Positions 1-64,000 of a stretch of DNA of 64,000 bases are shown in pieces. A program made the translations under genes and the position numbers. This DNA comes from a virus. The notes below the pieces were generated by a model that saw only the letters and a program-made list of their open reading frames with translations, made no database searches and was not told where the DNA came from. The DNA lies in the UHGV virus genome UHGV-0286546; one strand, written 5' to 3'. Numbering within the stretch: the first letter of the stretch is position 1; the number at the start of each line of letters is the position of its first letter.

Positions 1-2627
1 TATTTTAAAGTACGGAATCCACGATAAATTACAGCTATACCATTTTCTTGTACGTCTTCGGCTGCAAAGTTTAAGGTAATAGTCTTTGTCGCACTATCAT
101 ATGTATATTGATTTGGATATTGGAATACACCATTTACATACAAGTCAAATGCAACATCGTCCGTTAACACTAATTGCTGTCCTACTGTATTATTAGCTGT
201 AAAGAATTGTGGTGCAGGAATAACCATAGCCCCCATTTCTTGATTTAATCTTGCAATTTTAGCATATAAATCATCTACGGTATTTTGTAATGAACTACTA
301 ACATCTAAATAGCTCAGTTGTGTTTGTAAACGTGGTACAATTTGAATAGCACCAGTAGAAGAGTTTAAATCCAGTGAAATACCATCAGGAACTTGGAACT
401 TATCTGGTGAAATATCAAAAGATCCTGTAGTAGCATTCCAAGTAGCGTTACCTGGTCCATCATAGTATGTTTTACCCAGATTTAAGACGTATACATAAAC
501 ACCATTCTGTAATACTAATTCTTCATATTTCCAAGCACCGGCTGTATATGTCGCAATTACAGGAGAGTTTGTAACACTATACTTAGCTACTAACGCTGTT
601 AAACCTTCACGCGGTTCAATTTCGTATTCAGCATAAGCTCCATTTCCAGGTAATTCATTTTCAGTAGGTACCATAATATCAACTTGACCGTGATAGTGAC
701 CTGGAATATGTACTGCATCAATTTGTTCTTTTACGTAATCTACAACTGCTTTATTTGTTGGGAATTTAACTGTGTTATCAGGATATAAAGAAATGTTCTG
801 ATTTTTATTTTTAGTGTATTCATAAGTGTTATTAAATACTCTTTCCCATTTACTATTATCGAATGTATTACCTGATGTATGAGCTTCTTTACACCAATAA
901 ACATCACCATTATATAAGACTTTAGAATGATATGGAGATACAATGTAAGCGGTATTTGCTTTCCAATCCGGTATACCTCCGAGTCGTTCAATATACTGTT
1001 CTGTTTCTTTTACTAAGTCCCATACTAAACCGTTTGTTGCAATGGTAAAATACTGATCTTCTGCAATTTTATTATTAGAAACATGTTGAATTGCTTCTTT
1101 TGATCTAATTCTCCATTTGCTGTCTTGTTCTGCATTTATATCAGTATCAGACATTCTTGTGAGGTTAGTTAAATCAGTTTTTGCTAATCCGGCTGTAGGT
1201 AAACCACTTTTAACAGCATATTCACAACCAATCTTTACAGAAGCAGAAGTCATACCTAAGATAAACAAGTTAGTTTCTAATTCAACTTCACCATATTGAG
1301 GTACACATTCAAATTCTGTTATCTGACCTGCTTCGTTTGTACCCGTAATTTTAACCAATAACAATTTCTGCATTGGAATACGAACAGTCGGATAATACTT
1401 ATCAACTGGTTCGTCTACCACATCATTATCTACTAAAGTTGTACAAGTATAGTGATATAAATTATCAGCCTCTAAGAAAGCATTAATCCTAATAACAAAT
1501 CTCTTACCACCAGCAATAATATCAATTTCTTTACCGTCTAAGTTTTCTTTACCAAACGGAATTACTGGTTCAAAAACTGTATCATCTGTACTTTCATCCG
1601 AATCTGTTGCAAATCGAACAGCAAAATCATAAAATTCACCGGTTAAATCTATTCCGGTATAGTAATATTGTCCAATTTCAAAAACATGTGAGCCTGAAAC
1701 AGCTTCGCCTGGAACATACTTAAATAATTTTTCAGAAGTTTTATACAGTAATTCGTAAGATGAAGAGTTCGAGTAATCTGTTTTTAAATATTGTCTTGCT
1801 GTCAATTCTTCATCCACATATTTAATTACTGCTTGAGAATTTGGATATTGTTCTGCAGAGCTAGCATTTGGATCTAATGGAATATACGTTACTTTATTTG
1901 TTGTTCTTTCAAGGTTTAATTCATTTTCAGGATTAAATAAGTTACCTTGCCAAACGTCTTTAGTTATATTAGAAAACGTATTAGTTGCTAAAACAGGACC
2001 GCTCATTGTTGCTGGTCTGTCTTCAATTTCTAATGTCAAGTTTGTAGTATTAACATTTGAAGCATTTGCATAAGCTAAAGGCCAATCACCAACTTCTTTT
2101 CCATAGTGAAGTGCTGGATCAACCAAATCTGCTGTATTTACATTAGAAGTATCAGCATAAGCAAGATTACCGTTTTCACCTCTTCCACGACCAGTTGTCA
2201 ACGTGCTTGTTATAACATTAGACATATCTTTCAATGCTAATTTACTTACTTCTTCTGCTAATTGGTCAGTATTAACAATTCCGTAATTGCCAAGTGTAGT
2301 TACAATATCATTTATAGCTTCTGCATCTTCAGTTTTTTCAATGTTAGATAAATCTGCATAAGCTAAGTTTTTATCATCAATTAAACCACGATTTTCTGCG
2401 AGAGCTTTTGTAGTAATATTTCTAGTATCTGCACGACAAAGAGGAATACCACCTTTAGTAATACCATTGTGAACACGTAAAGTAACGTTTCCGTCTACGC
2501 CCAATGTACCAGCTTCTTCATATCCTAAATCTGCAGTAACCTCAGCTAATACGCCAGTAAAATTCATATTAGAAACAGTATCACCTTTACGAATTGCTAC
2601 TGCGGTAGTGGTAATATAACTAGCCAT
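1..2627 (-). CDS. Tail fibre protein, partial (C-terminal part runs past window start); contains three copies of an NLAYAD(L/T/A)SN(I/V) motif
   Basis: Reverse-complement frame opens with ATG at 2625-2627 (MASYITTTAVAIRKGDTV...). Spot-checks at ~1-60, ~1200 and ~2000 show no stops in that frame. Missing from the ORF track only because no stop lies inside the window. The repeated LAYADLSNI / LAYADTSNV / LAYANASNV motifs resemble phage tail-fibre repeats. Position is distal to the baseplate genes. Confidence 0.7.
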   Translation of the reverse strand, partial: MASYITTTAVAIRKGDTVSNMNFTGVLAEVTADLGYEEAGTLGVDGNVTLRVHNGITKGGIPLCRADTRNITTKALAENRGLIDDKNLAYADLSNIEKTEDAEAINDIVTTLGNYGIVNTDQLAEEVSKLALKDMSNVITSTLTTGRGRGENGNLAYADTSNVNTADLVDPALHYGKEVGDWPLAYANASNVNTTNLTLEIEDRPATMSGPVLATNTFSNITKDVWQGNLFNPENELNLERTTNKVTYIPLDPNASSAEQYPNSQAVIKYVDEELTARQYLKTDYSNSSSYELLYKTSEKLFKYVPGEAVSGSHVFEIGQYYYTGIDLTGEFYDFAVRFATDSDESTDDTVFEPVIPFGKENLDGKEIDIIAGGKRFVIRINAFLEADNLYHYTCTTLVDNDVVDEPVDKYYPTVRIPMQKLLLVKITGTNEAGQITEFECVPQYGEVELETNLFILGMTSASVKIGCEYAVKSGLPTAGLAKTDLTNLTRMSDTDINAEQDSKWRIRSKEAIQHVSNNKIAEDQYFTIATNGLVWDLVKETEQYIERLGGIPDWKANTAYIVSPYHSKVLYNGDVYWCKEAHTSGNTFDNSKWERVFNNTYEYTKNKNQNISLYPDNTVKFPTNKAVVDYVKEQIDAVHIPGHYHGQVDIMVPTENELPGNGAYAEYEIEPREGLTALVAKYSVTNSPVIATYTAGAWKYEELVLQNGVYVYVLNLGKTYYDGPGNATWNATTGSFDISPDKFQVPDGISLDLNSSTGAIQIVPRLQTQLSYLDVSSSLQNTVDDLYAKIARLNQEMGAMVIPAPQFFTANNTVGQQLVLTDDVAFDLYVNGVFQYPNQYTYDSATKTITLNFAAEDVQENGIAVIYRGFRTLK

Positions 2628-2697
2628 ATTAAAGTAAATTCCTATTTTTGATTTTTTATAATTTTCACTTAATGTTTAGAACTTAATAAATGTAAAT

Positions 2698-4983
2698 TTA
2701 GAAGTCTATTCTTACGGAACATTCAACAAGTTTCTTAGTACCTGGATTTTTATCAATGACTTTACCTAAACATCTTCCATATTCTACTGTAGATGCATGT
2801 CCTTTTTTAATTCTTGACAAGTAAATTTTATCACCGAACTTAGGCATGCAGTTTCCATCCATTAATACAGGAACACGTCCAACCAAAGCAACAGGTAAAT
2901 GTAAATCTGTTTTTCTTTCACCTAACTGATATCCAGGTTTCGTAGAGATAACTCCATTACAATCATCGATAGCGATTGAAATTTCAGCACTACCTTTACC
3001 AACTGTAATTAATGTACCGGGCTCATAGAATTTATCAGCTTCGTAGTATTCTCCCAAGTCAGCCCACCAAGCTCTAAAAGATGTACCATAGAAAGATATA
3101 CCTGAGTCAGTGATATATGGGTTAGCTGTCGTACTATCAAACGGAGCTTTTGTACCTTTACCTAATACAATTTTATCAAAACGTACATAAGATTCTACAT
3201 TGATCGGATTACCTAATCTACTACCTGTTTGATTTGGGTTTGTAGGGATTGTTGTTTGTAAATAATTATCTTTAAGTACTTTAGGAGTAACAGCAGACTG
3301 ATCAGCGGAATTTGCATTAGTTAATACTTCTTTTACTTCAAAATCGGTTGCATATCTAGTTGTGCCGAAAACAGCTGTACTCGCTTCGTTTCTTAAATCT
3401 AATGCCAATCGAATTGAGTTAGTACTTGTACACCATCCTAAAAATGAATCAGTTTTAGTTAAAGTAGGTTTACCAGCATTTTCATCTTTATCACAATACA
3501 GAGGTTTATTTAACCATTCTGCAGGAAAATTCCATTGAAAAGCAGGTTGTTCTACAGCAGTAATAATAAATCTAGCACCAGAACCATATCTAGGCAATTG
3601 TGAACGAGGATCGTAAACTGCAGGTAAAACTAATGGATTTGCTTCTAACTTAATATTACCTACACTTGGACCTACAAAAGCAAAACTCGTAATACCACCA
3701 ATTTCATTTACACCGGTAATTTTTACTTTAAGATTTAATCCTTCTGCTGCCAAAATCAACAATTCATCGTATAATTCATAATCAGCACCAACAGCAGCAA
3801 GCTCAACAGAATATTGAATAGGTACACTCTTATTTACAATTTCACCTGAATAAACAATACTGTTACCTACACGTAAACCAATTGGCATTTTCTCATTTGG
3901 AGCAGCCGGATCATTAAAATATCTACCTTGTGCCAATTCATATTTGAGGCTTGTAGTATTCCAATAAACAAACGTATAATTATTTACATCACTTGCAAAC
4001 TGCTCTGTACGTACATTAACGAAATTATCTGCAGGTTGGAAATATGCCCAGTCAGGATCATTTGGATTTTCAGATGTGAGCGTTCTAGGAACAGCCAACG
4101 CAGGAATACCAGAACCATATAAGCTATCTACTACATAACAGTTATATGGACGCATCTTAGGATCATTTGGATAAATCAACATAGATTCGTTCGGTACTTC
4201 TGGAATACTCGATACTGCTTCATTAATAACATCCAGATTTGAAACAACACCTAAGTTACTTAAAATTGCATTAAAGTATAATCTAATTGCATTACCAACA
4301 CGAGATACTGAAGTTGCATATTTAGTAATCGTATTAGGTAACGTAGCAACACCAAACAATACGTCTGAAGTATTATTAGTCGGATCTTTTACATATAAAC
4401 CGATTGCACCAATATTCCATTGTTCTTTACCGTCATCGGCAATAGCACCTAAGCCTTCAGGAGGTAAACTAATAATATATTGTAAACCACCAGAAGCAGT
4501 ATTGAAACGCCATTTTAAAATCTGATTGATATATGGATTACCATCTGCATCAACTGTCCATTTAGCGCCTTTTGTACCTACTGAAAATACAACTTCACCT
4601 GCCTGTAAGAAATCATTATCTGTCCAGTTTACAACAGGTGTAGAAGGGTCAGTAATTGTATGATTAATGATTTTAATACCAGTGAAATATAATTTAATAC
4701 CACCTCTTGTTACATCAGTCAATGCAGCAAGACCAGCAGTTGTAATGACTAAGCTGTAATTAGGATCAGGATCGATAGTTTTCCAGTTTACACCGTTATA
4801 TTGTTCGAGTTCCCATCCATTTGAGTCACTACCTATTGCACAGAATAAACCTGGTTTTAAGCGAGCCACGTTCATTACAAAGAAATTATCTCTACTTACT
4901 GGTTCACCATCACCAGTTCTTCTCGAGAAAAATAAATCTGCTGAAATGTCATATTGTACAAGTTGTGCGCGTGTTACTAACAT
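2698..4983 (-). CDS. Large virion protein, probably tail fibre or baseplate-associated (761 aa)
   Basis: Long ORF co-oriented between the baseplate wedge genes and the tail fibre, abutting its neighbours by 14 bp. Sequence is Gly/Asn/Thr-rich and looks beta-rich. No enzymatic motif recognised. Function inferred from gene order only. Confidence 0.45.
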   Translation of the reverse strand: MLVTRAQLVQYDISADLFFSRRTGDGEPVSRDNFFVMNVARLKPGLFCAIGSDSNGWELEQYNGVNWKTIDPDPNYSLVITTAGLAALTDVTRGGIKLYFTGIKIINHTITDPSTPVVNWTDNDFLQAGEVVFSVGTKGAKWTVDADGNPYINQILKWRFNTASGGLQYIISLPPEGLGAIADDGKEQWNIGAIGLYVKDPTNNTSDVLFGVATLPNTITKYATSVSRVGNAIRLYFNAILSNLGVVSNLDVINEAVSSIPEVPNESMLIYPNDPKMRPYNCYVVDSLYGSGIPALAVPRTLTSENPNDPDWAYFQPADNFVNVRTEQFASDVNNYTFVYWNTTSLKYELAQGRYFNDPAAPNEKMPIGLRVGNSIVYSGEIVNKSVPIQYSVELAAVGADYELYDELLILAAEGLNLKVKITGVNEIGGITSFAFVGPSVGNIKLEANPLVLPAVYDPRSQLPRYGSGARFIITAVEQPAFQWNFPAEWLNKPLYCDKDENAGKPTLTKTDSFLGWCTSTNSIRLALDLRNEASTAVFGTTRYATDFEVKEVLTNANSADQSAVTPKVLKDNYLQTTIPTNPNQTGSRLGNPINVESYVRFDKIVLGKGTKAPFDSTTANPYITDSGISFYGTSFRAWWADLGEYYEADKFYEPGTLITVGKGSAEISIAIDDCNGVISTKPGYQLGERKTDLHLPVALVGRVPVLMDGNCMPKFGDKIYLSRIKKGHASTVEYGRCLGKVIDKNPGTKKLVECSVRIDF

Positions 4984-4997
4984 ATTTTATAAAATCC

Positions 4998-7040
4998 TTA
5001 ATTCGGAATAGGAACAAATGGTTTAATTGTTGGATTGTTTGTAAATGTATAATCAATATCGTGATAAATAGGAGCGGTCATAATACCAAATGTAGGTTTC
5101 TGATTTTCGTCCCATTGTTTATCGTCACCAAAGACATACACATCAATAATATTATGTATATATAGAACTGTAGAGGCAATATTATAAAATGTTGTTCTAA
5201 ACTCTGTCATAAAAGTATCGTAATCAATTTCTGGCGGAATTTCAACTGCAACATTTACATGGTTTGTAGGATACCAATTTGATGGTCTATCCCATTCGAA
5301 CCATTCTATCCATTTACCTTTAATATCTTCCCAAACATAACCATAATCATAAAAATCTTTTGGTTTATCATCATTTACGGAACCATAATCAACTGTTGGT
5401 TTATTTGGGCCAGCTACAGGTTTAACAATATATTTATTAGTACGAGTAGGTTGCATTAAAAGCTCAGATTCGCCCTTATCATTTATAATCATGACAGGTC
5501 TATATTCTTTAAATGTAGGTACTAAATAAGTTTGTTCTCCTACTGTTACTGTACCTCTAGGCATATCTTCTAAAACACCTTCAGATCTTGGCATATTTGT
5601 AAGTGAATCTTCTTGATTAGCAAGCGTACCCACATCACCATAATCTTCATGAGGAAATACATATTCTCTATGATATTTTGCACCTAATTCTTCTGCAGTC
5701 CTAAATGTTACATATCGCTGTATCGGATCTTTACCTGAAGAAATGTCTCTAATAGGAGTAAATAATTGTTCAATATCAAGTATTCGTGAGTTTTTAGAAG
5801 ATACATTATAAAATCTATATGAATTTTCAGTACCAACTATCTTATAAAAGTTTGTTAATTCTTCAAGTAATGCATGTTTTTCTTCAAGGGTCATATTTTT
5901 AATGTTTACGCGTATACCCATGAATTCTATTAAATTATTTATCTGACTGCTATCTACTTTATTGATACTTCTAATATTTCTTAATCTTTGAATACTATCG
6001 TATGTTTCATTTAATAACAATTTTTGAAAAGTACCAAGTAATTCAGGAAACAATTTACCTTTTAAATCAAATTCAGATACATACTTAAGAATAGACTTTG
6101 TTTCTGGTACTTGTAAATAGTATTCGTTATTTTCAAAGGTTCCTTCTCTAGAAAACGGTACAACTTCAAGACATTTTACTGAATAAGTCTCAAAGTTATC
6201 ATCAATAATCATTAAGCAACCGTCCGTACCTTCTTCTCTAATGAAAAATCCTGGACGAACATCATCAATACTTAATCTTACGATATGTTGATTTACTTTT
6301 GCTATTACATCGTATAATAAAGGTACACTTTCACCATACTTATCTTTAGGACCATAGGAGAAATAACCAGGCTCTTCATCGAACAAGCAGTTTACAGTAT
6401 CATTAGGCAATCTATAATAATCAATTTTATCGACGCCCGGTCTATAATCTACGTTTATTGTTAATTTTTGGTTATTGTAAGTAAATTTATCATGAGTAAT
6501 CAATTGACCATTCTTAAAAAACATATATCTCTTGATTGTAAAATCATTTAGAGAAAATGTTCTAGTAGTCTGATTCCAAGTATCTACATTTTCAACATCA
6601 CCAAAATAAGCTAATTTCTGAATAACTGCAATTACAACTTTACTAGTCAATACATTTGCATATTTAGTTATAATAGTAAGACTTGTATCGTCGTTAATTG
6701 TATATTCATTAGGTGTCAGTTTATATCCATTAACAAATACTAAAATGTTATTATTCAGTAAGCCTTGTAAATCTCCGCCGTTTTTATCTCGACCTGAAAT
6801 TTTAACATTACCTTGCGTTAAATTTACAGAATATTCATAAGAAGTTGAATTACTTTCATATTGAAATAAGTTTAAGTTATTAACGACTTCTTCTTTAATA
6901 TTAACATACCCATCGACAACAGAATACATAGATTTAGGTACAACCAAACCGTTATTAAACAATAAAGTTGTCATACCTACTTTTGTAATTGATAACTGAT
7001 CTTTTATATATATCTTATTTATTTTATTTGGTTCAGTCAT
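4998..7040 (-). CDS. Putative baseplate wedge protein (gpI/gp7-position), 680 aa
   Basis: Position immediately downstream of the J-like gene in the W-J-I order typical of contractile-tail baseplates. No motif-level support. Confidence 0.4.
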   Translation of the reverse strand: MTEPNKINKIYIKDQLSITKVGMTTLLFNNGLVVPKSMYSVVDGYVNIKEEVVNNLNLFQYESNSTSYEYSVNLTQGNVKISGRDKNGGDLQGLLNNNILVFVNGYKLTPNEYTINDDTSLTIITKYANVLTSKVVIAVIQKLAYFGDVENVDTWNQTTRTFSLNDFTIKRYMFFKNGQLITHDKFTYNNQKLTINVDYRPGVDKIDYYRLPNDTVNCLFDEEPGYFSYGPKDKYGESVPLLYDVIAKVNQHIVRLSIDDVRPGFFIREEGTDGCLMIIDDNFETYSVKCLEVVPFSREGTFENNEYYLQVPETKSILKYVSEFDLKGKLFPELLGTFQKLLLNETYDSIQRLRNIRSINKVDSSQINNLIEFMGIRVNIKNMTLEEKHALLEELTNFYKIVGTENSYRFYNVSSKNSRILDIEQLFTPIRDISSGKDPIQRYVTFRTAEELGAKYHREYVFPHEDYGDVGTLANQEDSLTNMPRSEGVLEDMPRGTVTVGEQTYLVPTFKEYRPVMIINDKGESELLMQPTRTNKYIVKPVAGPNKPTVDYGSVNDDKPKDFYDYGYVWEDIKGKWIEWFEWDRPSNWYPTNHVNVAVEIPPEIDYDTFMTEFRTTFYNIASTVLYIHNIIDVYVFGDDKQWDENQKPTFGIMTAPIYHDIDYTFTNNPTIKPFVPIPN

Positions 7041-7048
7041 TTCACATA

Positions 7049-10000
7049 CTATTTAAAGTTTTGGATTACTTCTATTACTTCTATATTTGATAAGATAAGT
7101 AAACCGTTTTTATTAACATCAATATTATCTAAAGGTGACAATACTCTACACCATGTCACATTTGGAGTTTTCATTACAGCAGTATAAATATCAGATAATT
7201 TCAAAGATTTACCAATATAATCAGGTGTAACCTCAAACAATTTGCTAATATTATTCTTAATGTTTTGTAAAATAATACCACTTGTCAACGTTGCTGTTTG
7301 AGATAATTCTGCTTCTACTTTAATTCTAACTTGAGTAATTTCTGGTTGTTTAAATTCCAAGAAAGTAGTAAAGTGATTATACTGATTAAGAATAGGCTGG
7401 TCTAAGTTATTAATACTTCTTGTATCGATTCTGTTACCTGTGAAACTAGCTTGGACTTGTAAGTTATTATAAGAAGTAATTTCAATCGTACCACCTACAC
7501 CAGCTTCTTGTCCATTACCAGAACTCAGTGTAGAAGTAATATTAACTACAAAACCAGAACCGGTAGAACCTTCTTGTGGAACAGTCAAGGTAGTTGCAAA
7601 TTCACCATTATAAGGAGTACCATAACTAATATTCTTTAACCAAACAGCATTTAAAACAGCGCCTGAATTATCAACGGTAGAAACACGTAATTGTAAATCT
7701 CCATTTGTTCCGTTTACTGTTACAATGTCATTCGGTCTATATCCTGTACCACCTTTACCTAATTCAACACGTCCTTGATCTAAATTTAGCTTCGCTGTAT
7801 ATACTAAGGTTTTATCTAAGGAAGCTGGAGTATCCATAGAAATAAATTCAGTACCGGCTAATGTTGTATTTCCATCTATTCTAACTGTATAAACAGCATT
7901 ATCGATATTTACAATTTCAACAGTAAATGGAATTGAAACTTTATCGTTTTTGAAGATGTATGCTAAAAGGTTTCCATCTCTATATCCATTTGCAGAGGTT
8001 AATCCGTTTAAAGCAACATTATAACCATACATCGGAAAAGAAGCAGTATTTAAAAGATCGTGAGTCAAGTAACCTTCTGCATTACCTCCTGGACCCGGAT
8101 CACCTGCTTTTGGGAATCTAACCTCAAAATAACCATTCTGATCGTAGTATAAAACAGATGCATCTTCTTCATATAACATTTTCATTTTACTAAATGTAAT
8201 GAATGGATCGCCAACTGTATTATCAGTATCTACAGAATAAAATTCAATTACGTAGTGCTTATATCTATTATAAATAGGACGTCCAGAAGAATCATATTTA
8301 CCCTGGAAACATGCAGTAGGAATCCAATCAGTCCAATTATCGTTTTCATTATTATACGGATTGTTCAAAAACGTTCTGTCAATTAATCTATCCCAGTTTT
8401 CACTATTACGAATGTTATTCAAACTAGGCATTGGATCCATATTAGTACCAAACATAGCAATAGTACCAATAAATGTACCATGCTCTAAACTAGTTGCTTG
8501 GAATTTAATACCTGCAATAGCTTTTTCTTCTGAGAAAGTTGTTATAATTTGTACAGGTTGTAATAAGCTAGGCTCCCAAACACTTTGATAATATAAATCT
8601 GGACTTTGATCAGATCTAGCATTAATCAGTGGATTATTCTGAACAGGAGCAGGTATAATTCCTCTATCGTCATTTGTATAAATTAATGTGGAACTAGGAG
8701 TACTTTCAATCTTTAAATTAACTTGTAAACCTGTACCATTTCCTGGAACACTTGGATAAATGGTTGTAAACGGATTTGGATGTTTTTGTACCCAGTTATC
8801 GGTAACTTTATATGTAATTAAACCGACTTTAGTAACACCACCACTGCTATTAATTGCTTCAACACGTACTTTTAATTCATTGTTTGTATTTTGGATAAGT
8901 AATTCTTCATTAATTTTATAATTTGCACCACTACTAGCAATCGCAATATCAGCAAGAGAAGCTGTATATTCGGTTGTCATCGTATTTTTCCAATCTGGTA
9001 ATAAGCTATCTCTTGGATCTTTGGTGTTATCATTAATAAAGAGTTGTCCTTTTGCTCCTGTATCTTGAACCAAAATAGTATTTTCAGAATTACTCATATT
9101 CTCAATCTTAAAAGAGAAAGAACCCCAAAAACCTCGAACAGAGTTAAGCATACCAGCAAATACAGTTTTGTCACTAATTGAGCCGACAATAAAATATGGA
9201 TAAGTTTGGAATGATTTAATACCAGTATAATAAACCATATTCATCATCAAAGAATCATATGCACCTACTTTATTGGCTTCTTCATATTCACCCCAAACAG
9301 CAGCAGTCAAATATCCGCATTTATTCTGTAAGAGTGCTTCATAATCTTGTCTACGTACAGCACGATGACCAGAAGCAAATACCATAGGAGAAGTATACCG
9401 TAATGTTTCAACTGATTGTTTAGAAAATCCACCGTAAGCAGTCGTGGTAGTATTAACAGTAACATCTAAAGTTTCTACATTACCTAAACTATTCATATAA
9501 GTTAAAACAGTAAGTAATGAACCTTGTTTTCCAGTTTCCGAAATATTACCTTCTTCACCTTCGTTGGAAACATATGTAATTTGAATATTACTTCCAGACA
9601 TAGGCATATTACCAAGCTGATTATTACCAACTTTAATATACGACCTACCGTCTGGATCTGTTTTCAGTACACATACATTCATCTGACTTGGATCATAAAC
9701 TGCACTTTTATCATATGCCAAGAAAGATTCGTCAACAATCCATTCTTCACCATTTACTTTAACAGATACGTAATTATGATTACATTTAAAATCTGAAGAA
9801 AAGTAGAATTTTTCGTTTTCAATACCATTAGAGGTTTTATTTACTTCTACAATTTCACCTTGTACTAATATAACTTCGGTTACAGTTTCAACGTTTGCCG
9901 GACATATAATAGCAGAAGGGTTAAAAAATTTCTTACCGTCAATCAAAAATTGTGTATTGGCTGGAATAGTAATAGTCATACCAACAAAGTTATTTTTTGT

Positions 10001-10288
10001 AATATTGGCTTGACATTGTGATGAAACGTTACCGTGTAAAGTATTACCAAGAGTATTAGCTAATTGATAAACACCAGCTTCTGAAAATGCACTATCCGTA
10101 TAACAGTTTGCAAGAGCTGTACATAAACAATATTGAAGCATTGCACCGTATGCTGAAAATACGTTAACCAGTGCTTCAGAAGTATCGGATGGGTACATTG
10201 CTCTAAAGGTTTCACTTTCTGTACTCCACTGTTGTGTAATTGCAGTAGCTAAAGATTCAACATCATAAATAATATTATCGAGTTTCAT
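7049..10288 (-). CDS. Putative baseplate wedge protein, J/gp6-like, unusually large (1079 aa)
   Basis: Directly follows the gp25/GPW-like gene with a 7-bp gap. Most conserved baseplate modules place the J/gp6 family protein here. Assignment is by synteny. The size suggests extra domains. Confidence 0.45.
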   Translation of the reverse strand: MKLDNIIYDVESLATAITQQWSTESETFRAMYPSDTSEALVNVFSAYGAMLQYCLCTALANCYTDSAFSEAGVYQLANTLGNTLHGNVSSQCQANITKNNFVGMTITIPANTQFLIDGKKFFNPSAIICPANVETVTEVILVQGEIVEVNKTSNGIENEKFYFSSDFKCNHNYVSVKVNGEEWIVDESFLAYDKSAVYDPSQMNVCVLKTDPDGRSYIKVGNNQLGNMPMSGSNIQITYVSNEGEEGNISETGKQGSLLTVLTYMNSLGNVETLDVTVNTTTTAYGGFSKQSVETLRYTSPMVFASGHRAVRRQDYEALLQNKCGYLTAAVWGEYEEANKVGAYDSLMMNMVYYTGIKSFQTYPYFIVGSISDKTVFAGMLNSVRGFWGSFSFKIENMSNSENTILVQDTGAKGQLFINDNTKDPRDSLLPDWKNTMTTEYTASLADIAIASSGANYKINEELLIQNTNNELKVRVEAINSSGGVTKVGLITYKVTDNWVQKHPNPFTTIYPSVPGNGTGLQVNLKIESTPSSTLIYTNDDRGIIPAPVQNNPLINARSDQSPDLYYQSVWEPSLLQPVQIITTFSEEKAIAGIKFQATSLEHGTFIGTIAMFGTNMDPMPSLNNIRNSENWDRLIDRTFLNNPYNNENDNWTDWIPTACFQGKYDSSGRPIYNRYKHYVIEFYSVDTDNTVGDPFITFSKMKMLYEEDASVLYYDQNGYFEVRFPKAGDPGPGGNAEGYLTHDLLNTASFPMYGYNVALNGLTSANGYRDGNLLAYIFKNDKVSIPFTVEIVNIDNAVYTVRIDGNTTLAGTEFISMDTPASLDKTLVYTAKLNLDQGRVELGKGGTGYRPNDIVTVNGTNGDLQLRVSTVDNSGAVLNAVWLKNISYGTPYNGEFATTLTVPQEGSTGSGFVVNITSTLSSGNGQEAGVGGTIEITSYNNLQVQASFTGNRIDTRSINNLDQPILNQYNHFTTFLEFKQPEITQVRIKVEAELSQTATLTSGIILQNIKNNISKLFEVTPDYIGKSLKLSDIYTAVMKTPNVTWCRVLSPLDNIDVNKNGLLILSNIEVIEVIQNFK

Positions 10289-10295
10289 ATTTTAC

Positions 10296-10667
10296 TTACT
10301 CACTTGTAATAGTAGCATTTACTGTACCCTCTGTTTCTCCTAATGCTGGAACAGTAAAAGTACAACTTACAATATATTGATTACCTTTTTTTTCGATTGC
10401 GATATTTGCCGGATTTAAACTTACTCTAGGCTCAAATCTACTAATATCCATGTATAAAAACATTTCAACATCAGAGGGATCGACGTTGTTTTCAAATAAT
10501 AAAGTTTTTAAAGAAGTACCGTACTCTCTATTAAATGGAACATCGCCTTTTCCTGTACTAAAAAGACGCTCTAAACTTTTTTTGATATTTGCAAGATCTG
10601 TTAAAACCGCAACGTTATTTTTCGGGCTGGTCCTAAAAGATACATTTAAATCACTAAACTTTGCCAT
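10296..10667 (-). CDS. Baseplate wedge protein, gp25/GPW family (lysozyme-like fold)
   Basis: 123 aa. Length, position (after the spike gene, before the J-like gene) and residue pattern (...LERLFSTGKGDVPFNREYG...LLFEN...) resemble T4 gp25 / P2 gpW. Confidence 0.65.
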   Translation of the reverse strand: MAKFSDLNVSFRTSPKNNVAVLTDLANIKKSLERLFSTGKGDVPFNREYGTSLKTLLFENNVDPSDVEMFLYMDISRFEPRVSLNPANIAIEKKGNQYIVSCTFTVPALGETEGTVNATITSE

Positions 10668-10749
10668 GTATAAAATATTTGAATGGAGAATGTATATTTT
10701 ACTTTTTAATTAGAACTTATTTAGTGATATATTGTTAAGAAATAATAAA

Positions 10750-11454
10750 TTAACCTTGACCCGGCTGAGTAGGTGTTGGACCACCAGGGCCTGGATTATA
10801 TTGGTGTGTATGCGTGGATAAATTAACAGCACCACTTTTAGCACTAACTTCGCCATCCGCTGTCACATTTCCACCTACTTTTAAATTTCCTGTTATTTCG
10901 TTATTTGGACATTCTACTCTTGTTGAATTAGCCTTTACATTGGCATTTGTACATTCAACGGATATATTAGTACATTTTATAGTGATATTCGTAGCAATAT
11001 TGGCATTTATATTTTTCACTTTATCAATATTTATGTCACCATCGAATAACATTTGGAATAATTTTTGGACTTTATCTATACCTATAAATTGCCCGTCTGT
11101 TCGATATACTCCATAAGTATTCAAATAAGACTCTCCGGAAGGCGTCTGGTTAGTCTTTTTATAAATACAACCTAGATATAGTAAAGAATTAAAATCGTCT
11201 CCTACGGCCAAAATAAGTACCTTAGAACCAACCTCCGGAATCTTATGTGATAAATCAGCAGAATCACTCATTCCCATGAAGGCGGTATCTACTCTTGCTG
11301 CCCACGGTAATTGTTCAGTTGTAATAGAAGAAGGGTGTAACTCATTAATACGTACTTTTACTCTATAATTGAAGGTAGGATCATTGTTATCTTCAACAGT
11401 CCCAATAAAGAGAGGATTTGATATTTTTTTATTTATAGTAGAGTAACCTTGCAT
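10750..11454 (-). CDS. Baseplate central spike protein (gpV/gp5-like) with HxH apex motif and Gly/Pro-rich tip
   Basis: 234 aa. The C-terminal beta-strand-like run (NLKVGGNVTADGEVSAKSGAVNLSTHTHQYNPGPGGPTPTQPGQG) includes THTH, matching the metal-binding HxH apex of P2 gpV-type spikes. Lies immediately downstream of the putative hub gene. Confidence 0.55.
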   Translation of the reverse strand: MQGYSTINKKISNPLFIGTVEDNNDPTFNYRVKVRINELHPSSITTEQLPWAARVDTAFMGMSDSADLSHKIPEVGSKVLILAVGDDFNSLLYLGCIYKKTNQTPSGESYLNTYGVYRTDGQFIGIDKVQKLFQMLFDGDINIDKVKNINANIATNITIKCTNISVECTNANVKANSTRVECPNNEITGNLKVGGNVTADGEVSAKSGAVNLSTHTHQYNPGPGGPTPTQPGQG

Positions 11455-12603
11455 TTAGTATGTATCTCTCGTTTTACCTTTACTATTTAATCCTTGCATA
11501 ACCATCTCAACATTAGCAGTGATTGCGCCTGGATTCATCGTAATATGTATAGCATCAATTATATATGTACCTGATAACGCCATAAGTTTATTTGTTTTAT
11601 CTTGTGCATCTAAATATTCAAAGTTTACAATCTGTCCTAATCTATATGGCTGGAAAAATTGACTCTGGACTGTTACATAAGATGAATAAGTTGCTAATAC
11701 ACGTTTGTTTTGTTTATAGGCATTATAATAATTAGAATGAAAATTACCAACATCAAAAGGATACCAATCTTGACTTAATCCTTGTGATAATTCTTTTGAT
11801 ATATTAATAAGATTACTTTCTGCAACTACTTTTCTTGATGCAGGCTCTTTCCAAGAATAAGTCAATACATCAAAATATAAATCTGTACCGCCATAACCTT
11901 CGTTTTTAAGATTATTTGTACCAGATTGAATAGAAGCAGCCGTCGATGTATATCCAAATTGTTTTGTTTTTAAATTTGGTGTCGGAGACTGTACAAAAGT
12001 ATAAACATTCGAGTGTCTGTCTCTAAATAATGAAGTAAGATTTTTATAGAGAAGAGTTTTATATCTATCTATACACCAAAACATACCAGAAGTTTCATTT
12101 ACATATCCATATTGAGTCATATAATTGAAAAATTGATATGTATTTCTATTTCCAGCTACCCACAATTGTAAATCATTAGTTTGATCGATTTCTGCTTTCA
12201 AATTACTATTTGCTGCAATTGTCTTAAACACTTCACTTGATAATGCATATCGATTAAAATTATTTACTTGTCTATAACCTTGAAAATAATCTAATACTCC
12301 TTCAATATGTAGCATTACAAATTTTTGACTTAATTCTAAACGTCTTACATTATAGATACGGAAAGGATATGTATCGTTAATACCCCAAAGCTTAGCGATT
12401 ATTTGGAATTTAATTTGTGTACCATCAACAATCGTTTTATAGTCAAAAGCATTAATAGGTATAGATATTTCTAATTCACAGGTAGGAATAGATCGCATTA
12501 TAGATTCGTAAATGTCAGCTTTAGCCAGTACTACGCCTTTGCTTTTTAAAATATCTGTTCCTTCAATGAGGATTTTTAAATCGTATGTACTTTGAATTTC
12601 CAT
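11455..12603 (-). CDS. Putative baseplate hub protein (382 aa)
   Basis: Stop/start abuts the spike gene. Sits between the tape-measure region and the spike, as hub proteins (gp27/gpD-like) do. Synteny only. Confidence 0.35.
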   Translation of the reverse strand: MEIQSTYDLKILIEGTDILKSKGVVLAKADIYESIMRSIPTCELEISIPINAFDYKTIVDGTQIKFQIIAKLWGINDTYPFRIYNVRRLELSQKFVMLHIEGVLDYFQGYRQVNNFNRYALSSEVFKTIAANSNLKAEIDQTNDLQLWVAGNRNTYQFFNYMTQYGYVNETSGMFWCIDRYKTLLYKNLTSLFRDRHSNVYTFVQSPTPNLKTKQFGYTSTAASIQSGTNNLKNEGYGGTDLYFDVLTYSWKEPASRKVVAESNLINISKELSQGLSQDWYPFDVGNFHSNYYNAYKQNKRVLATYSSYVTVQSQFFQPYRLGQIVNFEYLDAQDKTNKLMALSGTYIIDAIHITMNPGAITANVEMVMQGLNSKGKTRDTY

Positions 12604-13004
12604 TAGTTTAATTCTATTACTGAACCTATACGAGTTTCGTCTTGCGCACCTTGATTGTTATTGTTATTAGAATCTTCAATAAATCCATCAATACTATCTT
12701 GTTGTGCAATTTGATATACCCAATTCTCTTTGAACTGAGTAAAAGGATCTTCAATTCCATTAAGAAAAAGTATCCACCACCAATATTCTGTACTTCCTAA
12801 TCTACTATTTTTTGCTACTAATTCTGGATAGTCTTGTTCGTGATTAGAAACTAAATAATTCTGGTCATAGTTTATTTTAATTGTACTTTCATTAAAGCCA
12901 GTAAATAAGTTCATTAACCCTTTATTTAAATCTGTTACCGCTATACCATTATTATCAATACAAGTAGCTGAAAAAAACGAATCAAATTTTGTTGTATTAG
13001 CCAT
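12603..13004 (-). CDS. Hypothetical tail/baseplate assembly protein (133 aa)
   Basis: Complete ORF overlapping the next gene by 1 nt. No recognisable motif. Confidence 0.3.
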   Translation of the reverse strand: MANTTKFDSFFSATCIDNNGIAVTDLNKGLMNLFTGFNESTIKINYDQNYLVSNHEQDYPELVAKNSRLGSTEYWWWILFLNGIEDPFTQFKENWVYQIAQQDSIDGFIEDSNNNNNQGAQDETRIGSVIELN

Positions 13005-13013
13005 TATTCACCT

Positions 13014-14024
13014 CTATTCTTTTTTCTCAGTTTTATCAACAGGAAGGAAATCAGCAACATCTATTTCACCATATCCCATATTAGATTGTCGCTTATTCCA
13101 TAACATATTTGAATAAGTATCTGCAGTCATTGCTTCGATTGTTGATATGTTTATTGTAACATTAGCTAATAAAGGAACCAAATATGAATTTCCAGAATCA
13201 CCAGGACGGATATGATTAGGATAGGTATGTCTAATCATTGTTTTTGTATTAGGATATTCTACACTTATGCTTTCAACAATACAGTTATCTACAATTAATA
13301 TACCTCCTAACTGTAAAAGAATATGAGCATAGTTCGTACGTAAATTTAATTTTTCTTGGCCATCATATTTAATAGAAACATTTAGCGGAGAAGGAGGAGG
13401 ACTATAAAAACCTAATGCGCCAACTTGTTTAGGCAAACACAAACTACCGAGAAATTCTAATGCTTCAACAAAGTTAGTGTTTTTACCGGTAGCATCTTTT
13501 TGTAATTCATAACCGTCGTCGATAACAGGAATACGTAAAGATAAACGTAAAGGCTCTGTTCCTGCCCATACTTTTAATGTGGTTGCTCGGTTAACGGAAC
13601 CAATAGCATCTGTACCACCGGTGTATGTGCCGCTTACCATCTGCATAACACCATTTACTAGGTTACCACCACTAAATGAGCTTAAAGGCATTTCCCATTT
13701 TGAACCGATATTATATGAAAATTGTTCTGGGAGATTTGCTGAAATAAGATAAGTGTCAAAATTCTTAATATCAGTATGCCCATACATATTTGAAAAATCA
13801 GAAATATACAAGCGGGTCTGATGAAACTTTCTTAAATGCTTATTTGTAACTTGATCATTATCAGCCAAACCGATATCAGAGAAATCTAAAGATTTATGTC
13901 TAGCAGCATTACGACTAACATTAGAATAAACCTCTTTTGAGCTTATATTATTTATAATATTATCTACAGTATTTTTTATACTAGCTTTTGTTTCTGCGAT
14001 AGTTGATATAGCATAATTGGCCAT
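13014..14024 (-). CDS. Hypothetical tail/baseplate protein (336 aa)
   Basis: Co-oriented ORF in the tail module between the lipoprotein and the hub region. No motif recognised. Confidence 0.3.
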   Translation of the reverse strand: MANYAISTIAETKASIKNTVDNIINNISSKEVYSNVSRNAARHKSLDFSDIGLADNDQVTNKHLRKFHQTRLYISDFSNMYGHTDIKNFDTYLISANLPEQFSYNIGSKWEMPLSSFSGGNLVNGVMQMVSGTYTGGTDAIGSVNRATTLKVWAGTEPLRLSLRIPVIDDGYELQKDATGKNTNFVEALEFLGSLCLPKQVGALGFYSPPPSPLNVSIKYDGQEKLNLRTNYAHILLQLGGILIVDNCIVESISVEYPNTKTMIRHTYPNHIRPGDSGNSYLVPLLANVTINISTIEAMTADTYSNMLWNKRQSNMGYGEIDVADFLPVDKTEKKE

Positions 14025-14029
14025 TTGTT

Positions 14030-14599
14030 CTAATACATCCGTTTAATTTTAATTCTTTTTATGATACGTGGAATATAGACATCATCAAAATCTGTAATAT
14101 CCACGGTTTCTCGTTTAAAGGTTTCAAAGGCTGATCTAGAAGTAAACATTGGTACAAAGCCTTCTTCTTCAATATACGGTGTAACCAATTCATGTTTATT
14201 TCTATCTACTGCAATCGAATATCCTGTTTGTAATTTATAATAAAAATCTCCGTCTTTAACACCATCCGAATAAATATAATAATTATACACACTCGGAGCT
14301 GACCCGGTACTTCCATCTACACCACAGTTTCTAATATATCCGGTATCAGAACTATCAAGCAACTCTCTGTTTTTCTTATCTTTTACAAACTTTTTACAAT
14401 CCGAATGAGACTCGAACCAAATTTTTGTATGATCTGCTTCAAACGTTTGACCACCTGAATCCTGCATCTGCCAAACTTGTTCCCTAGTACAGCTCAAACC
14501 ATCAATATTATACTTACATTTAGAACTTGTATCAATATCTTGATGTAAACTTGCACAACCTGATAACAATAACATACAAGCAATAACTAACTTTTTCAT
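14030..14599 (-). CDS. Lipoprotein (signal peptide plus lipobox LLSGC), 189 aa
   Basis: N-terminus MKKLVIACMLLLSGCASL has a basic n-region, a hydrophobic core and an L-S-G-C lipobox. The mature protein has 5 further Cys. Confidence 0.6.
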   Translation of the reverse strand: MKKLVIACMLLLSGCASLHQDIDTSSKCKYNIDGLSCTREQVWQMQDSGGQTFEADHTKIWFESHSDCKKFVKDKKNRELLDSSDTGYIRNCGVDGSTGSAPSVYNYYIYSDGVKDGDFYYKLQTGYSIAVDRNKHELVTPYIEEEGFVPMFTSRSAFETFKRETVDITDFDDVYIPRIIKRIKIKRMY

Positions 14600-14664
14600 G
14601 ACAAACCTCCTATTTAATCTTTATAATTATATTGTGTCATGTTTAGCTATGTATGTAAAACAGT

Positions 14665-17022
14665 TTATGAATACATTAAAGTTTGAGCAAAATCACCAAC
14701 AGGATAAATATCTTTTTCGTTACCAGAAGTAGTAATGTTATTAATAATCGTCGGTGCAGCATTTCCAGAGAATCCACCAGAACTACCTATAGAAGCTGTA
14801 ACTTGTGCATTCTGATTATCCATTCCACTTAATTCTATAGCTTTCATACTATTTAGTTGAGCCATTTGATCACTGCTTCTTTCTTCATTTGATGCTACTT
14901 TAGTAGTTTTAATCGATTCTTGTGGATTTTCTGCATATTTACCGTTAATCATAGTAGCAACTCTTCCTTGTTTTGGCGCATTTTCATCATATTCTACATG
15001 CAACCATTGTGTACTACCAGATCTTTCTGCGATTGCTCTACTAAAAGGAATACCGTTATTCTGCATAATTTGGATTAAACCGTTCGGAGAAATACCATTA
15101 GCCTGAATATCCATAGCTTTACCGGTCAAGTGTCTAGATCGTTTTGCACCACCTACAGCTCTATTATAATCAGGGTCACGATAAGAACTTGTAATTCTCA
15201 ATCCTTTATCGTCACCATACTCTTGTTTAATAGCGGTTTGTAAAGGATTAATTACATTAGATTTAACGGCGTCTATATTATTTTGAATTTGTCCTGGAAT
15301 ACGTTTATTTCTACTAATTGAGGCATTTAAAGGTACATCGCCTTCTGCAACATTTGTATTAGGACCAACGGGCTGTCCTTGTATAACTTCACCACCACGA
15401 GCTTCTTCTTTTGTCCAAGCAGGAAATTCTCTTTTCTTTGGTCTAACTTTACCCTTTCTATATTGAGGTTCTGTATTTTCTTGTGTTATTGGTAATGGTT
15501 TTGCTAATGCTGCAGATTTAGCCATCGTTTCTTTGCGTTCGGCTTCAGTCATTCCACCAGATAAAACATATGCCAAATCACCTACTTTGTCTCCAATCCA
15601 ATCTCCAGCGACAGCAGCCATTTTAGAAGGATTAAGCCAATCCCAACCTCCCCAATTCTTTTTATAACCTTCTACAGTATTAGATACACCGTCCGTTATA
15701 AAATCTTTAAGAACTGAACCGGTTTGTATTAATGATCCAAGCGCTCCGGCAGCTTTGGCAGCAACTTTAGCAACATTTCCAACCCCAGTACCTAAAAAAT
15801 TTTTAATACCAGAAAACAGTCCTTTACTTAAATTTGTAATACTTGGAACAAAGCCTTTAAATACTTGTAATATTTTTAATGGTAATCCTTTAAATATATT
15901 TAAAATCTGAGTTGGTAACTTAATAAAAGATTTTAATGCAGTTGAACCCATATTCCATAATTTTTTACCGAATACTTTTATCAAAGCTAATGTGGACAAC
16001 AATTTAGTCAAAAAGCTTTCTTCATCCTTTTTTTCTTCAGGTAAGCCTTGCTTTATATCTTTTTTATTTTTTATAGCATCTGCAATTATTTTTACATTAG
16101 CAACGAGTTCTTTTAATTCTGTATTTTCAGTTGCAGAAGAGGTTTTACCAGCTGTTTTTTTATTTATACCAAAGGCCTTATCTAAAAGTTTATTCTTAAT
16201 ACCACCAAAAACACCACCTAATAAACCTGTAAATAATTTATCTAAACCTAAAGCATTAATAACAGCAGGATTTAAAATACCACCTGTAGCTAAAGATAAT
16301 GCAGTACTAGCAACAAACCCACCTTTAGCTTCTTTTATACCTCTAACTGTACTACCAAGCGTACTATTTTCCCATTCAGCTTTTCTTAATTCTTTATTTA
16401 TTCTAATCTCTTTTAATCTTGTTTCTTTATCATAATTTTGTAGATCTTTGCTGCTTTTATATAGATTTAATTGACTTCTAATAAGACTTATTTCTTTTGC
16501 TTGTCTAGATAATTGTTTATCAGACATTTTAGAAACGCCTCGATAATTAACAAATAAATCTTTTGATACCATCTGTGAAAATTCTTTGATGGTTTTATCA
16601 TTTTTATTGTTTTTTAAGCGTTTAACAAGTTCACTTATCGATTTTATAGAAGTTTCTTGAGCTTTTGCCAGTGCTTCTATAGATTTTTGTAGTTTTACGT
16701 CTACTTTTGCGCGTTCTGTTACTTCGACTTTGGTTTCTGAACCTGCAACTGGCTTAAAATCGAGACTATTTAATTTTTTTGTTAAATCATTGATACCAGA
16801 GGTAAGTTTTTTTAAATCACTGCTACTACTTTTTGTATCTTTGAGTGATTTATCTAGCTTTTCAATAACAGAAGTTTGTTTTTTAGTAGCTTTTTTTTGT
16901 TCCTGAGTCTGTTTTGTAAGCTCAGTAATAGCAGAAGACAAGGAGCCTAACTGTTCCTTTAAGTCAGGCTCTTTATCTGGTACATTAATCTCAGTTTTAT
17001 CCGAATTTATTGTATTTTTCAT
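14665..17022 (-). CDS. Tail tape-measure protein with C-terminal peptidase M15 (VanY/Hedgehog-type zinc D,D-peptidase) domain
   Basis: 785 aa. Coiled-coil, K/E-rich N-terminal half. A Gly-rich hydrophobic segment (GGFVASTALSLATGGILNPAVINALGL...GLLGGVFGGI) typical of tape-measure proteins. The C-terminal segment SSYRDPDYNRAVGGAKRSRHLTGKAMDI...WLHVEYD matches the SxHxxGxAxD / H metal-binding signature of the peptidase M15 family. Confidence 0.7.
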   Translation of the reverse strand: MKNTINSDKTEINVPDKEPDLKEQLGSLSSAITELTKQTQEQKKATKKQTSVIEKLDKSLKDTKSSSSDLKKLTSGINDLTKKLNSLDFKPVAGSETKVEVTERAKVDVKLQKSIEALAKAQETSIKSISELVKRLKNNKNDKTIKEFSQMVSKDLFVNYRGVSKMSDKQLSRQAKEISLIRSQLNLYKSSKDLQNYDKETRLKEIRINKELRKAEWENSTLGSTVRGIKEAKGGFVASTALSLATGGILNPAVINALGLDKLFTGLLGGVFGGIKNKLLDKAFGINKKTAGKTSSATENTELKELVANVKIIADAIKNKKDIKQGLPEEKKDEESFLTKLLSTLALIKVFGKKLWNMGSTALKSFIKLPTQILNIFKGLPLKILQVFKGFVPSITNLSKGLFSGIKNFLGTGVGNVAKVAAKAAGALGSLIQTGSVLKDFITDGVSNTVEGYKKNWGGWDWLNPSKMAAVAGDWIGDKVGDLAYVLSGGMTEAERKETMAKSAALAKPLPITQENTEPQYRKGKVRPKKREFPAWTKEEARGGEVIQGQPVGPNTNVAEGDVPLNASISRNKRIPGQIQNNIDAVKSNVINPLQTAIKQEYGDDKGLRITSSYRDPDYNRAVGGAKRSRHLTGKAMDIQANGISPNGLIQIMQNNGIPFSRAIAERSGSTQWLHVEYDENAPKQGRVATMINGKYAENPQESIKTTKVASNEERSSDQMAQLNSMKAIELSGMDNQNAQVTASIGSSGGFSGNAAPTIINNITTSGNEKDIYPVGDFAQTLMYS

Positions 17023-17168
17023 TCTGTTCTTGCTCTATATCAATTAAATGTTGCGTATGCCTATTATAAAACCACTCTACATATTCCCAAGGCATGTTTG
17101 CAACATCCTGATATCCTAGCTTCAAGTGATACATTAACCACCACTCTCGTTCTAGAATATCATTTATA

Positions 17169-17900
17169 TCAAATCGCGGAAAAAAAGTCTTCTAGGGTCA
17201 AATAATAGCCTCTAGATTCCTCCTTTCCACACTTAGGACATGTAATTTTGATTTCCTCTTTAACACCCCAAACAGCTTTAGTAAACCATTCTTCGATTGC
17301 AGTAATATCCGCAGCAGTAATTTCATCCTCTTCTGCTAATTTATACATTTCTTCCAAAGATTTACCATTAGAGACAATGCACAAATCTAATAACAACAAT
17401 CTAAGCTGAAGATCTGTCTTATCCATACCATGTTTAGCCATAAAATTATCAATGACTAAATCGTCTCCGACTGTTTTATTACGAATTTCTGTTGTACCTA
17501 ATTTTTCTAATTCAATTTCAGTGATTAAACCTTCAATATCATCTGGTGTATAAATTGCTAAGTCACCCATATTTAAAGCAAACTTAACTTCTTCGCCACA
17601 TTCTTCATTTGTACACTTAAATCTCAATCTAATCGGATATTTAGAATATGTAACAAATCTAATACGATATAAGATATACTGTAAATCAAACCAGAATAAC
17701 TCTTCGAATGTCATCTCTGGATTATCAAATGTAACCAACTTCTTAATAAAGTTCAGATAATCTCGACTCGAATCCTGTTCTTTCTGTGCAAGTGAAATAA
17801 TATACTTCTGTTCAATTGGAGTAATCTTTCTAATACTTACACTGAAAGGTTTTTTATATAAAATTTTTCCTGGTAAATCAATAGCTATATATTCTGCCAT
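17169..17900 (-). CDS. Hypothetical protein with two CxxC pairs (zinc-ribbon-like), possible tail assembly chaperone
   Basis: 243 aa with CTNEECGEE and CPKCGKEE motifs ~110 aa apart. Lies immediately upstream of the tape-measure gene, where tail chaperones usually sit. A 146-bp gap with no annotated ORF follows (17023-17168). Confidence 0.35.
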   Translation of the reverse strand: MAEYIAIDLPGKILYKKPFSVSIRKITPIEQKYIISLAQKEQDSSRDYLNFIKKLVTFDNPEMTFEELFWFDLQYILYRIRFVTYSKYPIRLRFKCTNEECGEEVKFALNMGDLAIYTPDDIEGLITEIELEKLGTTEIRNKTVGDDLVIDNFMAKHGMDKTDLQLRLLLLDLCIVSNGKSLEEMYKLAEEDEITAADITAIEEWFTKAVWGVKEEIKITCPKCGKEESRGYYLTLEDFFSAI

Positions 17901-17920
17901 TTTTCTTTTCTCCTTTTTTA

Positions 17921-18649
17921 TTAACCGTAAACATCAGTTGAATCATAGCCATTGTCACCTTTTCCGGTAAAGCCTGTTATGATTCTATCTCCAACACTCA
18001 TCGGAGATCCAACAAGCTCCATAGCAATAGCTTTATTCTTCATTGCCGAATCGAATATAACTTTATCCATTTTAAACTTTGCTGTTAAAGTTAATCTTTT
18101 TGGATCCATTGTATATTCTAATTTATAACTATCCTGTAAATATGGAAAACATCCTTTTAATGTATAATGCGCAGTACTTGTCCACGGAGTATTAACACCA
18201 CCAGGACCTGTAAAGTAAATCTCAATATCCTTTTTATAAAACTTCATCGGATAATAATATTCACCTTCATCATTAAAAATCAACTTTTTCCATGATTCAA
18301 GATAATACTGTGTCAACATACCGGATGAACAGAAAAAAGTAATAGAAACATCTTGATAATTCTGTATATCATCTGGAATATTACACCAACCGGTACGTAC
18401 TCGTCTTGTACTAGTTCCAAAGTTTCTAACTCCAAAAACTATATTTTCAACAATAGGAGTATATGCACTAAATGCATTAGATATACCACCAGATATATTA
18501 TTCCATGCTCCTTTTAAACTTGTCCAATCATTATCGGTATTTTGATAGGTATTGTTTAAGTATAAAGTAGGCATAACAACTTCAAAATTATTATTAAGCT
18601 GTTCGTCCGGAATACTATCTACTTGTAACTGACTTTGAAAACGAAGCAT
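17921..18649 (-). CDS. Hypothetical tail protein (242 aa)
   Basis: Co-oriented complete ORF in the tail region. No motif. Confidence 0.3.
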   Translation of the reverse strand: MLRFQSQLQVDSIPDEQLNNNFEVVMPTLYLNNTYQNTDNDWTSLKGAWNNISGGISNAFSAYTPIVENIVFGVRNFGTSTRRVRTGWCNIPDDIQNYQDVSITFFCSSGMLTQYYLESWKKLIFNDEGEYYYPMKFYKKDIEIYFTGPGGVNTPWTSTAHYTLKGCFPYLQDSYKLEYTMDPKRLTLTAKFKMDKVIFDSAMKNKAIAMELVGSPMSVGDRIITGFTGKGDNGYDSTDVYG

Positions 18650-18660
18650 ATTATTACCTT

Positions 18661-19272
18661 CTAACTGAATAACCTAAAAATTGAATACGAATTATCAGCA
18701 AAGTAATCATAATTAAAATCTATATCTACTGATACTGGTTCAGAGCTACTAGGATTAATTGTACTTACTTTATACCCAATCGGATAGAACCCTTTTAACC
18801 AAATAGTACGTTTATCTAATTCTTTTCCTGTATATGGATCTCTTACACCTCCGCCCATAATAACTTGAGCATCTGTAACATAGGCAGTTCTTGGTACACG
18901 TGTTCCTAAAATTGGACTATGAATTAAATCACACCACGCACAAATAATATTCAATACACTACCTTCAAAATCTTCTGTAACTTGACAATGCCATGTACCA
19001 GATTTGTCTTGTATTGTACCGCTTGTTCTTTTATGTGTACCTAAAACCAATTCACTTTTTTTTATTTGAGAACCAGGATAAGAAAAGGATGTACAGCGTA
19101 AACGTAAAGTCAACGCATCTGCCACTTTTTCATTACCAGATATTTTACCCGCTACTTTCTGTGTTAATTTAGCTAACAATAAACCTGGGGTATCTGATAT
19201 TATAAATTCAACTTGAGATTGCTTTAAAGGATCTTGTAATCCACGTATCTCGCTTAACTGTCGTAATGCCAT
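18661..19272 (-). CDS. Hypothetical tail protein, possible tail tube (203 aa)
   Basis: Size and position (upstream of the chaperone-position genes and the tape measure) are compatible with a tube protein. No sequence-level confirmation. Confidence 0.3.
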   Translation of the reverse strand: MALRQLSEIRGLQDPLKQSQVEFIISDTPGLLLAKLTQKVAGKISGNEKVADALTLRLRCTSFSYPGSQIKKSELVLGTHKRTSGTIQDKSGTWHCQVTEDFEGSVLNIICAWCDLIHSPILGTRVPRTAYVTDAQVIMGGGVRDPYTGKELDKRTIWLKGFYPIGYKVSTINPSSSEPVSVDIDFNYDYFADNSYSIFRLFS

Positions 19273-19360
19273 ATTATATATAAATAAAAAGGGAAAGATT
19301 ACTAAATATATACTTACTATTTAGAACTAATTCCCTCTATAACAAGCAAAATAAATAAAA

Positions 19361-19726
19361 TTAAATTATATAAGGCAAATACCAATCATACTTAGAATAA
19401 AGTTTTGCTAATTGCTTTATATTTGTACATTTTCGATAGTCATTAAAAATTTTTTTGTTTATTATATCTACATCAGCATAAGCGTATTGACCTGTTATAC
19501 GAATTAATGCATAACGCTTTTCTTTTATAAACAATTTAAATTCTGGATCTTTTTCATACTCGATGTCTATAAATTGCTCATCACTAGAAAAAATGGTGTA
19601 CTTAGGAAAACCATACATTTTCGATATATCACTCACTTCTTCTAATTCTTCACCGTCTTCAAAAAATACTTTAACATAAAAACACTTGTGATATTGATAT
19701 ATTGCAGATTTATTAACTTTGGCCAC
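19361..19726 (-). CDS. Hypothetical protein (121 aa)
   Basis: Complete ORF. No motif. Confidence 0.3.
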   Translation of the reverse strand: MAKVNKSAIYQYHKCFYVKVFFEDGEELEEVSDISKMYGFPKYTIFSSDEQFIDIEYEKDPEFKLFIKEKRYALIRITGQYAYADVDIINKKIFNDYRKCTNIKQLAKLYSKYDWYLPYII

Positions 19727-19810
19727 GCTCTGCTCCTTTTCTCTACGTAATAAAAAATCCTACACTTTATTATGCAGGATTTTAATTTATTGTAAAGACA
19801 TTATTTTCAA

Positions 19811-20617
19811 TTATGACCACTGAGCTTGATGTAATATACTGTGATTCTGTATACTTTCAACCTGTTCAGTTAATTTTTCAAGTCTACGCTGTAAAGCCTC
19901 AGTATGAATTTTGAAATCACCATCAAATTCTACACCATCACGAGCTTGAATAATGGACTCGATAAATCTCTTAGAAATAAACTTACATAAAAAGTCTACT
20001 TTACTCATTTCGACATATTCTGGTGATGTAAATCCGATTGCGCCTTCTAACTCAATCTGACCAAAACCAAATGGCGCCAATATTTCTAATCTATTCTGCG
20101 ATCTATTTACCCAACATCTAGGCTGACCTGTAGAAAGATCGTCCATCGTATTACTTAAAATCGTATCCATAATGTTGTAATTACTAAATCCTGCAGAACC
20201 AGTAATCTGAAAACCAAACATCTGTTTCTCGAATAATGATGGATTAGAGTAATTCGACCAGTATGGACGCTCTGCTCTAATGATACCAAGGAAGTAGGCG
20301 TTTTTTAGTTGATCTTCTGGTATTTTTGGAGAGCCACCTGTGAGGAAGGTATCGAAGGGAATATACATACCTCCGTTATCGAGCATTGGAGGAGTAAGAC
20401 CTGCCCAGTCGAAGCTTGTTTTACCACCGCCGGAAGAGTTATAGGTAGTGCAATAGACGACTCTGAGAGGGAAGGACCTAAAGTAATCGAGGGTACCGAG
20501 TGCAATGGCATCTTCTTTGAGTAAGCCTTCTTTATCGGAAATAGACAGGTTAGGATTAGCAAGGTCTAAATTGATTGCTCTGTCTATGATTTCTCGGATT
20601 GGAGTGAAGTTTGCCAT
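19811..20617 (-). CDS. Hypothetical virion/tail protein (268 aa)
   Basis: Complete ORF in the structural block. The overlapping small ORFs on both strands (20305-20562, 20309-20524) are considered spurious. Confidence 0.3.
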   Translation of the reverse strand: MANFTPIREIIDRAINLDLANPNLSISDKEGLLKEDAIALGTLDYFRSFPLRVVYCTTYNSSGGGKTSFDWAGLTPPMLDNGGMYIPFDTFLTGGSPKIPEDQLKNAYFLGIIRAERPYWSNYSNPSLFEKQMFGFQITGSAGFSNYNIMDTILSNTMDDLSTGQPRCWVNRSQNRLEILAPFGFGQIELEGAIGFTSPEYVEMSKVDFLCKFISKRFIESIIQARDGVEFDGDFKIHTEALQRRLEKLTEQVESIQNHSILHQAQWS

Positions 20618-20636
20618 ATCATGTTTTCCTTAATTA

Positions 20637-21062
20637 TTAGAGAACACTGTTATAATAGTCACTACGTAATTCAGCTTCCCAGTCAGCAGAAGATAAATCG
20701 AGAGGGTTTGACGAAGCATTTGATAAAGAAGTGATAAGATTTGTTTTATCAGCTTCTGTCATATAAGGTAAGATGTCAAATTTAGCTTCATTATAATTTT
20801 CGAGTTGTACTAAATCTAAACTATCAATTTCTTCATCACCGTAATCATCAATTGTAGTTACTTCAACATAAACATCGGATTCGAATCTTTGGATACCATC
20901 TTTAACATAAAAGTCATCTTCACTATATCCGTTGTCAAGTAAAAAGGTGCGTAATTGAACATGTTCTTCATCCATAGGAATATTTACAGTCCAAGTGCCA
21001 CTTTTATGATCGTAGGTGTATTCTTTTAATGCTTTTTCAACCAGTGCTCTAAACTTACTCAT
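20637..21062 (-). CDS. Hypothetical acidic protein (141 aa)
   Basis: Complete ORF with an Asp/Glu-rich centre. No motif. Confidence 0.3.
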   Translation of the reverse strand: MSKFRALVEKALKEYTYDHKSGTWTVNIPMDEEHVQLRTFLLDNGYSEDDFYVKDGIQRFESDVYVEVTTIDDYGDEEIDSLDLVQLENYNEAKFDILPYMTEADKTNLITSLSNASSNPLDLSSADWEAELRSDYYNSVL

Positions 21063-21080
21063 TATATATGTACCTTGTTT

Positions 21081-22664
21081 TTAATTGTTAAACCAGTCGC
21101 GTGTAATTTGTTTATATGGATTTGAGAAGCGTAATCCTGTTGTACCAGGTTTTGTTCTTGGATTATCTTCAAATGGAATAAAGATTTGATAAGAGATACC
21201 GTTAAATCCATTGCTTGTTCTAATGGCCTTTACTTGATATCTGGGGTCTACTGCCTTCAATGCCTTATCGACTAATAGATTTCTCTTTTCGAATGACTGT
21301 GGGGCCAAAAAAAGTGCCTTTAAATCGATTCCTTCAAAGTCAGCAGAGTTAGTTCCTTCAATATAGCTCAAAGCGGCCAGAATTTCATCTTTTGTCAATG
21401 GATGGAATTTACCTGCACCACCAAGATTTGAACCCATATTTTGTTTACGAATTGAAGAGGCTTTATCCCATAAATCTAACTTAGGACTTTCGTTTTCTGG
21501 ACGCATTAAAATATCAATTAAATGTTGTGTAGGAATTTGAATTACACGTCCACCTTCATCATAATCTCTTATAAAGAAGTACTCAGGATTATCTAAGTTA
21601 CCGTCTTGAACACCAACGATTAAGAATTTACGTGTTGGTTCTTTATCTTCTTCTGGTAAATCACTGTTATCTTGAACGATGAAAGGAAGACTCATAAACT
21701 CAGGATTCAAACCTAATTTAATAAGAGTTTCTCTAACATCTCTTGCATCCTTATTTATATCTAACTTTTCAGCTTCATCTAATTCCTCAATAGCTTCTTT
21801 TGCAGTTAAAGGTACTCTTTTCATTGCTTGAGGAATAGTATAACCTTTTTTAGTTAATTTATATACATCTTGAATCTTAAATTTATCATAAGAATCAAAA
21901 TCATATAAATCTTTGTTTTCTTCATACCACTGAGCAAAGGCGGTTCTCATATTAGTTTTAGCAACGCCGTATTTGAATGCCCAGTCTGCAGGGTCTTCCG
22001 ATTCACCTTTTAATAAATGATCGTAAATGTTTCTGTTTAAAGGTGATTTAATAATTTCAAGAAAACGTTTGGCAGGCATTTCCATAATTTCGCCGTCTTT
22101 AATAAACTGTCTACCATCTTCTGTTTCATCTACTAATTTTGTAACTACTTTTACTTTACCACTATCTAAATTCTTTTTATCGATACCTTGCAGTTGGAAA
22201 ACAATTTTATCACCGGCTTTTGTTTCATAACGCCAAAGTCTCTTGCTGTATAAAATGTTTGGATGAATACCATATTTAATCAGTTGAGTTAATTCTTCAT
22301 CACTGATTGCATTTTTATATCCATAATAAATAGAAGGGTCTGCAATATCTTGATGTCTTGGTAATTTGACATTAGCTTCTATAATTTTATTACATTTTTC
22401 TCTAAAGCTCGTGTTTTTCTTAGATTCAATCATTTTTTCTAATCTATCCTTTGCAGAAGCTAAATATTCATGTGGTTTTTCATTATAACCATCTTTAGGC
22501 TTCATATAATTGTTTAAAGTACGTAAAGCCAATTCTTCGTCACCTTTACAATCTTTAACTAATCCATCAACAAAGCCTTCAACAGGAAGCTTAAATAAAT
22601 CTCTAGAAATACCAAGAAATGCGTCTTTTCTTGTTTCTAATTCAGATTCTTTAGTTGTTTGCAT
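21081..22664 (-). CDS. Hypothetical protein (527 aa), structural-module associated
   Basis: Stop/start-coupled to the upstream 844-aa gene (shared nucleotide 22664). No recognised catalytic motif. Tail sheath cannot be confirmed or excluded by eye. Confidence 0.3.
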   Translation of the reverse strand: MQTTKESELETRKDAFLGISRDLFKLPVEGFVDGLVKDCKGDEELALRTLNNYMKPKDGYNEKPHEYLASAKDRLEKMIESKKNTSFREKCNKIIEANVKLPRHQDIADPSIYYGYKNAISDEELTQLIKYGIHPNILYSKRLWRYETKAGDKIVFQLQGIDKKNLDSGKVKVVTKLVDETEDGRQFIKDGEIMEMPAKRFLEIIKSPLNRNIYDHLLKGESEDPADWAFKYGVAKTNMRTAFAQWYEENKDLYDFDSYDKFKIQDVYKLTKKGYTIPQAMKRVPLTAKEAIEELDEAEKLDINKDARDVRETLIKLGLNPEFMSLPFIVQDNSDLPEEDKEPTRKFLIVGVQDGNLDNPEYFFIRDYDEGGRVIQIPTQHLIDILMRPENESPKLDLWDKASSIRKQNMGSNLGGAGKFHPLTKDEILAALSYIEGTNSADFEGIDLKALFLAPQSFEKRNLLVDKALKAVDPRYQVKAIRTSNGFNGISYQIFIPFEDNPRTKPGTTGLRFSNPYKQITRDWFNN

Positions 22665-25198
22665 TAGTCAATATCCTCCAGAGATTCTAATGATAATTCT
22701 TTACTTGCACTGTTATAATAAGCATCTTTTAATCTTGTAAGAAAACCCATATTACGTAATTTTTTAAATAAGGCATTACCTGCACCAAATTCGCCTTCTT
22801 TGGCAAGACTATCTTTACGTAATTGACCTAAAAATTTCCATAATTCACCAATTACAGAAGAGTCTTTACTTTGAATAGCATTTTCAATTTTACTTGTTAT
22901 ACTATTGAAAACAGGCATGTCAGGATCAGCTATTTCAATTTCTGCATTATTCGGTTGTTTTACCCATTGATCTTTTAATACAGAATAAATACCAGATGTA
23001 ACAAGTGGTTTATCTTTATTTTCTGCGCCTACTTCTACAGGAATACCTTTAATAGTAATCTTATAGTTGCTATTAAATACTTTTTTCGCTGCCTGCAAAT
23101 ATTTTTCTACAATTTCAGCATGTATACCAACGTTTTCAAAATCATAAACTAAATGTAAATCAATATCGCTTTGATCATTGTAGTTATAATTAGCGCAACT
23201 ACCTGTAAAATAAATATCAACAGGAGCAATAGGTAAATCTAAACTTTCTTCAAATTTATTAGCGACTTCGAGTAATGCAGCTTTAACGTCTTTTTTTAAT
23301 TTATCGTTTTCGAATAAATTTGGGTTTAATTCAGAATGTGTATAAGCTTCTTCCATACTATCTTCTGTTATTTTACCACCAACAGACATAATTCCACCTC
23401 GAACCATAGTATCTTGATTTTGTGGAGTAGTAATGGCAGCACTTACAACATCGTTTACAGCCGCTTCAGTTTTTGTAGGTTTTTCATTTAGCTTTTCTTT
23501 TGCTGCGGCATCTAACTTTCTGTAATATTCACTAGGACGTGCATTATAATAAGCTCTTACATCAACAATACTTTCTAATTCAGGTTTCTCTTTCATTGTA
23601 TTTTTGAAAATGTCAATATTCATTTTATTAACATCTTCTTCTGAAAAACCTTTATCCATATTTACAAGAAGTTGATTCATTGTACTTACAGCATCAGATT
23701 GTTTTATTGGATCGCTATGCCTACTGTTTACCTGTAAGTTATGTGTATCTAAATTATTTTTGCTTATATTTGCGTAGTTAGTACTTCTAGTAGGATTCAA
23801 TCTGACTTGTTTTTGAGGATTAATTACTTTTACAGGCTCTTGTTTATTCATTTTTTGATAAAGTCTTTGTAATTTAGCTTGATCTACATGTTTTTTATCC
23901 AATCTAGCTAAGAAAGAATCTTCAGAAGAACCACCGTGAATTGGATTACCTGGTACAGGAGTTCTGTTGTTTGAAATATCATTAAGTAATTTATCTTCGT
24001 AATTTTTCTGACCAAGAGGAGTATCTACATTATTTGTTTTAATGAGTTTACGTTCTTTTGCAGTCGCTTTAATTTGATTTAACTCTTGGTTTAATTCTCT
24101 TTGCATGGATCTCTGTTCATCTGGAGTCCATCTATTAACATGTGCGTATGCTTCTAAGTCCCAAAGTTGCTGCTTGATTTCTTTCATTCTAACTTGTTCT
24201 TCGGGAGTATATTTTATTGTATTATCATCAACAACAACTTTTAATTGTTTTCTGAGTGTAGCAATTTTTTGGTTAAGTGCCGCAATCTGTGTATGAATAC
24301 CGCGAATTTCTTCTGGACTTGCGCCTTGTTCTTTCTTTTCTTTGGCGAGGGCTAATAATTCTTTTACTTTATCACCTGACGCACGAACTTGTGTTGCTAA
24401 ACTATGTTGTAAATCACCACTATTAACAGTATCAACAAAATCAACATTTTTTACAACGTTTCTATAAATTGTACCTAATTGTTCAGTTGTCATAATATCA
24501 GGATTATGCCTGTCATCATCCAAGAACAAAGCGAGAGCTGGATATTTATCACCAAAACCATTTGTTTTATAATGATACCACAATTCACGAATAAATTTAG
24601 GATCGTTGAATTTTTTTAAACCTGTTGCACTATCTCTTGTTAAAATACTAGTAACAAATGGCTTATTTTTTCTTTTTTCTGGAATATTACCATTATAACC
24701 AACTGGGTAAACCTTTACTGTATGTTCTGTCGTATAATCTTCTTTACGAGCATTGTGTCTTCTTTCTAATTCTTCGTAATTAAAAGCTTCAATAAGTTTT
24801 TCGTTAGTCATAACAGATTCAAACCACCCATTAGTAGGCTTTCCTTTACTTTGCGGATCACCTTTTCTTGTTTCACGGTTGATACTAGGAATATCATTTA
24901 ATAATTTTACATAATAGTCAGATAATACATTATTACCACGCCATTTTGAAAAAGCAGTACTGAACATTAAATATGTAGTAATATCATCTGGAGCATTGTC
25001 TTCAATCCACTCAAAGATAGAAGATTCAAAACATTTACGAAGAATCAAACCGCGCTTTTTAGCTTTTTCATAGAAATCTTTTTTATCTCGAAACATACCT
25101 TTAATAATTTTAAAAGCATTATTTTCTTTATCGAGAACTATACCTGTATAAGATTCAAAATTGGATTTATCTGAATATTCTAAAAGATTATTATTCAT
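22664..25198 (-). CDS. Large coiled-coil protein with C-terminal nucleotidyltransferase-fold (Pol-beta-like) domain
   Basis: 844 aa with a long central K/E/Q-rich coiled-coil region. The C-terminal region contains YFTGSCANYNYNDQSDIDLHLVYDF, matching the minimal nucleotidyltransferase signature hG[GS]-x(9-13)-DhDh. Confidence 0.5.
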   Translation of the reverse strand: MNNNLLEYSDKSNFESYTGIVLDKENNAFKIIKGMFRDKKDFYEKAKKRGLILRKCFESSIFEWIEDNAPDDITTYLMFSTAFSKWRGNNVLSDYYVKLLNDIPSINRETRKGDPQSKGKPTNGWFESVMTNEKLIEAFNYEELERRHNARKEDYTTEHTVKVYPVGYNGNIPEKRKNKPFVTSILTRDSATGLKKFNDPKFIRELWYHYKTNGFGDKYPALALFLDDDRHNPDIMTTEQLGTIYRNVVKNVDFVDTVNSGDLQHSLATQVRASGDKVKELLALAKEKKEQGASPEEIRGIHTQIAALNQKIATLRKQLKVVVDDNTIKYTPEEQVRMKEIKQQLWDLEAYAHVNRWTPDEQRSMQRELNQELNQIKATAKERKLIKTNNVDTPLGQKNYEDKLLNDISNNRTPVPGNPIHGGSSEDSFLARLDKKHVDQAKLQRLYQKMNKQEPVKVINPQKQVRLNPTRSTNYANISKNNLDTHNLQVNSRHSDPIKQSDAVSTMNQLLVNMDKGFSEEDVNKMNIDIFKNTMKEKPELESIVDVRAYYNARPSEYYRKLDAAAKEKLNEKPTKTEAAVNDVVSAAITTPQNQDTMVRGGIMSVGGKITEDSMEEAYTHSELNPNLFENDKLKKDVKAALLEVANKFEESLDLPIAPVDIYFTGSCANYNYNDQSDIDLHLVYDFENVGIHAEIVEKYLQAAKKVFNSNYKITIKGIPVEVGAENKDKPLVTSGIYSVLKDQWVKQPNNAEIEIADPDMPVFNSITSKIENAIQSKDSSVIGELWKFLGQLRKDSLAKEGEFGAGNALFKKLRNMGFLTRLKDAYYNSASKELSLESLEDID

Positions 25199-25274
25199 TG
25201 TAATATCGTTTCCTAGTATGCTTTTATAACTAGAACTTTATATTAATTTTTAGACTGATTTTTTAATATTTATA

Positions 25275-25634
25275 TTATTCTTGAGTTAGTTTTTCAAGAG
25301 TAAGTACCGGAATTTTTAAGACAGAAAGAATAAAAGCCTTAACATCATCAGTTAAATTATTGTCAAAAATACTTTCTACAGTCGATAAATAATTATAATC
25401 TTCTTCTGAAATATAGCCTTTTATTTTAGACAATGTAATTCTATCTAGTTTTAATCCACGAATAGTATTTGTCATTAAAAACTCTAACTTGGTTCTCGGT
25501 TTTTTCATAATATAACCGAAGGCTCTATTCCATGCTTTGCCTTCTTCTGCAGACTTTGTCTTTACTTTTACTTTTACGTTAATAGATACCTTTGGAATTT
25601 TTCTATCATCACCGAAAATATTTAAATGTCTCAT
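25275..25634 (-). CDS. Hypothetical protein (119 aa)
   Basis: Complete ORF overlapping the next by 4 nt. Confidence 0.3.
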   Translation of the reverse strand: MRHLNIFGDDRKIPKVSINVKVKVKTKSAEEGKAWNRAFGYIMKKPRTKLEFLMTNTIRGLKLDRITLSKIKGYISEEDYNYLSTVESIFDNNLTDDVKAFILSVLKIPVLTLEKLTQE

Positions 25635-25990
25635 ATAAAATAGTCTCCTTTATCAATACCATATAATTTATTTTCAAAATCTATTTCTGTGTCTAACCAA
25701 CCTTGAGCAGCTGCGGCACTAAAATATTTTGAAAAGTTATCTTCAAATTTTGGCTCTTTATCTACAATTTGTTTAACGATGTCTTTATCAAAATCAATTA
25801 AAAGCTTTTTTTCACTATTTAAAGCATTCAATATTTTTTTAATATAGTCTTCGTTAAAGCTTTGAAATAATAAATTGTGAAACTTAAAATAATCCATATA
25901 CGTTTGTTTTTCTTCAAGTTTATTAGTCAAACGTATCTTTTCATATTTCTTTTCAACAATATATATGCCACGAATTACTTTATCAGTCAT
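25631..25990 (-). CDS. Hypothetical protein (119 aa)
   Basis: Complete ORF overlapping its neighbours by 4 and 8 nt. Confidence 0.3.
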   Translation of the reverse strand: MTDKVIRGIYIVEKKYEKIRLTNKLEEKQTYMDYFKFHNLLFQSFNEDYIKKILNALNSEKKLLIDFDKDIVKQIVDKEPKFEDNFSKYFSAAAAQGWLDTEIDFENKLYGIDKGDYFI

Positions 25991-27773
25991 TTTCTTTCAG
26001 ATACTTCTTTTCACTTTTTAATACTGCTTCTTTTAATGACCTGTCTAAAGAAGTTGTCATTGTATTAAACATTATCTGTAATCCTTTAGCATCAGCATAA
26101 TTTTCTTTCAAGTATTGTTTAGAGGTAACAGAATATGCAACAGTCTCTTCTAATTCTGGTGCAGGTAGTGCAGTTTTAGATTTTAGTTTTTGACCTGTTA
26201 AGAATTTACCTAACTCTTCTGGTGAATCTAAGGTATTAATAGAAACTTTGCTAATAATGAGAGAAGCAATATCTACTGGCATACCCATCTTAATTAAAAA
26301 CTGGAATTTATTTATGTCAGTCATTTCATTGTTCAAATCACTCAAAGACTTAAGTAATTCACAAATATCATTATACTTTGCAATAACATCAGCAGGAATT
26401 TGAATTGGTTCATTTAAGCTTACTTCTACATCCAATTTTGAAACATCATAACCCGCGTGTGTCAATACCTTTTCAACAAGATTCATAATACCATTGACTA
26501 AACCTTTTTTCAACGGAATCAAAGCACGACGTAATTTAAGATCTTGTGCATCTAAGGTCTGAGCTGTAGTAATTACGTCTTCACCTACCAAATAACCTTT
26601 CGGTAAGTTAGAATTACGTAAGATTTTATCTAAGAAATACTGAACGTCTTCGACAGAGCTCAAATCAATGTTAGATTCAATGTGATCAACTTCAACTTTT
26701 TTACCATCGTGAGACATAGGTAAAGTAAGAATAGACATTGCACCCGGAACTTTACGCCCTGCTTTGTTACTATTCATGTCTGTAAAGATAGAGTTTAAAT
26801 ATTGACCTCTAAATTCTTGTAAATAACTATAAGAATCTACAAGATTAATTCCATTTGGCATAGGAACATAAAATACTAAACGCTGAATCTTACTTGCTCG
26901 AGAAATACCTAATAAAGCTTCAAGAGTTGTCAACTGATCAAAAGCAGAACGCATAGACCATAACATAGACTTTCCATAAGGTTCAGTAATTTCATCTGGC
27001 AATAACATGTGTACAAACTGCCAATTCTGCCAAATCTTATACTGTTCACGCGAACTCTTTCTAGTATTTACGTATGCACGTTTTTCAGTTGTTTTATAAT
27101 TAATAGGATTTAAATATTCATCACAATTGACTTCAAAGTTTTTAGGATTAATAAAACTAATAACTAAGTCTTCTAATATATCTAAACGTGAAATATCAAC
27201 TTCTTCATCATCCGTCATCCAATTTTCTAAATAAGGATAAGATAAGGTAAATCCATAATTACCATATTTAGCTAAGGATTTGGTAATATTCGGTAATTTC
27301 TGGTAAATTTTATTCTTATAAAAGACTTTTTCGATTAAAGTTTGTGCTTTTTGATTAGAAATACGAATATTTAACGGATTTTCTACGAATCCTTGTCCTA
27401 ATACTTCTGCAACATATGTATCAAGAATAAGATCGATTTCTGATAAATTCTCTGCCATCAAATCAAATGTCTGATAAGCAGAAAGCATTGTATTATAATT
27501 ACCATCATAGTAAGTATAGGTTGACATAAAATCGTCATAAATACTAAAATCTTCATTATTCAGATTATTATATTTATAAGACAACGGAATACTAACATAC
27601 TCGCCGTTTGCTGTACTACCTACACAGAAGTTATGTTTTTTAGCTAATCCTTTTAATACATCAAAGCTAATACCGGGATTGGTTACAAACAAAATATCAT
27701 TTTCTTTATCATGATAACTGTTCTCAACAATCCGTTTGGCTAAACTTTTAAACATTCTAGAGTCTCTATCCAT
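25983..27773 (-). CDS. Hypothetical large virion protein (596 aa), candidate portal or sheath
   Basis: Size and location in the head/tail junction region. No motif-level support, hence low confidence. Confidence 0.25.
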   Translation of the reverse strand: MDRDSRMFKSLAKRIVENSYHDKENDILFVTNPGISFDVLKGLAKKHNFCVGSTANGEYVSIPLSYKYNNLNNEDFSIYDDFMSTYTYYDGNYNTMLSAYQTFDLMAENLSEIDLILDTYVAEVLGQGFVENPLNIRISNQKAQTLIEKVFYKNKIYQKLPNITKSLAKYGNYGFTLSYPYLENWMTDDEEVDISRLDILEDLVISFINPKNFEVNCDEYLNPINYKTTEKRAYVNTRKSSREQYKIWQNWQFVHMLLPDEITEPYGKSMLWSMRSAFDQLTTLEALLGISRASKIQRLVFYVPMPNGINLVDSYSYLQEFRGQYLNSIFTDMNSNKAGRKVPGAMSILTLPMSHDGKKVEVDHIESNIDLSSVEDVQYFLDKILRNSNLPKGYLVGEDVITTAQTLDAQDLKLRRALIPLKKGLVNGIMNLVEKVLTHAGYDVSKLDVEVSLNEPIQIPADVIAKYNDICELLKSLSDLNNEMTDINKFQFLIKMGMPVDIASLIISKVSINTLDSPEELGKFLTGQKLKSKTALPAPELEETVAYSVTSKQYLKENYADAKGLQIMFNTMTTSLDRSLKEAVLKSEKKYLKEND

Positions 27774-27780
27774 TGTCTTT

Positions 27781-28251
27781 TTATTCCCAATCTAAATGAA
27801 TATGTACATCAAATACATTACCGGTTACTTTATCTACACAAGTAATCTTACCGGATTTATAAGCTAATACAACAAAACCTATTGAATAATTTTCAGAAAG
27901 TATTTGTTCGATTTGTTTAATGATTTGTATACCTTCTGTTGCAGTACACTCAAAATTTGCCCATTTACTATAAATAAGTCTACCACTAATAAAATTTAAT
28001 ACCGGATAGCCTTCTTGCCATTCATCAATAAGAGTGGTTTCAATAAGTATGCCAGAAGCCGTCTCTTTTATAGCATCTATTTGTAAAGTATCTCCTCTTC
28101 CAAAAGGTTTATTACAAACGAGACGTGTTAGTTTACTTCTAGTCCAAAATTCATAACTATGTTTATTATCTAATGCTGATTTATCACTGGCATAGTATGA
28201 AATACAACGAGTACCAATAATATTTTCTAAAGGTTCAAGATTAGTCGACAT
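27781..28251 (-). CDS. Hypothetical protein (156 aa)
   Basis: Complete ORF 8 bp downstream of the preceding gene. Confidence 0.3.
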   Translation of the reverse strand: MSTNLEPLENIIGTRCISYYASDKSALDNKHSYEFWTRSKLTRLVCNKPFGRGDTLQIDAIKETASGILIETTLIDEWQEGYPVLNFISGRLIYSKWANFECTATEGIQIIKQIEQILSENYSIGFVVLAYKSGKITCVDKVTGNVFDVHIHLDWE

Positions 28252-28448
28252 ATTTTATTTACCCATTCAATGATCTACGGATTTTAACATCACCCTCTTT
28301 AGTAACAGTTGCTACACCTAATTTAGAGGCATTGACTTTTTCTAAGAGTTCTTCTTTTGTCATTTCTTCTAATTCTTCATCTAATTTTTCTTCAATGAAT
28401 TCTTTAGTCGATTCAGTAATTATAGTTTTCGTCATTATTATTACTCCT

Positions 28449-28979
28449 TTATCTATTATTTAATCTCAATTGAATTGCATTAGCATTTAATACCATTTTC
28501 TCATTCATCAAAACTGTTTCAGCAGGAGCTAATGGTAATACTGCAATTAATTCGTAATTATACTTTGGTTCTTGGTCTTCATTAGATACGTCAGATTGAA
28601 CTCTTGATTCAGATTCACTACCGGATTCCTCATCATAGAATCTATAATATAACCCAATGTATTTAATTTGGTCTGTACCGGTTGTCCAATCTTCAGTGGC
28701 TTTACTCCAAGAGATAGCATTTTTGTTTCTGATAATTCCGTTAATTGGTTCACTAAACTCTACAGGCTCTTCTAAAATTGTAAATCCTGTTGCTACAGGT
28801 TCTTTAGAAAATACAAAATTCTCGCGATCAAATTCAATACCTAAACCGACATAAATTTCTGAAGACTTATAATTATCGTTAGGCATACCAAAACTATTAT
28901 CTAAAATAGTATCAATAAGCTTAGGAGATAATTCAAAACGTACTACATTTGACATTATTTTTATTTCCTTAAATATCAC
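28449..28979 (-). CDS. Small structural-module protein, paralog A (176 aa)
   Basis: Shares motifs with the adjacent 151-aa protein (EIYVGLG..., ATEDWT...). Overlaps it by 11 nt. Confidence 0.4.
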   Translation of the reverse strand: MIFKEIKIMSNVVRFELSPKLIDTILDNSFGMPNDNYKSSEIYVGLGIEFDRENFVFSKEPVATGFTILEEPVEFSEPINGIIRNKNAISWSKATEDWTTGTDQIKYIGLYYRFYDEESGSESESRVQSDVSNEDQEPKYNYELIAVLPLAPAETVLMNEKMVLNANAIQLRLNNR

Positions 28980-29424
28980 TTAAACTCAATTCAATAGCGC
29001 CAGGAGATAAAATAATAGTCTCTCCTTTCAAAGCTGTTTCAAATCTAGGTAATTTTAATACAACCAAAGGCTTAACTAATTCACCTTCCTCAGTTTCATA
29101 ATCTAATGTATCAAAAATTCCTAACATTTCGATTTTATGAGAAGCATCTGTCCAATCTTCAGTTGCAGTAGTAAATACGACTTCATTCTCATTTGAAATT
29201 ACATTACCATCTGCTCTTCCAAAAATAACACGTGCTCTTTTATAATTACCTAAAGGTCTACCATTAAAAACTTCACTAAAATCTTCGCTGTTTACTAATA
29301 CAGGAGTTTGTGTTAAACCTAATCCAACATATATTTCTTTAGCTTCAGTATTTGACATTTCAAAACCAAAGTACTGTTTTAAAAGGCTATTCATAAAATC
29401 AATTTGCAATCCATATTTTGCCAT
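28969..29424 (-). CDS. Small structural-module protein, paralog B (151 aa)
   Basis: Paralogous to 28449-28979 (EIYVGLGLTQTP / ATEDWTDASHKIEMLG). Could be tube or tube-terminator-like proteins. Confidence 0.4.
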   Translation of the reverse strand: MAKYGLQIDFMNSLLKQYFGFEMSNTEAKEIYVGLGLTQTPVLVNSEDFSEVFNGRPLGNYKRARVIFGRADGNVISNENEVVFTTATEDWTDASHKIEMLGIFDTLDYETEEGELVKPLVVLKLPRFETALKGETIILSPGAIELSLSDI

Positions 29425-29476
29425 TATCTAATTCCTAATCTTTATTTTAAATTCATATAGTAATTTTAACCACTTA

Positions 29477-30610
29477 TTAATTTAGAACAGATACAGTAAC
29501 CTTCTTAGAGGTAAATACTGTTTCCATTCTATAAGCATTAATATATTTTGGCTTAGAAATAACAGGAGTTTCAATCGTTTCTTGATATAAGTCTTCGGTC
29601 CAAGTTGTATATATTAATTTAATTGAAGCATCTCTTATATTTACAACTAATCCTTCGTCCTGATCACCCAATTCAGTATAACCTTTATTTGTATTTAATT
29701 TATATTTAGTTATACTTCCATTCTTATCTACTTCTAATACAGTCATAGAAAGAATTACACTTTGGTCACCGTCTATGTCTGTTAAAATTTCAATAGGTTG
29801 ATCATAATCATCTAATAATTCAAAGCTATCTCCAACCTTAAATCCAGATCCGCCATTTATAATATTCTTTGCTCTATCGTCATAATACAATAATGTAAAG
29901 ATTTGTTCATCATAGCCAATCTGATCAAGCATTTGCTCTTGAACAACATCTTGATAAACTTTAGATACTTTAGACATATTAACACCAGAACGCAAAAACC
30001 AAAGTATACCTTGTGCTCTAATGTCATTGTGATTTATATAATTGTCTACATTGTAATCAAACCAAATCGTACCAATACTAGGATTAGACGAATCAAATAA
30101 TGATTGACGAGCAGGTACACAATTTGCAATACGAGTATATGTCTTACTTCCACTTAATTGTTTTTGTACTGTACCTAAAACAACCCATTCTCTTGCAATT
30201 CTTTCTTCTCTTGCATTATATTCGCTTAAAATAATTCTACTGTTTCTAGGAAGATGTAATTTAGAAGGTATAAGAATCTCTAATGGATAAAGTCCGTCTG
30301 TTCCATCTGCACTCATTCCTTCTTCTGATACATTTTGACGATATTCATTAAATTTAGGTATTACAGTTTCCGTTGTATCTAACCATTCTGTATCCACAAA
30401 GTTTGAATATTCATCTACATTATTTTCTAATAAATCACCAAATTCAGTAACAGGAATTTTAATAAGAACTTTTATACCCCAATTACTAAATAATGCTTCA
30501 TCACGCAAAGCTGCTACATACTCTGCCTGTGAACCAATATAAGCATCTCTCAGGTTAAAACTAGAAAAAGAAGTTTCTTTGAGTCTTGAATTATTTTTAA
30601 TGTTTTTCAT
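29477..30610 (-). CDS. Hypothetical virion protein (377 aa), candidate major head or other abundant structural protein
   Basis: First gene downstream of the strong terminator that follows the groEL-like gene, so it probably has its own promoter. No fold-level evidence. Confidence 0.25.
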   Translation of the reverse strand: MKNIKNNSRLKETSFSSFNLRDAYIGSQAEYVAALRDEALFSNWGIKVLIKIPVTEFGDLLENNVDEYSNFVDTEWLDTTETVIPKFNEYRQNVSEEGMSADGTDGLYPLEILIPSKLHLPRNSRIILSEYNAREERIAREWVVLGTVQKQLSGSKTYTRIANCVPARQSLFDSSNPSIGTIWFDYNVDNYINHNDIRAQGILWFLRSGVNMSKVSKVYQDVVQEQMLDQIGYDEQIFTLLYYDDRAKNIINGGSGFKVGDSFELLDDYDQPIEILTDIDGDQSVILSMTVLEVDKNGSITKYKLNTNKGYTELGDQDEGLVVNIRDASIKLIYTTWTEDLYQETIETPVISKPKYINAYRMETVFTSKKVTVSVLN

Positions 30611-30680
30611 ATTAATTTTTCTTATAAAATGCTAATAGTCTTTAGAACTTAAATAATTAACCTTAAATTTTATTAGCTTA

Positions 30681-30712
30681 ATAAAAAACCCCCGACAATT
30701 GCTCATCGGGGG
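30681..30712 (-). terminator. Rho-independent terminator downstream of the groEL-like gene
   Basis: On the minus strand: CCCCCGA-tgagcaattg-TCGGGGG followed by TTTTTTATTAAGC. The GC-rich 7-bp stem in an AT-rich background is conspicuous. Confidence 0.6.
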
Positions 30713-30739
30713 AAAATACTTTTCAACAAATAAAATAAT

Positions 30740-32386
30740 TTACATCATGCCGGGCATCATATTAAGGCTTACACCTTTACTCTCGACAGGATCAGTGCAA
30801 ATCATAACACTAGAAGTTAAAATGACAGAAGCAATTGAAGAAGCAGCATAAACTGTACCTTTTACTACTTTAACCGGATCAATAATTCCATCTTCTAATA
30901 AATTTACAACTTGCATTGTTTTTGCGTTGTATCCGATTTCAATATCATTTTTAGATACAACTTCTTTTACTACATCATTGACATTTACACCAGCATTACT
31001 CAAGAGCGTTTTGAATGGAGCTTTCAATGATTTAGCAAAAATATCAATACCTACTTTTTCATCTGGATCAGCAGCTTCAACTTTATCTAAAATTCTATCA
31101 GACAAATAAAGCAATGTATTACCAGCACCTGGCAAATAACCTTCTTCAAGTGCAGCTTTTACAGCATACTGAGCATCATCTAATCTATCACGTAATTCTT
31201 TGATTTCCTCTTCAGAAGAACCACCAACTTGAATTACAGCAACACCAGTAGTCAAAGAAGCAAGACGTTTACCAAGTTGTTCTCTTTCGTATGTATCATT
31301 TTCTTTAAGAGCACCAATTAAACCTTCGATTGCTTCTACACGAGCTGCAATACGTGCCGAATCACCTTTACCACCACGAATAATTGTTTCATCTTTCTTA
31401 ATGATAATTTTTTCGCAAGAACCAAAGGAAGCAGCAGACATTACTTCAAATTTAATTCCCATCGGATCATCACCGACATCTGCACCGACATAAATACCCA
31501 AGTCACGCAAAATATCTAAACGACGGTCACCATAACCAGGAGCTTCAATACATGCCAACTTAATTTGACCGCCAGAACGAATAATGTTCATAGCCAAACC
31601 TTGTGTTACGCTGGTATCAAAAGACTCAGCAATAATAACTACTGGTTCACCCTTAGAAACAGGAGTCTGGATAACATCAATTAAAGCAGACAAATTTGAA
31701 ATTTTACCGTTACTCAAGATGATATGCGGATTATCAAATTCAGCTGTCTGATCTTCGTGATTATTAACAAAAAACTGAGAGGTCCAACCTTTATTAAGTG
31801 TCATACCTTCTTTGAAATCAAGACGAATTGTACGATCTTTTGTTTCTTCAACCAATACAACACCGGCTTTACCAACCTTGCGATAGGCTTCTGCAACAAT
31901 TTCACCAAGTTTTCTATCACCGTTAGCAGAAACAGTAGCAATGTTAACTAAATCTTCATCACTCTTGATTTCTTTAGCATAACTATCCAAAGCACCGATA
32001 ACATAATCTTTAGCTTTTTCAATACCACGACGCATAGAAGTACGATTGACTTTGTTTTCACTCAATTCAATCATTCTCATACCAGTATTTACAATTTCCT
32101 GACCCAAAACAGTAGCAGTAGTTGTACCATCACCGCAATTTGACATCTGTTTTTGTGCAATAGAGATAGCCAAGTCAGCACCGAGCTTAATACGTTCATC
32201 TTTCGGTTTAATTTCTTTTGCTACAGAAACTCCGTCTTTTGTAATTACAGGATTTTTATCTTCTCTTTGAATAACTACTGTATTACCACGAGGTCCCAAT
32301 GTGCTTTTTACAGCATTTGCAACAAGATTTAAACCATCTACCAAATACTTTTCTGTTTCTTTATCAAAATATGTCGAAGTACTCAT
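30740..32386 (-). CDS. groEL: Chaperonin GroEL (Hsp60) homolog
   Basis: 548 aa. Contains the GroEL nucleotide-binding signature GDGTTTATVL and a C-terminal Gly-Met tail (MMPGMM). Collinear similarity to bacterial GroEL throughout. Confidence 0.93.
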   Translation of the reverse strand: MSTSTYFDKETEKYLVDGLNLVANAVKSTLGPRGNTVVIQREDKNPVITKDGVSVAKEIKPKDERIKLGADLAISIAQKQMSNCGDGTTTATVLGQEIVNTGMRMIELSENKVNRTSMRRGIEKAKDYVIGALDSYAKEIKSDEDLVNIATVSANGDRKLGEIVAEAYRKVGKAGVVLVEETKDRTIRLDFKEGMTLNKGWTSQFFVNNHEDQTAEFDNPHIILSNGKISNLSALIDVIQTPVSKGEPVVIIAESFDTSVTQGLAMNIIRSGGQIKLACIEAPGYGDRRLDILRDLGIYVGADVGDDPMGIKFEVMSAASFGSCEKIIIKKDETIIRGGKGDSARIAARVEAIEGLIGALKENDTYEREQLGKRLASLTTGVAVIQVGGSSEEEIKELRDRLDDAQYAVKAALEEGYLPGAGNTLLYLSDRILDKVEAADPDEKVGIDIFAKSLKAPFKTLLSNAGVNVNDVVKEVVSKNDIEIGYNAKTMQVVNLLEDGIIDPVKVVKGTVYAASSIASVILTSSVMICTDPVESKGVSLNMMPGMM

Positions 32387-32413
32387 TTAAAATTCTTCCT
32401 TTTTTATTAAATG

Positions 32414-32748
32414 TTAGACTAAATTACCTGCGTCATCAGTTTCTTCAAGAATAGTAGCTTCGATTTCTTTTGCTACGATATCATTCATATAAACTCTGAT
32501 TAACTTCTGATTATTAAATGTAACTTTTGTACCAGAAACTTTAGCAAATGCAACTTTATCACCAATTTTTACGCTTGCAGGCACAAAATTACCATGATCA
32601 AAGTAACCTTCACTACAAGAAACTACCTCGCCAAATGTAAAATCTACATCCAAGGAATCAGGAATAATCCAATCACCTTTCTTTACTTCTCTTTCTGCTT
32701 CTTTTACAAAAACATTAGCACCCAGAGCAGCATACATCTTATTAGCCA
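32414..32748 (-). CDS. groES: Co-chaperonin GroES/gp31-like (111 aa from internal Met)
   Basis: Aligns with GroES: a mobile-loop-like segment (NVFVKEAEREVKKGDWIIPDS) and a C-terminal beta-barrel segment (FGEVVSCSEGYFDHGNFVPASVKIGDKVAFAKVSGTKVTFNNQKLIRVYMNDIVAKEIE). Start chosen at ATG 32746-32748, which is preceded by AAGGAG ~10 nt upstream. The track ORF extends to 32797. Confidence 0.75.
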
Positions 32749-32756
32749 TTATATAT

Positions 32757-32972
32757 TTACTCCTTGTTTTCAAAATATTCTTTAATGTTATCCGCACCTT
32801 TTATAACGGAATTGTCATCTAATACCAAAGTAGGTAAAATTCGAATACCTTTTTCTTTTGCCAAATCCATATTATCTTCAGCAACAATTTGATTAACTTC
32901 AATATTGTTTTCTTTTAAATATGCTTTTAAATTCTTACACGGAATACAATTTTTACCAACAAATAAATCCAT
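32757..32972 (-). CDS. Glutaredoxin/NrdH-like small redox protein (CxxC)
   Basis: 71 aa with CIPC near the N-terminus and a thioredoxin-fold-like layout (ILPTLVLDDNSVIKGADNIKEY). Confidence 0.55.
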   Translation of the reverse strand: MDLFVGKNCIPCKNLKAYLKENNIEVNQIVAEDNMDLAKEKGIRILPTLVLDDNSVIKGADNIKEYFENKE

Positions 32973-32984
32973 TATACTTTATCC

Positions 32985-33170
32985 TTAAAATCCTAAAAAT
33001 TTTAACGCTTTTGAAAAGAAATTATTATTTTTATTCTTTTCGAATTTTGCAACAGGATGCCATTTTACAGTAGGTTTAGATTCTTGTTCTTCTTTTTCTG
33101 CGGCGTTTGTTGCAAATTGTTCTACTTCATTCTTAGTAATATCTTCATCTTTCTTCTTTTTAGTTGCCAT
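32985..33170 (-). CDS. Small lysine/glutamate-rich hypothetical protein (61 aa)
   Basis: Complete ORF co-oriented in the operon. Low-complexity, highly charged. Confidence 0.3.
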   Translation of the reverse strand: MATKKKKDEDITKNEVEQFATNAAEKEEQESKPTVKWHPVAKFEKNKNNNFFSKALKFLGF

Positions 33171-33206
33171 TTTTATATCCCCAATTGTTTATGTATACTT
33201 ATAGAA

Positions 33207-34706
33207 TTAATATTGTGGTAAGAAAATCAATTGAAAACTTCCATTATGATGAATAATGCAGTTACAATGTGCCCAATTGGTTAAACCCTGCTGATTATAA
33301 TTTAATTTAAGCTTAGATAACGTACCTACAACAACTACCTTTTCATAAATTTCAGGGGAATGGGTATGACCGTGAATTAAACTATCAAAACCTCTATTGA
33401 AGCTTCGTACACTACCTTTTGCTCCTGCTATTCCACAATCTCCGTGCTCATTTACCTCAAACCCATTTATTTTACAACTAGTATTCTTTTCTAATTGTAT
33501 AAAGTTTTCTGGTAATACATCTGTTAAAATAGTTTCTCCATCCAAGTATTTAATAAAGAGCTGAGCTGCTAACCTTGCATTTGGTGTATCTTTATTAAAA
33601 TCTTTTTCTAAATACTTTCTGACAAATTCATCGTGATTACTACTTATAATACAGAAAGTAGTCTTAGGACATTTTTCAGAAATAATATTTAATCTTTCTT
33701 CTACAATATTTAATTCTGTCTCTAAGTCTTGATTTGAATTATTTCTATTTTTAGCTCTTGTAAAAGGTAAATTAAACTCATGATGTGATATACTATTCCA
33801 AGAAGCCACATCATGAATAAATACATATTGTGGTTTGTATTTATTTACCATATTTAATGAATCCATCAATGCAGACGGACTTTCTTCTGGTAAATGTAAA
33901 TCTCCTAATACCATACTCGCAATAGTATCTTCTTTGTATTCATTTTCTTTATCATATTTTTTATTTAAATCGTAGATAAAACCTTCCTTAAAGATAAGGT
34001 TTCTACTTACATAGCGTTGTGCATTATCATCATAATCAAGTAAAACTGCACCTAAAGTATGGTTTTTTTCATCCAACGCACCACTTACAGTTGTTTTATA
34101 TTCTACATCTGAAATCGTACCTGTTGAATATGCAATTCTGTAATCTTCATATTGTTTATAAGGCAAGATTTTCATATATTGTTTACATGATCCAACAATA
34201 ACCGTAGTATATCCAGTTGTTAATCTATCTAAATTTACTAATGGATTCTTTTGTGTATTTGGAATAAGAAAATCTTTAACTAAACATTTCTTATCTTTTT
34301 CAAAAATTACTTCTGTAGCCAAATAAGGACGTAAAAGATTAAACGTACTACTATCAAATAACTTATTTCTTTTTACGTTTTTACCCCAAAGAATAACTAA
34401 ATCTGCTTTATTTCTATCACAATAGTTTTCAAGAGTATAAAAGCATTCAAGATTTACATCTGCTCCATCTGGTACATGAGTAATTACAACTTTTTTATTT
34501 TTTAAAGTTTTTACAATGTCTGTACGATTAACCAAAAGAGATTTTTCTGCCTCTTCTGTAAAATTAGACCAACTACCCCAAACTTTTTCAATAAAACCTG
34601 ATGAATATCCAGTATTTGCTTTTCTATATTCATCTCTACTTATTTTTTTATCATAAGCACTACATAAATCTTTGTATGTTTGTATAATTTCTCTAATATT
34701 AGTCAT
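33207..34706 (-). CDS. Calcineurin-like metallophosphoesterase
   Basis: 499 aa with phosphoesterase motifs VLGDLHLP, IHDVASWN...HHE and GHTHSP, in the canonical order GDxH...GNHE...GHxH. Confidence 0.7.
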   Translation of the reverse strand: MTNIREIIQTYKDLCSAYDKKISRDEYRKANTGYSSGFIEKVWGSWSNFTEEAEKSLLVNRTDIVKTLKNKKVVITHVPDGADVNLECFYTLENYCDRNKADLVILWGKNVKRNKLFDSSTFNLLRPYLATEVIFEKDKKCLVKDFLIPNTQKNPLVNLDRLTTGYTTVIVGSCKQYMKILPYKQYEDYRIAYSTGTISDVEYKTTVSGALDEKNHTLGAVLLDYDDNAQRYVSRNLIFKEGFIYDLNKKYDKENEYKEDTIASMVLGDLHLPEESPSALMDSLNMVNKYKPQYVFIHDVASWNSISHHEFNLPFTRAKNRNNSNQDLETELNIVEERLNIISEKCPKTTFCIISSNHDEFVRKYLEKDFNKDTPNARLAAQLFIKYLDGETILTDVLPENFIQLEKNTSCKINGFEVNEHGDCGIAGAKGSVRSFNRGFDSLIHGHTHSPEIYEKVVVVGTLSKLKLNYNQQGLTNWAHCNCIIHHNGSFQLIFLPQY

Positions 34707-34712
34707 ATATAC

Positions 34713-35456
34713 CTACTTCTTTTTACTTTTTGTACTATTTTTGGATTTATTTTTCTTTGAATACTTATTTTTTAACCAACTATCAAAACCTTTTTCATAT
34801 TCTGCAAAATCTTGTTCAGTTTTAAGTTTTTCTTGTAAATCGTTTTCAATAACAACGTCTGCTAAGCCGTATTTAAGACAATCTGCGGCGTTTAAATAGC
34901 CTCTTTCGTCTGCTTGTATCTCTAATAATTTTTCTCTTTTCAATTTGCCATCACAAGCATTCAAATATAAGTTTATAATATTTTCAGCGTGCTCTTTATT
35001 TTGAATATATACTTTTTCTATTTCACTATGCTTTTGTGTAATGTCAAATATACAACCAAAATGAATAAAATGTTTAGAAAGACTATTAATAAATCTTTGA
35101 TCACCATTTGCTGCAAGAATAGAAGCAGCGCTACCTGCACTACCTAAAACAAAAGTATAAATTTCTATGTTATTTAATCTTGCCATATTCATTAATCCAA
35201 GCAACGTAATCATAACACTAACATCACCACCCGGACTATTAATGATAAACATTAACTTTTTACGCACATTTTGTTCATTTAAAACATATTGAGTCAAATC
35301 ACCTATCAAATATGCACAATTATCTGCTGTAATCTCATCTAAAATAAAAACTTTGTCATTATACATGTAATTTTTATAACAATTCAAAGTCAATGCATCA
35401 TTATTACCATTCCAAGACATGTTTTGTAGTTCTACCTTCAAAAAATTAAATAACAT
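34713..35456 (-). CDS. clpP: ClpP-family serine protease (possible prohead protease)
   Basis: INSPGGDVSVMITLLGLMNMARLNNIEIYTFVLGSAGSAASILAANGDQ aligns with the ClpP active-site region (INSPGG...GxAASMG). Has a lysine-rich C-terminal tail. Confidence 0.8.
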   Translation of the reverse strand: MLFNFLKVELQNMSWNGNNDALTLNCYKNYMYNDKVFILDEITADNCAYLIGDLTQYVLNEQNVRKKLMFIINSPGGDVSVMITLLGLMNMARLNNIEIYTFVLGSAGSAASILAANGDQRFINSLSKHFIHFGCIFDITQKHSEIEKVYIQNKEHAENIINLYLNACDGKLKREKLLEIQADERGYLNAADCLKYGLADVVIENDLQEKLKTEQDFAEYEKGFDSWLKNKYSKKNKSKNSTKSKKK

Positions 35457-35568
35457 ATATCATTGAATCCTAATTAAAGGGCTCTATTTTAATAAATATT
35501 TCCGTTTCTGGTTCAAAATGTTCTAATATACAAATAGTTTTCTCAAAAAATTAAAGGATTTTTAATAA
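35457..35568. promoter_or_regulatory. Divergent intergenic region (likely promoters for the clpP-like operon and the plus-strand operon)
   Basis: A 112-bp AT-rich spacer between divergently transcribed genes, with several TATAAT-like hexamers. No specific promoter boxes assigned. Confidence 0.35.
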
Positions 35569-36033
35569 ATGTCTCCGGAAGAATTAGATGAATTAGTCAA
35601 TGAATATTTTATTATGACTTTTATGGATATTTATGGCTTAGTTGACTTATCAAACCATACTACTTATCATAATATTGTAAAAACTCTAACTAAGAAAGAT
35701 AAAAAATTTCAAAACATTGTTAATGATGTTAATTCTTTCGTTAACAGCAGTAAAAATAAATTCCCGCCTGAGATAATTAAAAAAGCGTTAATTCGTAATT
35801 TAGTCAAAAAAGGTGTAGATAAAAATATTTTAGTTCGTGCAGAAAATACTTTTAACAGAGAAGAATTACATAATAATGATTCAGTCACAGAAGCAAATGA
35901 AGAAGATTGGATGATTGTATGGCAAAATTCTAAAAATAAAAAGAATTTCGATTATTTAAAAGCTAAAGAAAACGAAAGTTTTAGTGATTATTTACACAGA
36001 ATCAGAGACGAATATAACAAAGGTCAAATCTAA
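35569..36033 (+). CDS. Hypothetical protein (154 aa)
   Basis: Complete ORF. Translationally coupled to the next gene through a TAATG overlap. Confidence 0.35.
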   Translation: MSPEELDELVNEYFIMTFMDIYGLVDLSNHTTYHNIVKTLTKKDKKFQNIVNDVNSFVNSSKNKFPPEIIKKALIRNLVKKGVDKNILVRAENTFNREELHNNDSVTEANEEDWMIVWQNSKNKKNFDYLKAKENESFSDYLHRIRDEYNKGQI

Positions 36034-38264
36034 TGAAAAAAGAAAACGATATTAAATTGCTCAACGAAGCAGATGATACTTATACTTCTGTTGCGAATGC
36101 TCCAAAACCGTTTAATCCATCTAAACCAGATTTAAATTTTGATGATAGTACAGAAAACCAATCTGCCGATAAAACTAAATTAACAAAGATGGCATTAGAT
36201 AAAATCACTCAATCTTTAGAAGTATCTGATGAATTACAATCTATTCTTAACCAAATTAAAAAGTTAAACACTGAAGAAGGTTCAAACGAATGGAAAATTA
36301 ACGAAGAAGGTAATACTGCAACATTAAAAAATAAAAACGCTAGAATCTTTAAACAAAATAATAATCTCTGCTTGTCTTACAACGACAAAGTAGAATTGTT
36401 TAACTCAGTAGCAGAATTACACTCTTGGTTAAAATCTCATAATATGCCTCTTCCTAAAGGTATACAATTACATGAAGCAAAAGGTGGATTTAATATTCTT
36501 CCTGATAGTCCTTGGTATAATATCTTAAATAATAAAACTACTGCTGATGGAATGAAAATCGGTGATAAAACGACTTGGACTAAAGATGATGCTGATGAAT
36601 TAAAATTACAAAATAGAAAACCCGTTGTAAAAATGGGAAGAACTGCCTATAAAAATGCTACACAGTTCATGAAGCAAAGCGAATTAGATCCTTCGAAATG
36701 GCATCAAACCAAAACAAAAGAATTTCCAGAATCAATAAACGAAGAAAACCAATTAGATAAAGATATGTTGTGGTACTTAGAATATCAAGACAAAAATCAC
36801 GAGTCTTCATTATATTTAAATCAAGACTGGCAAGAAAGTAATTTGTTAACAGATAACCTCGATCATGCTGCAGTATTTCCAACAAGAGAAACTGCGATGC
36901 AAGAAGTTAGAATCGTTTATGCACTTCATGACACAGATGCTCCATTTAAACCAATTCAAAATTCTACGTTAGGTGAATGCTTTGGAGGGGAAATTACAAC
37001 AGGTACATTAGGTTCTGCTGTTACATATACTGCTGATAAAGATAAAAAAGAAGCCTTAGACGAAGAAACAGAATTAAAAGAAGTCATGGGTTTCCCTGGT
37101 ACTCCATTTGAAAACGTAAAATATGCAAAAGCTGTAACTAGAGCTAAAGAATATTTGAAATGGTTAGCAGGTAAAGATGAGTATGGTCGTCATAACTTAG
37201 CTTTAGATCCTAATCATGAAGAACATGAGCAGCAAGCTATAGCAGACTATAACAAAGAAATGATGACTAATGCTATTTATTGGGATTGGGATGCCTTGTT
37301 TAAAAAATATCTTGACCCTAAAACAGGACGCCCTCTCAATAAAGAAGAATTTAGAAAGTACATCTTAGACACAGTTAATCCAAAATACGGCATTGACATT
37401 AACCCAGATGAAGATATTTTAACTAAAAACTATGTACAGGACCCAAATAGACCTAATTTAACAAAAGCAGACTTTGCAGTACGTTCTCCACATAATACTG
37501 CTCAATTTAAAGCTTTCGGTGACTGGTATAGAGCAAATAAGTATGATTCAATCGGTAATCCTATTTGGAAGAAAGACTTAGATGCTGCTAAAAGTGAATA
37601 TCAAAAAACTTTAAACAATCCATCAAGTGATTCTCAAACTAATATCACAGGTATAATCAATAACTTAAGTCAACTGATTGATAATAACTTACCTGATGAT
37701 CAAGTTATGAATGAAATTGTCAAATATAAAAGTAAATTATCTCCAACCGATTTCAATTTATTAGTTGATCAAATTGTTACAGCAGGTAAAAATGGACAAT
37801 TAGACTTAAATGATACTATGTTAATGATGTTGCCTTATGTAAAAACATCTACACAAACCGAATCAATCTTCAATAAAACTAAAAATACAGAATTAAAAGA
37901 AGACGATTCTCCGGCTGATTTTGCTACTGGTCCAGCTCCTGATAACAACAATACAACAGTAAATGTATCTCAGGACTCACCAGAAGCTCCAGAATCAACA
38001 AATGACACTCCTGATATGGGTATGAATACTCCGGAAGGAAACAGTGCTCCTGCCGCTAGTTTTGGAGACATAAACATAGGAGGAGGTTCTGGTGGATATG
38101 GACCTGAAGAAGATATACCTGCTGCTCCTATGCTAAATGAGCCTGAATATCAAATTATAGACGTCTTAGTAAACGATCAAGATGATACAGATGTAAAGGT
38201 AAAAGTTAAAAATCTTGATACAGGTAAAATAGAAACAAAAAACCTAAATGAAATAGACGTATAA
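36033..38264 (+). CDS. Large hypothetical protein (743 aa) with low-complexity acidic Gly/Pro-rich C-terminus
   Basis: Complete ORF. The C-terminal 120 aa are rich in P/E/D/G/N (PEAPESTNDTPDMGMNTPEGNSAPAASFGDINIGGGSGGYGPEEDIPAAP). Confidence 0.35.
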   Translation: MKKENDIKLLNEADDTYTSVANAPKPFNPSKPDLNFDDSTENQSADKTKLTKMALDKITQSLEVSDELQSILNQIKKLNTEEGSNEWKINEEGNTATLKNKNARIFKQNNNLCLSYNDKVELFNSVAELHSWLKSHNMPLPKGIQLHEAKGGFNILPDSPWYNILNNKTTADGMKIGDKTTWTKDDADELKLQNRKPVVKMGRTAYKNATQFMKQSELDPSKWHQTKTKEFPESINEENQLDKDMLWYLEYQDKNHESSLYLNQDWQESNLLTDNLDHAAVFPTRETAMQEVRIVYALHDTDAPFKPIQNSTLGECFGGEITTGTLGSAVTYTADKDKKEALDEETELKEVMGFPGTPFENVKYAKAVTRAKEYLKWLAGKDEYGRHNLALDPNHEEHEQQAIADYNKEMMTNAIYWDWDALFKKYLDPKTGRPLNKEEFRKYILDTVNPKYGIDINPDEDILTKNYVQDPNRPNLTKADFAVRSPHNTAQFKAFGDWYRANKYDSIGNPIWKKDLDAAKSEYQKTLNNPSSDSQTNITGIINNLSQLIDNNLPDDQVMNEIVKYKSKLSPTDFNLLVDQIVTAGKNGQLDLNDTMLMMLPYVKTSTQTESIFNKTKNTELKEDDSPADFATGPAPDNNNTTVNVSQDSPEAPESTNDTPDMGMNTPEGNSAPAASFGDINIGGGSGGYGPEEDIPAAPMLNEPEYQIIDVLVNDQDDTDVKVKVKNLDTGKIETKNLNEIDV

Positions 38265-38272
38265 AATTAATT

Positions 38273-38306
38273 AAGGGTTAGAAATAAAAACTAACCCTTC
38301 TTTTTT
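38273..38306. terminator. Bidirectional rho-independent terminator between convergent genes
   Basis: AAGGGTTAG-aaataaaaa-CTAACCCTT, a perfect 9-bp stem, followed by CTTTTTT on the plus strand and preceded by an A/T run that is U-rich on the minus strand. Confidence 0.65.
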
Positions 38307-38591
38307 ACTTTGTTAATTCAGCTTCAATCAATTGTACTAACGCTGATACTTCTGATTTATTAATACCTAATACCTTATTTGTTGTCATATTACGAATATA
38401 TAAAAACTTATCATTAAAATTTACTTTAAATAAGGGAGAACTGTTTTTAAATCTTCCACAAATAAAATCATGAAGTACATTATATAAACTTAAAAGATTT
38501 TTCTTATTACCAATATTTAAGTAATAGTAATTAGAATAAAGTAAATAATCTTGTGTCAAACCATTGATTGTTTTTACTTCAATTTTTAACA
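38305..38591 (-). CDS. Hypothetical protein (about 95 aa from internal ATG)
   Basis: The track ORF begins at a GTG at 38619. An ATG at 38589-38591 (MLKIEVKT...) has a GAGGA Shine-Dalgarno ~9 nt upstream and is preferred. Confidence 0.35.
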
Positions 38592-38894
38592 TTTTATAAA
38601 ATCCTCGCGTCGCGCACACGTTAATATATATTTTATATATGTAATAGAAACTATAAAATGTAAAACAATTATTAAAGATATTTAGGATTATTGTAAGATT
38701 ATTAAATTTTAAAAGTATTAAATATTATTGGTATTTAATAGGTATTCTTCGTCATATGGACAAGTAATGTACGATTTAGATATTTTATTATATATAATAG
38801 AAGTATAAGTCAAATAAAAAATTTTAAATTAAATTTCCAAATAGTATATTTTTACTATTAAATTATTGAAATATAAAGATAAAAAAATTTAAAA

Positions 38895-39872
38895 TTAATC
38901 TAAAATATAACTATAAATACTTTTCATTCCTGGACATCCTGTTTCATCAAAAATTAACTGAAAGCAATCTCCATTACAGTATTTAAAAAATTTACAAGTT
39001 AAACAATTTATAGATCTTTGTTTTTCTAAGTTTATTAAATTTTCTTTTATTTTTGTATCTATTTTGTCTAAATTACCATATTTTTTATCACAAGTATTAG
39101 GACATCCTGCTATTGTACCGTCTGGATTTATAGTAATTACATCATTCATACAAGATCTATTTCTACAACCTAAGAAAATACCATTGATAGATTGTTTAAT
39201 CCCTTCAAATAAAGGTATTTTAAGTTTATTATTCTTTTCGTATAGTTTATAAGCTTTTAATAACCAATTTTGTAAATCTATATTATATGGTCTTAAGTTA
39301 TTATCTAAGGCTCTACCCGTATTAGTTATTCTTTCAAAATTAAAATTATATATATCTTTATCTGTAAAATATTTAAAGATTTCTTCAGGTTCTTTTTCTT
39401 TTATTAAAATATTAGTAAGACATATAATAGGTTGTACATTTATATTATTTTCTTTTAATAACCTAACATTATTTTCCCAAAGTTCTTGTTGATCATCTTT
39501 AAAACGTATTTTATAATCCCAAGATGTTAAAATAAAAGGATTATTATCAAAAGGTAACATCTGTTTAAAAATATCTAAATGTTCTTTTGTTATTTCATAT
39601 ATTAAGTTTGTAGTAATTGTCCATTTAAAGTTTAAATTTTTAGTTTTATATAAAAGATATTGGATATTAGATATATCATACATAAAAGGTTCACCTCCAT
39701 GTAAATGTATATCTATTTCTTCATTATTAGTATTTAATGATTTTAAATAAATAATTACTTTTTCTAATATATTTTTTGACATATTACTATGATTATGTAA
39801 AATTTCATTATAACAATGCTTACATTTTAAATTACAAGCGTTTGTTAATTTTATATATATAGTTTTAGTCAT
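38895..39872 (-). CDS. Radical SAM enzyme with SPASM-like C-terminal Cys-rich domain (family B)
   Basis: N-terminal CNLKCKHC (CxxxCxxC) and HGGEPFM (GGE SAM-binding motif). C-terminus CLTCKFFKYCNGDCFQLIFDETGCPG has multiple Cys typical of SPASM/twitch auxiliary clusters. Confidence 0.85.
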   Translation of the reverse strand: MTKTIYIKLTNACNLKCKHCYNEILHNHSNMSKNILEKVIIYLKSLNTNNEEIDIHLHGGEPFMYDISNIQYLLYKTKNLNFKWTITTNLIYEITKEHLDIFKQMLPFDNNPFILTSWDYKIRFKDDQQELWENNVRLLKENNINVQPIICLTNILIKEKEPEEIFKYFTDKDIYNFNFERITNTGRALDNNLRPYNIDLQNWLLKAYKLYEKNNKLKIPLFEGIKQSINGIFLGCRNRSCMNDVITINPDGTIAGCPNTCDKKYGNLDKIDTKIKENLINLEKQRSINCLTCKFFKYCNGDCFQLIFDETGCPGMKSIYSYILD

Positions 39873-40902
39873 TATTTAATAAAAAGTAAGGTTTTAAAAA
39901 TTCTTTAGTTTTTTCTAAGTCAATATCTTTTTTCTTAAATATAAAAAAATCATATAAGGTAAAGGGATCAACAATAATACACACTGGAATACTAGGATAA
40001 CCAATATAAAGAGAAGATAGTAATTGTTTATAAGATAAGCTACAAACAAAATGTCCATCGTTTGTTAATTTTAAAACGATTACTTCTCTGGGTAAATTTT
40101 CAGCCATATCTTTACAACAAAAGTTTAAATTTGTTTGATTTAATTCAACATGGCCTATAAATGCTTTGTTTGTAATATTGTAGTGTAATATCTTATTTTC
40201 AATTATAATGTTTCTATATAATTCTTTAGGTAAATTAGTATAAAGAGCATAATGTTCAAAATATCCTTCTTTTTCCGGAGGAGGAATTAAAGTATAATAT
40301 TCTTTTTTTAAAATTGACCAAATAGCTTTTTCTGGTAAGTATTTAAATTCTAATTTTGGAATTTCAAAATCTTTTTTACATTTATTTAAACAAGGAGGTA
40401 TATTTTCACACAAATCCATATTAAATAATAATATAGTTACATCTAATTCTCCTCTTATTTGTAAAAAATGTTTTATTACTTGAGGAAGTTGTAACGTATC
40501 TTTATTTCCATAATAATTTAATCCACATTCTTGTCTGCTTAATAATTCATTTAACGCTTCTTCTGTAATCGGTTCATATTCAGTTATATTTATATTTTTA
40601 AATTGTTTTAAATCTTCATATTTTAAAGTAATTGATAAATATTCAGATTTTGAACACCAATCCAATAGATCATTTTTAGCAATATTTATTTTTTTGTATG
40701 AAAAGTCTAAATTATCTAAATCTAAAGCTAGTTTTCTAACTAAGTATTTTAAATAATTTATTTGATTTGAATATGTTTCAACAGTCCAATCTTTAGGTTC
40801 CGCATAAATATCATCTCCTTCTTCATATGAAATAGAAGGATTGTATCTTAAATTTTTATCTTCTAATATTGAAATAGGTAAAGCTTTTGCTATTTTAAGC
40901 AT
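39865..40902 (-). CDS. Hypothetical protein (345 aa) in rSAM operon
   Basis: Complete ORF overlapping the downstream rSAM gene by 8 nt. Contains scattered Cys (CCKDMAENLPREVIVLKLTNDGHFVCSLSY...) but no rSAM motif. Confidence 0.35.
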   Translation of the reverse strand: MLKIAKALPISILEDKNLRYNPSISYEEGDDIYAEPKDWTVETYSNQINYLKYLVRKLALDLDNLDFSYKKINIAKNDLLDWCSKSEYLSITLKYEDLKQFKNINITEYEPITEEALNELLSRQECGLNYYGNKDTLQLPQVIKHFLQIRGELDVTILLFNMDLCENIPPCLNKCKKDFEIPKLEFKYLPEKAIWSILKKEYYTLIPPPEKEGYFEHYALYTNLPKELYRNIIIENKILHYNITNKAFIGHVELNQTNLNFCCKDMAENLPREVIVLKLTNDGHFVCSLSYKQLLSSLYIGYPSIPVCIIVDPFTLYDFFIFKKKDIDLEKTKEFLKPYFLLNND

Positions 40903-40904
40903 GG

Positions 40905-41660
40905 TTATTTCTCAGTAATTAAATTTTCTACATCTGATACAAATTCTGACCAGTTTTCTTGACCCATTCCGTATAATAACACCGAAAAAGGAGTAAATTT
41001 AAGAATAGTATCAAATAATTCGTTGTTATCTTCTGTAAAAATACTTTTATAAAAAACAGGAGTATCGTTTTCTAAAGTATCATAAATAAACATGAAGTAT
41101 TGGTTACGTATAATATCACATATTGAATTATTAAAGAGTTTATCCTCAACCGTTTCTATTTCATTAAAATCTAATTTTTCATTTTTATTAAAATCTAATC
41201 TAGAAATAGGATATAAAGGTAATGAAATAATAAATCGATTGATTTCTTTTAAATAATCTTTATTGTTTTTTATAAAGTTTTCAATTTCTTCGTTTGTTAA
41301 AATACTTTCAATTGGAAAATCTTGTTGATTATAAAAACCTATAATTTTTATCCAAGTGTTAGTACATTCTTCAAATATATATTCTATATCCCCTTTCAAA
41401 TAATACAATAAAAATTGTTCTTTAAAAGAATATTCAGTATTTGAAAAATCTAAATCTATATTTGAATATCCAGTGTTCCTTAAATAAATATATGTAACTC
41501 TAATATTATCCTCTTCGTTTATATTTGGATAATTGAGGTTAGACATATCTATAATGGCACCATGTTCAGAAATATCTGTCATTTGATTTATATCGTAAGG
41601 TAACCCTGTTTTAATTTGCATAATATTATCTACGTCCTCTATTTGAATAACAACTTCCAT
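40905..41660 (-). CDS. Hypothetical acidic protein (251 aa) in rSAM operon
   Basis: Complete ORF. No motif. Confidence 0.3.
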   Translation of the reverse strand: MEVVIQIEDVDNIMQIKTGLPYDINQMTDISEHGAIIDMSNLNYPNINEEDNIRVTYIYLRNTGYSNIDLDFSNTEYSFKEQFLLYYLKGDIEYIFEECTNTWIKIIGFYNQQDFPIESILTNEEIENFIKNNKDYLKEINRFIISLPLYPISRLDFNKNEKLDFNEIETVEDKLFNNSICDIIRNQYFMFIYDTLENDTPVFYKSIFTEDNNELFDTILKFTPFSVLLYGMGQENWSEFVSDVENLITEK

Positions 41661-42318
41661 GACAATTATTATGACATGTATAGAAATTATAAACTAATCC
41701 TCCCGCACTAAAACATTGTGATTGCCAGGTGTTATAACAGTTTGAAATTGTATTGTTCATTGAATTAGCAGAAGCTAGACCTTCTTTTACAATTTCAGTA
41801 GGAGGTGTAACATTAGGAGCTGTATTACCTTTTCTTTCCCAAAATTCCGTTTTAGATTGATTACCATCAGCACCACCAGGAACAGCAGGAAAAGCAGTAT
41901 TAAAAATACCACCACCACTTATACTTTGGATTAAATTTCTTGTACCTTCAGTTTTATGATACCAGTTTGTAGTAAAATAACGAATTTTACTTAAGGTTCG
42001 TACTATTCTTAGCATATTATCCCAAAGAGTAGAAGCTGTAATAATTTGATCAGAAATAGTCCAAGTTGGTTGTGCATCTATAGCAGCTAATTGATTACCA
42101 GGCATTGCAACAGGATTAGTCCAGCCTAATGTTGCCCAGTTTCCATTGTTACCTGTTTTACCATAATAAGCAGTACCTGTAAAATAAGGAATGTTACCAC
42201 TATGATATTGAATTTTACTATAAATAGTTGCTGTAACTCTAGTATTGAATTCGTTAATAGCACCGATTAAATTATCTCTAGAAACTTTTACAATAAGTTG
42301 TTGTGCTGGAATTGTCAT
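41626..42318 (-). CDS. Gly/Asn/Thr-rich protein with C-terminal 6-Cys tail; candidate rSAM substrate
   Basis: 230 aa. The last 38 aa are NCYNTWQSQCFSAGGLVYNFYTCHNNCHGSCYSNRGRR (6 Cys, a basic terminus). Embedded between rSAM genes. Confidence 0.4.
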   Translation of the reverse strand: MTIPAQQLIVKVSRDNLIGAINEFNTRVTATIYSKIQYHSGNIPYFTGTAYYGKTGNNGNWATLGWTNPVAMPGNQLAAIDAQPTWTISDQIITASTLWDNMLRIVRTLSKIRYFTTNWYHKTEGTRNLIQSISGGGIFNTAFPAVPGGADGNQSKTEFWERKGNTAPNVTPPTEIVKEGLASANSMNNTISNCYNTWQSQCFSAGGLVYNFYTCHNNCHGSCYSNRGRR

Positions 42319-42319
42319 T

Positions 42320-43243
42320 TTAATTAACCTTCATTTTATTTAACAAATAATATAGCCCTGAACAATACGGTTTATCGATTTCAATTAGATGCTCTGCTTT
42401 ACATTTAGTGAAATATTTACAGTCTTTACAATTTTTATTATACCAAATCTTTTCTTCGTTACAAAAATCTTTCCACTGCTGCAAGGTTTGAAATTCAACC
42501 GGATACTCTATACTTTCTTTATATTTAATTGAACTGAAATTGCCGTTTGGATTAAGAAAAACGAAACTATCTGCTAAAGGTGAATACTTTGAATCTCTTA
42601 GAATTATTTCATTACAAATAGTAAATTTATAATTATGTTTATTCTTTTCATGTATAATTTTATCTAAAAATAAAATATAATCCTTTGTAGTAATATTATA
42701 AACTTTTTTTGAATAAATTGAAGGATGATACTGTATAAAATTTACATCAAAACCCAATTCTTCATACATGTCTAGCAAAGTAAAAATGTTTTCGTTGAGT
42801 AATGACGGTAAAACGACAACAGATAAACTAATTATTGGTAAATGTTTAAAGTTTTTTAAATTTAACAATGTTTTTTCATAAAAAGGTCTTTCCTTATTTA
42901 AGGATATACCACAATTACAATTATTTAATAAACAGAATTCTAAAATTTTAGTATTAGAAAAATTTGTAATAAAGGTAGGTTTTATATTTTTTATTAATTG
43001 ATACAAATCATATAAATACGAATCATCTAATAAAGATATTTCTCCACCATATATTGTAGAGCTTTCAATTATATATTCTTTTTGTAATTCAGTTAATCTA
43101 GTTGATAATTTTTCCAAAGATAATAAATTTTTATTTTTTGTTAAATTACCTAAATAACAGTATTCACAACTGTAATTACAATAAAAAGAAGGCATAATAG
43201 AAATATTACTTAATGTTTTTAGCATTTTTATATTCTTCGACAA
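42320..43243 (-). CDS. Radical SAM enzyme with Cys-rich C-terminus (family B)
   Basis: CNYSCEYC near the N-terminus, YGGEISLL, and a C-terminal CNEEKIWYNKNCKDCKYFTKCKAEHLIEIDKPYCSG. Confidence 0.85.
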   Translation of the reverse strand: MSKNIKMLKTLSNISIMPSFYCNYSCEYCYLGNLTKNKNLLSLEKLSTRLTELQKEYIIESSTIYGGEISLLDDSYLYDLYQLIKNIKPTFITNFSNTKILEFCLLNNCNCGISLNKERPFYEKTLLNLKNFKHLPIISLSVVVLPSLLNENIFTLLDMYEELGFDVNFIQYHPSIYSKKVYNITTKDYILFLDKIIHEKNKHNYKFTICNEIILRDSKYSPLADSFVFLNPNGNFSSIKYKESIEYPVEFQTLQQWKDFCNEEKIWYNKNCKDCKYFTKCKAEHLIEIDKPYCSGLYYLLNKMKVN

Positions 43244-44291
43244 AATTATTGTTGTTTTCTAAAAATTCGTACAATTGTTTAAAAGGACAATTTGTAGTTT
43301 TATAATTTTTGTATAGAATAGAAGTCCAACAAAAGCGTGGACATTGCATAAAGTATTTACAGTAGACGCATCCTCTTTTATTTTTACCTAAATTTGCTTT
43401 TATTTGTGAAACATTGTCTTCTGATATTTTTAAATTTCCATAAAAGTCTTCGTTTGGTAAAATAGATGATGTTTTTACACAGTTATATGTTACGCAATCT
43501 TTACACGCAGAAAGATGCTTATGACAACCACATATAAATTCTTTTTCTCTTTCTGGAAAACAAAAACTGTTTAAAATTTTTTGTAAATCTAATATATTAT
43601 AAAATTTATTGATTAAACAGGTTTTAAAGAATAAGAAAAGATCATCGTCACTAGGTAAGAGAGTTTTCCAGTTTATATTTGGAATGTAATAATTAATGTC
43701 TATTTTTTGTGTAAATTGTAAGTTTTGTAAATGGGTTAAATTATTACAATATTCAAGTATATTAGGTTTTGTAAGTGTAATTGATATTTCTTCCAATAGA
43801 TTAAGAGAATTAAAGTACTTTGCATTTGTTAGCATTAAATTTTTTTGTTCTTCTGTTTTAAATCTATCTATTGGATCGTAACTTATATTTAATTTACTGT
43901 TTGTATCGTGTAATAGTTTTAAAACTCTATCAGTCTTTTTATATACACCATTAGATACCCATAAAAAGATTAAAGTAATATCTGGAAAGACTTCTTTGAA
44001 TACTTTTTTGAAATTTGAAATTAGTTTCCTATATTCATCAAAAAGGGTATCCGGTAAAGCATCATAAAATAGTTCACCACCCCACATTCTAATAGCAATC
44101 TCTTTTGTATTTGGATATTTTTTATATTCTTCTTTAAATCTATCCACTAAAAGTTGAGGTATAGAATGAATCCAATTTAAATCTATTTTAGTATTTTCAT
44201 GCGCTTCTAAACAAAATTTGCATCTTAAATTACAAGCTTCGAATAAAATACAATCAAAACCAAAACGTATATCTTGAGAACTAGTAACCAT
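43206..44291 (-). CDS. Radical SAM enzyme with SPASM-like domain (family B, tandem paralog 1)
   Basis: CNLRCKFC, WGGELFY, and a C-terminal region with at least 9 Cys (ICGCHKHLSACKDCVTYNCV...GCVYCKYFMQCPRFC). Confidence 0.85.
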   Translation of the reverse strand: MVTSSQDIRFGFDCILFEACNLRCKFCLEAHENTKIDLNWIHSIPQLLVDRFKEEYKKYPNTKEIAIRMWGGELFYDALPDTLFDEYRKLISNFKKVFKEVFPDITLIFLWVSNGVYKKTDRVLKLLHDTNSKLNISYDPIDRFKTEEQKNLMLTNAKYFNSLNLLEEISITLTKPNILEYCNNLTHLQNLQFTQKIDINYYIPNINWKTLLPSDDDLFLFFKTCLINKFYNILDLQKILNSFCFPEREKEFICGCHKHLSACKDCVTYNCVKTSSILPNEDFYGNLKISEDNVSQIKANLGKNKRGCVYCKYFMQCPRFCWTSILYKNYKTTNCPFKQLYEFLENNNNFVEEYKNAKNIK

Positions 44292-45393
44292 TTCGCCAAT
44301 CCAAATAATCTATTAAAACTTCTTTATTGTTTTCAATATACTCATAAACTCTTTTATAAGGACAAATCGTAGGTTTAAACTTATTAAAAACAATTGCAAT
44401 CCAACAAAACATTTGACATCTGTTGTAATACTTACATGTTAAGCATCCTCTTTTTTGTAAACCTAGGGTTGCTTTTATCTTATTTGTATTTTCTTCTGTA
44501 ATGTTTTGTGTATATTCACCATAAAAACTTTCGCGTGGTAATAAAGAACTGCAAGTTGCACAATCTACACTCCATTCACCGTGTGTAATTTGAGAACAAT
44601 ATTGACAATCACAATATTTCGAAATGTTATCTTTACAGAAATATTGGAATAGCCTTTCTAATACTTTAATTTCATATAATTTGTTTTTAATAGCCCATTC
44701 AAAAAAGCTAAATATCTCTTCGTCAGTTGGCAGCAATTCTTCCCAGTTTGGATTTGCGATATAATAATTTAAATCTATATTATATCCGAGTTCTTTGAAA
44801 TACTTTAAATGTGATTTATCATTTATAAAAGCTTGAATTGAAGATTTTGTTAAAGTAATTGATATTTTCTTACCAACATTATTTTCTTTAAAATATTTAG
44901 CAGATTCTAGCATAGTATTCAATTGAGTTTTAGTTTTAAATCTATTACAAGGATCATAACTCAAATTGATTATACCTTTTGAATAATTTACTAGATCTAA
45001 TACTCTTTTTCTTTTATTGAATACTCCGTTAGAAAGCCAAGAGAACAGAATATTAAGTTTAGAGAAATGTAATTTAAAAAGAGAATTTATATTATCAACA
45101 AATTTATAATAACTATTAAAAATTTCATCCGATAAAGAATCGAAAAAGATTTCTCCTCCCCATAACATTAAATATACAGTTTTTATAGAAGGATATTTTT
45201 CATATTCTTTTCTAAAATTATCATAAATAATGGTATGTAAATTTTCAATGTATTTAGTATCTATCTTTTTGTTTATGTGTGATTCAAAACAAAAATTACA
45301 TTTTAGATTACAATTTTCAAAAAACATACAGGCAATTTCATATGATTCTGGCTCTTTGTAAAAAGGTATAATTGGAGGAGTTACTTTTTCCAT
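44281..45393 (-). CDS. Radical SAM enzyme with SPASM-like domain (family B, tandem paralog 2)
   Basis: CNLKCNFC, WGGEIFF. Collinear similarity to 43206-44291 throughout (e.g. LSWLSNGVFNKRKRVLDL vs LWVSNGVYKKTDRVLKL). Cys-rich C-terminus. Confidence 0.85.
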   Translation of the reverse strand: MEKVTPPIIPFYKEPESYEIACMFFENCNLKCNFCFESHINKKIDTKYIENLHTIIYDNFRKEYEKYPSIKTVYLMLWGGEIFFDSLSDEIFNSYYKFVDNINSLFKLHFSKLNILFSWLSNGVFNKRKRVLDLVNYSKGIINLSYDPCNRFKTKTQLNTMLESAKYFKENNVGKKISITLTKSSIQAFINDKSHLKYFKELGYNIDLNYYIANPNWEELLPTDEEIFSFFEWAIKNKLYEIKVLERLFQYFCKDNISKYCDCQYCSQITHGEWSVDCATCSSLLPRESFYGEYTQNITEENTNKIKATLGLQKRGCLTCKYYNRCQMFCWIAIVFNKFKPTICPYKRVYEYIENNKEVLIDYLDWRNGY

Positions 45394-46457
45394 TGTAAAT
45401 ACCTCTTAATAATATCTGGATTATTCTTTATATACTGTCTTATTTTTCTATGCGGGCATTCTTGTAAAATGTAATCTTCATGACAAAGCTGCATCCAACA
45501 GTACATACTACAATTATTATAATGTTCACATAAAAAACAATTTCTTTTTGTCATACCTTTCTTAGTTATATATTCTACTGCATCTTCTTCTTTTATATGT
45601 TTAAAATCTTTTCCATAAAATTGAATTAAATCTAAAGAAGGAATATAAACATTACAGCTATAATGTAATTTATTTTCATAAAAAATGACTGTATTTTTAC
45701 AATTACATGCTTTCGTTATTTTTTTATTTGAGTCTAAAGTATTTTCAAGTAAACTTTGTAAATAAATACAATTAAAAATGTCATTATCTAATAAAGTCTT
45801 AAAGAATATAAAAATATCTTCGTCTGTCGGTAGTAAAAAATCTTTATTTTTTGTTGGTACATAGTTATTGATATCTAAGTTTATATTTTCAAATACTTTT
45901 AGCTGTTTTGGATCTTCAACATAGTTTTTTATTGCAGGTTTTGTTAAGGTAATAGCAACGTTTTCGATTAAATTGTTATTTTTTAATTCATTGAAGTTAT
46001 TTATAAATAATGATCTTTGTTTTTTTGAAGTAAAGCGTCCAAAGGAATCATAAGATAGGGTTATCTTAGAATTTATATCTTTTAAAAAGTTTATTACTCT
46101 TTCTATATTATTATAAATACCATTTGACATTACATGACATTGTATTTTAATTTTATGAGTAGAGTACTGAGATAAAATGATATCTTTGTAGGCATTTATA
46201 AATTCATCAGAAATGCTATCTTGAAATAGTTCGCCACCTCGAATAGAAAGTTTTAAGATTTTAGTGTTTGGATGTTTTTTTAAGAGTGCTGATATAAGTA
46301 AATTTAGCCTATTAGGTAAACTCTTTAAATAATCTATACTTATTTCTTTTTGTGTATGATTTTGAAAACAATGTAGACAATTTAAATTACATTTTTCTAA
46401 CAGTACACAATCTATTGAAAGAGTATTATTTTTTAATGTTTCGTAATCTATATTCAT
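45381..46457 (-). CDS. Radical SAM enzyme with Cys-rich C-terminus (family B, tandem paralog 3)
   Basis: CNLNCLHC, RGGELFQ. Same architecture as the two preceding genes. C-terminal CNCKNT...CFLCEHYNNCSMYCW. Confidence 0.85.
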   Translation of the reverse strand: MNIDYETLKNNTLSIDCVLLEKCNLNCLHCFQNHTQKEISIDYLKSLPNRLNLLISALLKKHPNTKILKLSIRGGELFQDSISDEFINAYKDIILSQYSTHKIKIQCHVMSNGIYNNIERVINFLKDINSKITLSYDSFGRFTSKKQRSLFINNFNELKNNNLIENVAITLTKPAIKNYVEDPKQLKVFENINLDINNYVPTKNKDFLLPTDEDIFIFFKTLLDNDIFNCIYLQSLLENTLDSNKKITKACNCKNTVIFYENKLHYSCNVYIPSLDLIQFYGKDFKHIKEEDAVEYITKKGMTKRNCFLCEHYNNCSMYCWMQLCHEDYILQECPHRKIRQYIKNNPDIIKRYLQWKK

Positions 46458-47244
46458 GATAAAGTGTTTTTGGAAAACTACATTCTTTTTGTAAAATGCA
46501 AGGCTTACAAATATTTGCCAGCTTACAACTTAAACATTGTTGTAAAACATTAGTTTGTGTATATTGGGGACATCCCTTTTTCAATATTCCACTCGGTGTT
46601 AAGGTATATGTTTTAGAACAATCACAATTCCAATCAATTAAATTTTCGAATAAAAGATTTTTAAATGAAAACGACCAATCTTTAGATATTTTACATAACC
46701 AATTATCAACTCTTTCGTAAAATTCAGCTTTTTTAGAATTATCAACTAATTGTTCAAATTTTACACCAGTTATAGACTTTATCTTATCCAGTTTACTCAA
46801 TATTGTTAAAAAGGTATTATAATCACAATTTATTAAGTCTTCCGTTAAAGTAATTAAAATAATACAAGAAAGGTTGTATTGTTCCAATAGTTTTAAATTG
46901 TCTATCCAAATATCAAATTGTTTCGGGGTGAATCTAGTTTGATTCCAAGAGGTAGCAATATCTAAATCATAATCTTTTATTAATTTTAGAGAAGTTGCAT
47001 TTAATAATAATAGATTGGTTGAAATAGAGCTTATTTTTTTTGTTTCTAGGATAGGTATTAATTTTTCTTGTAGTAACAACGGTTCTCCACCAAACAGTAT
47101 CCCACGGTCGAAAAAAAGTGTCTTTAATTGTGATATAAATACAGATTCATTATATCTTTCTACTTTTTTATGTAATTCGCAGTGTGGACAGTCTAAATTA
47201 CAAGAGTATGTTGGAATGATGTATAATTCTTTTATAGTTTCCAT
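46426..47244 (-). CDS. Radical SAM enzyme (family B, shorter, 272 aa)
   Basis: CNLDCPHC, FGGEPLL. C-terminal CDCSKT...CPQYTQTNVLQQCLSCKLANICKPCILQKEC. Confidence 0.85.
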   Translation of the reverse strand: METIKELYIIPTYSCNLDCPHCELHKKVERYNESVFISQLKTLFFDRGILFGGEPLLLQEKLIPILETKKISSISTNLLLLNATSLKLIKDYDLDIATSWNQTRFTPKQFDIWIDNLKLLEQYNLSCIILITLTEDLINCDYNTFLTILSKLDKIKSITGVKFEQLVDNSKKAEFYERVDNWLCKISKDWSFSFKNLLFENLIDWNCDCSKTYTLTPSGILKKGCPQYTQTNVLQQCLSCKLANICKPCILQKECSFPKTLYHEYRLRNIKK

Positions 47245-48188
47245 CCTGTCCTCATAATTATTTCTTTTCTTTTGAGCATTTCTGCGCAGTGATTTTTAGT
47301 TTGCTTGTTTGTGTTTCTTAAAGAGGTACAGGCATTACACAAATTACACAATTCACAGGTCAAGCATTTTTCACTTAATAAAGTATTTATATCTAATTTT
47401 TCTTTAGTTGGTATTACTTTTTTTGTGTCGAGTGGTAAAGTCAAGCCAGAAGTTCCACAATCTTCACACCAACTGTATGTAATTTCATTTGTATTAGATA
47501 GCCAAAATGCTCGAATGGTTGATTTACAGGAGAGATTGGTATTAAAGTTACATCCTCCATTATAAAATTGTATTTTGGTATCTTGATATTTATCTAATCC
47601 TAATTCTTTAGCTTTTAACCATATATCAATCATTTTATATAAAGGATAAAAATTTTTTGATTTACCAAGAGCTAACGTCATGTTTAATTTACATTTGGTG
47701 TTTAATTTTTTGGCTAAATGTAAGTGATCTAATGCTTGTTTTTCGTTTGCATTGTTTATAAGACTGATAAAAGGTGGTACATATCCAATTCTTTCTTTGA
47801 ACATAGTCATGACTTTAATAAACATTTCTTCGGTATATGGTGTATTTTTATCCCACAATCTATCATTACCATATTGAAAAGAAGTACCAATGCCTAACCT
47901 TTTATTTTTAAATAGATTTTCCCATTTCTCGGGATAAAAATAAAAATCCTTTAAATTCGTTGTAAAAGCAATGTTAAATTCACCGAGTGTTAGTATTTCT
48001 TCGTAATAACTTGGATTAACACATAAAGGATCACCACCAGTAAATATTAATCCATCTGGTTTTATAGTATTAATTACTTTTTTTAATTCTTCTGGAACTT
48101 TTGTCTGATGTTTTATATTAAGAAGACCAGCACTACAGAAAGTACAATTAAAGTTACAGCGACCAGTCGGTTTTATTATTAGTTCCAT
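47232..48188 (-). CDS. Radical SAM enzyme with SPASM-like domain (family B)
   Basis: CNFNCTFC, FTGGDPL. C-terminal CEDCGTSG...CLTCELCNLCNACTS...HC. Confidence 0.85.
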   Translation of the reverse strand: MELIIKPTGRCNFNCTFCSAGLLNIKHQTKVPEELKKVINTIKPDGLIFTGGDPLCVNPSYYEEILTLGEFNIAFTTNLKDFYFYPEKWENLFKNKRLGIGTSFQYGNDRLWDKNTPYTEEMFIKVMTMFKERIGYVPPFISLINNANEKQALDHLHLAKKLNTKCKLNMTLALGKSKNFYPLYKMIDIWLKAKELGLDKYQDTKIQFYNGGCNFNTNLSCKSTIRAFWLSNTNEITYSWCEDCGTSGLTLPLDTKKVIPTKEKLDINTLLSEKCLTCELCNLCNACTSLRNTNKQTKNHCAEMLKRKEIIMRTGWKL

Positions 48189-48639
48189 CGATTAGAAATT
48201 CCTTTTTAAAGTAATTTATTGTCTTAAGTATAGAGTTATATTGCCAGATGTTTCCTATTTTTAGGAGAATTTTGTCATATTCTTTTTTATATTTACTGTA
48301 TTTGTAGTCTTTAAAATATTTATCATCTGGTAGTAAGTCGTCATCATCTAATGCTTCATAAAAAGGTACTTTAAAAAATTCTTCTAAACATTTAGCATAA
48401 ATAATGGCTACAAATATAGTTTTTGCTGGATAGACTAATTTAGATTCTGTTTTAAAAAATTTAATTACTTGATTAGGTATGTTTTTATAATTAACCGTAT
48501 AAGGTAAATTTATATCATCCCACTCATGTAATAAATATGATAATTGTCTTTTTTCTAATAGAGTTTTATTCATGTTTACTAGAACTTTAGAGTTTAGTTC
48601 TATTATAATAAGATCTTTAAAATATATTGGGATATACAA
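48154..48639 (-). CDS. Hypothetical protein, first gene of minus-strand rSAM operon (161 aa; start uncertain)
   Basis: The track ORF starts at a TTG at 48639 with no obvious Shine-Dalgarno. An internal ATG at 48571-48573 is an alternative start. No motif. Confidence 0.3.
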   Translation of the reverse strand: MYIPIYFKDLIIIELNSKVLVNMNKTLLEKRQLSYLLHEWDDINLPYTVNYKNIPNQVIKFFKTESKLVYPAKTIFVAIIYAKCLEEFFKVPFYEALDDDDLLPDDKYFKDYKYSKYKKEYDKILLKIGNIWQYNSILKTINYFKKEFLIDGTNNKTDWSL

Positions 48640-48643
48640 ATAA

Positions 48644-49324
48644 ATGAATGATATTATTACGTATCAAGAGATATTAGATACTGCATTAAACCGTATAAAA
48701 CAAAAATGTCAAAATATTGATGCTCTTCCTGCTAATTTGTCAAGAGAATTTACAAACAATTCTAATTGGACTATAACGAGTAAAACAGTATCACATCAAG
48801 TTCAAACAAATACTTTTGAAAACCATACAATATCTGCTACTGCAACTGTTTCAGATAATATTTTATCGGTTATATCCAGTGCTACAGTTGCTCAGCAATT
48901 AAATGATTTTTTGGTTATGAGAGGTTTAAACAAAAGACAAGATAAGCTTGTGTCTTTTAAGGAAATGCTGATCTATTATAATAATATCGCGTCTTTTATT
49001 GCTACTAAGGTTGTTACAGTCACTAGTGCATTTAGTACTCTATCTTATTTGTTTTATGATGCAAACACTACTTCTTTTCCATCTACTGCAGCTTTACCAA
49101 CCAACGCAGCATATTCCAATGCAGAATTAACAACTGATATTAATGACCTATTAAAAGTTGTAAATAATGTCAGTAATACACATTTGATTAATACTGTCAT
49201 TAATTATATCTCTAGTTCGTCTAGTAGTTCGAGTAGTTCTTCTTCATCTTCGAGTTCTTCCAGTAGTTCATCTAGTAGTAGCAGTTCGTCTTCATCAACG
49301 TTCATCGCATACATGGATATTTAA
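48644..49324 (+). CDS. Poly-serine-tailed protein, paralog 1 (226 aa; about 30 consecutive Ser then TFIAYMDI-stop)
   Basis: Complete ORF. Its C-terminus is a pure Ser tract encoded by mixed codons, followed by a conserved heptapeptide shared with 61079-61771. Confidence 0.6.
   Translation: MNDIITYQEILDTALNRIKQKCQNIDALPANLSREFTNNSNWTITSKTVSHQVQTNTFENHTISATATVSDNILSVISSATVAQQLNDFLVMRGLNKRQDKLVSFKEMLIYYNNIASFIATKVVTVTSAFSTLSYLFYDANTTSFPSTAALPTNAAYSNAELTTDINDLLKVVNNVSNTHLINTVINYISSSSSSSSSSSSSSSSSSSSSSSSSSSSSTFIAYMDI
49211..49297 (+). repeat. Poly-Ser coding tract (29 Ser codons using tct/tcc/tca/tcg/agt/agc)
   Basis: Read codon by codon in frame with the CDS that starts at 48644. Codon heterogeneity shows it is not a simple microsatellite. 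Confidence 0.8.
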
Positions 49325-49876
49325 ATGTCATTACCAGTAGTTAGTTACCAAACTATTATCAATCAGTTAAAGAGTTGGATTTTAAGTAATTGTTATAACT
49401 TTGATACAACAGTTGCAAATTTACCAGCAGAGTTTAAAGCTGGATATGCTAATTCTCAACGCTTTGCTGGAAATGATACTGCCAATTCAAATTATAGAGT
49501 TACCATTAGTAGCGCAGTACCTGTTTTTTCGCCATCAGTCTTTGAAACGCAATTAACAGAATTTATGACTAAAGTTAATTTATCTGATAAACTCTCTTCG
49601 AATATTGTAGAAAGTGAATTTTTTGATTTAGTCTTGAATTTAATATCATTTTGCTCAACCAAATTAAACTTTGCCAGTAGTCAGTTTAATAGTAATAAGT
49701 ACTTAATATACAATGGAAATAATACTGTATACACGTTTATCTATCAAATATCATCATTAGAAAAAGAAAAATTGATAAAAGCTGACGATTATACAAATTT
49801 GTTAAACCAGATATTACTTGTTTCTAAGCAAAATATACGAACTTTTACATGTAAATATACAATAACTCTTTCTTAA
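49325..49876 (+). CDS. Partner protein of the poly-Ser protein, paralog 1 (183 aa)
   Basis: Starts immediately after the stop of the poly-Ser gene. Related to 60524-61078 (M-x-LP-x-(V/I)-(S/T)-YQ N-terminus, ANLP/NLP motif, C-terminal ...YTITLS vs ...SYTLS). Confidence 0.5.
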   Translation: MSLPVVSYQTIINQLKSWILSNCYNFDTTVANLPAEFKAGYANSQRFAGNDTANSNYRVTISSAVPVFSPSVFETQLTEFMTKVNLSDKLSSNIVESEFFDLVLNLISFCSTKLNFASSQFNSNKYLIYNGNNTVYTFIYQISSLEKEKLIKADDYTNLLNQILLVSKQNIRTFTCKYTITLS

Positions 49877-49887
49877 AAGGAAATAAT

Positions 49888-50406
49888 ATGGCTATTCTCG
49901 GTGATTATACAAATGCAAACAAATTTTATATTATTAACTCTTCTGGTATTTATGAATGGGTACCTTCTCTTAGATTAGCAGAAAGATATACAAAGGATCC
50001 GAAATATAAAGAATGGTATAATAAAGATATTTATGCTACAAGTGAAGATTTTGTTGTATTCGAAGGTAAAACATATTTAAAATCAGAATATAATAAGTTA
50101 GTAAAAGAAAAAGAACAAAAAGTAACTAAAGAATACGTTATAAATACCTTTAAACAACAAACAGAAGAATATATAAATAGGGTTTTACTTGATTACGCTA
50201 ATTCTTTTGGATATGATAATATTTATACAATGATTTCTTGGAAAGATTCTTCAATTAAAAAATATAAAGAAGAAGCAAAAGCTGCGATTGCATATAGAGA
50301 TAAAATCTACCAATACCATTTCGATTGTATAAATTCATTGAATGTAGATAATATAGATTTAACAGCAGAATACTTAAAATACCAAGAAAACTTTCCAAAA
50401 GGTTAA
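49888..50406 (+). CDS. Hypothetical protein (172 aa)
   Basis: Complete ORF with a GGAAATAAT Shine-Dalgarno-like sequence upstream. No motif. Confidence 0.35.
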   Translation: MAILGDYTNANKFYIINSSGIYEWVPSLRLAERYTKDPKYKEWYNKDIYATSEDFVVFEGKTYLKSEYNKLVKEKEQKVTKEYVINTFKQQTEEYINRVLLDYANSFGYDNIYTMISWKDSSIKKYKEEAKAAIAYRDKIYQYHFDCINSLNVDNIDLTAEYLKYQENFPKG

Positions 50407-50461
50407 AGTTTTATTTATTTCCAAAGACTTTATTAAATTCTTATATATAAGTAGTTAATAT

Positions 50462-51340
50462 ATGAGAAATCTTAAAATGGAATATAAAAAAATATATGAA
50501 TTTTTAGTTTGGGATAATTGTAATAATAATTGCTCTTTTTGTTTTCAGCGAGAAGCACCCAGATTATTTAATCATCAAAAACGTGCATTTATATTAGATG
50601 AAGTTATAAATTTTATTCAAAGTGATAGATTTATAAAAGGTAGTCATATATTAGTTTGCGGTGGTGAAATATTTGATAAACCACAAGATAATCCTCAACT
50701 AAATAACTTTTTTTCTAAAATAATAACATTGATGCTGGATAATGTTATTGATTTGTTATATCTTAATACGAATCTTATCTATAAAGATCTTACAGGTTTA
50801 AATTTTCTTTTACAAATAATAAAGGACAACAACTTATTTGATAGGTTAAAATTTACAACGTCTTATGATTTAGAAGGACGCTTTAGAAAAGAAGAAGATA
50901 AAGATTTGATGCTTTCTAACTTAAAATGGATAAATAATACATATCCAGACTGTAAGATTGTTGTAAATACTATCTTAACAAAACAAGTATGTGAAGCTCT
51001 TATAAATGAAAGTTATAAATTAAGTACTTTTATGAGTGAATATAAGTGTTGGGTTAATTTAATTCCGTATATTGTATTAGATAATAAATTAACAGCTAAG
51101 CGTTCAGATATTTTCAAAGCTTTAAAAATAGTAAATAACGATTGTCCAGGATATCTTTCTAAGTATGTACCAAACATGTCTATAACTCAAGAAAAGCTGT
51201 TATATATGTATAAGGACAATGAATTTAAATTTTGTAGTTGTGATATAGATAAATGTGGTCATTCTATTAACTTCAAAAGATATTCTGATAAAGGAACTTG
51301 CTTTTGTTGTGATTTAATTGAGCTGTTTAAAGGAATATAA
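50462..51340 (+). CDS. Radical SAM enzyme, family A (W-x2-C-x3-C-x-F-C type)
   Basis: LVWDNCNNNCSFCFQ, CGGEIFD, and a C-terminal CSCDIDKCGHSINFKRYSDKGTCFCCD. Confidence 0.8.
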   Translation: MRNLKMEYKKIYEFLVWDNCNNNCSFCFQREAPRLFNHQKRAFILDEVINFIQSDRFIKGSHILVCGGEIFDKPQDNPQLNNFFSKIITLMLDNVIDLLYLNTNLIYKDLTGLNFLLQIIKDNNLFDRLKFTTSYDLEGRFRKEEDKDLMLSNLKWINNTYPDCKIVVNTILTKQVCEALINESYKLSTFMSEYKCWVNLIPYIVLDNKLTAKRSDIFKALKIVNNDCPGYLSKYVPNMSITQEKLLYMYKDNEFKFCSCDIDKCGHSINFKRYSDKGTCFCCDLIELFKGI

Positions 51341-51343
51341 AAA

Positions 51344-52357
51344 ATGAAAGAGGCTTTAGAATATTGGTTAAATTATAAAAACATACCAGAAAAAGAATTA
51401 ATACAATTAAATACTATTCGTGAAGAAAATAAACAATTTTACAATGAAAGTAAGTATAAATTGTTAGAAGATGACTTGTTTGATAGAATGCCTTTTTGTC
51501 AATTGAATTCAAAAAATGCGCACATTACAGTAAGTACGTGTGCAAGCGAATTGATAGAAAAATTGTTTGAAACTTTTGTAGACGAGGATACTCTTATAAT
51601 TTCTTCTTCTGTTGAACATACTACTGTCGTTAATGAAAAAAGTAAACGAAAAAATGTTTATGACTTACATTACTACGAAGAGATAAAGGCATTAAATTTT
51701 AGTAAATTAAAGAATATTATAAAAGGTTTTAAAAAAGTATTTGTATATATCATTGGTGCTCAAATCTCAACAGGAGAAATAACGACACAGGTATTTTTTA
51801 AAAAATTAAAGCAAACACTAGATGAAAATAACATCAAATCAATTTTTGTTTTGGATGACGTACATGGAATGTATATTTATCCTAGAGATTATTCTTTTTT
51901 CAATTTTATTATAGGTACTGCACATGCATTAATAAGACCTTATGATATGGGAATTCTCATTCATAATGATACTTTAAATAAAAAAGAATATGAAATTGGT
52001 GAAAAAGTATATAATTGGGTTTATCAATATATAACAAAATTAGATATGATCTTGGAGCGTAAAGATAAATTATTTATGTTAGGACAGATTCTAAACGAAT
52101 ATTTTGCTAAATACACAGACTTTCAAAGATATACCGATAATATTCCAAATATATATGCAATTAAAACACCATATAAAACTTTTACACAAAAAATGTGGGA
52201 TAATTTAGACGCTTATGAAATTCGTTTAGAAATAGCCAATAAAGCACAAGGCGGAATCATTAGATTTAGAGCACAGCAATTTATTACGTTTCCTGATTAT
52301 TTGTTAAAGGGTTTAAACGTATTAGATAAAATCTTATATACTTTACAACACTTTTAA
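51344..52357 (+). CDS. Class-V PLP-fold (NifS/IscS cysteine-desulfurase-like) protein, possibly lacking the catalytic Lys
   Basis: Collinear matches to IscS: ITVSTCASELIEKLF ~ IVFTSGATESDNLAI; IISSSVEHTTVV ~ HIITSKTEHKAVL; IIGAQISTGEI ~ IMHVNNEIGVV; VLDDVHG ~ YHVDATQ; IIGTAHALIRPYDMGILI ~ MSFSGHKIYGPKGIGALY. The Lys of the SGHK motif is replaced by Ala in this by-eye alignment. Confidence 0.5.
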   Translation: MKEALEYWLNYKNIPEKELIQLNTIREENKQFYNESKYKLLEDDLFDRMPFCQLNSKNAHITVSTCASELIEKLFETFVDEDTLIISSSVEHTTVVNEKSKRKNVYDLHYYEEIKALNFSKLKNIIKGFKKVFVYIIGAQISTGEITTQVFFKKLKQTLDENNIKSIFVLDDVHGMYIYPRDYSFFNFIIGTAHALIRPYDMGILIHNDTLNKKEYEIGEKVYNWVYQYITKLDMILERKDKLFMLGQILNEYFAKYTDFQRYTDNIPNIYAIKTPYKTFTQKMWDNLDAYEIRLEIANKAQGGIIRFRAQQFITFPDYLLKGLNVLDKILYTLQHF

Positions 52358-53019
52358 TCTTTATGATTATTAAGTTCGTTAAATAAATCTAAGTAAATAG
52401 TATTTTTTAACAGAAGTGGTTGAAAATATCTAATTGCATCTTTAATATAAAAGCATTCTGATATTTCAAAAGATTCACTCGTTGAAAATATTCCACTCAG
52501 TGTTAATAGATCGATATTTAAAAAGATGTTTTTGTATGTTTCAGGCAAGTCAACACATTTGTCTGTAGGAAGAAAAGTAGTTTTATTATAGGATTTTATT
52601 AAAGAGATAAAATACATTGATAATTTTTTGTTAAACTCTTTGATTTCATCTTTTAGGTTTAATCGTAAGTCTAACATATCCTCGATAGACGAAATATAAA
52701 TGTTTTCATTCATAAAGAAGGAATCGTCTAGAGTATTATATGTTTTAATTAAATTTAGGATATTGAGGAGCATTAAAGAATCTTTTAAGTTTTTATAATT
52801 TAATGCAAATTTTAATCCTTCTGTAATTAATTCAATGTCTAAACCTTTTAAATTAGTTAAAAAGATATCTTTTGAATTTTTATATTCAGATTCAAAAATT
52901 ATATTTAAGTTTTCTACTAATTTCTCGGCAGTGATACTTGGGCTAAATGTAATTTCATAAGTCTCCTGAGTATCGATTTTTTTCTTTTCGATTGTTGTGT
53001 CTTCTAATACCAAATTCAT
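52354..53019 (-). CDS. Hypothetical protein (221 aa), paralog of 61761-62465
   Basis: Shares long near-identical stretches with 61761-62465 (KKLSMYFISLIKSYNKTTFLPTD vs KQLSMYFISLIKSYSKTTFLPTD; MLLNILNLIKTYNTLDDSFF vs MLLNIINLVKVYNTLEDSFF). Confidence 0.45.
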   Translation of the reverse strand: MNLVLEDTTIEKKKIDTQETYEITFSPSITAEKLVENLNIIFESEYKNSKDIFLTNLKGLDIELITEGLKFALNYKNLKDSLMLLNILNLIKTYNTLDDSFFMNENIYISSIEDMLDLRLNLKDEIKEFNKKLSMYFISLIKSYNKTTFLPTDKCVDLPETYKNIFLNIDLLTLSGIFSTSESFEISECFYIKDAIRYFQPLLLKNTIYLDLFNELNNHKD

Positions 53020-53116
53020 AAATTATCTCTTTTACTATAAAGGTTATCTTGTTCTAATATACAGAACTACAATCAAATGTTTATTTTTAAAATAATGTTG
53101 TGATAAAAGAGGGATA

Positions 53117-54043
53117 ATGATGCAAAGATATAAAGCTCCGAGTAAGTTTATACAATACCAGTTATGGCAAGATTGTAGAAACGGTTGTAAATTCTGTTCA
53201 GAACTGAATCAATTAAATGTGGATAAAAAGTGGGCTTTAAACTTTACACTTGACAAATTAAATAATCCTGAAGTATTTGATTACGAAGAAGTTGGTATTA
53301 TCGGAGGAGAAATCTTTGATAACCAATTACAAGATCCAGAAGTACAAAAATTGTTTTACGTACTGACTGATAAAATTTGTACTATGCATTTCAAAAAAAT
53401 ATACATTGCGACTTCTTTAATTTATGATATTAAACCTTATTTAATACCATATCTACAACATCTCAGAAAATTGAATGTTGCTGATAAAGTTTTATTGTGT
53501 ACTTCTTATGATTTGAAATATAGATTTAATAAAGAAGGTAAAAAAGAATTATGGGAAAATAATATGTTACAATTACAAAAAGATTTTCCAGATTTCAGAA
53601 CGCATGTAGAAACTATTCTTACCCAGTATTTTATCGACGCAGTTTTAAATAAAGAGTTTAATATCAAAGAATTTGTTAAAAAATTTAATACAAGAATAGA
53701 TTATATTGAGCCCGCTTCTGGTATGTATTATAAAGACAAACAAGATTGTGAAAAAGTATGTCCAGGATTTTTTCCAACTAAAAAGAGTTTTATAAAATTT
53801 TTAATTCAAGAAGGTATAAAAGATAATTCAATTGATTTATCGTGTATGATCTCGTATCAGATTAGAGCGAGTAGAATATATCATTTAGATTGTGGTAAGT
53901 TTGTTTGTTATGAAGATAGAAGAAAACCTGGATTTAGAGTAATTTGTTCAGACTCAACAAAAAAATATGAAATTGGTTTTATAGATTCTGATGATTCTAT
54001 GGAAGATGTTGCGACATTAATATGTGAAATGAAAAATGACTAA
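53117..54043 (+). CDS. Radical SAM enzyme, family A (tandem paralog 1)
   Basis: YQLWQDCRNGCKFC, IGGEIFD, FIEPASGMYYKDKQDCEKVCPGFFPTKKSF. Confidence 0.8.
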   Translation: MMQRYKAPSKFIQYQLWQDCRNGCKFCSELNQLNVDKKWALNFTLDKLNNPEVFDYEEVGIIGGEIFDNQLQDPEVQKLFYVLTDKICTMHFKKIYIATSLIYDIKPYLIPYLQHLRKLNVADKVLLCTSYDLKYRFNKEGKKELWENNMLQLQKDFPDFRTHVETILTQYFIDAVLNKEFNIKEFVKKFNTRIDYIEPASGMYYKDKQDCEKVCPGFFPTKKSFIKFLIQEGIKDNSIDLSCMISYQIRASRIYHLDCGKFVCYEDRRKPGFRVICSDSTKKYEIGFIDSDDSMEDVATLICEMKND

Positions 54044-54947
54044 TTTTATCTATATAAATCCAAATAAATTTATTCAATTTGAACTGTGGAAAGATTGTTC
54101 AATAGGTTGTCGATTCTGTTGTAATAAGGGTCAACCTAAAATTGATAAAACAAAATCTTTAAATAAGATAATAGAGTTATTAAGCAACCGTGATATTATA
54201 AATGGATATAATGAAATAGGTATTATTGGTGGAGAGCTTTTTAATGGAGAATACAAAGAAGTCGAAGAATTGTTTTATAAACTTTTAGATAAAATAATAT
54301 CTTGTAATTTCGATAAAATTTACATGGCAACTTCTTTGATTTTTGACTTACATGATTATTTAATACCAGTTTTAGAATATTTGAGAAAAAATAATTGTTT
54401 AGATAAATGTTGGATATGTACTTCATACGATGTAGCGTTTAGATTTAAAACACAAGAAAAATTGGACTTGTGGAAAAACAATATGAAATTTTTAGAAGGC
54501 AATTATCCTGAAGTTCATACGCATGTCGAAACAATTATTACTCAACACTTTATAAATGCAGTTTTAAATAAAGAGTTTGATCTACAAAATTTCTGCAATT
54601 ATTTTCATACCCAAATTGATTTTATCGAACCTGCTTCTGGCTTATATTATGTAGATAAACAAGATTGTGAAAAAGATTGTCCAGGATTCTTTCCTACTAA
54701 AAGAAGTTTCATCAAAGTATTACCAAAGTTAGCAAAAGTTGTTAATTTAAATTCATTATTATCAATGGAATTAAGATCTGAAACATTATATTATTATACA
54801 GATGGTGAATTTAGATTGGCAGATAATAGAAGAAATGGTGATGGTAGGTGTCTTTTAAATGGTAATAAAAAATACGAAATTGGATTTATAGATTCTGATA
54901 AATCAATGCGAGATGTGGTAATTGAATATTGTAAACTGATAGACTAG
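54036..54947 (+). CDS. Radical SAM enzyme, family A (tandem paralog 2)
   Basis: FELWKDCSIGCRFC, IGGELFN, FIEPASGLYYVDKQDCEKDCPGFFPTKRSF. Overlaps the preceding gene by 8 nt. Confidence 0.8.
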   Translation: MTNFIYINPNKFIQFELWKDCSIGCRFCCNKGQPKIDKTKSLNKIIELLSNRDIINGYNEIGIIGGELFNGEYKEVEELFYKLLDKIISCNFDKIYMATSLIFDLHDYLIPVLEYLRKNNCLDKCWICTSYDVAFRFKTQEKLDLWKNNMKFLEGNYPEVHTHVETIITQHFINAVLNKEFDLQNFCNYFHTQIDFIEPASGLYYVDKQDCEKDCPGFFPTKRSFIKVLPKLAKVVNLNSLLSMELRSETLYYYTDGEFRLADNRRNGDGRCLLNGNKKYEIGFIDSDKSMRDVVIEYCKLID

Positions 54948-54948
54948 T

Positions 54949-55965
54949 ATGCAAAAAACCTCTAATTTTTTTATTGTTTTAACGAATACTTGTAATTTAA
55001 AATGTAAACACTGTTATGATTTCAAATCGAATCTAAACATGACAGATTCGTTATTAAATAAAGTAGAAGATTACATAATCGATAGTATAAACAATAATCA
55101 AGATGAAAATGAGTTTTGTATAAATTATGTCGGTGGTGAAATAACCTTATATAATCAAACGAGATTAATTTCAAGTATTAAAAAGATAAAAGAAAGGTGT
55201 AAAAGTAAAACAATAAGATTTTTATCTCAATCTAATTTGAGTACTGATTTAAGTGATACCTCTCTTGAATTTTTTAAATTACTCGACGAGATAGGTACTT
55301 CATACGATCCATTAATACGTTTCACTAGCTATAACCAAAAGATAAAATGGATCGAAAATATCCGTAAAATACAAAGTCTGGGTGTACCGATTAGATTGAC
55401 AATTACTTTAACAAAACAGTGTATTGAAACATTAAATCCTGAAACCTTGTTAGATTTTATGTTAGCTCTAAATATAAAAATTTTGGAATTTAATCGTTAT
55501 TTTCCAACTCTATCAGATACTGTTTTTACAAATGTATTACCAAAAAACGATAAGGTGCGTGATTGGACATATTCGTTATTTATACAATACTTAAAAATTA
55601 AAAAGGCATGTGATTTTAGTTGTGTTAATTTGGATTGTTTAATTGATAGTTTCGAAGGTAATTACAACTGGGAACATGGAAGAACTTGTACTTTAGACAA
55701 TGAAACTTTTTCTCCAAACGGTGATATTTCAACTTGTATGTTAATGCAGAAGAAACCAATTTATAATTTGTTAAGAAATGAAAAATTAAATAATAAGGAA
55801 GATATTTTAAAAGAAGAACAAAATATTCCAGATTTATGTAAACAGTGCAAATATTTAAAGTATTGTAAAGGAGATTGTCAGCGTTGTATTTTTGATGAAA
55901 CAGGATGTACAACAGCTTATAAAATTTACGATTATTTGGAAGAAATGCAGAAACTAAAATCATGA
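54949..55965 (+). CDS. Radical SAM enzyme with SPASM-like domain (family B; C-terminus resembles 38895-39872)
   Basis: CNLKCKHC, VGGEITLY. C-terminal CKQCKYLKYCKGDCQRCIFDETGCTTAYKIYDYL parallels CLTCKFFKYCNGDCFQLIFDETGCPGMKSIYSYI in 38895-39872. Confidence 0.85.
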   Translation: MQKTSNFFIVLTNTCNLKCKHCYDFKSNLNMTDSLLNKVEDYIIDSINNNQDENEFCINYVGGEITLYNQTRLISSIKKIKERCKSKTIRFLSQSNLSTDLSDTSLEFFKLLDEIGTSYDPLIRFTSYNQKIKWIENIRKIQSLGVPIRLTITLTKQCIETLNPETLLDFMLALNIKILEFNRYFPTLSDTVFTNVLPKNDKVRDWTYSLFIQYLKIKKACDFSCVNLDCLIDSFEGNYNWEHGRTCTLDNETFSPNGDISTCMLMQKKPIYNLLRNEKLNNKEDILKEEQNIPDLCKQCKYLKYCKGDCQRCIFDETGCTTAYKIYDYLEEMQKLKS

Positions 55966-57272
55966 GTGTACCCTACGATTATAATTATACAACACTAAAT
56001 AATATACAGATTCATGTCACAGGTTGTGGTTTAGCGGAATACGACGCCAAGTGCTTTGCTTCTACTTTGCCTACAGACGAAAAAGCAATCGTTTTTGGTA
56101 CTTGTTCTTTTTTGAAAGAAAGAGAAATCGAGAATATGATTATCTTAAAATTATTATCATCAGTTTATACAGATTATACTTTTTATTTATTAGGATGTGA
56201 CATAAATAACAATAGAAATAGATATTTAAAATACGGTAAAGTTTTTTCTAACCAAGAAGTAAAAGCAATTATAAATAACAATAAATTAAAAGTAATAACT
56301 AGCTTAAACAATAAAGTTAGAATAAAAATACAAGATGGATGTAAAAACAATTGTAGTTATTGTATAATTCACAAATTGAGGAATGATTTATTTTCTGTTC
56401 CATATTCAAAAATTTATGATTCATTACTCAAATTAAATACTTTAGATACAATAGAAGAAATCGAATTTTCTGGTGTAGAAGTTTGTTATTATTACGATAA
56501 AGAAAATAAATTTGGATTAGTACAGTTATTAGATAAAGTAATTAAAGATTTTCCAAAGATAAAAAATATAACATTAACAGCATTAGATCCTGCTGCTAAA
56601 AATATATTCGATATTTTAGAGTTTGTATCTTTACACCGTGATAAATTTCTATTACCTTTGAATTTGGCTGTACAATCAGGTTGTCAAAAAACGTTAAATA
56701 ATATGAACAGACATTATTCTGTAGAAAGAATAATTGCAATCACAAATGCTGCAAATCAATATAAAATTCCGTTAAAATGGGATATTATCGTCGGTTTTCC
56801 AGGAGAATCAGAAGAAGATTTTAATGAAACTAAAAAGTTAATGCAAGATTTAATGATAAATACTGCAAATGTTTTTATATATTCACCTAGAAAAGGAACA
56901 GAGACTTATCTCAAGAAACAAGTACCAAATCTAACTAAACATCAACGTCAAAAAGAATTACTGAGTATGTTAGATAAAGTAGAAAATATATCAAGCGGTA
57001 ATGAAACTAAAAAGTTGATACAAGATCTAATGATAAATAATAATATAATATATTTACGTAAATTTTCAGATATTGTTAATTTTGTAAAGTATCCAAATTT
57101 AGATACAATGATTTGTTTTGATTATACACAAGATAATTATTCAGAGATTATAATTAACTTCTTAAAAGAATACTTTAAGGACATAAAATTAATTGTAAAT
57201 ATACCCAAAGAAAAAAATATAGATAAAAAAGACTTTGAAAATAAATTTATATGTAAAGTAAGATTTGTTTAA
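55962..57272 (+). CDS. MiaB/RimO-like radical SAM methylthiotransferase (N-terminal MTTase domain plus rSAM core)
   Basis: The N-terminal IQIHVTGCGLAEYDAKCF resembles the MTTase N-domain Cys cluster region. The rSAM motif is CKNNCSYC. Contains an internal repeat (ETKKLMQDLMIN at aa ~290 and ETKKLIQDLMIN at aa ~347). Confidence 0.65.
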   Translation: MSVPYDYNYTTLNNIQIHVTGCGLAEYDAKCFASTLPTDEKAIVFGTCSFLKEREIENMIILKLLSSVYTDYTFYLLGCDINNNRNRYLKYGKVFSNQEVKAIINNNKLKVITSLNNKVRIKIQDGCKNNCSYCIIHKLRNDLFSVPYSKIYDSLLKLNTLDTIEEIEFSGVEVCYYYDKENKFGLVQLLDKVIKDFPKIKNITLTALDPAAKNIFDILEFVSLHRDKFLLPLNLAVQSGCQKTLNNMNRHYSVERIIAITNAANQYKIPLKWDIIVGFPGESEEDFNETKKLMQDLMINTANVFIYSPRKGTETYLKKQVPNLTKHQRQKELLSMLDKVENISSGNETKKLIQDLMINNNIIYLRKFSDIVNFVKYPNLDTMICFDYTQDNYSEIIINFLKEYFKDIKLIVNIPKEKNIDKKDFENKFICKVRFV

Positions 57273-57769
57273 TATAGAAAGACTTTTAATTCTTTATATC
57301 CATTGTTTAAATCTGTTATTTCATATGCCCGTTGTAAATTATCTAAAGATTTTACTGTAACTTTGTCATCTCGGTAAATATTCAAACCCGTTGCACTTTT
57401 AATATCTATAACGTTATTAGCTGAATAAGCAGAAATTATTTTGCAAACTAATGTATCTTTTGGGATAAGTAAGTCAGAAGTTTCATTGTTAATAATCTTT
57501 AATTTAAATTCTATGTTTTCTTCTGGATATTCTATATGAAATCTTTCGGTATAAATCGGATTTAACTTAGAATCTTCATACCATAACTCACCAGTAATAA
57601 AGCAAATGTCTTCGATATTTTTACAAGAAATAAATAAACCAGTGTTTAATTCAAAAAGTTGATTCTTTTTAACTACAATATCTTTGTTTAATATAACATA
57701 CTTTTTATCTAATCTATTTTTATCATCTTGTAAATAGATTACATCTGCTTTATTTTCAAATACTATCAT
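57269..57769 (-). CDS. Hypothetical protein (166 aa)
   Basis: Complete ORF overlapping the upstream rSAM gene by 4 nt. No motif. Confidence 0.3.
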   Translation of the reverse strand: MIVFENKADVIYLQDDKNRLDKKYVILNKDIVVKKNQLFELNTGLFISCKNIEDICFITGELWYEDSKLNPIYTERFHIEYPEENIEFKLKIINNETSDLLIPKDTLVCKIISAYSANNVIDIKSATGLNIYRDDKVTVKSLDNLQRAYEITDLNNGYKELKVFLY

Positions 57770-58722
57770 GACATCATCTTTTCAATCATTTGTTTATCAC
57801 AAATTACACAACCGTCACAATCACTATATGCATGATAGTTTTTAAGATGACCGCATTCTGCTAATTCTGTTTCACTAGAGATATGATCTAATTCTACTTC
57901 TGCATTTGAATCTTTGTGGCGTGTATTTAATTGCATGGAAGTATCTTCACTATTACCATTACGATAAAGGGTATCTGCTCTATATTTAATATTAAAAAGT
58001 TTATCCCACATTATTGGAGATTCTTCTGTTCTGAATTTTTTAAGAAATTGTAAGAATTTTTTTCTAGGAGGTACAAAACCAGGTAATTTCTTATTCATTT
58101 CCTGTAAAGTAATATTACTGGCTCCGCATTGTTTAAAGAAAAACGAGGTATGATATTCTTCCATCATCTTTTTGAAGGATAGCTCACCAGAAAGATATTT
58201 ATCGATACAATCTTCTGATAAAATTGTTGTAGTATTAAATAAAATTTCTGGATATAATTTATGGATATTTTTCATGTGATAACTCCAATTCTCTTCCATT
58301 TTTGGAGTATGAAATCTACCTAGTGTATCATAAGAAGTTAATACCCACAATTCACCTTTATGACCTTCAAATAAATCTAGTGTTTCATATAAATCTTTTT
58401 GATCACCAATAGTAAGTGTAGCATAAATCCAAACGTGTGAAACAATTCCTTCTTTTAATAATTCAGCGGTCTTTTTCATCAGATTCATAAAAGCTTTTTT
58501 GACTTCTGGATTAGACATTTGACCTTGAAAGAATTCACCTCCCAAATAGGAAAGTGTATCATATTCTGGATATAAGGATAAATCAGAAATTTTTTCGAGT
58601 GCTTTTTCGCAGGCTTTAATTTTAAGATGGTCTGGTGTAAATCTGTTTTCTGTACCTAAATAACAAAATTTACACAACGAATTACACTGTTCCCATAGTT
58701 CGAATTGTAATTGTTTTTGCAT
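57766..58722 (-). CDS. Radical SAM enzyme, family A
   Basis: FELWEQCNSLCKFC, LGGEFFQ. C-terminal CGHLKNYHAYSDCDGCVICD. Confidence 0.8.
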   Translation of the reverse strand: MQKQLQFELWEQCNSLCKFCYLGTENRFTPDHLKIKACEKALEKISDLSLYPEYDTLSYLGGEFFQGQMSNPEVKKAFMNLMKKTAELLKEGIVSHVWIYATLTIGDQKDLYETLDLFEGHKGELWVLTSYDTLGRFHTPKMEENWSYHMKNIHKLYPEILFNTTTILSEDCIDKYLSGELSFKKMMEEYHTSFFFKQCGASNITLQEMNKKLPGFVPPRKKFLQFLKKFRTEESPIMWDKLFNIKYRADTLYRNGNSEDTSMQLNTRHKDSNAEVELDHISSETELAECGHLKNYHAYSDCDGCVICDKQMIEKMMS

Positions 58723-58735
58723 TGAATTCCCCTCA

Positions 58736-59581
58736 TTAATTTTTGTAATCGATTAAAGATAATTTTTCGATTTTTCCTGTCGATAATAATTTAATATTTT
58801 CTTTTAACATTCTTTTTTCATTAGATTCTAATAAATCTAAACTGGGTAAGTTTGCTTCATTTGTAAAGATATTCCATTTTGTTATATCTTCGTTCAATAT
58901 AGTTTTTATTGGTACATTTTGAGGTTCAATCTCTAAGGGAGCAAAGTAAGATTCTCCTACAAGAGAAATGGTATTTTTAATGATTGGTTTTTTAGAAAGC
59001 CAATTACCATCTTTGTCAACCATCGCTAAAAACCAATCTGAATCGTCTAATAAAACAATATCGTTGTTTCTATTTATAGCATAATCCGAAAATTTATTAA
59101 TACAATCTCTAATTACTTTTAAATCATAAACGTCTGGATAAGTTTCTTGGATTTGTTTAATAATAAGCTTTAATTTTAATTTACTTTCCAAAATTTTTAA
59201 TGTTTTTCCCCAATTTAGTAACAATTCTTCAAACGATAAGTCTTCTGGTGAGCAAACTTTTAAAATTTCTCTTTGTTCTACTTGGTATAAGATTCCATCG
59301 TTTTCTATTGTTTTAACATACCAATGAATATTAAAAACTTCTCTGTATATTTCTGCTAATTTCTCTCGTATTTTTTCAAAAAATCTACCCGAATGTCTAT
59401 CGATAGTGTATACTTTATAGAAATAATCTTTTGTTCCTATGACTAATTGATGTTCGTAATCTTTCCATTTTACTGATAATTCTGGATGAACATTCTCATC
59501 TAAAGATCGAATAATACTAAAAAATTTTTTAGTCGATGTTTCTTTTAAATCGAGTTTTTTCCAAGAAATTAATTCATTCAC
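58736..59581 (-). CDS. Hypothetical protein (281 aa)
   Basis: Complete ORF between two family-A rSAM genes. No motif. Confidence 0.3.
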   Translation of the reverse strand: MNELISWKKLDLKETSTKKFFSIIRSLDENVHPELSVKWKDYEHQLVIGTKDYFYKVYTIDRHSGRFFEKIREKLAEIYREVFNIHWYVKTIENDGILYQVEQREILKVCSPEDLSFEELLLNWGKTLKILESKLKLKLIIKQIQETYPDVYDLKVIRDCINKFSDYAINRNNDIVLLDDSDWFLAMVDKDGNWLSKKPIIKNTISLVGESYFAPLEIEPQNVPIKTILNEDITKWNIFTNEANLPSLDLLESNEKRMLKENIKLLSTGKIEKLSLIDYKN

Positions 59582-60504
59582 AAAAAGGCTTCTCCATCTA
59601 AATTTTCTAAATCACAAAGCATGCATTTATCTGAATCTGTATAACATTTATATAGAACAGAATGTCCACATTTAGGATTTATATCTTCTTTTCCGTCTGT
59701 TAGTTTTGGTGCTTCTGTATAATCATTTGATCCTCGTTCTTTTACACCTGTATATTTAAAAACACATGAATTTTTTGTAGATTGTAAAAATGATAGATAT
59801 ACAACCGGATTTGCACTTTTTAAGTATCTAATAAATCGTAAGAAGTCAGAACGTTTGAAATTAAAATCAGGAAGTGTATAACCTGTTTCGATTGGGTGTG
59901 GATATAAAAAGCATAATTGATTGCCCGGAATGTTTTCTTCAATAAACTTATTTACATCAAAGTTATTATTTTTCCATTCATCTATAACGTACTGGGTGAG
60001 TATCATTTGAACACCAACGCTATAATTATACTTTTTATGAAAGTCGTTGATATTCTTTAAACAGAGTAATCTAGCTTTTTCGTCTTTGAATCTGTATTTT
60101 AAATCATAAGAAAAGTTAATATCTACTTTTTGTATACCAACTGCATTAACAATTTTATCAATTACTTTATATAAAAACTCCGGATTATAAAGTCCGTTCG
60201 TAACAGTCGAATATCTACACTCTGGATTTTTTGATACTTTTAAAACTTTTTCGATAATAAGATCAATTAATTCTAAAAAGGAATCTTGTACTTCTTTATC
60301 TTGAATGAAATATAATTCACCGCCGAGAAGTGAAATACCATAACTAAATTGATTTTCCCAATCTACATAATCTAAGTTTTTCTTAATTTTATTTAATTGC
60401 CAGAGCTGTTTTTCTTTAGAATATGGAATTCTTTCTCGGCGTAAACAAAACTTACATTCGTTGCAGCAATTAGACCAAACCGCATATTGAACCATATTTC
60501 CCAT
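59578..60504 (-). CDS. Radical SAM enzyme, family A
   Basis: AVWSNCCNECKFC (CxxxCxxC counted from the first Cys), LGGELYF. C-terminal CGHSVLYKCYTDSDKCMLCD, parallel to 57766-58722 and 50462-51340. Confidence 0.8.
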   Translation of the reverse strand: MGNMVQYAVWSNCCNECKFCLRRERIPYSKEKQLWQLNKIKKNLDYVDWENQFSYGISLLGGELYFIQDKEVQDSFLELIDLIIEKVLKVSKNPECRYSTVTNGLYNPEFLYKVIDKIVNAVGIQKVDINFSYDLKYRFKDEKARLLCLKNINDFHKKYNYSVGVQMILTQYVIDEWKNNNFDVNKFIEENIPGNQLCFLYPHPIETGYTLPDFNFKRSDFLRFIRYLKSANPVVYLSFLQSTKNSCVFKYTGVKERGSNDYTEAPKLTDGKEDINPKCGHSVLYKCYTDSDKCMLCDLENLDGEAFL

Positions 60505-60523
60505 CTTTTTAGTATTTTCCTTT

Positions 60524-61078
60524 TTATGATAATGTATATGATATTTTTACCGGAACTACACGTATATATCCTTCATTTCTAACCATAATAGAAATTAAAT
60601 TTTCAATAATAAGTTTAGTATCTGAAACATCTATCATTTTTTCAACAGAAGGTACGTTTTTAATCCAATCTGATTCGTTTGCCCAATATATTAAGTATTT
60701 GACTAGTGAAGAAGTATCTTTATTATAGCGTGAAGATACAAAAGCCAATTTGGTTGCAGCGAAACATGCCAAATTGTTTAAATACGGATAAAAATCTTCT
60801 GGTGCTATTATTCCAGAAGGTGAACCAATAACTTGTAAAAACGCAGTCATATCTGTATCTACTTTTGATGTAGGAATAGCAAATTTAACAGGACTACTAA
60901 CAATACCAGTTACTTTTTCAACATATGCCCCACTACCAGAAGAGGCGGCTTCAAATTTAAAACCGTCTTTAACACAAGCATGCATACCACCATAATTAGC
61001 AATGTTTGCGCAATTGGTTTTCATCCAATTTTTTACAAGGTCACTCAAAGACTGATAGGTTATCGTTGGTAACGGCAT
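60524..61078 (-). CDS. Partner protein of the poly-Ser protein, paralog 2 (184 aa)
   Basis: MPLPTITYQSLSDLVKNW... resembles MSLPVVSYQTIINQLKSW... (49325-49876). Both end in (S/T)-LS after a Y/T-rich strand. Confidence 0.5.
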   Translation of the reverse strand: MPLPTITYQSLSDLVKNWMKTNCANIANYGGMHACVKDGFKFEAASSGSGAYVEKVTGIVSSPVKFAIPTSKVDTDMTAFLQVIGSPSGIIAPEDFYPYLNNLACFAATKLAFVSSRYNKDTSSLVKYLIYWANESDWIKNVPSVEKMIDVSDTKLIIENLISIMVRNEGYIRVVPVKISYTLS

Positions 61079-61771
61079 TTAAATATCCATATATGCTATA
61101 AAACTTGAAGATGATGATGAACTACTTGATGAACTACTAGAAGAAGACGAGCTTGAAGATGAACTACTAGAAGAACAAATATAAGATAAAACAGTAGAAA
61201 TCAAATGAGTATTATTTGTTGTACCTAATGCATTTAATAGATCTGTCAAAGAACTATTTACTTCTGAAGGTGAAATGTCAATAGAAGTAGAATTTAGACT
61301 ACACGTCGGAAAAGATGTTGCTTTTGAATTATAAAATATACGCGTTTCACCAGTAATAGCGCTTGTGACATAAACTAATTTTATAGACATAAAAGATGCT
61401 AAGTTATTATAAAATGCTAACATAGTTTTATATGAAACCGGTGTATTTGACTTTTCATATATAGCACGCGACTTTAAAAATGATAATAATTGATTTTCAA
61501 CTGTTGAAGCTGGAACAGCAATAAGTAAAGAATCATTTATTGTTTCTTTAACAGTTGAAGTATGTGCACTCCTTGCAACATTTCGAAATCCTGTTGCTGA
61601 CATTTTTGTTTCGGAATAGGTTTTGCTTATTCTATTAATAATTTGACCATTCTTAAAAGTTGTTGGTAAATTAGGATTTAAGCTATCTAAGTTTACACAA
61701 CTCGTTTTTAAAACTTTAAGTGCATGTTTGATTAAGTCGTCATAGGTTACTACGGTGTTTTCATTCAGCAT
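61079..61771 (-). CDS. Poly-serine-tailed protein, paralog 2 (230 aa from ATG 61769-61771; 25 Ser then FIAYMDI-stop)
   Basis: The internal Met (MLNENTVVTYDDLIKHALKVLKTSC) aligns with the N-terminus of paralog 1 (MNDIITYQEILDTALNRIKQKC) and has an AAGGAAAG Shine-Dalgarno ~8 nt upstream. The track ORF extends to 61825. Confidence 0.6.
   Translation of the reverse strand: MLNENTVVTYDDLIKHALKVLKTSCVNLDSLNPNLPTTFKNGQIINRISKTYSETKMSATGFRNVARSAHTSTVKETINDSLLIAVPASTVENQLLSFLKSRAIYEKSNTPVSYKTMLAFYNNLASFMSIKLVYVTSAITGETRIFYNSKATSFPTCSLNSTSIDISPSEVNSSLTDLLNALGTTNNTHLISTVLSYICSSSSSSSSSSSSSSSSSSSSSSSSFIAYMDI
61103..61177 (-). repeat. Poly-Ser coding tract (25 Ser codons, mixed agt/tca/tct/tcg/agc)
   Basis: Read codon by codon on the minus strand. 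Followed by codons for F-I-A-Y-M-D-I and a TAA stop at 61079-61081. Confidence 0.8.
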
Positions 61772-62465
61772 CTTTGCTTTCCTTGATAGTTTCAGTATCT
61801 TTAATCTCTTTAGCAAAATTTTCAAATAAATTTAAACCGACTGAATTCTTTAAGAACAAAGCGCTTAAGCATTCCATAGCATCAATTATATATGGACAGC
61901 TCGCTGTATCAAATTGTTCACCTGCAGCAAAAATACCAGATAATGTATAAAAATCTGTACTTAAAATAATTGATTTGTATGCAGCAGGCAAGGATATATA
62001 TTCGTCGGTTGGTAAAAAAGTGGTCTTGCTATAAGATTTAATTAAAGAAATAAAATACATTGATAATTGTTTAGAAAATATATTTAATTCATCTCGTACT
62101 TCTAACCTAACGTCGATTAGATCATCTATTTCATTAAAGTAAATATTTTCATCTTCAAAAAAGGAATCTTCTAAGGTATTATATACTTTAACTAAATTTA
62201 TGATGTTAAGGAGCATTAAAGGATCTTTTAATGTTTCTCTACTTAACGAAATACGTAAAGCTTCAATAATTAAATCAATATTTAAATTTTTTAACCTTGT
62301 AAGAATAATATCTTTGAACTCATCAGACTCTTCTAAAGTATAGATTTTATTCAAATTGTCTAAGAGTTCGTCGGTTGTAATATTTTTATCAAAAGAAATA
62401 GTATATTCAGTTTGTTCTTCTAGTGATTTTTTTGTAATGTTTGCTTTTACAAGGTTTAAATTCAT
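61761..62465 (-). CDS. Hypothetical protein (234 aa), paralog of 52354-53019
   Basis: See 52354-53019. Its stop overlaps the poly-Ser paralog start by 11 nt. Confidence 0.45.
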   Translation of the reverse strand: MNLNLVKANITKKSLEEQTEYTISFDKNITTDELLDNLNKIYTLEESDEFKDIILTRLKNLNIDLIIEALRISLSRETLKDPLMLLNIINLVKVYNTLEDSFFEDENIYFNEIDDLIDVRLEVRDELNIFSKQLSMYFISLIKSYSKTTFLPTDEYISLPAAYKSIILSTDFYTLSGIFAAGEQFDTASCPYIIDAMECLSALFLKNSVGLNLFENFAKEIKDTETIKESKDAE

Positions 62466-62547
62466 AACAAATACCGTCCTTTTTGGGTTGTTCTTATAGA
62501 TATATTATATTGAACTAAAAAACGAAAGTAATCCTAAGTAGATTTTA

Positions 62548-63459
62548 ATGAAAACAGCAATTCGTATTGAACTCATACCACTATATCGTTGTAATGAAAA
62601 TTGTAATTTTTGTTTATATCAGCATGAAAAAAATAACAAAAATACAGCAGATTTAGCATGGATAGATTCAACCTTAACTTCATTGCACTTTAAGTATGAT
62701 ATTCTTCAAATAAAAATTACTGGAGGTGAAATATCTTTACTTTCAGACTTTTACTTTGAGATGCTATTTAACTTATTAAAAATACATTGCAAAAAAATCA
62801 TTGTAGAAACCAATTTCGTTGAATTTAAGAAGGCTTTAATTAACAACTGTGATATAATAAACATAGGATATAATTTCAATAATAATCCTTTACAACAGCA
62901 GATTTTTAATAATATTAAAGCGGCTACAGCAACTGGAAAAAGTATAAATATAAAGTCCTTAGATATTTTTTGTAAAATAAATCATAATCAAATTATAAAT
63001 CATTTAAATTCACTTAAAATTAAATCCTGGGAGATTATACCTTTTCATCAGACACCATTTACATTATATAAATTTAGAGGATATTCAGAGTATGAAAAGA
63101 TTGTTGCTGAATATCTTAAATTGTCAAACAAGATGAAATTTGCTTTTCAAAATAAATTACAACTAGAGAATATTTTAAATCTTGATAACTATAACGTTAA
63201 AACAGTATATTTAACTCCTAATAATAAACTTGCTCTACAAAATTTTGATAATGATAACAACTTTTTCTTAGAAGAATTTGATAATGTTGAAGATTTATCT
63301 AAAAAAATGAAAGAAACGGAAAAAAAGAAAGATAAATTTTGTGAAAAGTGCACTTCTAAATTACAGTGTATGGCAAATAGTTTTATGAATTTGAATTATA
63401 CCGGACTCTCATGTAGTGGATTTAAAGATTTAATAAATAAGCATAAAGGTGGGCTGTAA
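62548..63459 (+). CDS. Radical SAM enzyme with Cys-rich C-terminus (family B-like)
   Basis: LYRCNENCNFC, TGGEISLL. C-terminal CEKCTSKLQCMANSFMNLNYTGLSCSGF. Confidence 0.8.
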   Translation: MKTAIRIELIPLYRCNENCNFCLYQHEKNNKNTADLAWIDSTLTSLHFKYDILQIKITGGEISLLSDFYFEMLFNLLKIHCKKIIVETNFVEFKKALINNCDIINIGYNFNNNPLQQQIFNNIKAATATGKSINIKSLDIFCKINHNQIINHLNSLKIKSWEIIPFHQTPFTLYKFRGYSEYEKIVAEYLKLSNKMKFAFQNKLQLENILNLDNYNVKTVYLTPNNKLALQNFDNDNNFFLEEFDNVEDLSKKMKETEKKKDKFCEKCTSKLQCMANSFMNLNYTGLSCSGFKDLINKHKGGL

Positions 63460-63460
63460 T

Positions 63461-64000
63461 ATGAATTTAATGTATGTTATAATGTCACAAGTTAATTTTA
63501 CAAACAAAAATAATAAGCTGGTAAAAAAAGTAAATAAACTTAAAGAAGAATTAAAAAACGAAAAGATTAAAGTAGATAGTAAGTGTGTAAAATTAGGTAA
63601 CACAGATTACTATAATAATACTTTACCATTAATAACCAAAGATAGAGATGTTCTTAAAAAGCCAAATGGTATTTGTAAGATGCGTGTCAATTGGAAAAAG
63701 AAAACTTTTGAAGGTATGTCTACAAATGAAATCGCTAATCAACTCAAAGAACAATATGGTTGGAATATAACTACCGTTGATGCGGATCATACTCGTAATA
63801 AGTATAAAAATAAAACAGACGCATGGGTAGTATTCGATACAAAAGAAGAAGCAGAAAGAAATATGAAGTTATTTAATTCAATGTTTATTACAGCTATTGA
63901 ATTAGATGCGATTGAAGAATATAAGCGATTTAAAGAAAATCCAGCAAAAAGACCTTTGACTTTTGATAAACTGGTTGAAAACGCTTATGAATTGTATGAA
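63461..64000 (+). CDS. Hypothetical protein, partial (3' end beyond window)
   Basis: ATG at 63461, preceded by an AAAGGTGGG Shine-Dalgarno. Verified codon by codon as an open frame through position 64000 (MNLMYVIMSQVNFTNKNNKL...). Confidence 0.6.
   Translation, partial: MNLMYVIMSQVNFTNKNNKLVKKVNKLKEELKNEKIKVDSKCVKLGNTDYYNNTLPLITKDRDVLKKPNGICKMRVNWKKKTFEGMSTNEIANQLKEQYGWNITTVDADHTRNKYKNKTDAWVVFDTKEEAERNMKLFNSMFITAIELDAIEEYKRFKENPAKRPLTFDKLVENAYELYE

Follow-up and report, generated by a model that had tools for sequence, protein, structure and literature searches.

Two described systems bear on the locus considered here. In 2010, Timms et al. described 11 and 12 radical-SAM (rSAM) genes in Campylobacter phages CP220 and CPt10, respectively, and proposed a metabolic role for them (PMC2853527). 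In the HXS system, rSAM enzymes mature a folded protein that bears short His/Ser repeats, which offers a precedent for the reading favoured below (PMC13128918). The locus itself occupies 25 kb of the genome of a gut jumbo phage and comprises 15 rSAM enzyme genes; the window analysed is a stretch of 64,000 nucleotides from virus genome UHGV-0286546. Since CP220 and CPt10 hold 11-12 such genes, this number is not unprecedented, and the statement in an earlier note on this DNA that no tailed phage was known with so many has to be withdrawn; moreover, many IMG/VR contigs carry 4-8 rSAM-motif ORFs within 15 kb. The region, which that note had taken for one island, consists of two adjoining accessory modules in a ~245-kb gut jumbo myovirus (Table 1); the modules are conserved separately, and both recur in other phages. 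Neither of them has a described function, substrate or product so far.

All 15 ORFs listed in the earlier note exist at the coordinates given there, and the motif scan recovered CxxxCxxC in each of them, at residues 11-28 in 14 of them and at residue 127 in 55962, where a MiaB-type N-terminal domain precedes it. The GGE motif, at first ascribed to every ORF, lies 40-55 residues past CxxxCxxC in 13, while 47232 has GGD in its place and 55962 gave neither GGE nor GGD in the scan. Among ORFs no shorter than 150 aa, CxxxCxxC is present in 15 of 29 in the island versus 0 of 25 in window positions 1-38894, and residue shuffling within the island proteins yielded a mean of 0.29 carriers (maximum 3), by which chance is excluded as the source of the motif. 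The cysteine content is 2.9% in the island versus 0.8% outside, and the rSAM ORFs account for 60% of the 24.6 kb.

Pfam PF04055 matches 13 of the 15 ORFs at E<0.01, its gathering score being reached by 38895, 47232 and 55962 only; 53117 and 57766, which gave no PF04055 match in the profile search, are clearly paralogous to 54036 and 59578. The profiles, this paralogy and a confident structure model of 59578 (pLDDT 93.8) place all 15 in the rSAM superfamily, as had been proposed. None of the rSAM enzymes belongs to a characterised equivalog, most matches lying below curated thresholds. The SPASM/twitch C-termini attributed to most of the enzymes were borne out in part: a CX2CX5C(X3C)-type motif occurs in nine (38895, 54949, 42320, 62548, 43206, 44281, 45381, 46426 and 47232), but the SPASM profile TIGR04085 is listed for 54949 only, three family C members have a CGH...CxxC motif in the C-terminus, 53117 and 54036 lack a Cys motif at the C-terminus, and 55962 is of the methylthiotransferase type.

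Table 1. Features of the two modules, in window coordinates; a minus-strand gene is quoted by its low coordinate as "start", which marks the stop-codon end.
Feature	Coordinates	Strand	Basis
Module 1	38895-48639
rSAM/SPASM enzyme, family A	38895..39872	-	PF04055 41.5 bits, above cut-off
345-aa protein, no assigned family	39865..40902	-	no Pfam/PHROG match
RSF1-gp073-like partner, directly downstream of Z	40905..41660	-	hhalign
Z protein, candidate substrate	41626..42318	-	conserved C-terminal tail
rSAM family D	42320..43243	-	PF04055 E 1.9e-6; paralogue of 62548
Three tandem rSAM family B genes	43206-44291, 44281-45393, 45381-46457	-	weak PF04055 matches
rSAM, distant kin of family A	46426..47244	-	PF04055 E 3.3e-4
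rSAM family E	47232..48188	-	PF04055 60 bits, above cut-off
Conserved terminal protein, phrog_20737	48154..48639	-	PHROG E 5e-16
Module 2	48644-63459
Y1a, candidate substrate	48644..49324	+	~32-residue poly-Ser then TFIAYMDI at C-terminus
Y2a, Y1 paralogue without tail	49325..49876	+	BLAST and alignment with Y1, Y2 members
172-aa protein, no assigned family	49888..50406	+	no profile matches
Family C rSAM, 50462 type	50462..51340	+	orthologues and family alignment
337-aa conserved partner	51344..52357	+	invariant DDVHG, PRDY motifs
Xa, 221-aa conserved partner	52354..53019	-	53% identical to 61761
Two family C rSAM genes	53117-54043, 54036-54947	+	50% mutual identity
rSAM/SPASM enzyme, family A	54949..55965	+	TIGR04085 29.4 bits vs cut-off 27
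MiaB/RimO-like methylthiotransferase-type rSAM	55962..57272	+	PF04055 66.7 bits
166-aa conserved partner	57269..57769	-	weak same-position homologues in L003, L006, L011
Family C rSAM, 57766 type, CGH...CxxC C-terminus	57766..58722	-	orthologues, all related loci
281-aa protein, no assigned family	58736..59581	-	homologue in L007 only; no Pfam match
Family C rSAM, 59578 type	59578..60504	-	structure-modelled member
Y2b	60524..61078	-	paralogue of 49325
Y1b, second poly-Ser + FIAYMDI protein	61079..61825	-	44% identical to 48644
Xb	61761..62465	-	paralogue of 52354
rSAM family D, second copy	62548..63459	+	PF04055 E 2.3e-5; paralogue of 42320

The canonical operon to which module 1 corresponds has the order cupin, A, Z, gp073-like, B, E, D and 48154-like, and module 1 is a reshuffled and expanded copy of it. 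At least 120 viral contigs carry the operon, as do two cultured jumbo phages, RSF1 and Atu_ph07, and predatory Bdellovibrionota; the same association is found in about 38 cellular loci. RSF1 and Atu_ph07 hold orthologues of four of the rSAM families, namely gp070 and gp171 for 38895, gp075 and gp168 for family B, gp081 and gp164 for 42320 (matched by 62548 as well), and gp079 and gp165 for 47232 (29-32% identity over 95% of the length). A CX2CX5CX3C motif is present in 38895 and in the three family B genes, whose mutual identity is 31-42%, and 46426 is related to 38895 at a BLAST E of 4e-8. Moreover, 40905 aligns with the gp073-like profile over 115 columns (hhalign probability 80%, E 1.4e-5), its placement after Z agreeing with the canonical operon, and 48154, with homologues in RSF1 gp085 and Atu_ph07 gp149, recurs at the operon's end. 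A homologue of 39865 in the same position was found in close relatives only, such as L188.

The Z protein of module 1 terminates ...CHNNCHGSCYSNRGRR; its C-terminal tail (...TCHNNCHGSCYSNRGRR, encoded at ~41629-41679) matches those of RSF1 gp071 (...VCHSSCHSSCHGSRGRR) and Atu_ph07 gp170 (...FCHSSCHASCHNSRSRR). The Z-type pattern, CHxxCHxxC[H/Y]xxRxRR, was found in at least 120 viral contigs versus about one expected by chance on our own rough estimate, and its C, H and R positions are invariant among 31 aligned members. The consensus tail includes three His-x-Ser units and basic residues. The window's own tail departs from this consensus: Y replaces the third His, and N replaces Ser. Between Z and Y, hhalign gave a probability of 42%, which does not establish homology.

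Module 2 is constructed of two X-Y1-Y2 trios, five family C rSAMs, a single SPASM enzyme, a single methylthiotransferase-type enzyme resembling MiaB/RimO, and conserved partners that are not enzymes. It is shared by about a dozen related large phages, and it abuts tail-fibre genes in relatives. Nine IMG/VR loci, whose GC ranges from 25% to 50%, show the canonical order X-Y1-Y2 and then 3-8 family C rSAMs (eight of the nine have 5-8), and orthologues are mostly kept in order. By alignment, Y1 is the Y2 fold plus a tail of 20-35 serines and FIAYMDI, a pattern present in 12 viral contigs; Y1a has orthologues ending in this tail in L003-L011. The poly-Ser tracts of Y1a and Y1b are both written in mixed Ser codons, and selection therefore acts at the protein level. 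The Y1 structure model is poor (pLDDT 52). The true start of Y1b is likely the ATG at 61771, and in the near-identical contig L001 the gene call gives a protein of 230 aa. Among the partners, Xa was found in all nine related loci, and 51344, which has no match in Pfam, NCBIfam or PDB, is conserved in L003, L004, L005, L006 and L011.

Orthologues of 57766 (35-68% identity) and of 53117/54036 occur in all related loci, and those of 50462 (39-60% identical) in L003-L007 and L009-L011, the best match in L008 being 22%, at paralogue level only. The best match of family C in the PDB profile search is the peptide epimerase YydG (E 6e-7). In module 2, 54949 is 30% identical to 38895. The enzyme 55962, which scores 165 bits against TIGR00089, under its cut-off of 251, is homologous to the N-terminal half of P0171 (28% identity, E 5e-37), the C-terminal half of which is family C, of the 53117/54036 subtype. 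P0171 and P0221 are natural fusions of an MTTase-like part with family C, which supports a functional link between the MTTase-like gene and that family.

These arrangements lead us to favour, with moderate confidence, a reading in which each module matures a dedicated phage protein through a series of rSAM reactions on its C-terminal tail. From gene context, tail modification is most likely the function, and the multi-enzyme modification system suggested earlier is the best-supported reading, one that we infer to act on neighbouring proteins. Concrete substrate candidates have emerged among these, as anticipated: 41626, 48644 and 61079, which keep their place next to rSAM genes in many genomes. 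In module 1, SPASM-type enzymes would bind the Z tail and put cross-links or other C-H functionalisations on its Cys/His/Ser/Arg repeat. In module 2, the conserved family C orthologues would each carry out a reaction of their own on the Y1 tail (epimerisation, oxidation or cross-linking, for example), and methylthiolation may be added. The product may be a virion protein or one that interacts with the host envelope, as suggested by the tail-fibre genes next to module 2 in relatives and by the sharing of module 1 with predatory bacteria. Counting against tail maturation, neither a leader-recognition (RRE) domain nor a protease or exporter was detected.

It is unlikely, by our assessment, that the enzymes instead constitute a pathway acting on small molecules or nucleotides or modifying DNA (for example a cofactor pathway, viperin-like nucleotide chemistry, or deazapurine or thymidine hypermodification), with the small neighbours as scaffolds or unrelated proteins. 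Viperin is the second-best structural neighbour, which makes a nucleotide substrate conceivable for family C; dihydrofolate reductase (DHFR) genes inside the RSF1 cluster hint at nucleotide metabolism nearby; and phage thymidine hypermodification is known to involve rSAM enzymes (PMC8989533). The pVip/viperin and MoaA profiles do match several island ORFs, but over the N-terminal 60-120 residues only, the cluster-binding part, at 17-47 bits; the NCBIfam viperin matches (17-44 bits) fall far under the 180-bit cut-off, and the PADLOC pVip models have no curated cut-off. Furthermore, no QueC/D/E, DpdA, kinase, glycosyltransferase or nucleotide-binding partner appeared among the 27 island proteins scanned (60524 and 61761 being represented by their scanned paralogues), and the strongest conserved neighbours of the enzymes are the tail-bearing proteins.

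Counter-defence or host takeover, distinctly improbable in our judgement, would have host immunity or the host envelope targeted by matured Z/Y1 or by peptides freed from them, which could, for instance, serve as decoys for, or antagonists of, defence effectors matured by rSAM enzymes, such as HxsA; its mechanism overlaps that of tail maturation, and the product's role alone differs. The His-x-Ser units of the consensus Z tail do resemble the HxS repeats modified by HxsB/HxsC, and the Z operon is common to phages and prey-invading Bdellovibrionota, chromosomal loci included. However, the window's rSAMs score 15-25 bits against HxsB/HxsC models with cut-offs of 268-370, the PADLOC matches are the generic N-terminal pVip ones only, and neither a signal peptide nor a peptidoglycan-binding domain was identified in Z. 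Auxiliary metabolic genes boosting an anaerobic host's metabolism during infection, as the CP220/CPt10 proposal and the gut-type, probably anaerobic setting might suggest, are highly improbable, given that none of the 15 rSAM ORFs matches a metabolic equivalog, that families A, B, E and C have no tblastn match in Campylobacter phages, and that a host-derived metabolic origin looks unlikely for the small, divergent family C, with 717 representatives among 1.84 billion proteins, no match in 50,697 phage records and large, phage-like contigs wherever examined.

An anaerobic or microaerophilic host had been read from the Fe-S and SAM dependence of the enzymes. The rSAM content alone does not imply it, because phages that infect Ralstonia, Burkholderia, Pseudomonas and Agrobacterium carry module 1, as do aerobic Bdellovibrionota. 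For this phage an anaerobic host nevertheless stays plausible, near-identical contigs being binned with Succinivibrionaceae MAGs and the canonical operon's O2-dependent cupin and 2OG-oxygenase partners being absent from this region.

The tail-maturation reading is also favoured by the resemblance of family A to peptide and protein maturases: 38895 aligns over its full length to the NCBIfam models DynA, PapB and anSME, all far under their equivalog cut-offs, and 54949 passes the SPASM profile.

All fifteen ORFs that the earlier note had assigned to the island (38895-63459) were recovered, the quoted start of each minus-strand ORF being its low coordinate, by which the ORFs are named here. The CxxxCxxC motif is present in every one of them, at residues 11-28 in fourteen ORFs and at residue 127 in 55962, but the downstream GGE ascribed to all fifteen is found in only thirteen, 40-55 residues after the cysteine motif; 47232 carries GGD and 55962 neither. 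Among ORFs of at least 150 aa, CxxxCxxC occurs in 15 of 29 within the island versus 0 of 25 in the rest of the window, and residue-shuffled island proteins gave a mean motif count of 0.29 with a maximum of 3. Cysteine makes up 2.9% of the residues inside the island and 0.8% outside, and radical-SAM (rSAM) ORFs occupy 60% of its 24.6 kb. PF04055 was matched by thirteen of the fifteen ORFs at E<0.01 and by three above the gathering score (29.5 bits), and no Pfam match was obtained for 53117 and 57766, which are clear paralogues of 54036 and 59578 by BLAST. A partial TIM-barrel rSAM fold was also found, and the AlphaFold model of 59578, built on an alignment of 50 sequences, reached a pLDDT of 93.8. 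Owing to this support from motif, Pfam, paralogy and model, the failure of the ORFs to match the rSAM superfamily, which the earlier note had named as its refutation, did not come about. The claim that most of the enzymes end in SPASM/twitch-type cysteine motifs is borne out in part: 54949 passes the SPASM profile TIGR04085 (29.4 bits; cut-off 27), 38895 aligns over its full length with SPASM maturases, and in families B, D, E and 46426 such a motif is visible by eye, whereas family C possesses CGH...CxxC or no motif at its C-terminus.

Paralogue groups of rSAM enzymes and associated proteins in the window, with their counterparts in two cultured jumbo phages
Feature	Window ORFs (low coordinate)	RSF1	Atu_ph07	Basis
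Family A	38895, 54949; 46426 distantly related	gp070	gp171	all-against-all BLAST; orthologues by local BLAST
Family B	43206, 44281, 45381, in tandem	gp075	gp168	all-against-all BLAST; orthologues by local BLAST
Family C	50462, 53117, 54036, 57766, 59578			all-against-all BLAST
Family D	42320, 62548	gp081	gp164	all-against-all BLAST; orthologues by local BLAST
Family E	47232	gp079	gp165	all-against-all BLAST; orthologues by local BLAST
MiaB/RimO-like	55962			all-against-all BLAST
48154-like, terminal protein of module 1	48154	gp085	gp149	orthologues by local BLAST
Z, C-terminus	41626, ...TCHNNCHGSCYSNRGRR	gp071, ...VCHSSCHSSCHGSRGRR	gp170, ...FCHSSCHASCHNSRSRR	
X	52354, 61761			
Y1	48644, 61079			
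Y2	49325, 60524			

Rather than the one island originally described, the enzymes are arranged in two adjoining modules. Module 1 (38895-48639, minus strand) is shared with cultured jumbo phages: tblastn searches with 38895, 44281 and 47232 converged on one set of 15-18 of them, in which the matches are a few kilobases apart at most. The set is made up of phages of Ralstonia (RSF1, RSL2 and the FLC4 phages), Burkholderia (FLC6, FLC8, SURPRISE13), Agrobacterium (Atu_ph07), Sinorhizobium (Phosso) and Pseudomonas (pPa_SNUABM_DT01). The neighbour of enzyme A, a candidate substrate termed Z, bears a near-identical C-terminus in three otherwise very different phages (see table). When the degenerate DNA pattern CHxxCHxxC[H/Y]xxRxRR-stop was used for searching, the Z tail was detected in at least 120 viral contigs, against about one chance match expected by our rough estimate, and 139 Z ORFs of 43-364 aa were derived from these contigs. 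The consensus of the tail is VCHxSCHSSCHxSRGRR, with invariant C, H, C, H, C, R, R and R; the window tail (CHNN-CHGS-CYSN) has a strict HxS in one unit only, whereas the consensus has three with Cys between them.

Local profile searches defined a canonical Z operon in the order cupin, A, Z, gp073-like partner, B, E and D, continued by a gp074-like rSAM in one to five copies, the 48154-like protein and 2OG oxygenases; in RSF1, gp069 is a Cupin_2/JmjC_2 protein and gp080 a 2OG-Fe(II) oxygenase. The Z tail, A, the gp073-like partner, B, E and D are all present in window 38895-48639, where the order is reshuffled, B is triplicated and an extra rSAM, 46426, is found, while the O2-dependent cupin and 2OG oxygenase genes are absent from this module. 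The gp073-like partner was recognized as 40905 (hhalign probability 80%), and the same homology was rejected for 39865 and for X of module 2 (0.3%); Z and Y were compared with a probability of 42%. Z has no Pfam family and no PDB relative, and Pfam, PHROG, NCBIfam and PDB-sequence searches were likewise uninformative for the gp073-like protein. Two typical metagenomic Z proteins gave no match as tblastn queries, searching the literature for the motif strings produced irrelevant results only, and the rSAM cluster of the related Ralstonia phages RP12/RP31, for which virion proteomics supplements exist, is a different one. On many marine-type IMG/VR contigs (GC 35-39%; for example L014, L040, L049, L100-L102), two Z genes of ~127 aa stand in tandem ahead of a run of gp074-like rSAM genes, up to five in number, with L101 harboring eight CX3CX2C ORFs in 13 kb. 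An HNH endonuclease gene and a pair of dihydrofolate reductase genes break up the RSF1 operon (L012, 80329-81618).

The Z operon also extends to cellular genomes. In 185,579 species genomes the tail pattern gave 48 matches, comprising ~38 real Z loci with an rSAM operon, the remainder being high-GC chance matches without a Z ORF. Among these genome loci (L151-L193) the operon is enriched in predatory Bdellovibrionota, to which approximately 27 of the ~38 real ones belong, namely to Bdellovibrio, Bacteriovoracaceae, Halobacteriovoraceae and Pseudobdellovibrionaceae. Three of them (L167, L169, L191) sit on contigs of 1.3-2.8 Mb and may be of prophage origin; the flanks of L169 and L191 look cellular by eye, with lipoprotein-like and LspA-like ORFs, and the 8-kb locus L167 consists almost entirely of operon genes. 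A minimal set of Z, rSAM B and a gp074-like rSAM is seen in the two smallest loci, to which L169 adds a gp073-like ORF.

Module 2 (48644-63459) harbors three duplicated non-enzyme genes, X, Y1 and Y2, the latter two being related. Scanning IMG/VR with 54036 revealed nine large viral contigs (76-282 kb; locus GC 25% to 50%) in which X, Y1 and Y2 precede a series of 3-8 family C enzymes; all but one of the nine loci have 5-8. Orthologues of the 50462, 53117, 54036, 59578 and 57766 types are recognizable in largely conserved order across these loci, and 51344-like and 57269-like proteins are present on some of the contigs. In the window the cassette is divided between the two strands, as a pair of sub-cassettes that each possess an X and a separate Y1-Y2 pair. 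The alignment of Y1 with Y2 spans all of Y2, after which Y1 adds 20-35 serines and a conserved terminal heptapeptide, FI[A/V]YM[D/K]I, and the serine tract includes some Cys in other phages. All six serine codons are used in mixed order, which implies that the tract is maintained as protein sequence rather than generated by slippage. The degenerate DNA pattern Ser4-x-FI[A/V]YM[D/K/N/E]I-stop was found on 12 contigs, viral and all of 38-287 kb, and a protein-database search with 61079 minus its poly-Ser returned only 6 proteins. An AlphaFold model of Y1 from a 10-sequence alignment was unusable (pLDDT 52). In L003 and L011, the ORF immediately 5' of X matches the tail-fibre PHROGs of the window's tail-fibre gene, so that the cassette abuts a tail-fibre block. 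Searches of Pfam, PHROG, NCBIfam and PDB sequences were uninformative for X, Y, 51344, 39865, 49888, 57269 and 58736, and the guess that 51344 is a PLP-dependent enzyme received support from no search.

Two further features of related cassettes were observed. In a higher-GC clade (P0139, P0141-P0143, L008:4048-4728), the Y1 tail is periodic, with CSSSSSSS repeats placing a Cys at every eighth residue, and ends in YIAWYNLVA, which recalls Cys-repeat rSAM substrates. Several large paralogous proteins directly precede the X-Y1-Y2/rSAM cassette in L003:26-7096, L011:27-7097 and L010:34-7584; three of the four in L003 and L011 have C-termini of the W-[RK]-L-[VI]-F-[KR]-I type, and two of the four in L003 match PHROGs that include tail or tail-fibre families.

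As judged from sequence comparison, family C is a small, sharply delimited rSAM family. When 1.84 billion representative proteins were searched with a profile, no more than 717 members passed E<=1e-3, and 212 passed E<=1e-30; a word-indexed search gave 1103 clusters at 90% identity, many of them from 150-290 kb contigs, and tblastn with 59578 found no member in cultured phages. The three cluster Cys, GGE (G61, G62, E63) and an S-x-D-x3-R motif are invariant, and the C-terminal CGH-x8-10-C-x2-C occurs in three subtypes and is missing from the 53117 and 54036 types. Among solved structures, the peptide epimerase YydG is nearest by sequence, with E 6e-7 across the N-terminal 177 positions; viperins come next, with a match confined to the first 66 positions. 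The structures closest to the family C model are anSME, ChlB, SkfB, SuiB and CteB. Membership of viperin/pVip and of defence systems was rejected for the window enzymes. Their viperin and pVip matches, of 17-47 bits, extend over the first 50-120 residues and leave out the C-terminal nucleotide-binding part; NCBIfam sets its viperin cut-off at 180 bits, and the PADLOC pVip models carry no curated one.

The methylthiotransferase-type enzyme 55962 shares with MiaB/RimO/MtaB the three N-terminal Cys, visible in its sequence, and the rSAM core, and differs from them in its sub-cut-off score, its module 2 setting and the fusions with family C found elsewhere. It was rejected as a MiaB/RimO (TIGR00089) member at 165 bits versus a cut-off of 251, with a match that stops at residue 342 of 436 and leaves the TRAM domain unmatched. 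P0171 and P0221 (~670 aa; L195:684-2696) are natural fusions, whose N-terminal half resembles 55962 (28% identity, E 5e-37) and whose C-terminal half is a family C enzyme. These fusions tie the 55962-type enzyme to the family C pathway and point to a probable role in module 2 rather than in tRNA modification. In P0161 a family C domain is instead fused with an AAA ATPase, and in P0186 with another rSAM domain.

The remainder of the window (1-35000) is a myovirus-type structural module encoding a baseplate wedge, a tail fibre, a portal and an endolysin-domain protein. A full-length GroEL-type chaperonin (30740-32386, minus strand; phrog_5725, E 2e-127) adjoins the structural genes, and the stretch separating the structural block from the island encodes a 743-aa protein (36033-38264, plus strand) for which no family was identified and whose C-terminal region is acidic and rich in Pro and Asn. 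ARAGORN detected no tRNA or tmRNA genes in 1-64000, and GC skew changes sign with gene orientation in the window. Among 50,697 deposited phages, the best identity of the portal is only ~24%, and the island has no nucleotide match by megablast. Identical proteins are encoded on 75-100 kb and 243-245 kb contigs of public read-set assemblies, which points to a jumbo phage of ~245 kb. GC is 0.22-0.30 in the island region (38001-64000) versus 0.27-0.36 in the structural region (1-36000); despite this lower GC, a host-derived island was rejected because both modules are conserved in other phages.

The earlier note had also drawn an anaerobic or microaerophilic host from the Fe-S and SAM dependence of the enzymes. 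The rSAM content alone does not support this, since module 1 occurs in phages of aerobes and in Bdellovibrionota, but an anaerobic host is plausible for the window phage in view of Succinivibrionaceae binning, the loss of the O2-dependent partners and the extra rSAM copies. The binning concerns a contig 96.7% identical to window 35411-42168, which was placed in a Succinivibrionaceae MAG, and one copy of the 59578 protein is also labelled Succinivibrionaceae; by itself it hints, weakly, at an anaerobic gut or rumen host.

Taken together, each of two conserved gene neighbourhoods is built around a protein whose C-terminus forms a conserved tail of low complexity, the tails have SPASM-type enzymes as neighbours, and a 55962-type enzyme is linked to family C by fusion. 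The multi-enzyme modification system proposed in the earlier note is strengthened by these two neighbourhoods of enzymes and tail proteins, but no RRE, protease or exporter was found in the island by Pfam, PHROG and NCBIfam scans. On balance, we lean towards maturation of protein tails as the function of the modules. The Z and Y1 tails would be the substrates of the rSAM enzymes, with each conserved orthologue performing one step; the Cys/His/Ser repeat might acquire thioether or carbon-carbon cross-links, and the serine tract might undergo epimerisation, oxidation or methylthiolation. As neither protease nor exporter was found, the products would presumably work in the form of whole modified proteins, with no peptide being released from them.

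That the enzymes serve a nucleotide or small-molecule pathway instead appears unlikely. A counter-defence role of the product, whose mechanism would overlap with tail maturation, is considered quite improbable, and host metabolic boosting is hardly credible. A bolder extension of tail maturation, which we regard as speculative and improbable, envisages a new class of rSAM-matured proteins common to phages and predatory Bdellovibrionota, in which a conserved "warhead" tail, either (CHxx)3-RxRR or poly-Ser-FIAYMDI, would be heavily cross-linked or rendered metal-binding by up to a dozen rSAM enzymes and would then serve at the envelope of host or prey, to aid adsorption or penetration or to block defences. 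In that case family C would make up a novel functional class among the rSAM enzymes that modify proteins, and its chemistry on serine-rich sequences would likewise be new.

If the tails are substrates, the modules would represent phage-encoded multi-step radical protein-maturation systems and extend RiPP-like chemistry to full-size viral proteins. These leads are testable, as the enzyme sets are defined and so are the candidate substrates, namely a Cys/His/Arg tail of 16 residues and one of poly-serine, and the cultured phages RSF1 and Atu_ph07 make genetics possible. To judge from the tools and literature searches, no description appears to exist of the Z tail family with its conserved operon, of that operon in predatory bacteria, of a Y1 poly-Ser/FIAYMDI cassette, of family C as an rSAM family in its own right or of both systems stacked, with fifteen genes, in one phage. 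The Z operon is widespread, in viral contigs as well as in cellular loci mostly of predatory bacteria, with neither a Pfam family nor literature to be found for it, and family C offers a compact, divergent group of rSAM enzymes.

An abundance of rSAM genes in a tailed phage is already known: the Campylobacter phages CP220 and CPt10 were reported to possess 11 and 12 of them, respectively (Timms et al. 2010, PMC2853527), so that the statement that no tailed phage carries so many is not supported. The present finding also corrects the view that such genes occur singly in phages. Like the window phage, these T4-like, low-GC Campylobacter phages of gut bacteria are rSAM-rich, but the genes concerned are in part dispersed and occur together with amidinotransferases, and families A, B, E and C show no tblastn similarity to Campylobacter phages.

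With regard to the rSAM/SPASM maturases (PapB ranthipeptide, DynA, anSME, SkfB, CteB, SuiB and ChlB), family A shares a full-length alignment and CX2CX5CX3C, yet all window scores fall far below the equivalog cut-offs. As in RiPP clusters, the enzymes stand beside candidate substrates, here Cys/Ser-rich, and tail-bearing precursor candidates are present in the window. The substrates of those maturases are short peptides, handled by one or two rSAM genes, whereas the window combines up to 15 such genes with candidate proteins of 125-300 aa that carry short C-terminal tails.

The nearest functional precedent is HXS, a bacterial anti-phage system in which the His-x-Ser repeats of the folded protein HxsA are matured by the two rSAM enzymes HxsB and HxsC (PMC13128918). 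In HXS, as would be the case in the systems proposed here, several rSAM enzymes act on a folded protein with short His/Ser-rich basic repeats; the consensus Z tail (CH-S-S-CH-S-S-CH-x-S-RGRR) has three HxS units, of which the window tail retains one in strict form. None of the window enzymes belongs to HXS: they score 15-25 bits, with maxima of 25.1 against the HxsB cut-off of 370 and 19.8 against the HxsC cut-off of 268, and neither HxsD nor a peptidoglycan-binding domain was found; HXS is moreover bacterial and defensive, while Z has inter-repeat Cys and an invariant RxRR end. True homologues of module 1 are provided by the jumbo-phage clusters (RSF1/RSL2 gp070-gp081, FLC6/FLC8, Atu_ph07 gp164-gp171, Phosso and pPa_SNUABM_DT01), whose genes carry only generic annotation ("radical SAM domain-containing protein"), with no function reported in the literature searched. 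Unlike module 1, these clusters combine 4-5 rSAM genes with a cupin and 2OG oxygenases in the canonical order, and they share with it A, B, D, E, the same-tailed Z, the gp073-like partner and the 48154-like protein.

Follow-up and report, generated by a model that had tools for sequence, protein, structure and literature searches.

At one end of the 64,000-nucleotide stretch of viral DNA analyzed here (UHGV virus genome UHGV-0286546, hereafter the window), a minus-strand gene encodes a protein with three parts, a predicted folded domain, a run of serines, and a hydrophobic heptapeptide at the free C-terminus. The gene belongs to a multi-gene module comprising a partner protein (termed og3), the tailed protein, a tail-less ("short") paralog of the tailed protein, and radical-SAM genes, and this module is present twice in the window (modules A and B; Table 1). 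The 38.9-63.5 kb part of the window holds about 14-16 ORFs with an N-terminal CxxxCxxC motif, whereas the rest carries baseplate, portal, GroEL, and related genes of a myovirus-like phage; the GC content is 29%. No tRNA gene was found, and a scan for promoters and terminators gave nothing above chance. In the following, L001 to L024 denote contigs or proteins from other assemblies, P0001 and similar labels denote other family members, and W1 and W2 denote the two tailed proteins of the window.

Table 1 Features of the two modules and the surrounding radical-SAM genes.
Position	Strand	Feature	Observations
61079..61771	-	Ser/Cys-tail protein, module B	230 aa plus stop; hit by the family profile
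61175..61771	-	N-domain of the tailed protein (aa 1-199), predicted folded, alpha/beta	
61103..61174	-	Run of 24 Ser, preceded by one Cys	Mixed TCN and AGY codons; predicted disordered, pLDDT below 50
61082..61102	-	C-terminal heptapeptide FIAYMDI	Followed by the stop at 61079-61081
60524..61078	-	Tail-less short paralog of the same family, module B	184 aa; its ATG directly follows the TAA of the tail gene; 28% identical to the module A short paralog
61761..62465	-	Partner protein og3, module B	234 aa; overlaps the tail gene start by 11 nt; 53% identical to 52354-53019; 232 database homologs; AlphaFold2 pLDDT 87.9 with no PDB relative
59578..60504	-	CGH-type radical-SAM gene, directly downstream of the short paralog	CxxxCxxC near the N-terminus, GGE and SYD..RF motifs, C-terminal CGH-x-Y-x-D-x-C-xx-CD motif; weak PF04055 hit; syntenic in all loci
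58736..59581	-	281-aa ORF inside module B	No family hit; present in L020 but absent in the close relatives L017/L018
57766..58722	-	Second CGH-type radical-SAM gene of module B	
57269..57769	-	166-aa conserved small ORF ending module B (og11)	Homolog in L004; present in L017-L020
48644..49324	+	Ser-tail protein, module A (paralog 1)	226 aa; ends S29-T-FIAYMDI
49325..49876	+	Short paralog of module A	
50462..51340	+	CGH-type radical-SAM gene of module A	
51344..52357	+	Conserved 337-aa protein og2	One copy per locus; no Pfam or PDB hit
52354..53019	-	og3 partner copy belonging to module A	
38895..48188	-	Seven radical-SAM ORFs plus three ORFs of no assigned function	Four with SPASM-type CX2CX5CX3C C-termini (38895, 43206, 44281, 45381); block syntenic with L014
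53117..57272	+	Three more radical-SAM ORFs and a MiaB/RimO-family methylthiotransferase (55962-57272)	One with a SPASM domain (54949-55965), the fifth SPASM-type gene, outside the 38895..48188 block
62548..63459	+	Radical-SAM ORF divergent from module B	

The original prediction was that the module B gene is a poly-Ser paralog ending in 25 Ser and FIAYMDI, with terminal codons that differ only synonymously from those of paralog 1. This observation holds with small corrections. The protein ends ...HLISTVLSYIC, 24 Ser (not 25), FIAYMDI, and paralog 1 ends ...INYI, 29 Ser, Thr, FIAYMDI. The heptapeptide codons are TTC/TTT, ATC/ATA, GCA/GCA, TAC/TAT, ATG/ATG, GAT/GAT, and ATT/ATT, giving 3 synonymous and 0 nonsynonymous differences (18 of 21 nt identical). 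Identical DNA at the two C-termini had been named in advance as the sign of gene conversion; it was not observed, and gene conversion is excluded because the tip differs at 3 of 21 nt and the Ser tracts, 96% identical in amino acids, are only 60% identical in nucleotides. Both tracts mix AGY and TCN codons, two unrelated Ser codon boxes, which rules out a DNA-level repeat or slippage origin. The remainder of the two proteins is 38% identical (36% by BLASTP with the low-complexity filter, 43% including the tract), with pS of 0.60 and pN of 0.43 for the N-domains. Seven of seven identities at a 38% background would arise by chance with a probability of about 1e-3, and the same peptide recurs in dozens of homologs. 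These are the only two Ser runs of 6 or more residues in any of the six frames of the window.

Because the comparison of the paralogs is saturated at synonymous sites, we retrieved close orthologs of the module B gene from four other assemblies, from pig gut and other sources (L017-L020). All are 230 aa and start at the same Met (the ATG at 61771), which supports the reading frame, and the N-domain shows a dN/dS of about 0.17 at a dS of about 0.3. The tract keeps 24 positions (S24, or S23 plus T) while its codons change, including an apparent AGT-to-TCA box switch, and the heptapeptide shows two synonymous changes (ATA/ATT, GCA/GCC) and none that alter the protein. The gene is real and its tip is under strong purifying selection.

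In order to define the family, we first performed a word-indexed search, which found three homologs, all ending in a Ser/Cys tract plus FIAYMDI. An exhaustive HMMER search with an N-domain profile then found 384 protein clusters at E of 1e-3 or better, 246 of them at 1e-10 or better. Among the 150 listed, about half carry the tail, about a third are the short, tail-less type ending ...IRVxPCKYTFTLS, and a few carry a Gly-rich globular domain instead of, or as well as, the tail. A scan of IMG/VR with the full-length alignment seeded on the poly-Ser pattern and returned nothing useful, so the N-domain alone was used.

In the 76 cluster representatives that carry a tail, which share less than 50% identity, the tract is 83.4% Ser and 16.1% Cys, all other residues together make 0.5%, and the length is 9-30 (median 21). 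The terminal motif is [FY]-I-[AVG]-[YF]-M-x-[ILV], usually preceded by one hydrophobic residue, and 57 of the 75 proteins in which it could be located end exactly there. The heptapeptide is the most conserved element of the protein, although it tolerates conservative swaps (Y/F, M/F/I, A/V/G). Cys is not randomly placed: it is found at position -7 from the motif in 33% of cases, is also enriched at -13, -19, and -21, and is rare at -2 to -6. The two copies in the window are unusual in having 0 or 1 Cys in the tract. The "poly-Ser" label hides the fact that in most family members the tract is Ser/Cys.

We examined the genomic context of the tailed gene in contigs from Logan, ENA, IMG/VR, and GTDB, many of 106-287 kb (L001-L004, L007, L008-L014, L015, L016, L023, and L024). 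Wherever the contig extends far enough, the tailed gene has og3 beside it, usually a short paralog after it (absent in L016), and 2-12 radical-SAM ORFs next to it. In all 14 distinct lineages examined (the two modules of the window, L001-L004, L007, L008, L013-L016, L023, and L024), the gene lies in large phage-like contigs beside an og3 partner of about 232 aa and arrays of 2-16 radical-SAM genes. These lineages include members only about 33% identical to the window protein (L015, L016), and the coupling persists across rearrangements and inversions. In each module of the window the TAA of the tailed gene is followed immediately by the ATG of the short gene. The short proteins are homologous to the tailed proteins over their whole length but stop where the Ser tract would begin. 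MAG labels for the host conflict (Succinivibrionaceae versus Bacilli).

The two copies are not each other's closest relatives. W1 is closest to P0011 and L008 (42-43%) and W2 to P0001 (50%), whereas W1 and W2 are 36% identical, and the short paralogs behave the same way. L024, a 249-kb contig, carries both module types in tandem, with both tails ending TFIAYMDI, and the Succinivibrionaceae-labelled contig closely related to the window also has both og3 copies. A recent in-genome duplication was therefore rejected: these are two old lineages, the "duplication" is ancient or acquired, and the shared heptapeptide is a trait of the family rather than of this genome. The interpretation given in the original prediction, purifying selection on a duplicated gene with both tract length and heptapeptide constrained, is thus only partly supported. 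The genes are homologs and the heptapeptide is strongly selected, but a whole module rather than one gene is present twice, and tract length is only loosely constrained, being 26 versus 21 in two otherwise identical proteins (L005 and L006), although fixed at 24 positions among close orthologs of the module B gene. What is tightly constrained is composition, Ser or Cys only, which could not be seen from the copies in the window.

The radical-SAM type that is always adjacent has a distinctive C-terminal motif, CGH-x(6,7)-Y-x-D-x(2,3)-C-xx-CD, and no SPASM motif; its only detectable similarity is a weak N-terminal match to viperin and MoaA, which act on nucleotides, and PDB profile searches gave only weak viperin N-terminal hits. 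SPASM-type genes were seen only in the window and its IMG/VR relative L014. In the window, five ORFs carry CX2CX5CX3C, and 54949-55965 passes the SPASM domain cut-off (TIGR04085). The ORF 38895-39872 aligns full-length to models of peptide-modifying rSAM/SPASM maturases (DynA, 4e-18; PapB, 5e-14; anSME, 6e-12), all below the curated equivalog cut-offs. No small precursor-like ORF is visible near the SPASM genes. The MiaB/RimO-family enzyme was considered as acting on the Asp of YMDI, but this was dropped because the enzyme is absent from the other loci and the Asp is not conserved.

Searches of Pfam, PHROGs, NCBIfam, and PADLOC with the tailed protein, the short paralog, og3, and og2 gave nothing, and PDB profile searches with og2 and og3 were also negative. 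Despite confident AlphaFold models, neither the N-domain nor og3 has a PDB or viral-structure relative. The invariant residues of the N-domain are hydrophobic or Asn, so that it looks like a scaffold or binding domain rather than an enzyme. A blastn search of GenBank phages (INPHARED) with the region and tblastn searches with three family members gave no match, so no cultured relative was found, and we found no published description of the system.

Three facts need to be explained together: a tract that accepts almost only Ser and Cys, a hydrophobic peptide at the free C-terminus that is more conserved than the folded domain, and the linkage to radical-SAM arrays. Our preferred but tentative hypothesis is that the heptapeptide at the end of the C-terminal peptide (SSSSSFIAYMDI-COOH) of this protein of large tailed (jumbo-type) phages is a docking handle, probably binding as an added beta-strand to the co-encoded radical-SAM enzymes, to og3, or to both. 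Docking would place the adjacent tract at a radical-SAM active site, where Ser and Cys, chemically interchangeable CH2-XH side chains, would undergo hydrogen abstraction, with oxidation to formylglycine as done by anaerobic sulfatase maturases, epimerization, or thioether cross-linking as candidate outcomes. In this view the protein would be a protein-sized, RiPP-like substrate whose recognition element follows the core, and the N-domain would probably pair with the short paralog. The analysis establishes the three-part layout, the pattern of selection, the family, and the obligatory gene neighbourhood, whereas docking, modification of the tract, and the type of chemistry are inferred.

The conserved neighbourhood, the overlap and abutment of the og3, tail, and short genes, which suggest translational coupling, the presence of SPASM-type enzymes in the cluster, and the predicted disorder, hence accessibility, of the tail favor this hypothesis. 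Thr, Ala, Gly, Asn, and Pro are as accessible from Ser codons by one mutation as Cys is, yet they are purged, which argues for a requirement that Ser and Cys share, and the Cys placement points the same way. A near-invariant tip is also expected for a peptide that must fit several partners. On the other hand, the universally adjacent CGH-type enzymes have no SPASM motif and resemble, weakly, enzymes acting on nucleotides, SPASM-type genes were seen only in the window and L014 lineage, and no RRE/PqqD-like recognition domain, fused or stand-alone, was found. No leader protease or exporter was detected by Pfam among the ORFs of 35-64 kb. The conservative swaps in the motif fit binding but give no reactive residue, the variation of tract length, even between near-identical strains, is unusual for a defined RiPP core, and phage gene order can be conserved without functional coupling. 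Near-pure polyserine linkers with no known modification exist in bacterial carbohydrate-active enzymes (PMC2386152), so that composition alone does not prove chemistry.

The main alternative, which we consider doubtful but only slightly less likely, is that the tract is a passive, flexible, hydrophilic tether, chemically unaltered, and that the tip is a docking peptide recruiting partners to a scaffold formed by the N-domain and the short paralog, or linking subunits by strand exchange. The predicted disorder of the tail, its variable length, the tolerant hydrophobic motif, the precedent of polyserine linkers, the absence of catalytic-looking invariant residues in the N-domain, and the modular replacement of the tail by Gly-rich domains, typical of scaffold or structural proteins, all agree with this view. 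However, the almost total exclusion of Thr, Gly, Asn, Ala, and Pro while 16% Cys is accepted is stricter than flexibility requires, the positional preferences of Cys are not explained as well, and the constant radical-SAM neighbours are not explained. It is unlikely that the long and short paralogs instead form a structural hetero-oligomer of the virion or its assembly (such as a decoration, fibre adaptor, or internal protein, with the C-terminal strand plugging into a neighbouring subunit), the radical-SAM arrays serving another purpose, e.g. nucleotide or DNA modification or counter-defence, within a merely shared genome block. The large insertions in the N-domain (P0002, P0003), the fusions to Gly-rich domains of a kind found in phage fibre and adhesin proteins, the viperin/MoaA-like matches, and the myovirus-like structural genes of the window would fit such a role. 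Nevertheless, the modules lie outside the structural block (2.7-35 kb) and inside the enzyme block, the coupling with og3 and the radical-SAM genes persists across lineages sharing only 30-40% identity, no PHROG structural family matches, and no viral protein model is structurally similar.

A persulfide or Fe-S relay arm, helping to mature the many phage Fe-S enzymes together with the PLP-type enzyme (PF01053) present in L001 and L007, is very unlikely. Cys occurs in most tails, but the two window tails, with no Cys and one Cys, are both conserved, Ser dominates, and there is no similarity to IscU, SufE, Nfu, or TusA. Other affiliations were not supported either. A glycyl-radical C-terminus would require R-V-x-G-[FWY] with an invariant Gly, whereas the corresponding position is Ala in 48, Val in 15, and Gly in 12 of 75 proteins, with no Arg. 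No LanB/LanM dehydratase or YcaO cyclodehydratase family, as expected for lanthipeptide, thiopeptide, or TOMM precursors, occurs by Pfam in any ORF of 35-64 kb.

If the tail is a radical-SAM substrate, large gut phages carry a widespread and unrecognized protein-modification pathway, with 384 clusters of the tailed family and more than 230 sequences of its partner. This would extend RiPP-like chemistry to phages and give a function to a large block of "hypothetical" genes, and the tail-plus-tip design might be reusable as an engineering tag. Even as a tether, the system defines a new, strongly conserved putative peptide-docking motif and two new predicted folds, and xS(n)-[FY]I[AVG][YF]Mx[ILV]-COOH is a simple key for finding such modules. 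A more far-reaching possibility, which we regard as unlikely, is that these proteins define a new kind of virus-encoded post-translational chemistry, in which a homopolymeric Ser/Cys tail on a folded carrier protein is processively rewritten by a battery of phage radical-SAM enzymes, e.g. into a poly-formylglycine, poly-D-Ser, or thioether polymer, with the C-terminal peptide as the processivity handle. The product would serve the phage during infection as a cross-linker, a polyanion or DNA mimic, or a cofactor-like species, a protein-sized RiPP analogue with no counterpart in cellular systems.

Several known systems share part of this design. The polyserine linkers of Saccharophagus degradans and Cellvibrio japonicus carbohydrate-active enzymes are long, nearly pure Ser runs separating functional modules (PMC2386152), but they join two folded domains of secreted enzymes, whereas here only 7-8 residues, predicted unstructured, follow the tract, 16% Cys is admitted, and the phage protein has no apparent signal peptide. 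SSB likewise combines a folded domain, a disordered linker, and a conserved C-terminal tip acting as an interaction hub, and many potential enzyme partners are encoded near the tailed gene, but the N-domain matches no OB fold and the tip is hydrophobic rather than acidic-hydrophobic. Long-leader RiPP precursors (proteusin/NHLP and Nif11-type) also attach a large, domain-like part to a short modified C-terminal region and use radical-SAM tailoring enzymes; however, there is no sequence or fold similarity to nitrile-hydratase or Nif11 leaders, no cleavage motif, and the core is a homopolymer. Anaerobic sulfatase-maturing enzymes (anSME), acting on Cys- or Ser-type sulfatases, represent the only well-known radical-SAM chemistry that treats Ser and Cys as equivalent substrates, and 38895-39872 and 54949-55965 align end to end with the anSME model (TIGR03942, E of 6e-12 and 2e-6), but the scores are far below the family cut-off (45 versus 349 bits), the tail, with no Pro or Arg, lacks the C/S-x-P/A-x-R sulfatase motif, and the target would be a homopolymer rather than a single residue.

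The closest systems are the radical-SAM/SPASM peptide-maturation systems with low-complexity Cys/Ser/Gly-rich precursors (SCIFF and ranthipeptides with CteB/PapB, and the Cys-every-fifth, CXXX-repeat, His-Xaa-Ser, and Gly-rich-repeat systems defined in NCBIfam/TIGRFAMs). There too, a protein with an unstructured, Cys/Ser-rich C-terminal region is encoded beside radical-SAM genes, with several maturases per cluster; in the phage system, genes with SPASM auxiliary-cluster motifs were seen only in the window and L014 lineage. In the phage system, none of the NCBIfam equivalog cut-offs is reached, the always-adjacent radical-SAM type lacks SPASM, no RRE was found, and no protease or exporter was detected by Pfam among the ORFs of 35-64 kb. 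The phage system differs further in that the putative precursor has a folded domain of about 200 aa and a tail-less paralog, the conserved element follows rather than precedes the tract, the tract is a mostly Ser homopolymer of variable length, up to about 16 radical-SAM genes occur per cluster, and it is encoded by large phage-like contigs.

The region surrounding the two modules of the window shows a very large expansion of radical-SAM genes for a phage, with about 14-16 ORFs carrying CxxxCxxC in 25 kb, which fall into at least three C-terminal types (SPASM-like, "CGH", and other). Between the two radical-SAM genes of module B lies a 281-aa ORF that is present in the window and in L020 but absent in the close relatives L017 and L018 (all three being loci that carry close orthologs of the module B tail gene); it is an accessory insertion or deletion.

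We also examined the junction between the tail gene and the downstream short paralog. In both window modules, the TAA of the tail gene is followed directly and in frame by the ATG of the short paralog (TAAATG), whereas other lineages use a 1-nt overlap or a 1-nt gap instead, so programmed read-through is not a conserved feature. The best sigma-70-like match in the region (11 of 12) is located inside the gene of the partner protein og3, about 115 nt upstream of the tail gene; however, the total number of such matches is no higher than in shuffled sequence. Next to module A, a 161-aa ORF is the only local ORF with a clear PHROG match (phrog_20737, E 5e-16), a family of unknown function.

Coordinates of the features in the window and in two contigs carrying tailed homologs (L005 and L006).
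Location	Coordinates	Strand	Feature
Window	30740-32386	-	GroEL-type chaperonin
Window	38895-63459		Radical-SAM gene expansion
Window	48154-48639	-	161-aa ORF next to module A
Window	49322-49327		TAAATG junction of tail gene and short paralog
Window	51344-52357	+	Conserved protein og2
Window	55962-57272	+	MiaB/RimO-family radical-SAM methylthiotransferase
Window	58736-59581	-	281-aa ORF of module B
Window	61079-61081 / 61076-61078		TAA of tail gene / ATG of short paralog
Window	61885-61912	-	Best sigma-70-like match
L005	396-1124		Tailed protein, Ser tract of 26
L006	396-1109		Tailed protein, Ser tract of 21

Outside the window, the tailed proteins of L005 and L006 are otherwise identical and differ only in the length of the Ser tract, showing strain-level length polymorphism. 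Some other family members (P0086, P0109, P0112, P0126, P0148, P0099, and P0143) fuse or insert a Gly-rich globular domain ending ...GGxGYVKI..., and P0143 has both that domain and the Ser/Cys tail. The phage module is also carried by contigs filed in GTDB/NCBI as bacterial MAGs ("uncultured bacterium", "Bacilli", "Succinivibrionaceae"), namely L023 (CASEYV010000001.1, 283 kb), L024 (JAZNQD010000009.1, 249 kb), and L022/L025 (JBJFGR010000069.1, 52 kb). These contigs are probably binned phage genomes, and their conflicting labels give no reliable host.

The phage encodes a GroEL-type chaperonin (phrog_5725, E 2e-127), as well as a MiaB/RimO-family radical-SAM methylthiotransferase (TIGR00089, E 2e-48, below cut-off) that, among the loci compared, is present only in the window lineage. 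The protein og2 is a conserved 337-aa protein found as one copy per locus in all lineages, with no Pfam or PDB match; by appearance of the sequence alone, its invariant "DDVHG...GTAHA" stretch is reminiscent of fold-type-I PLP enzymes lacking the Lys.
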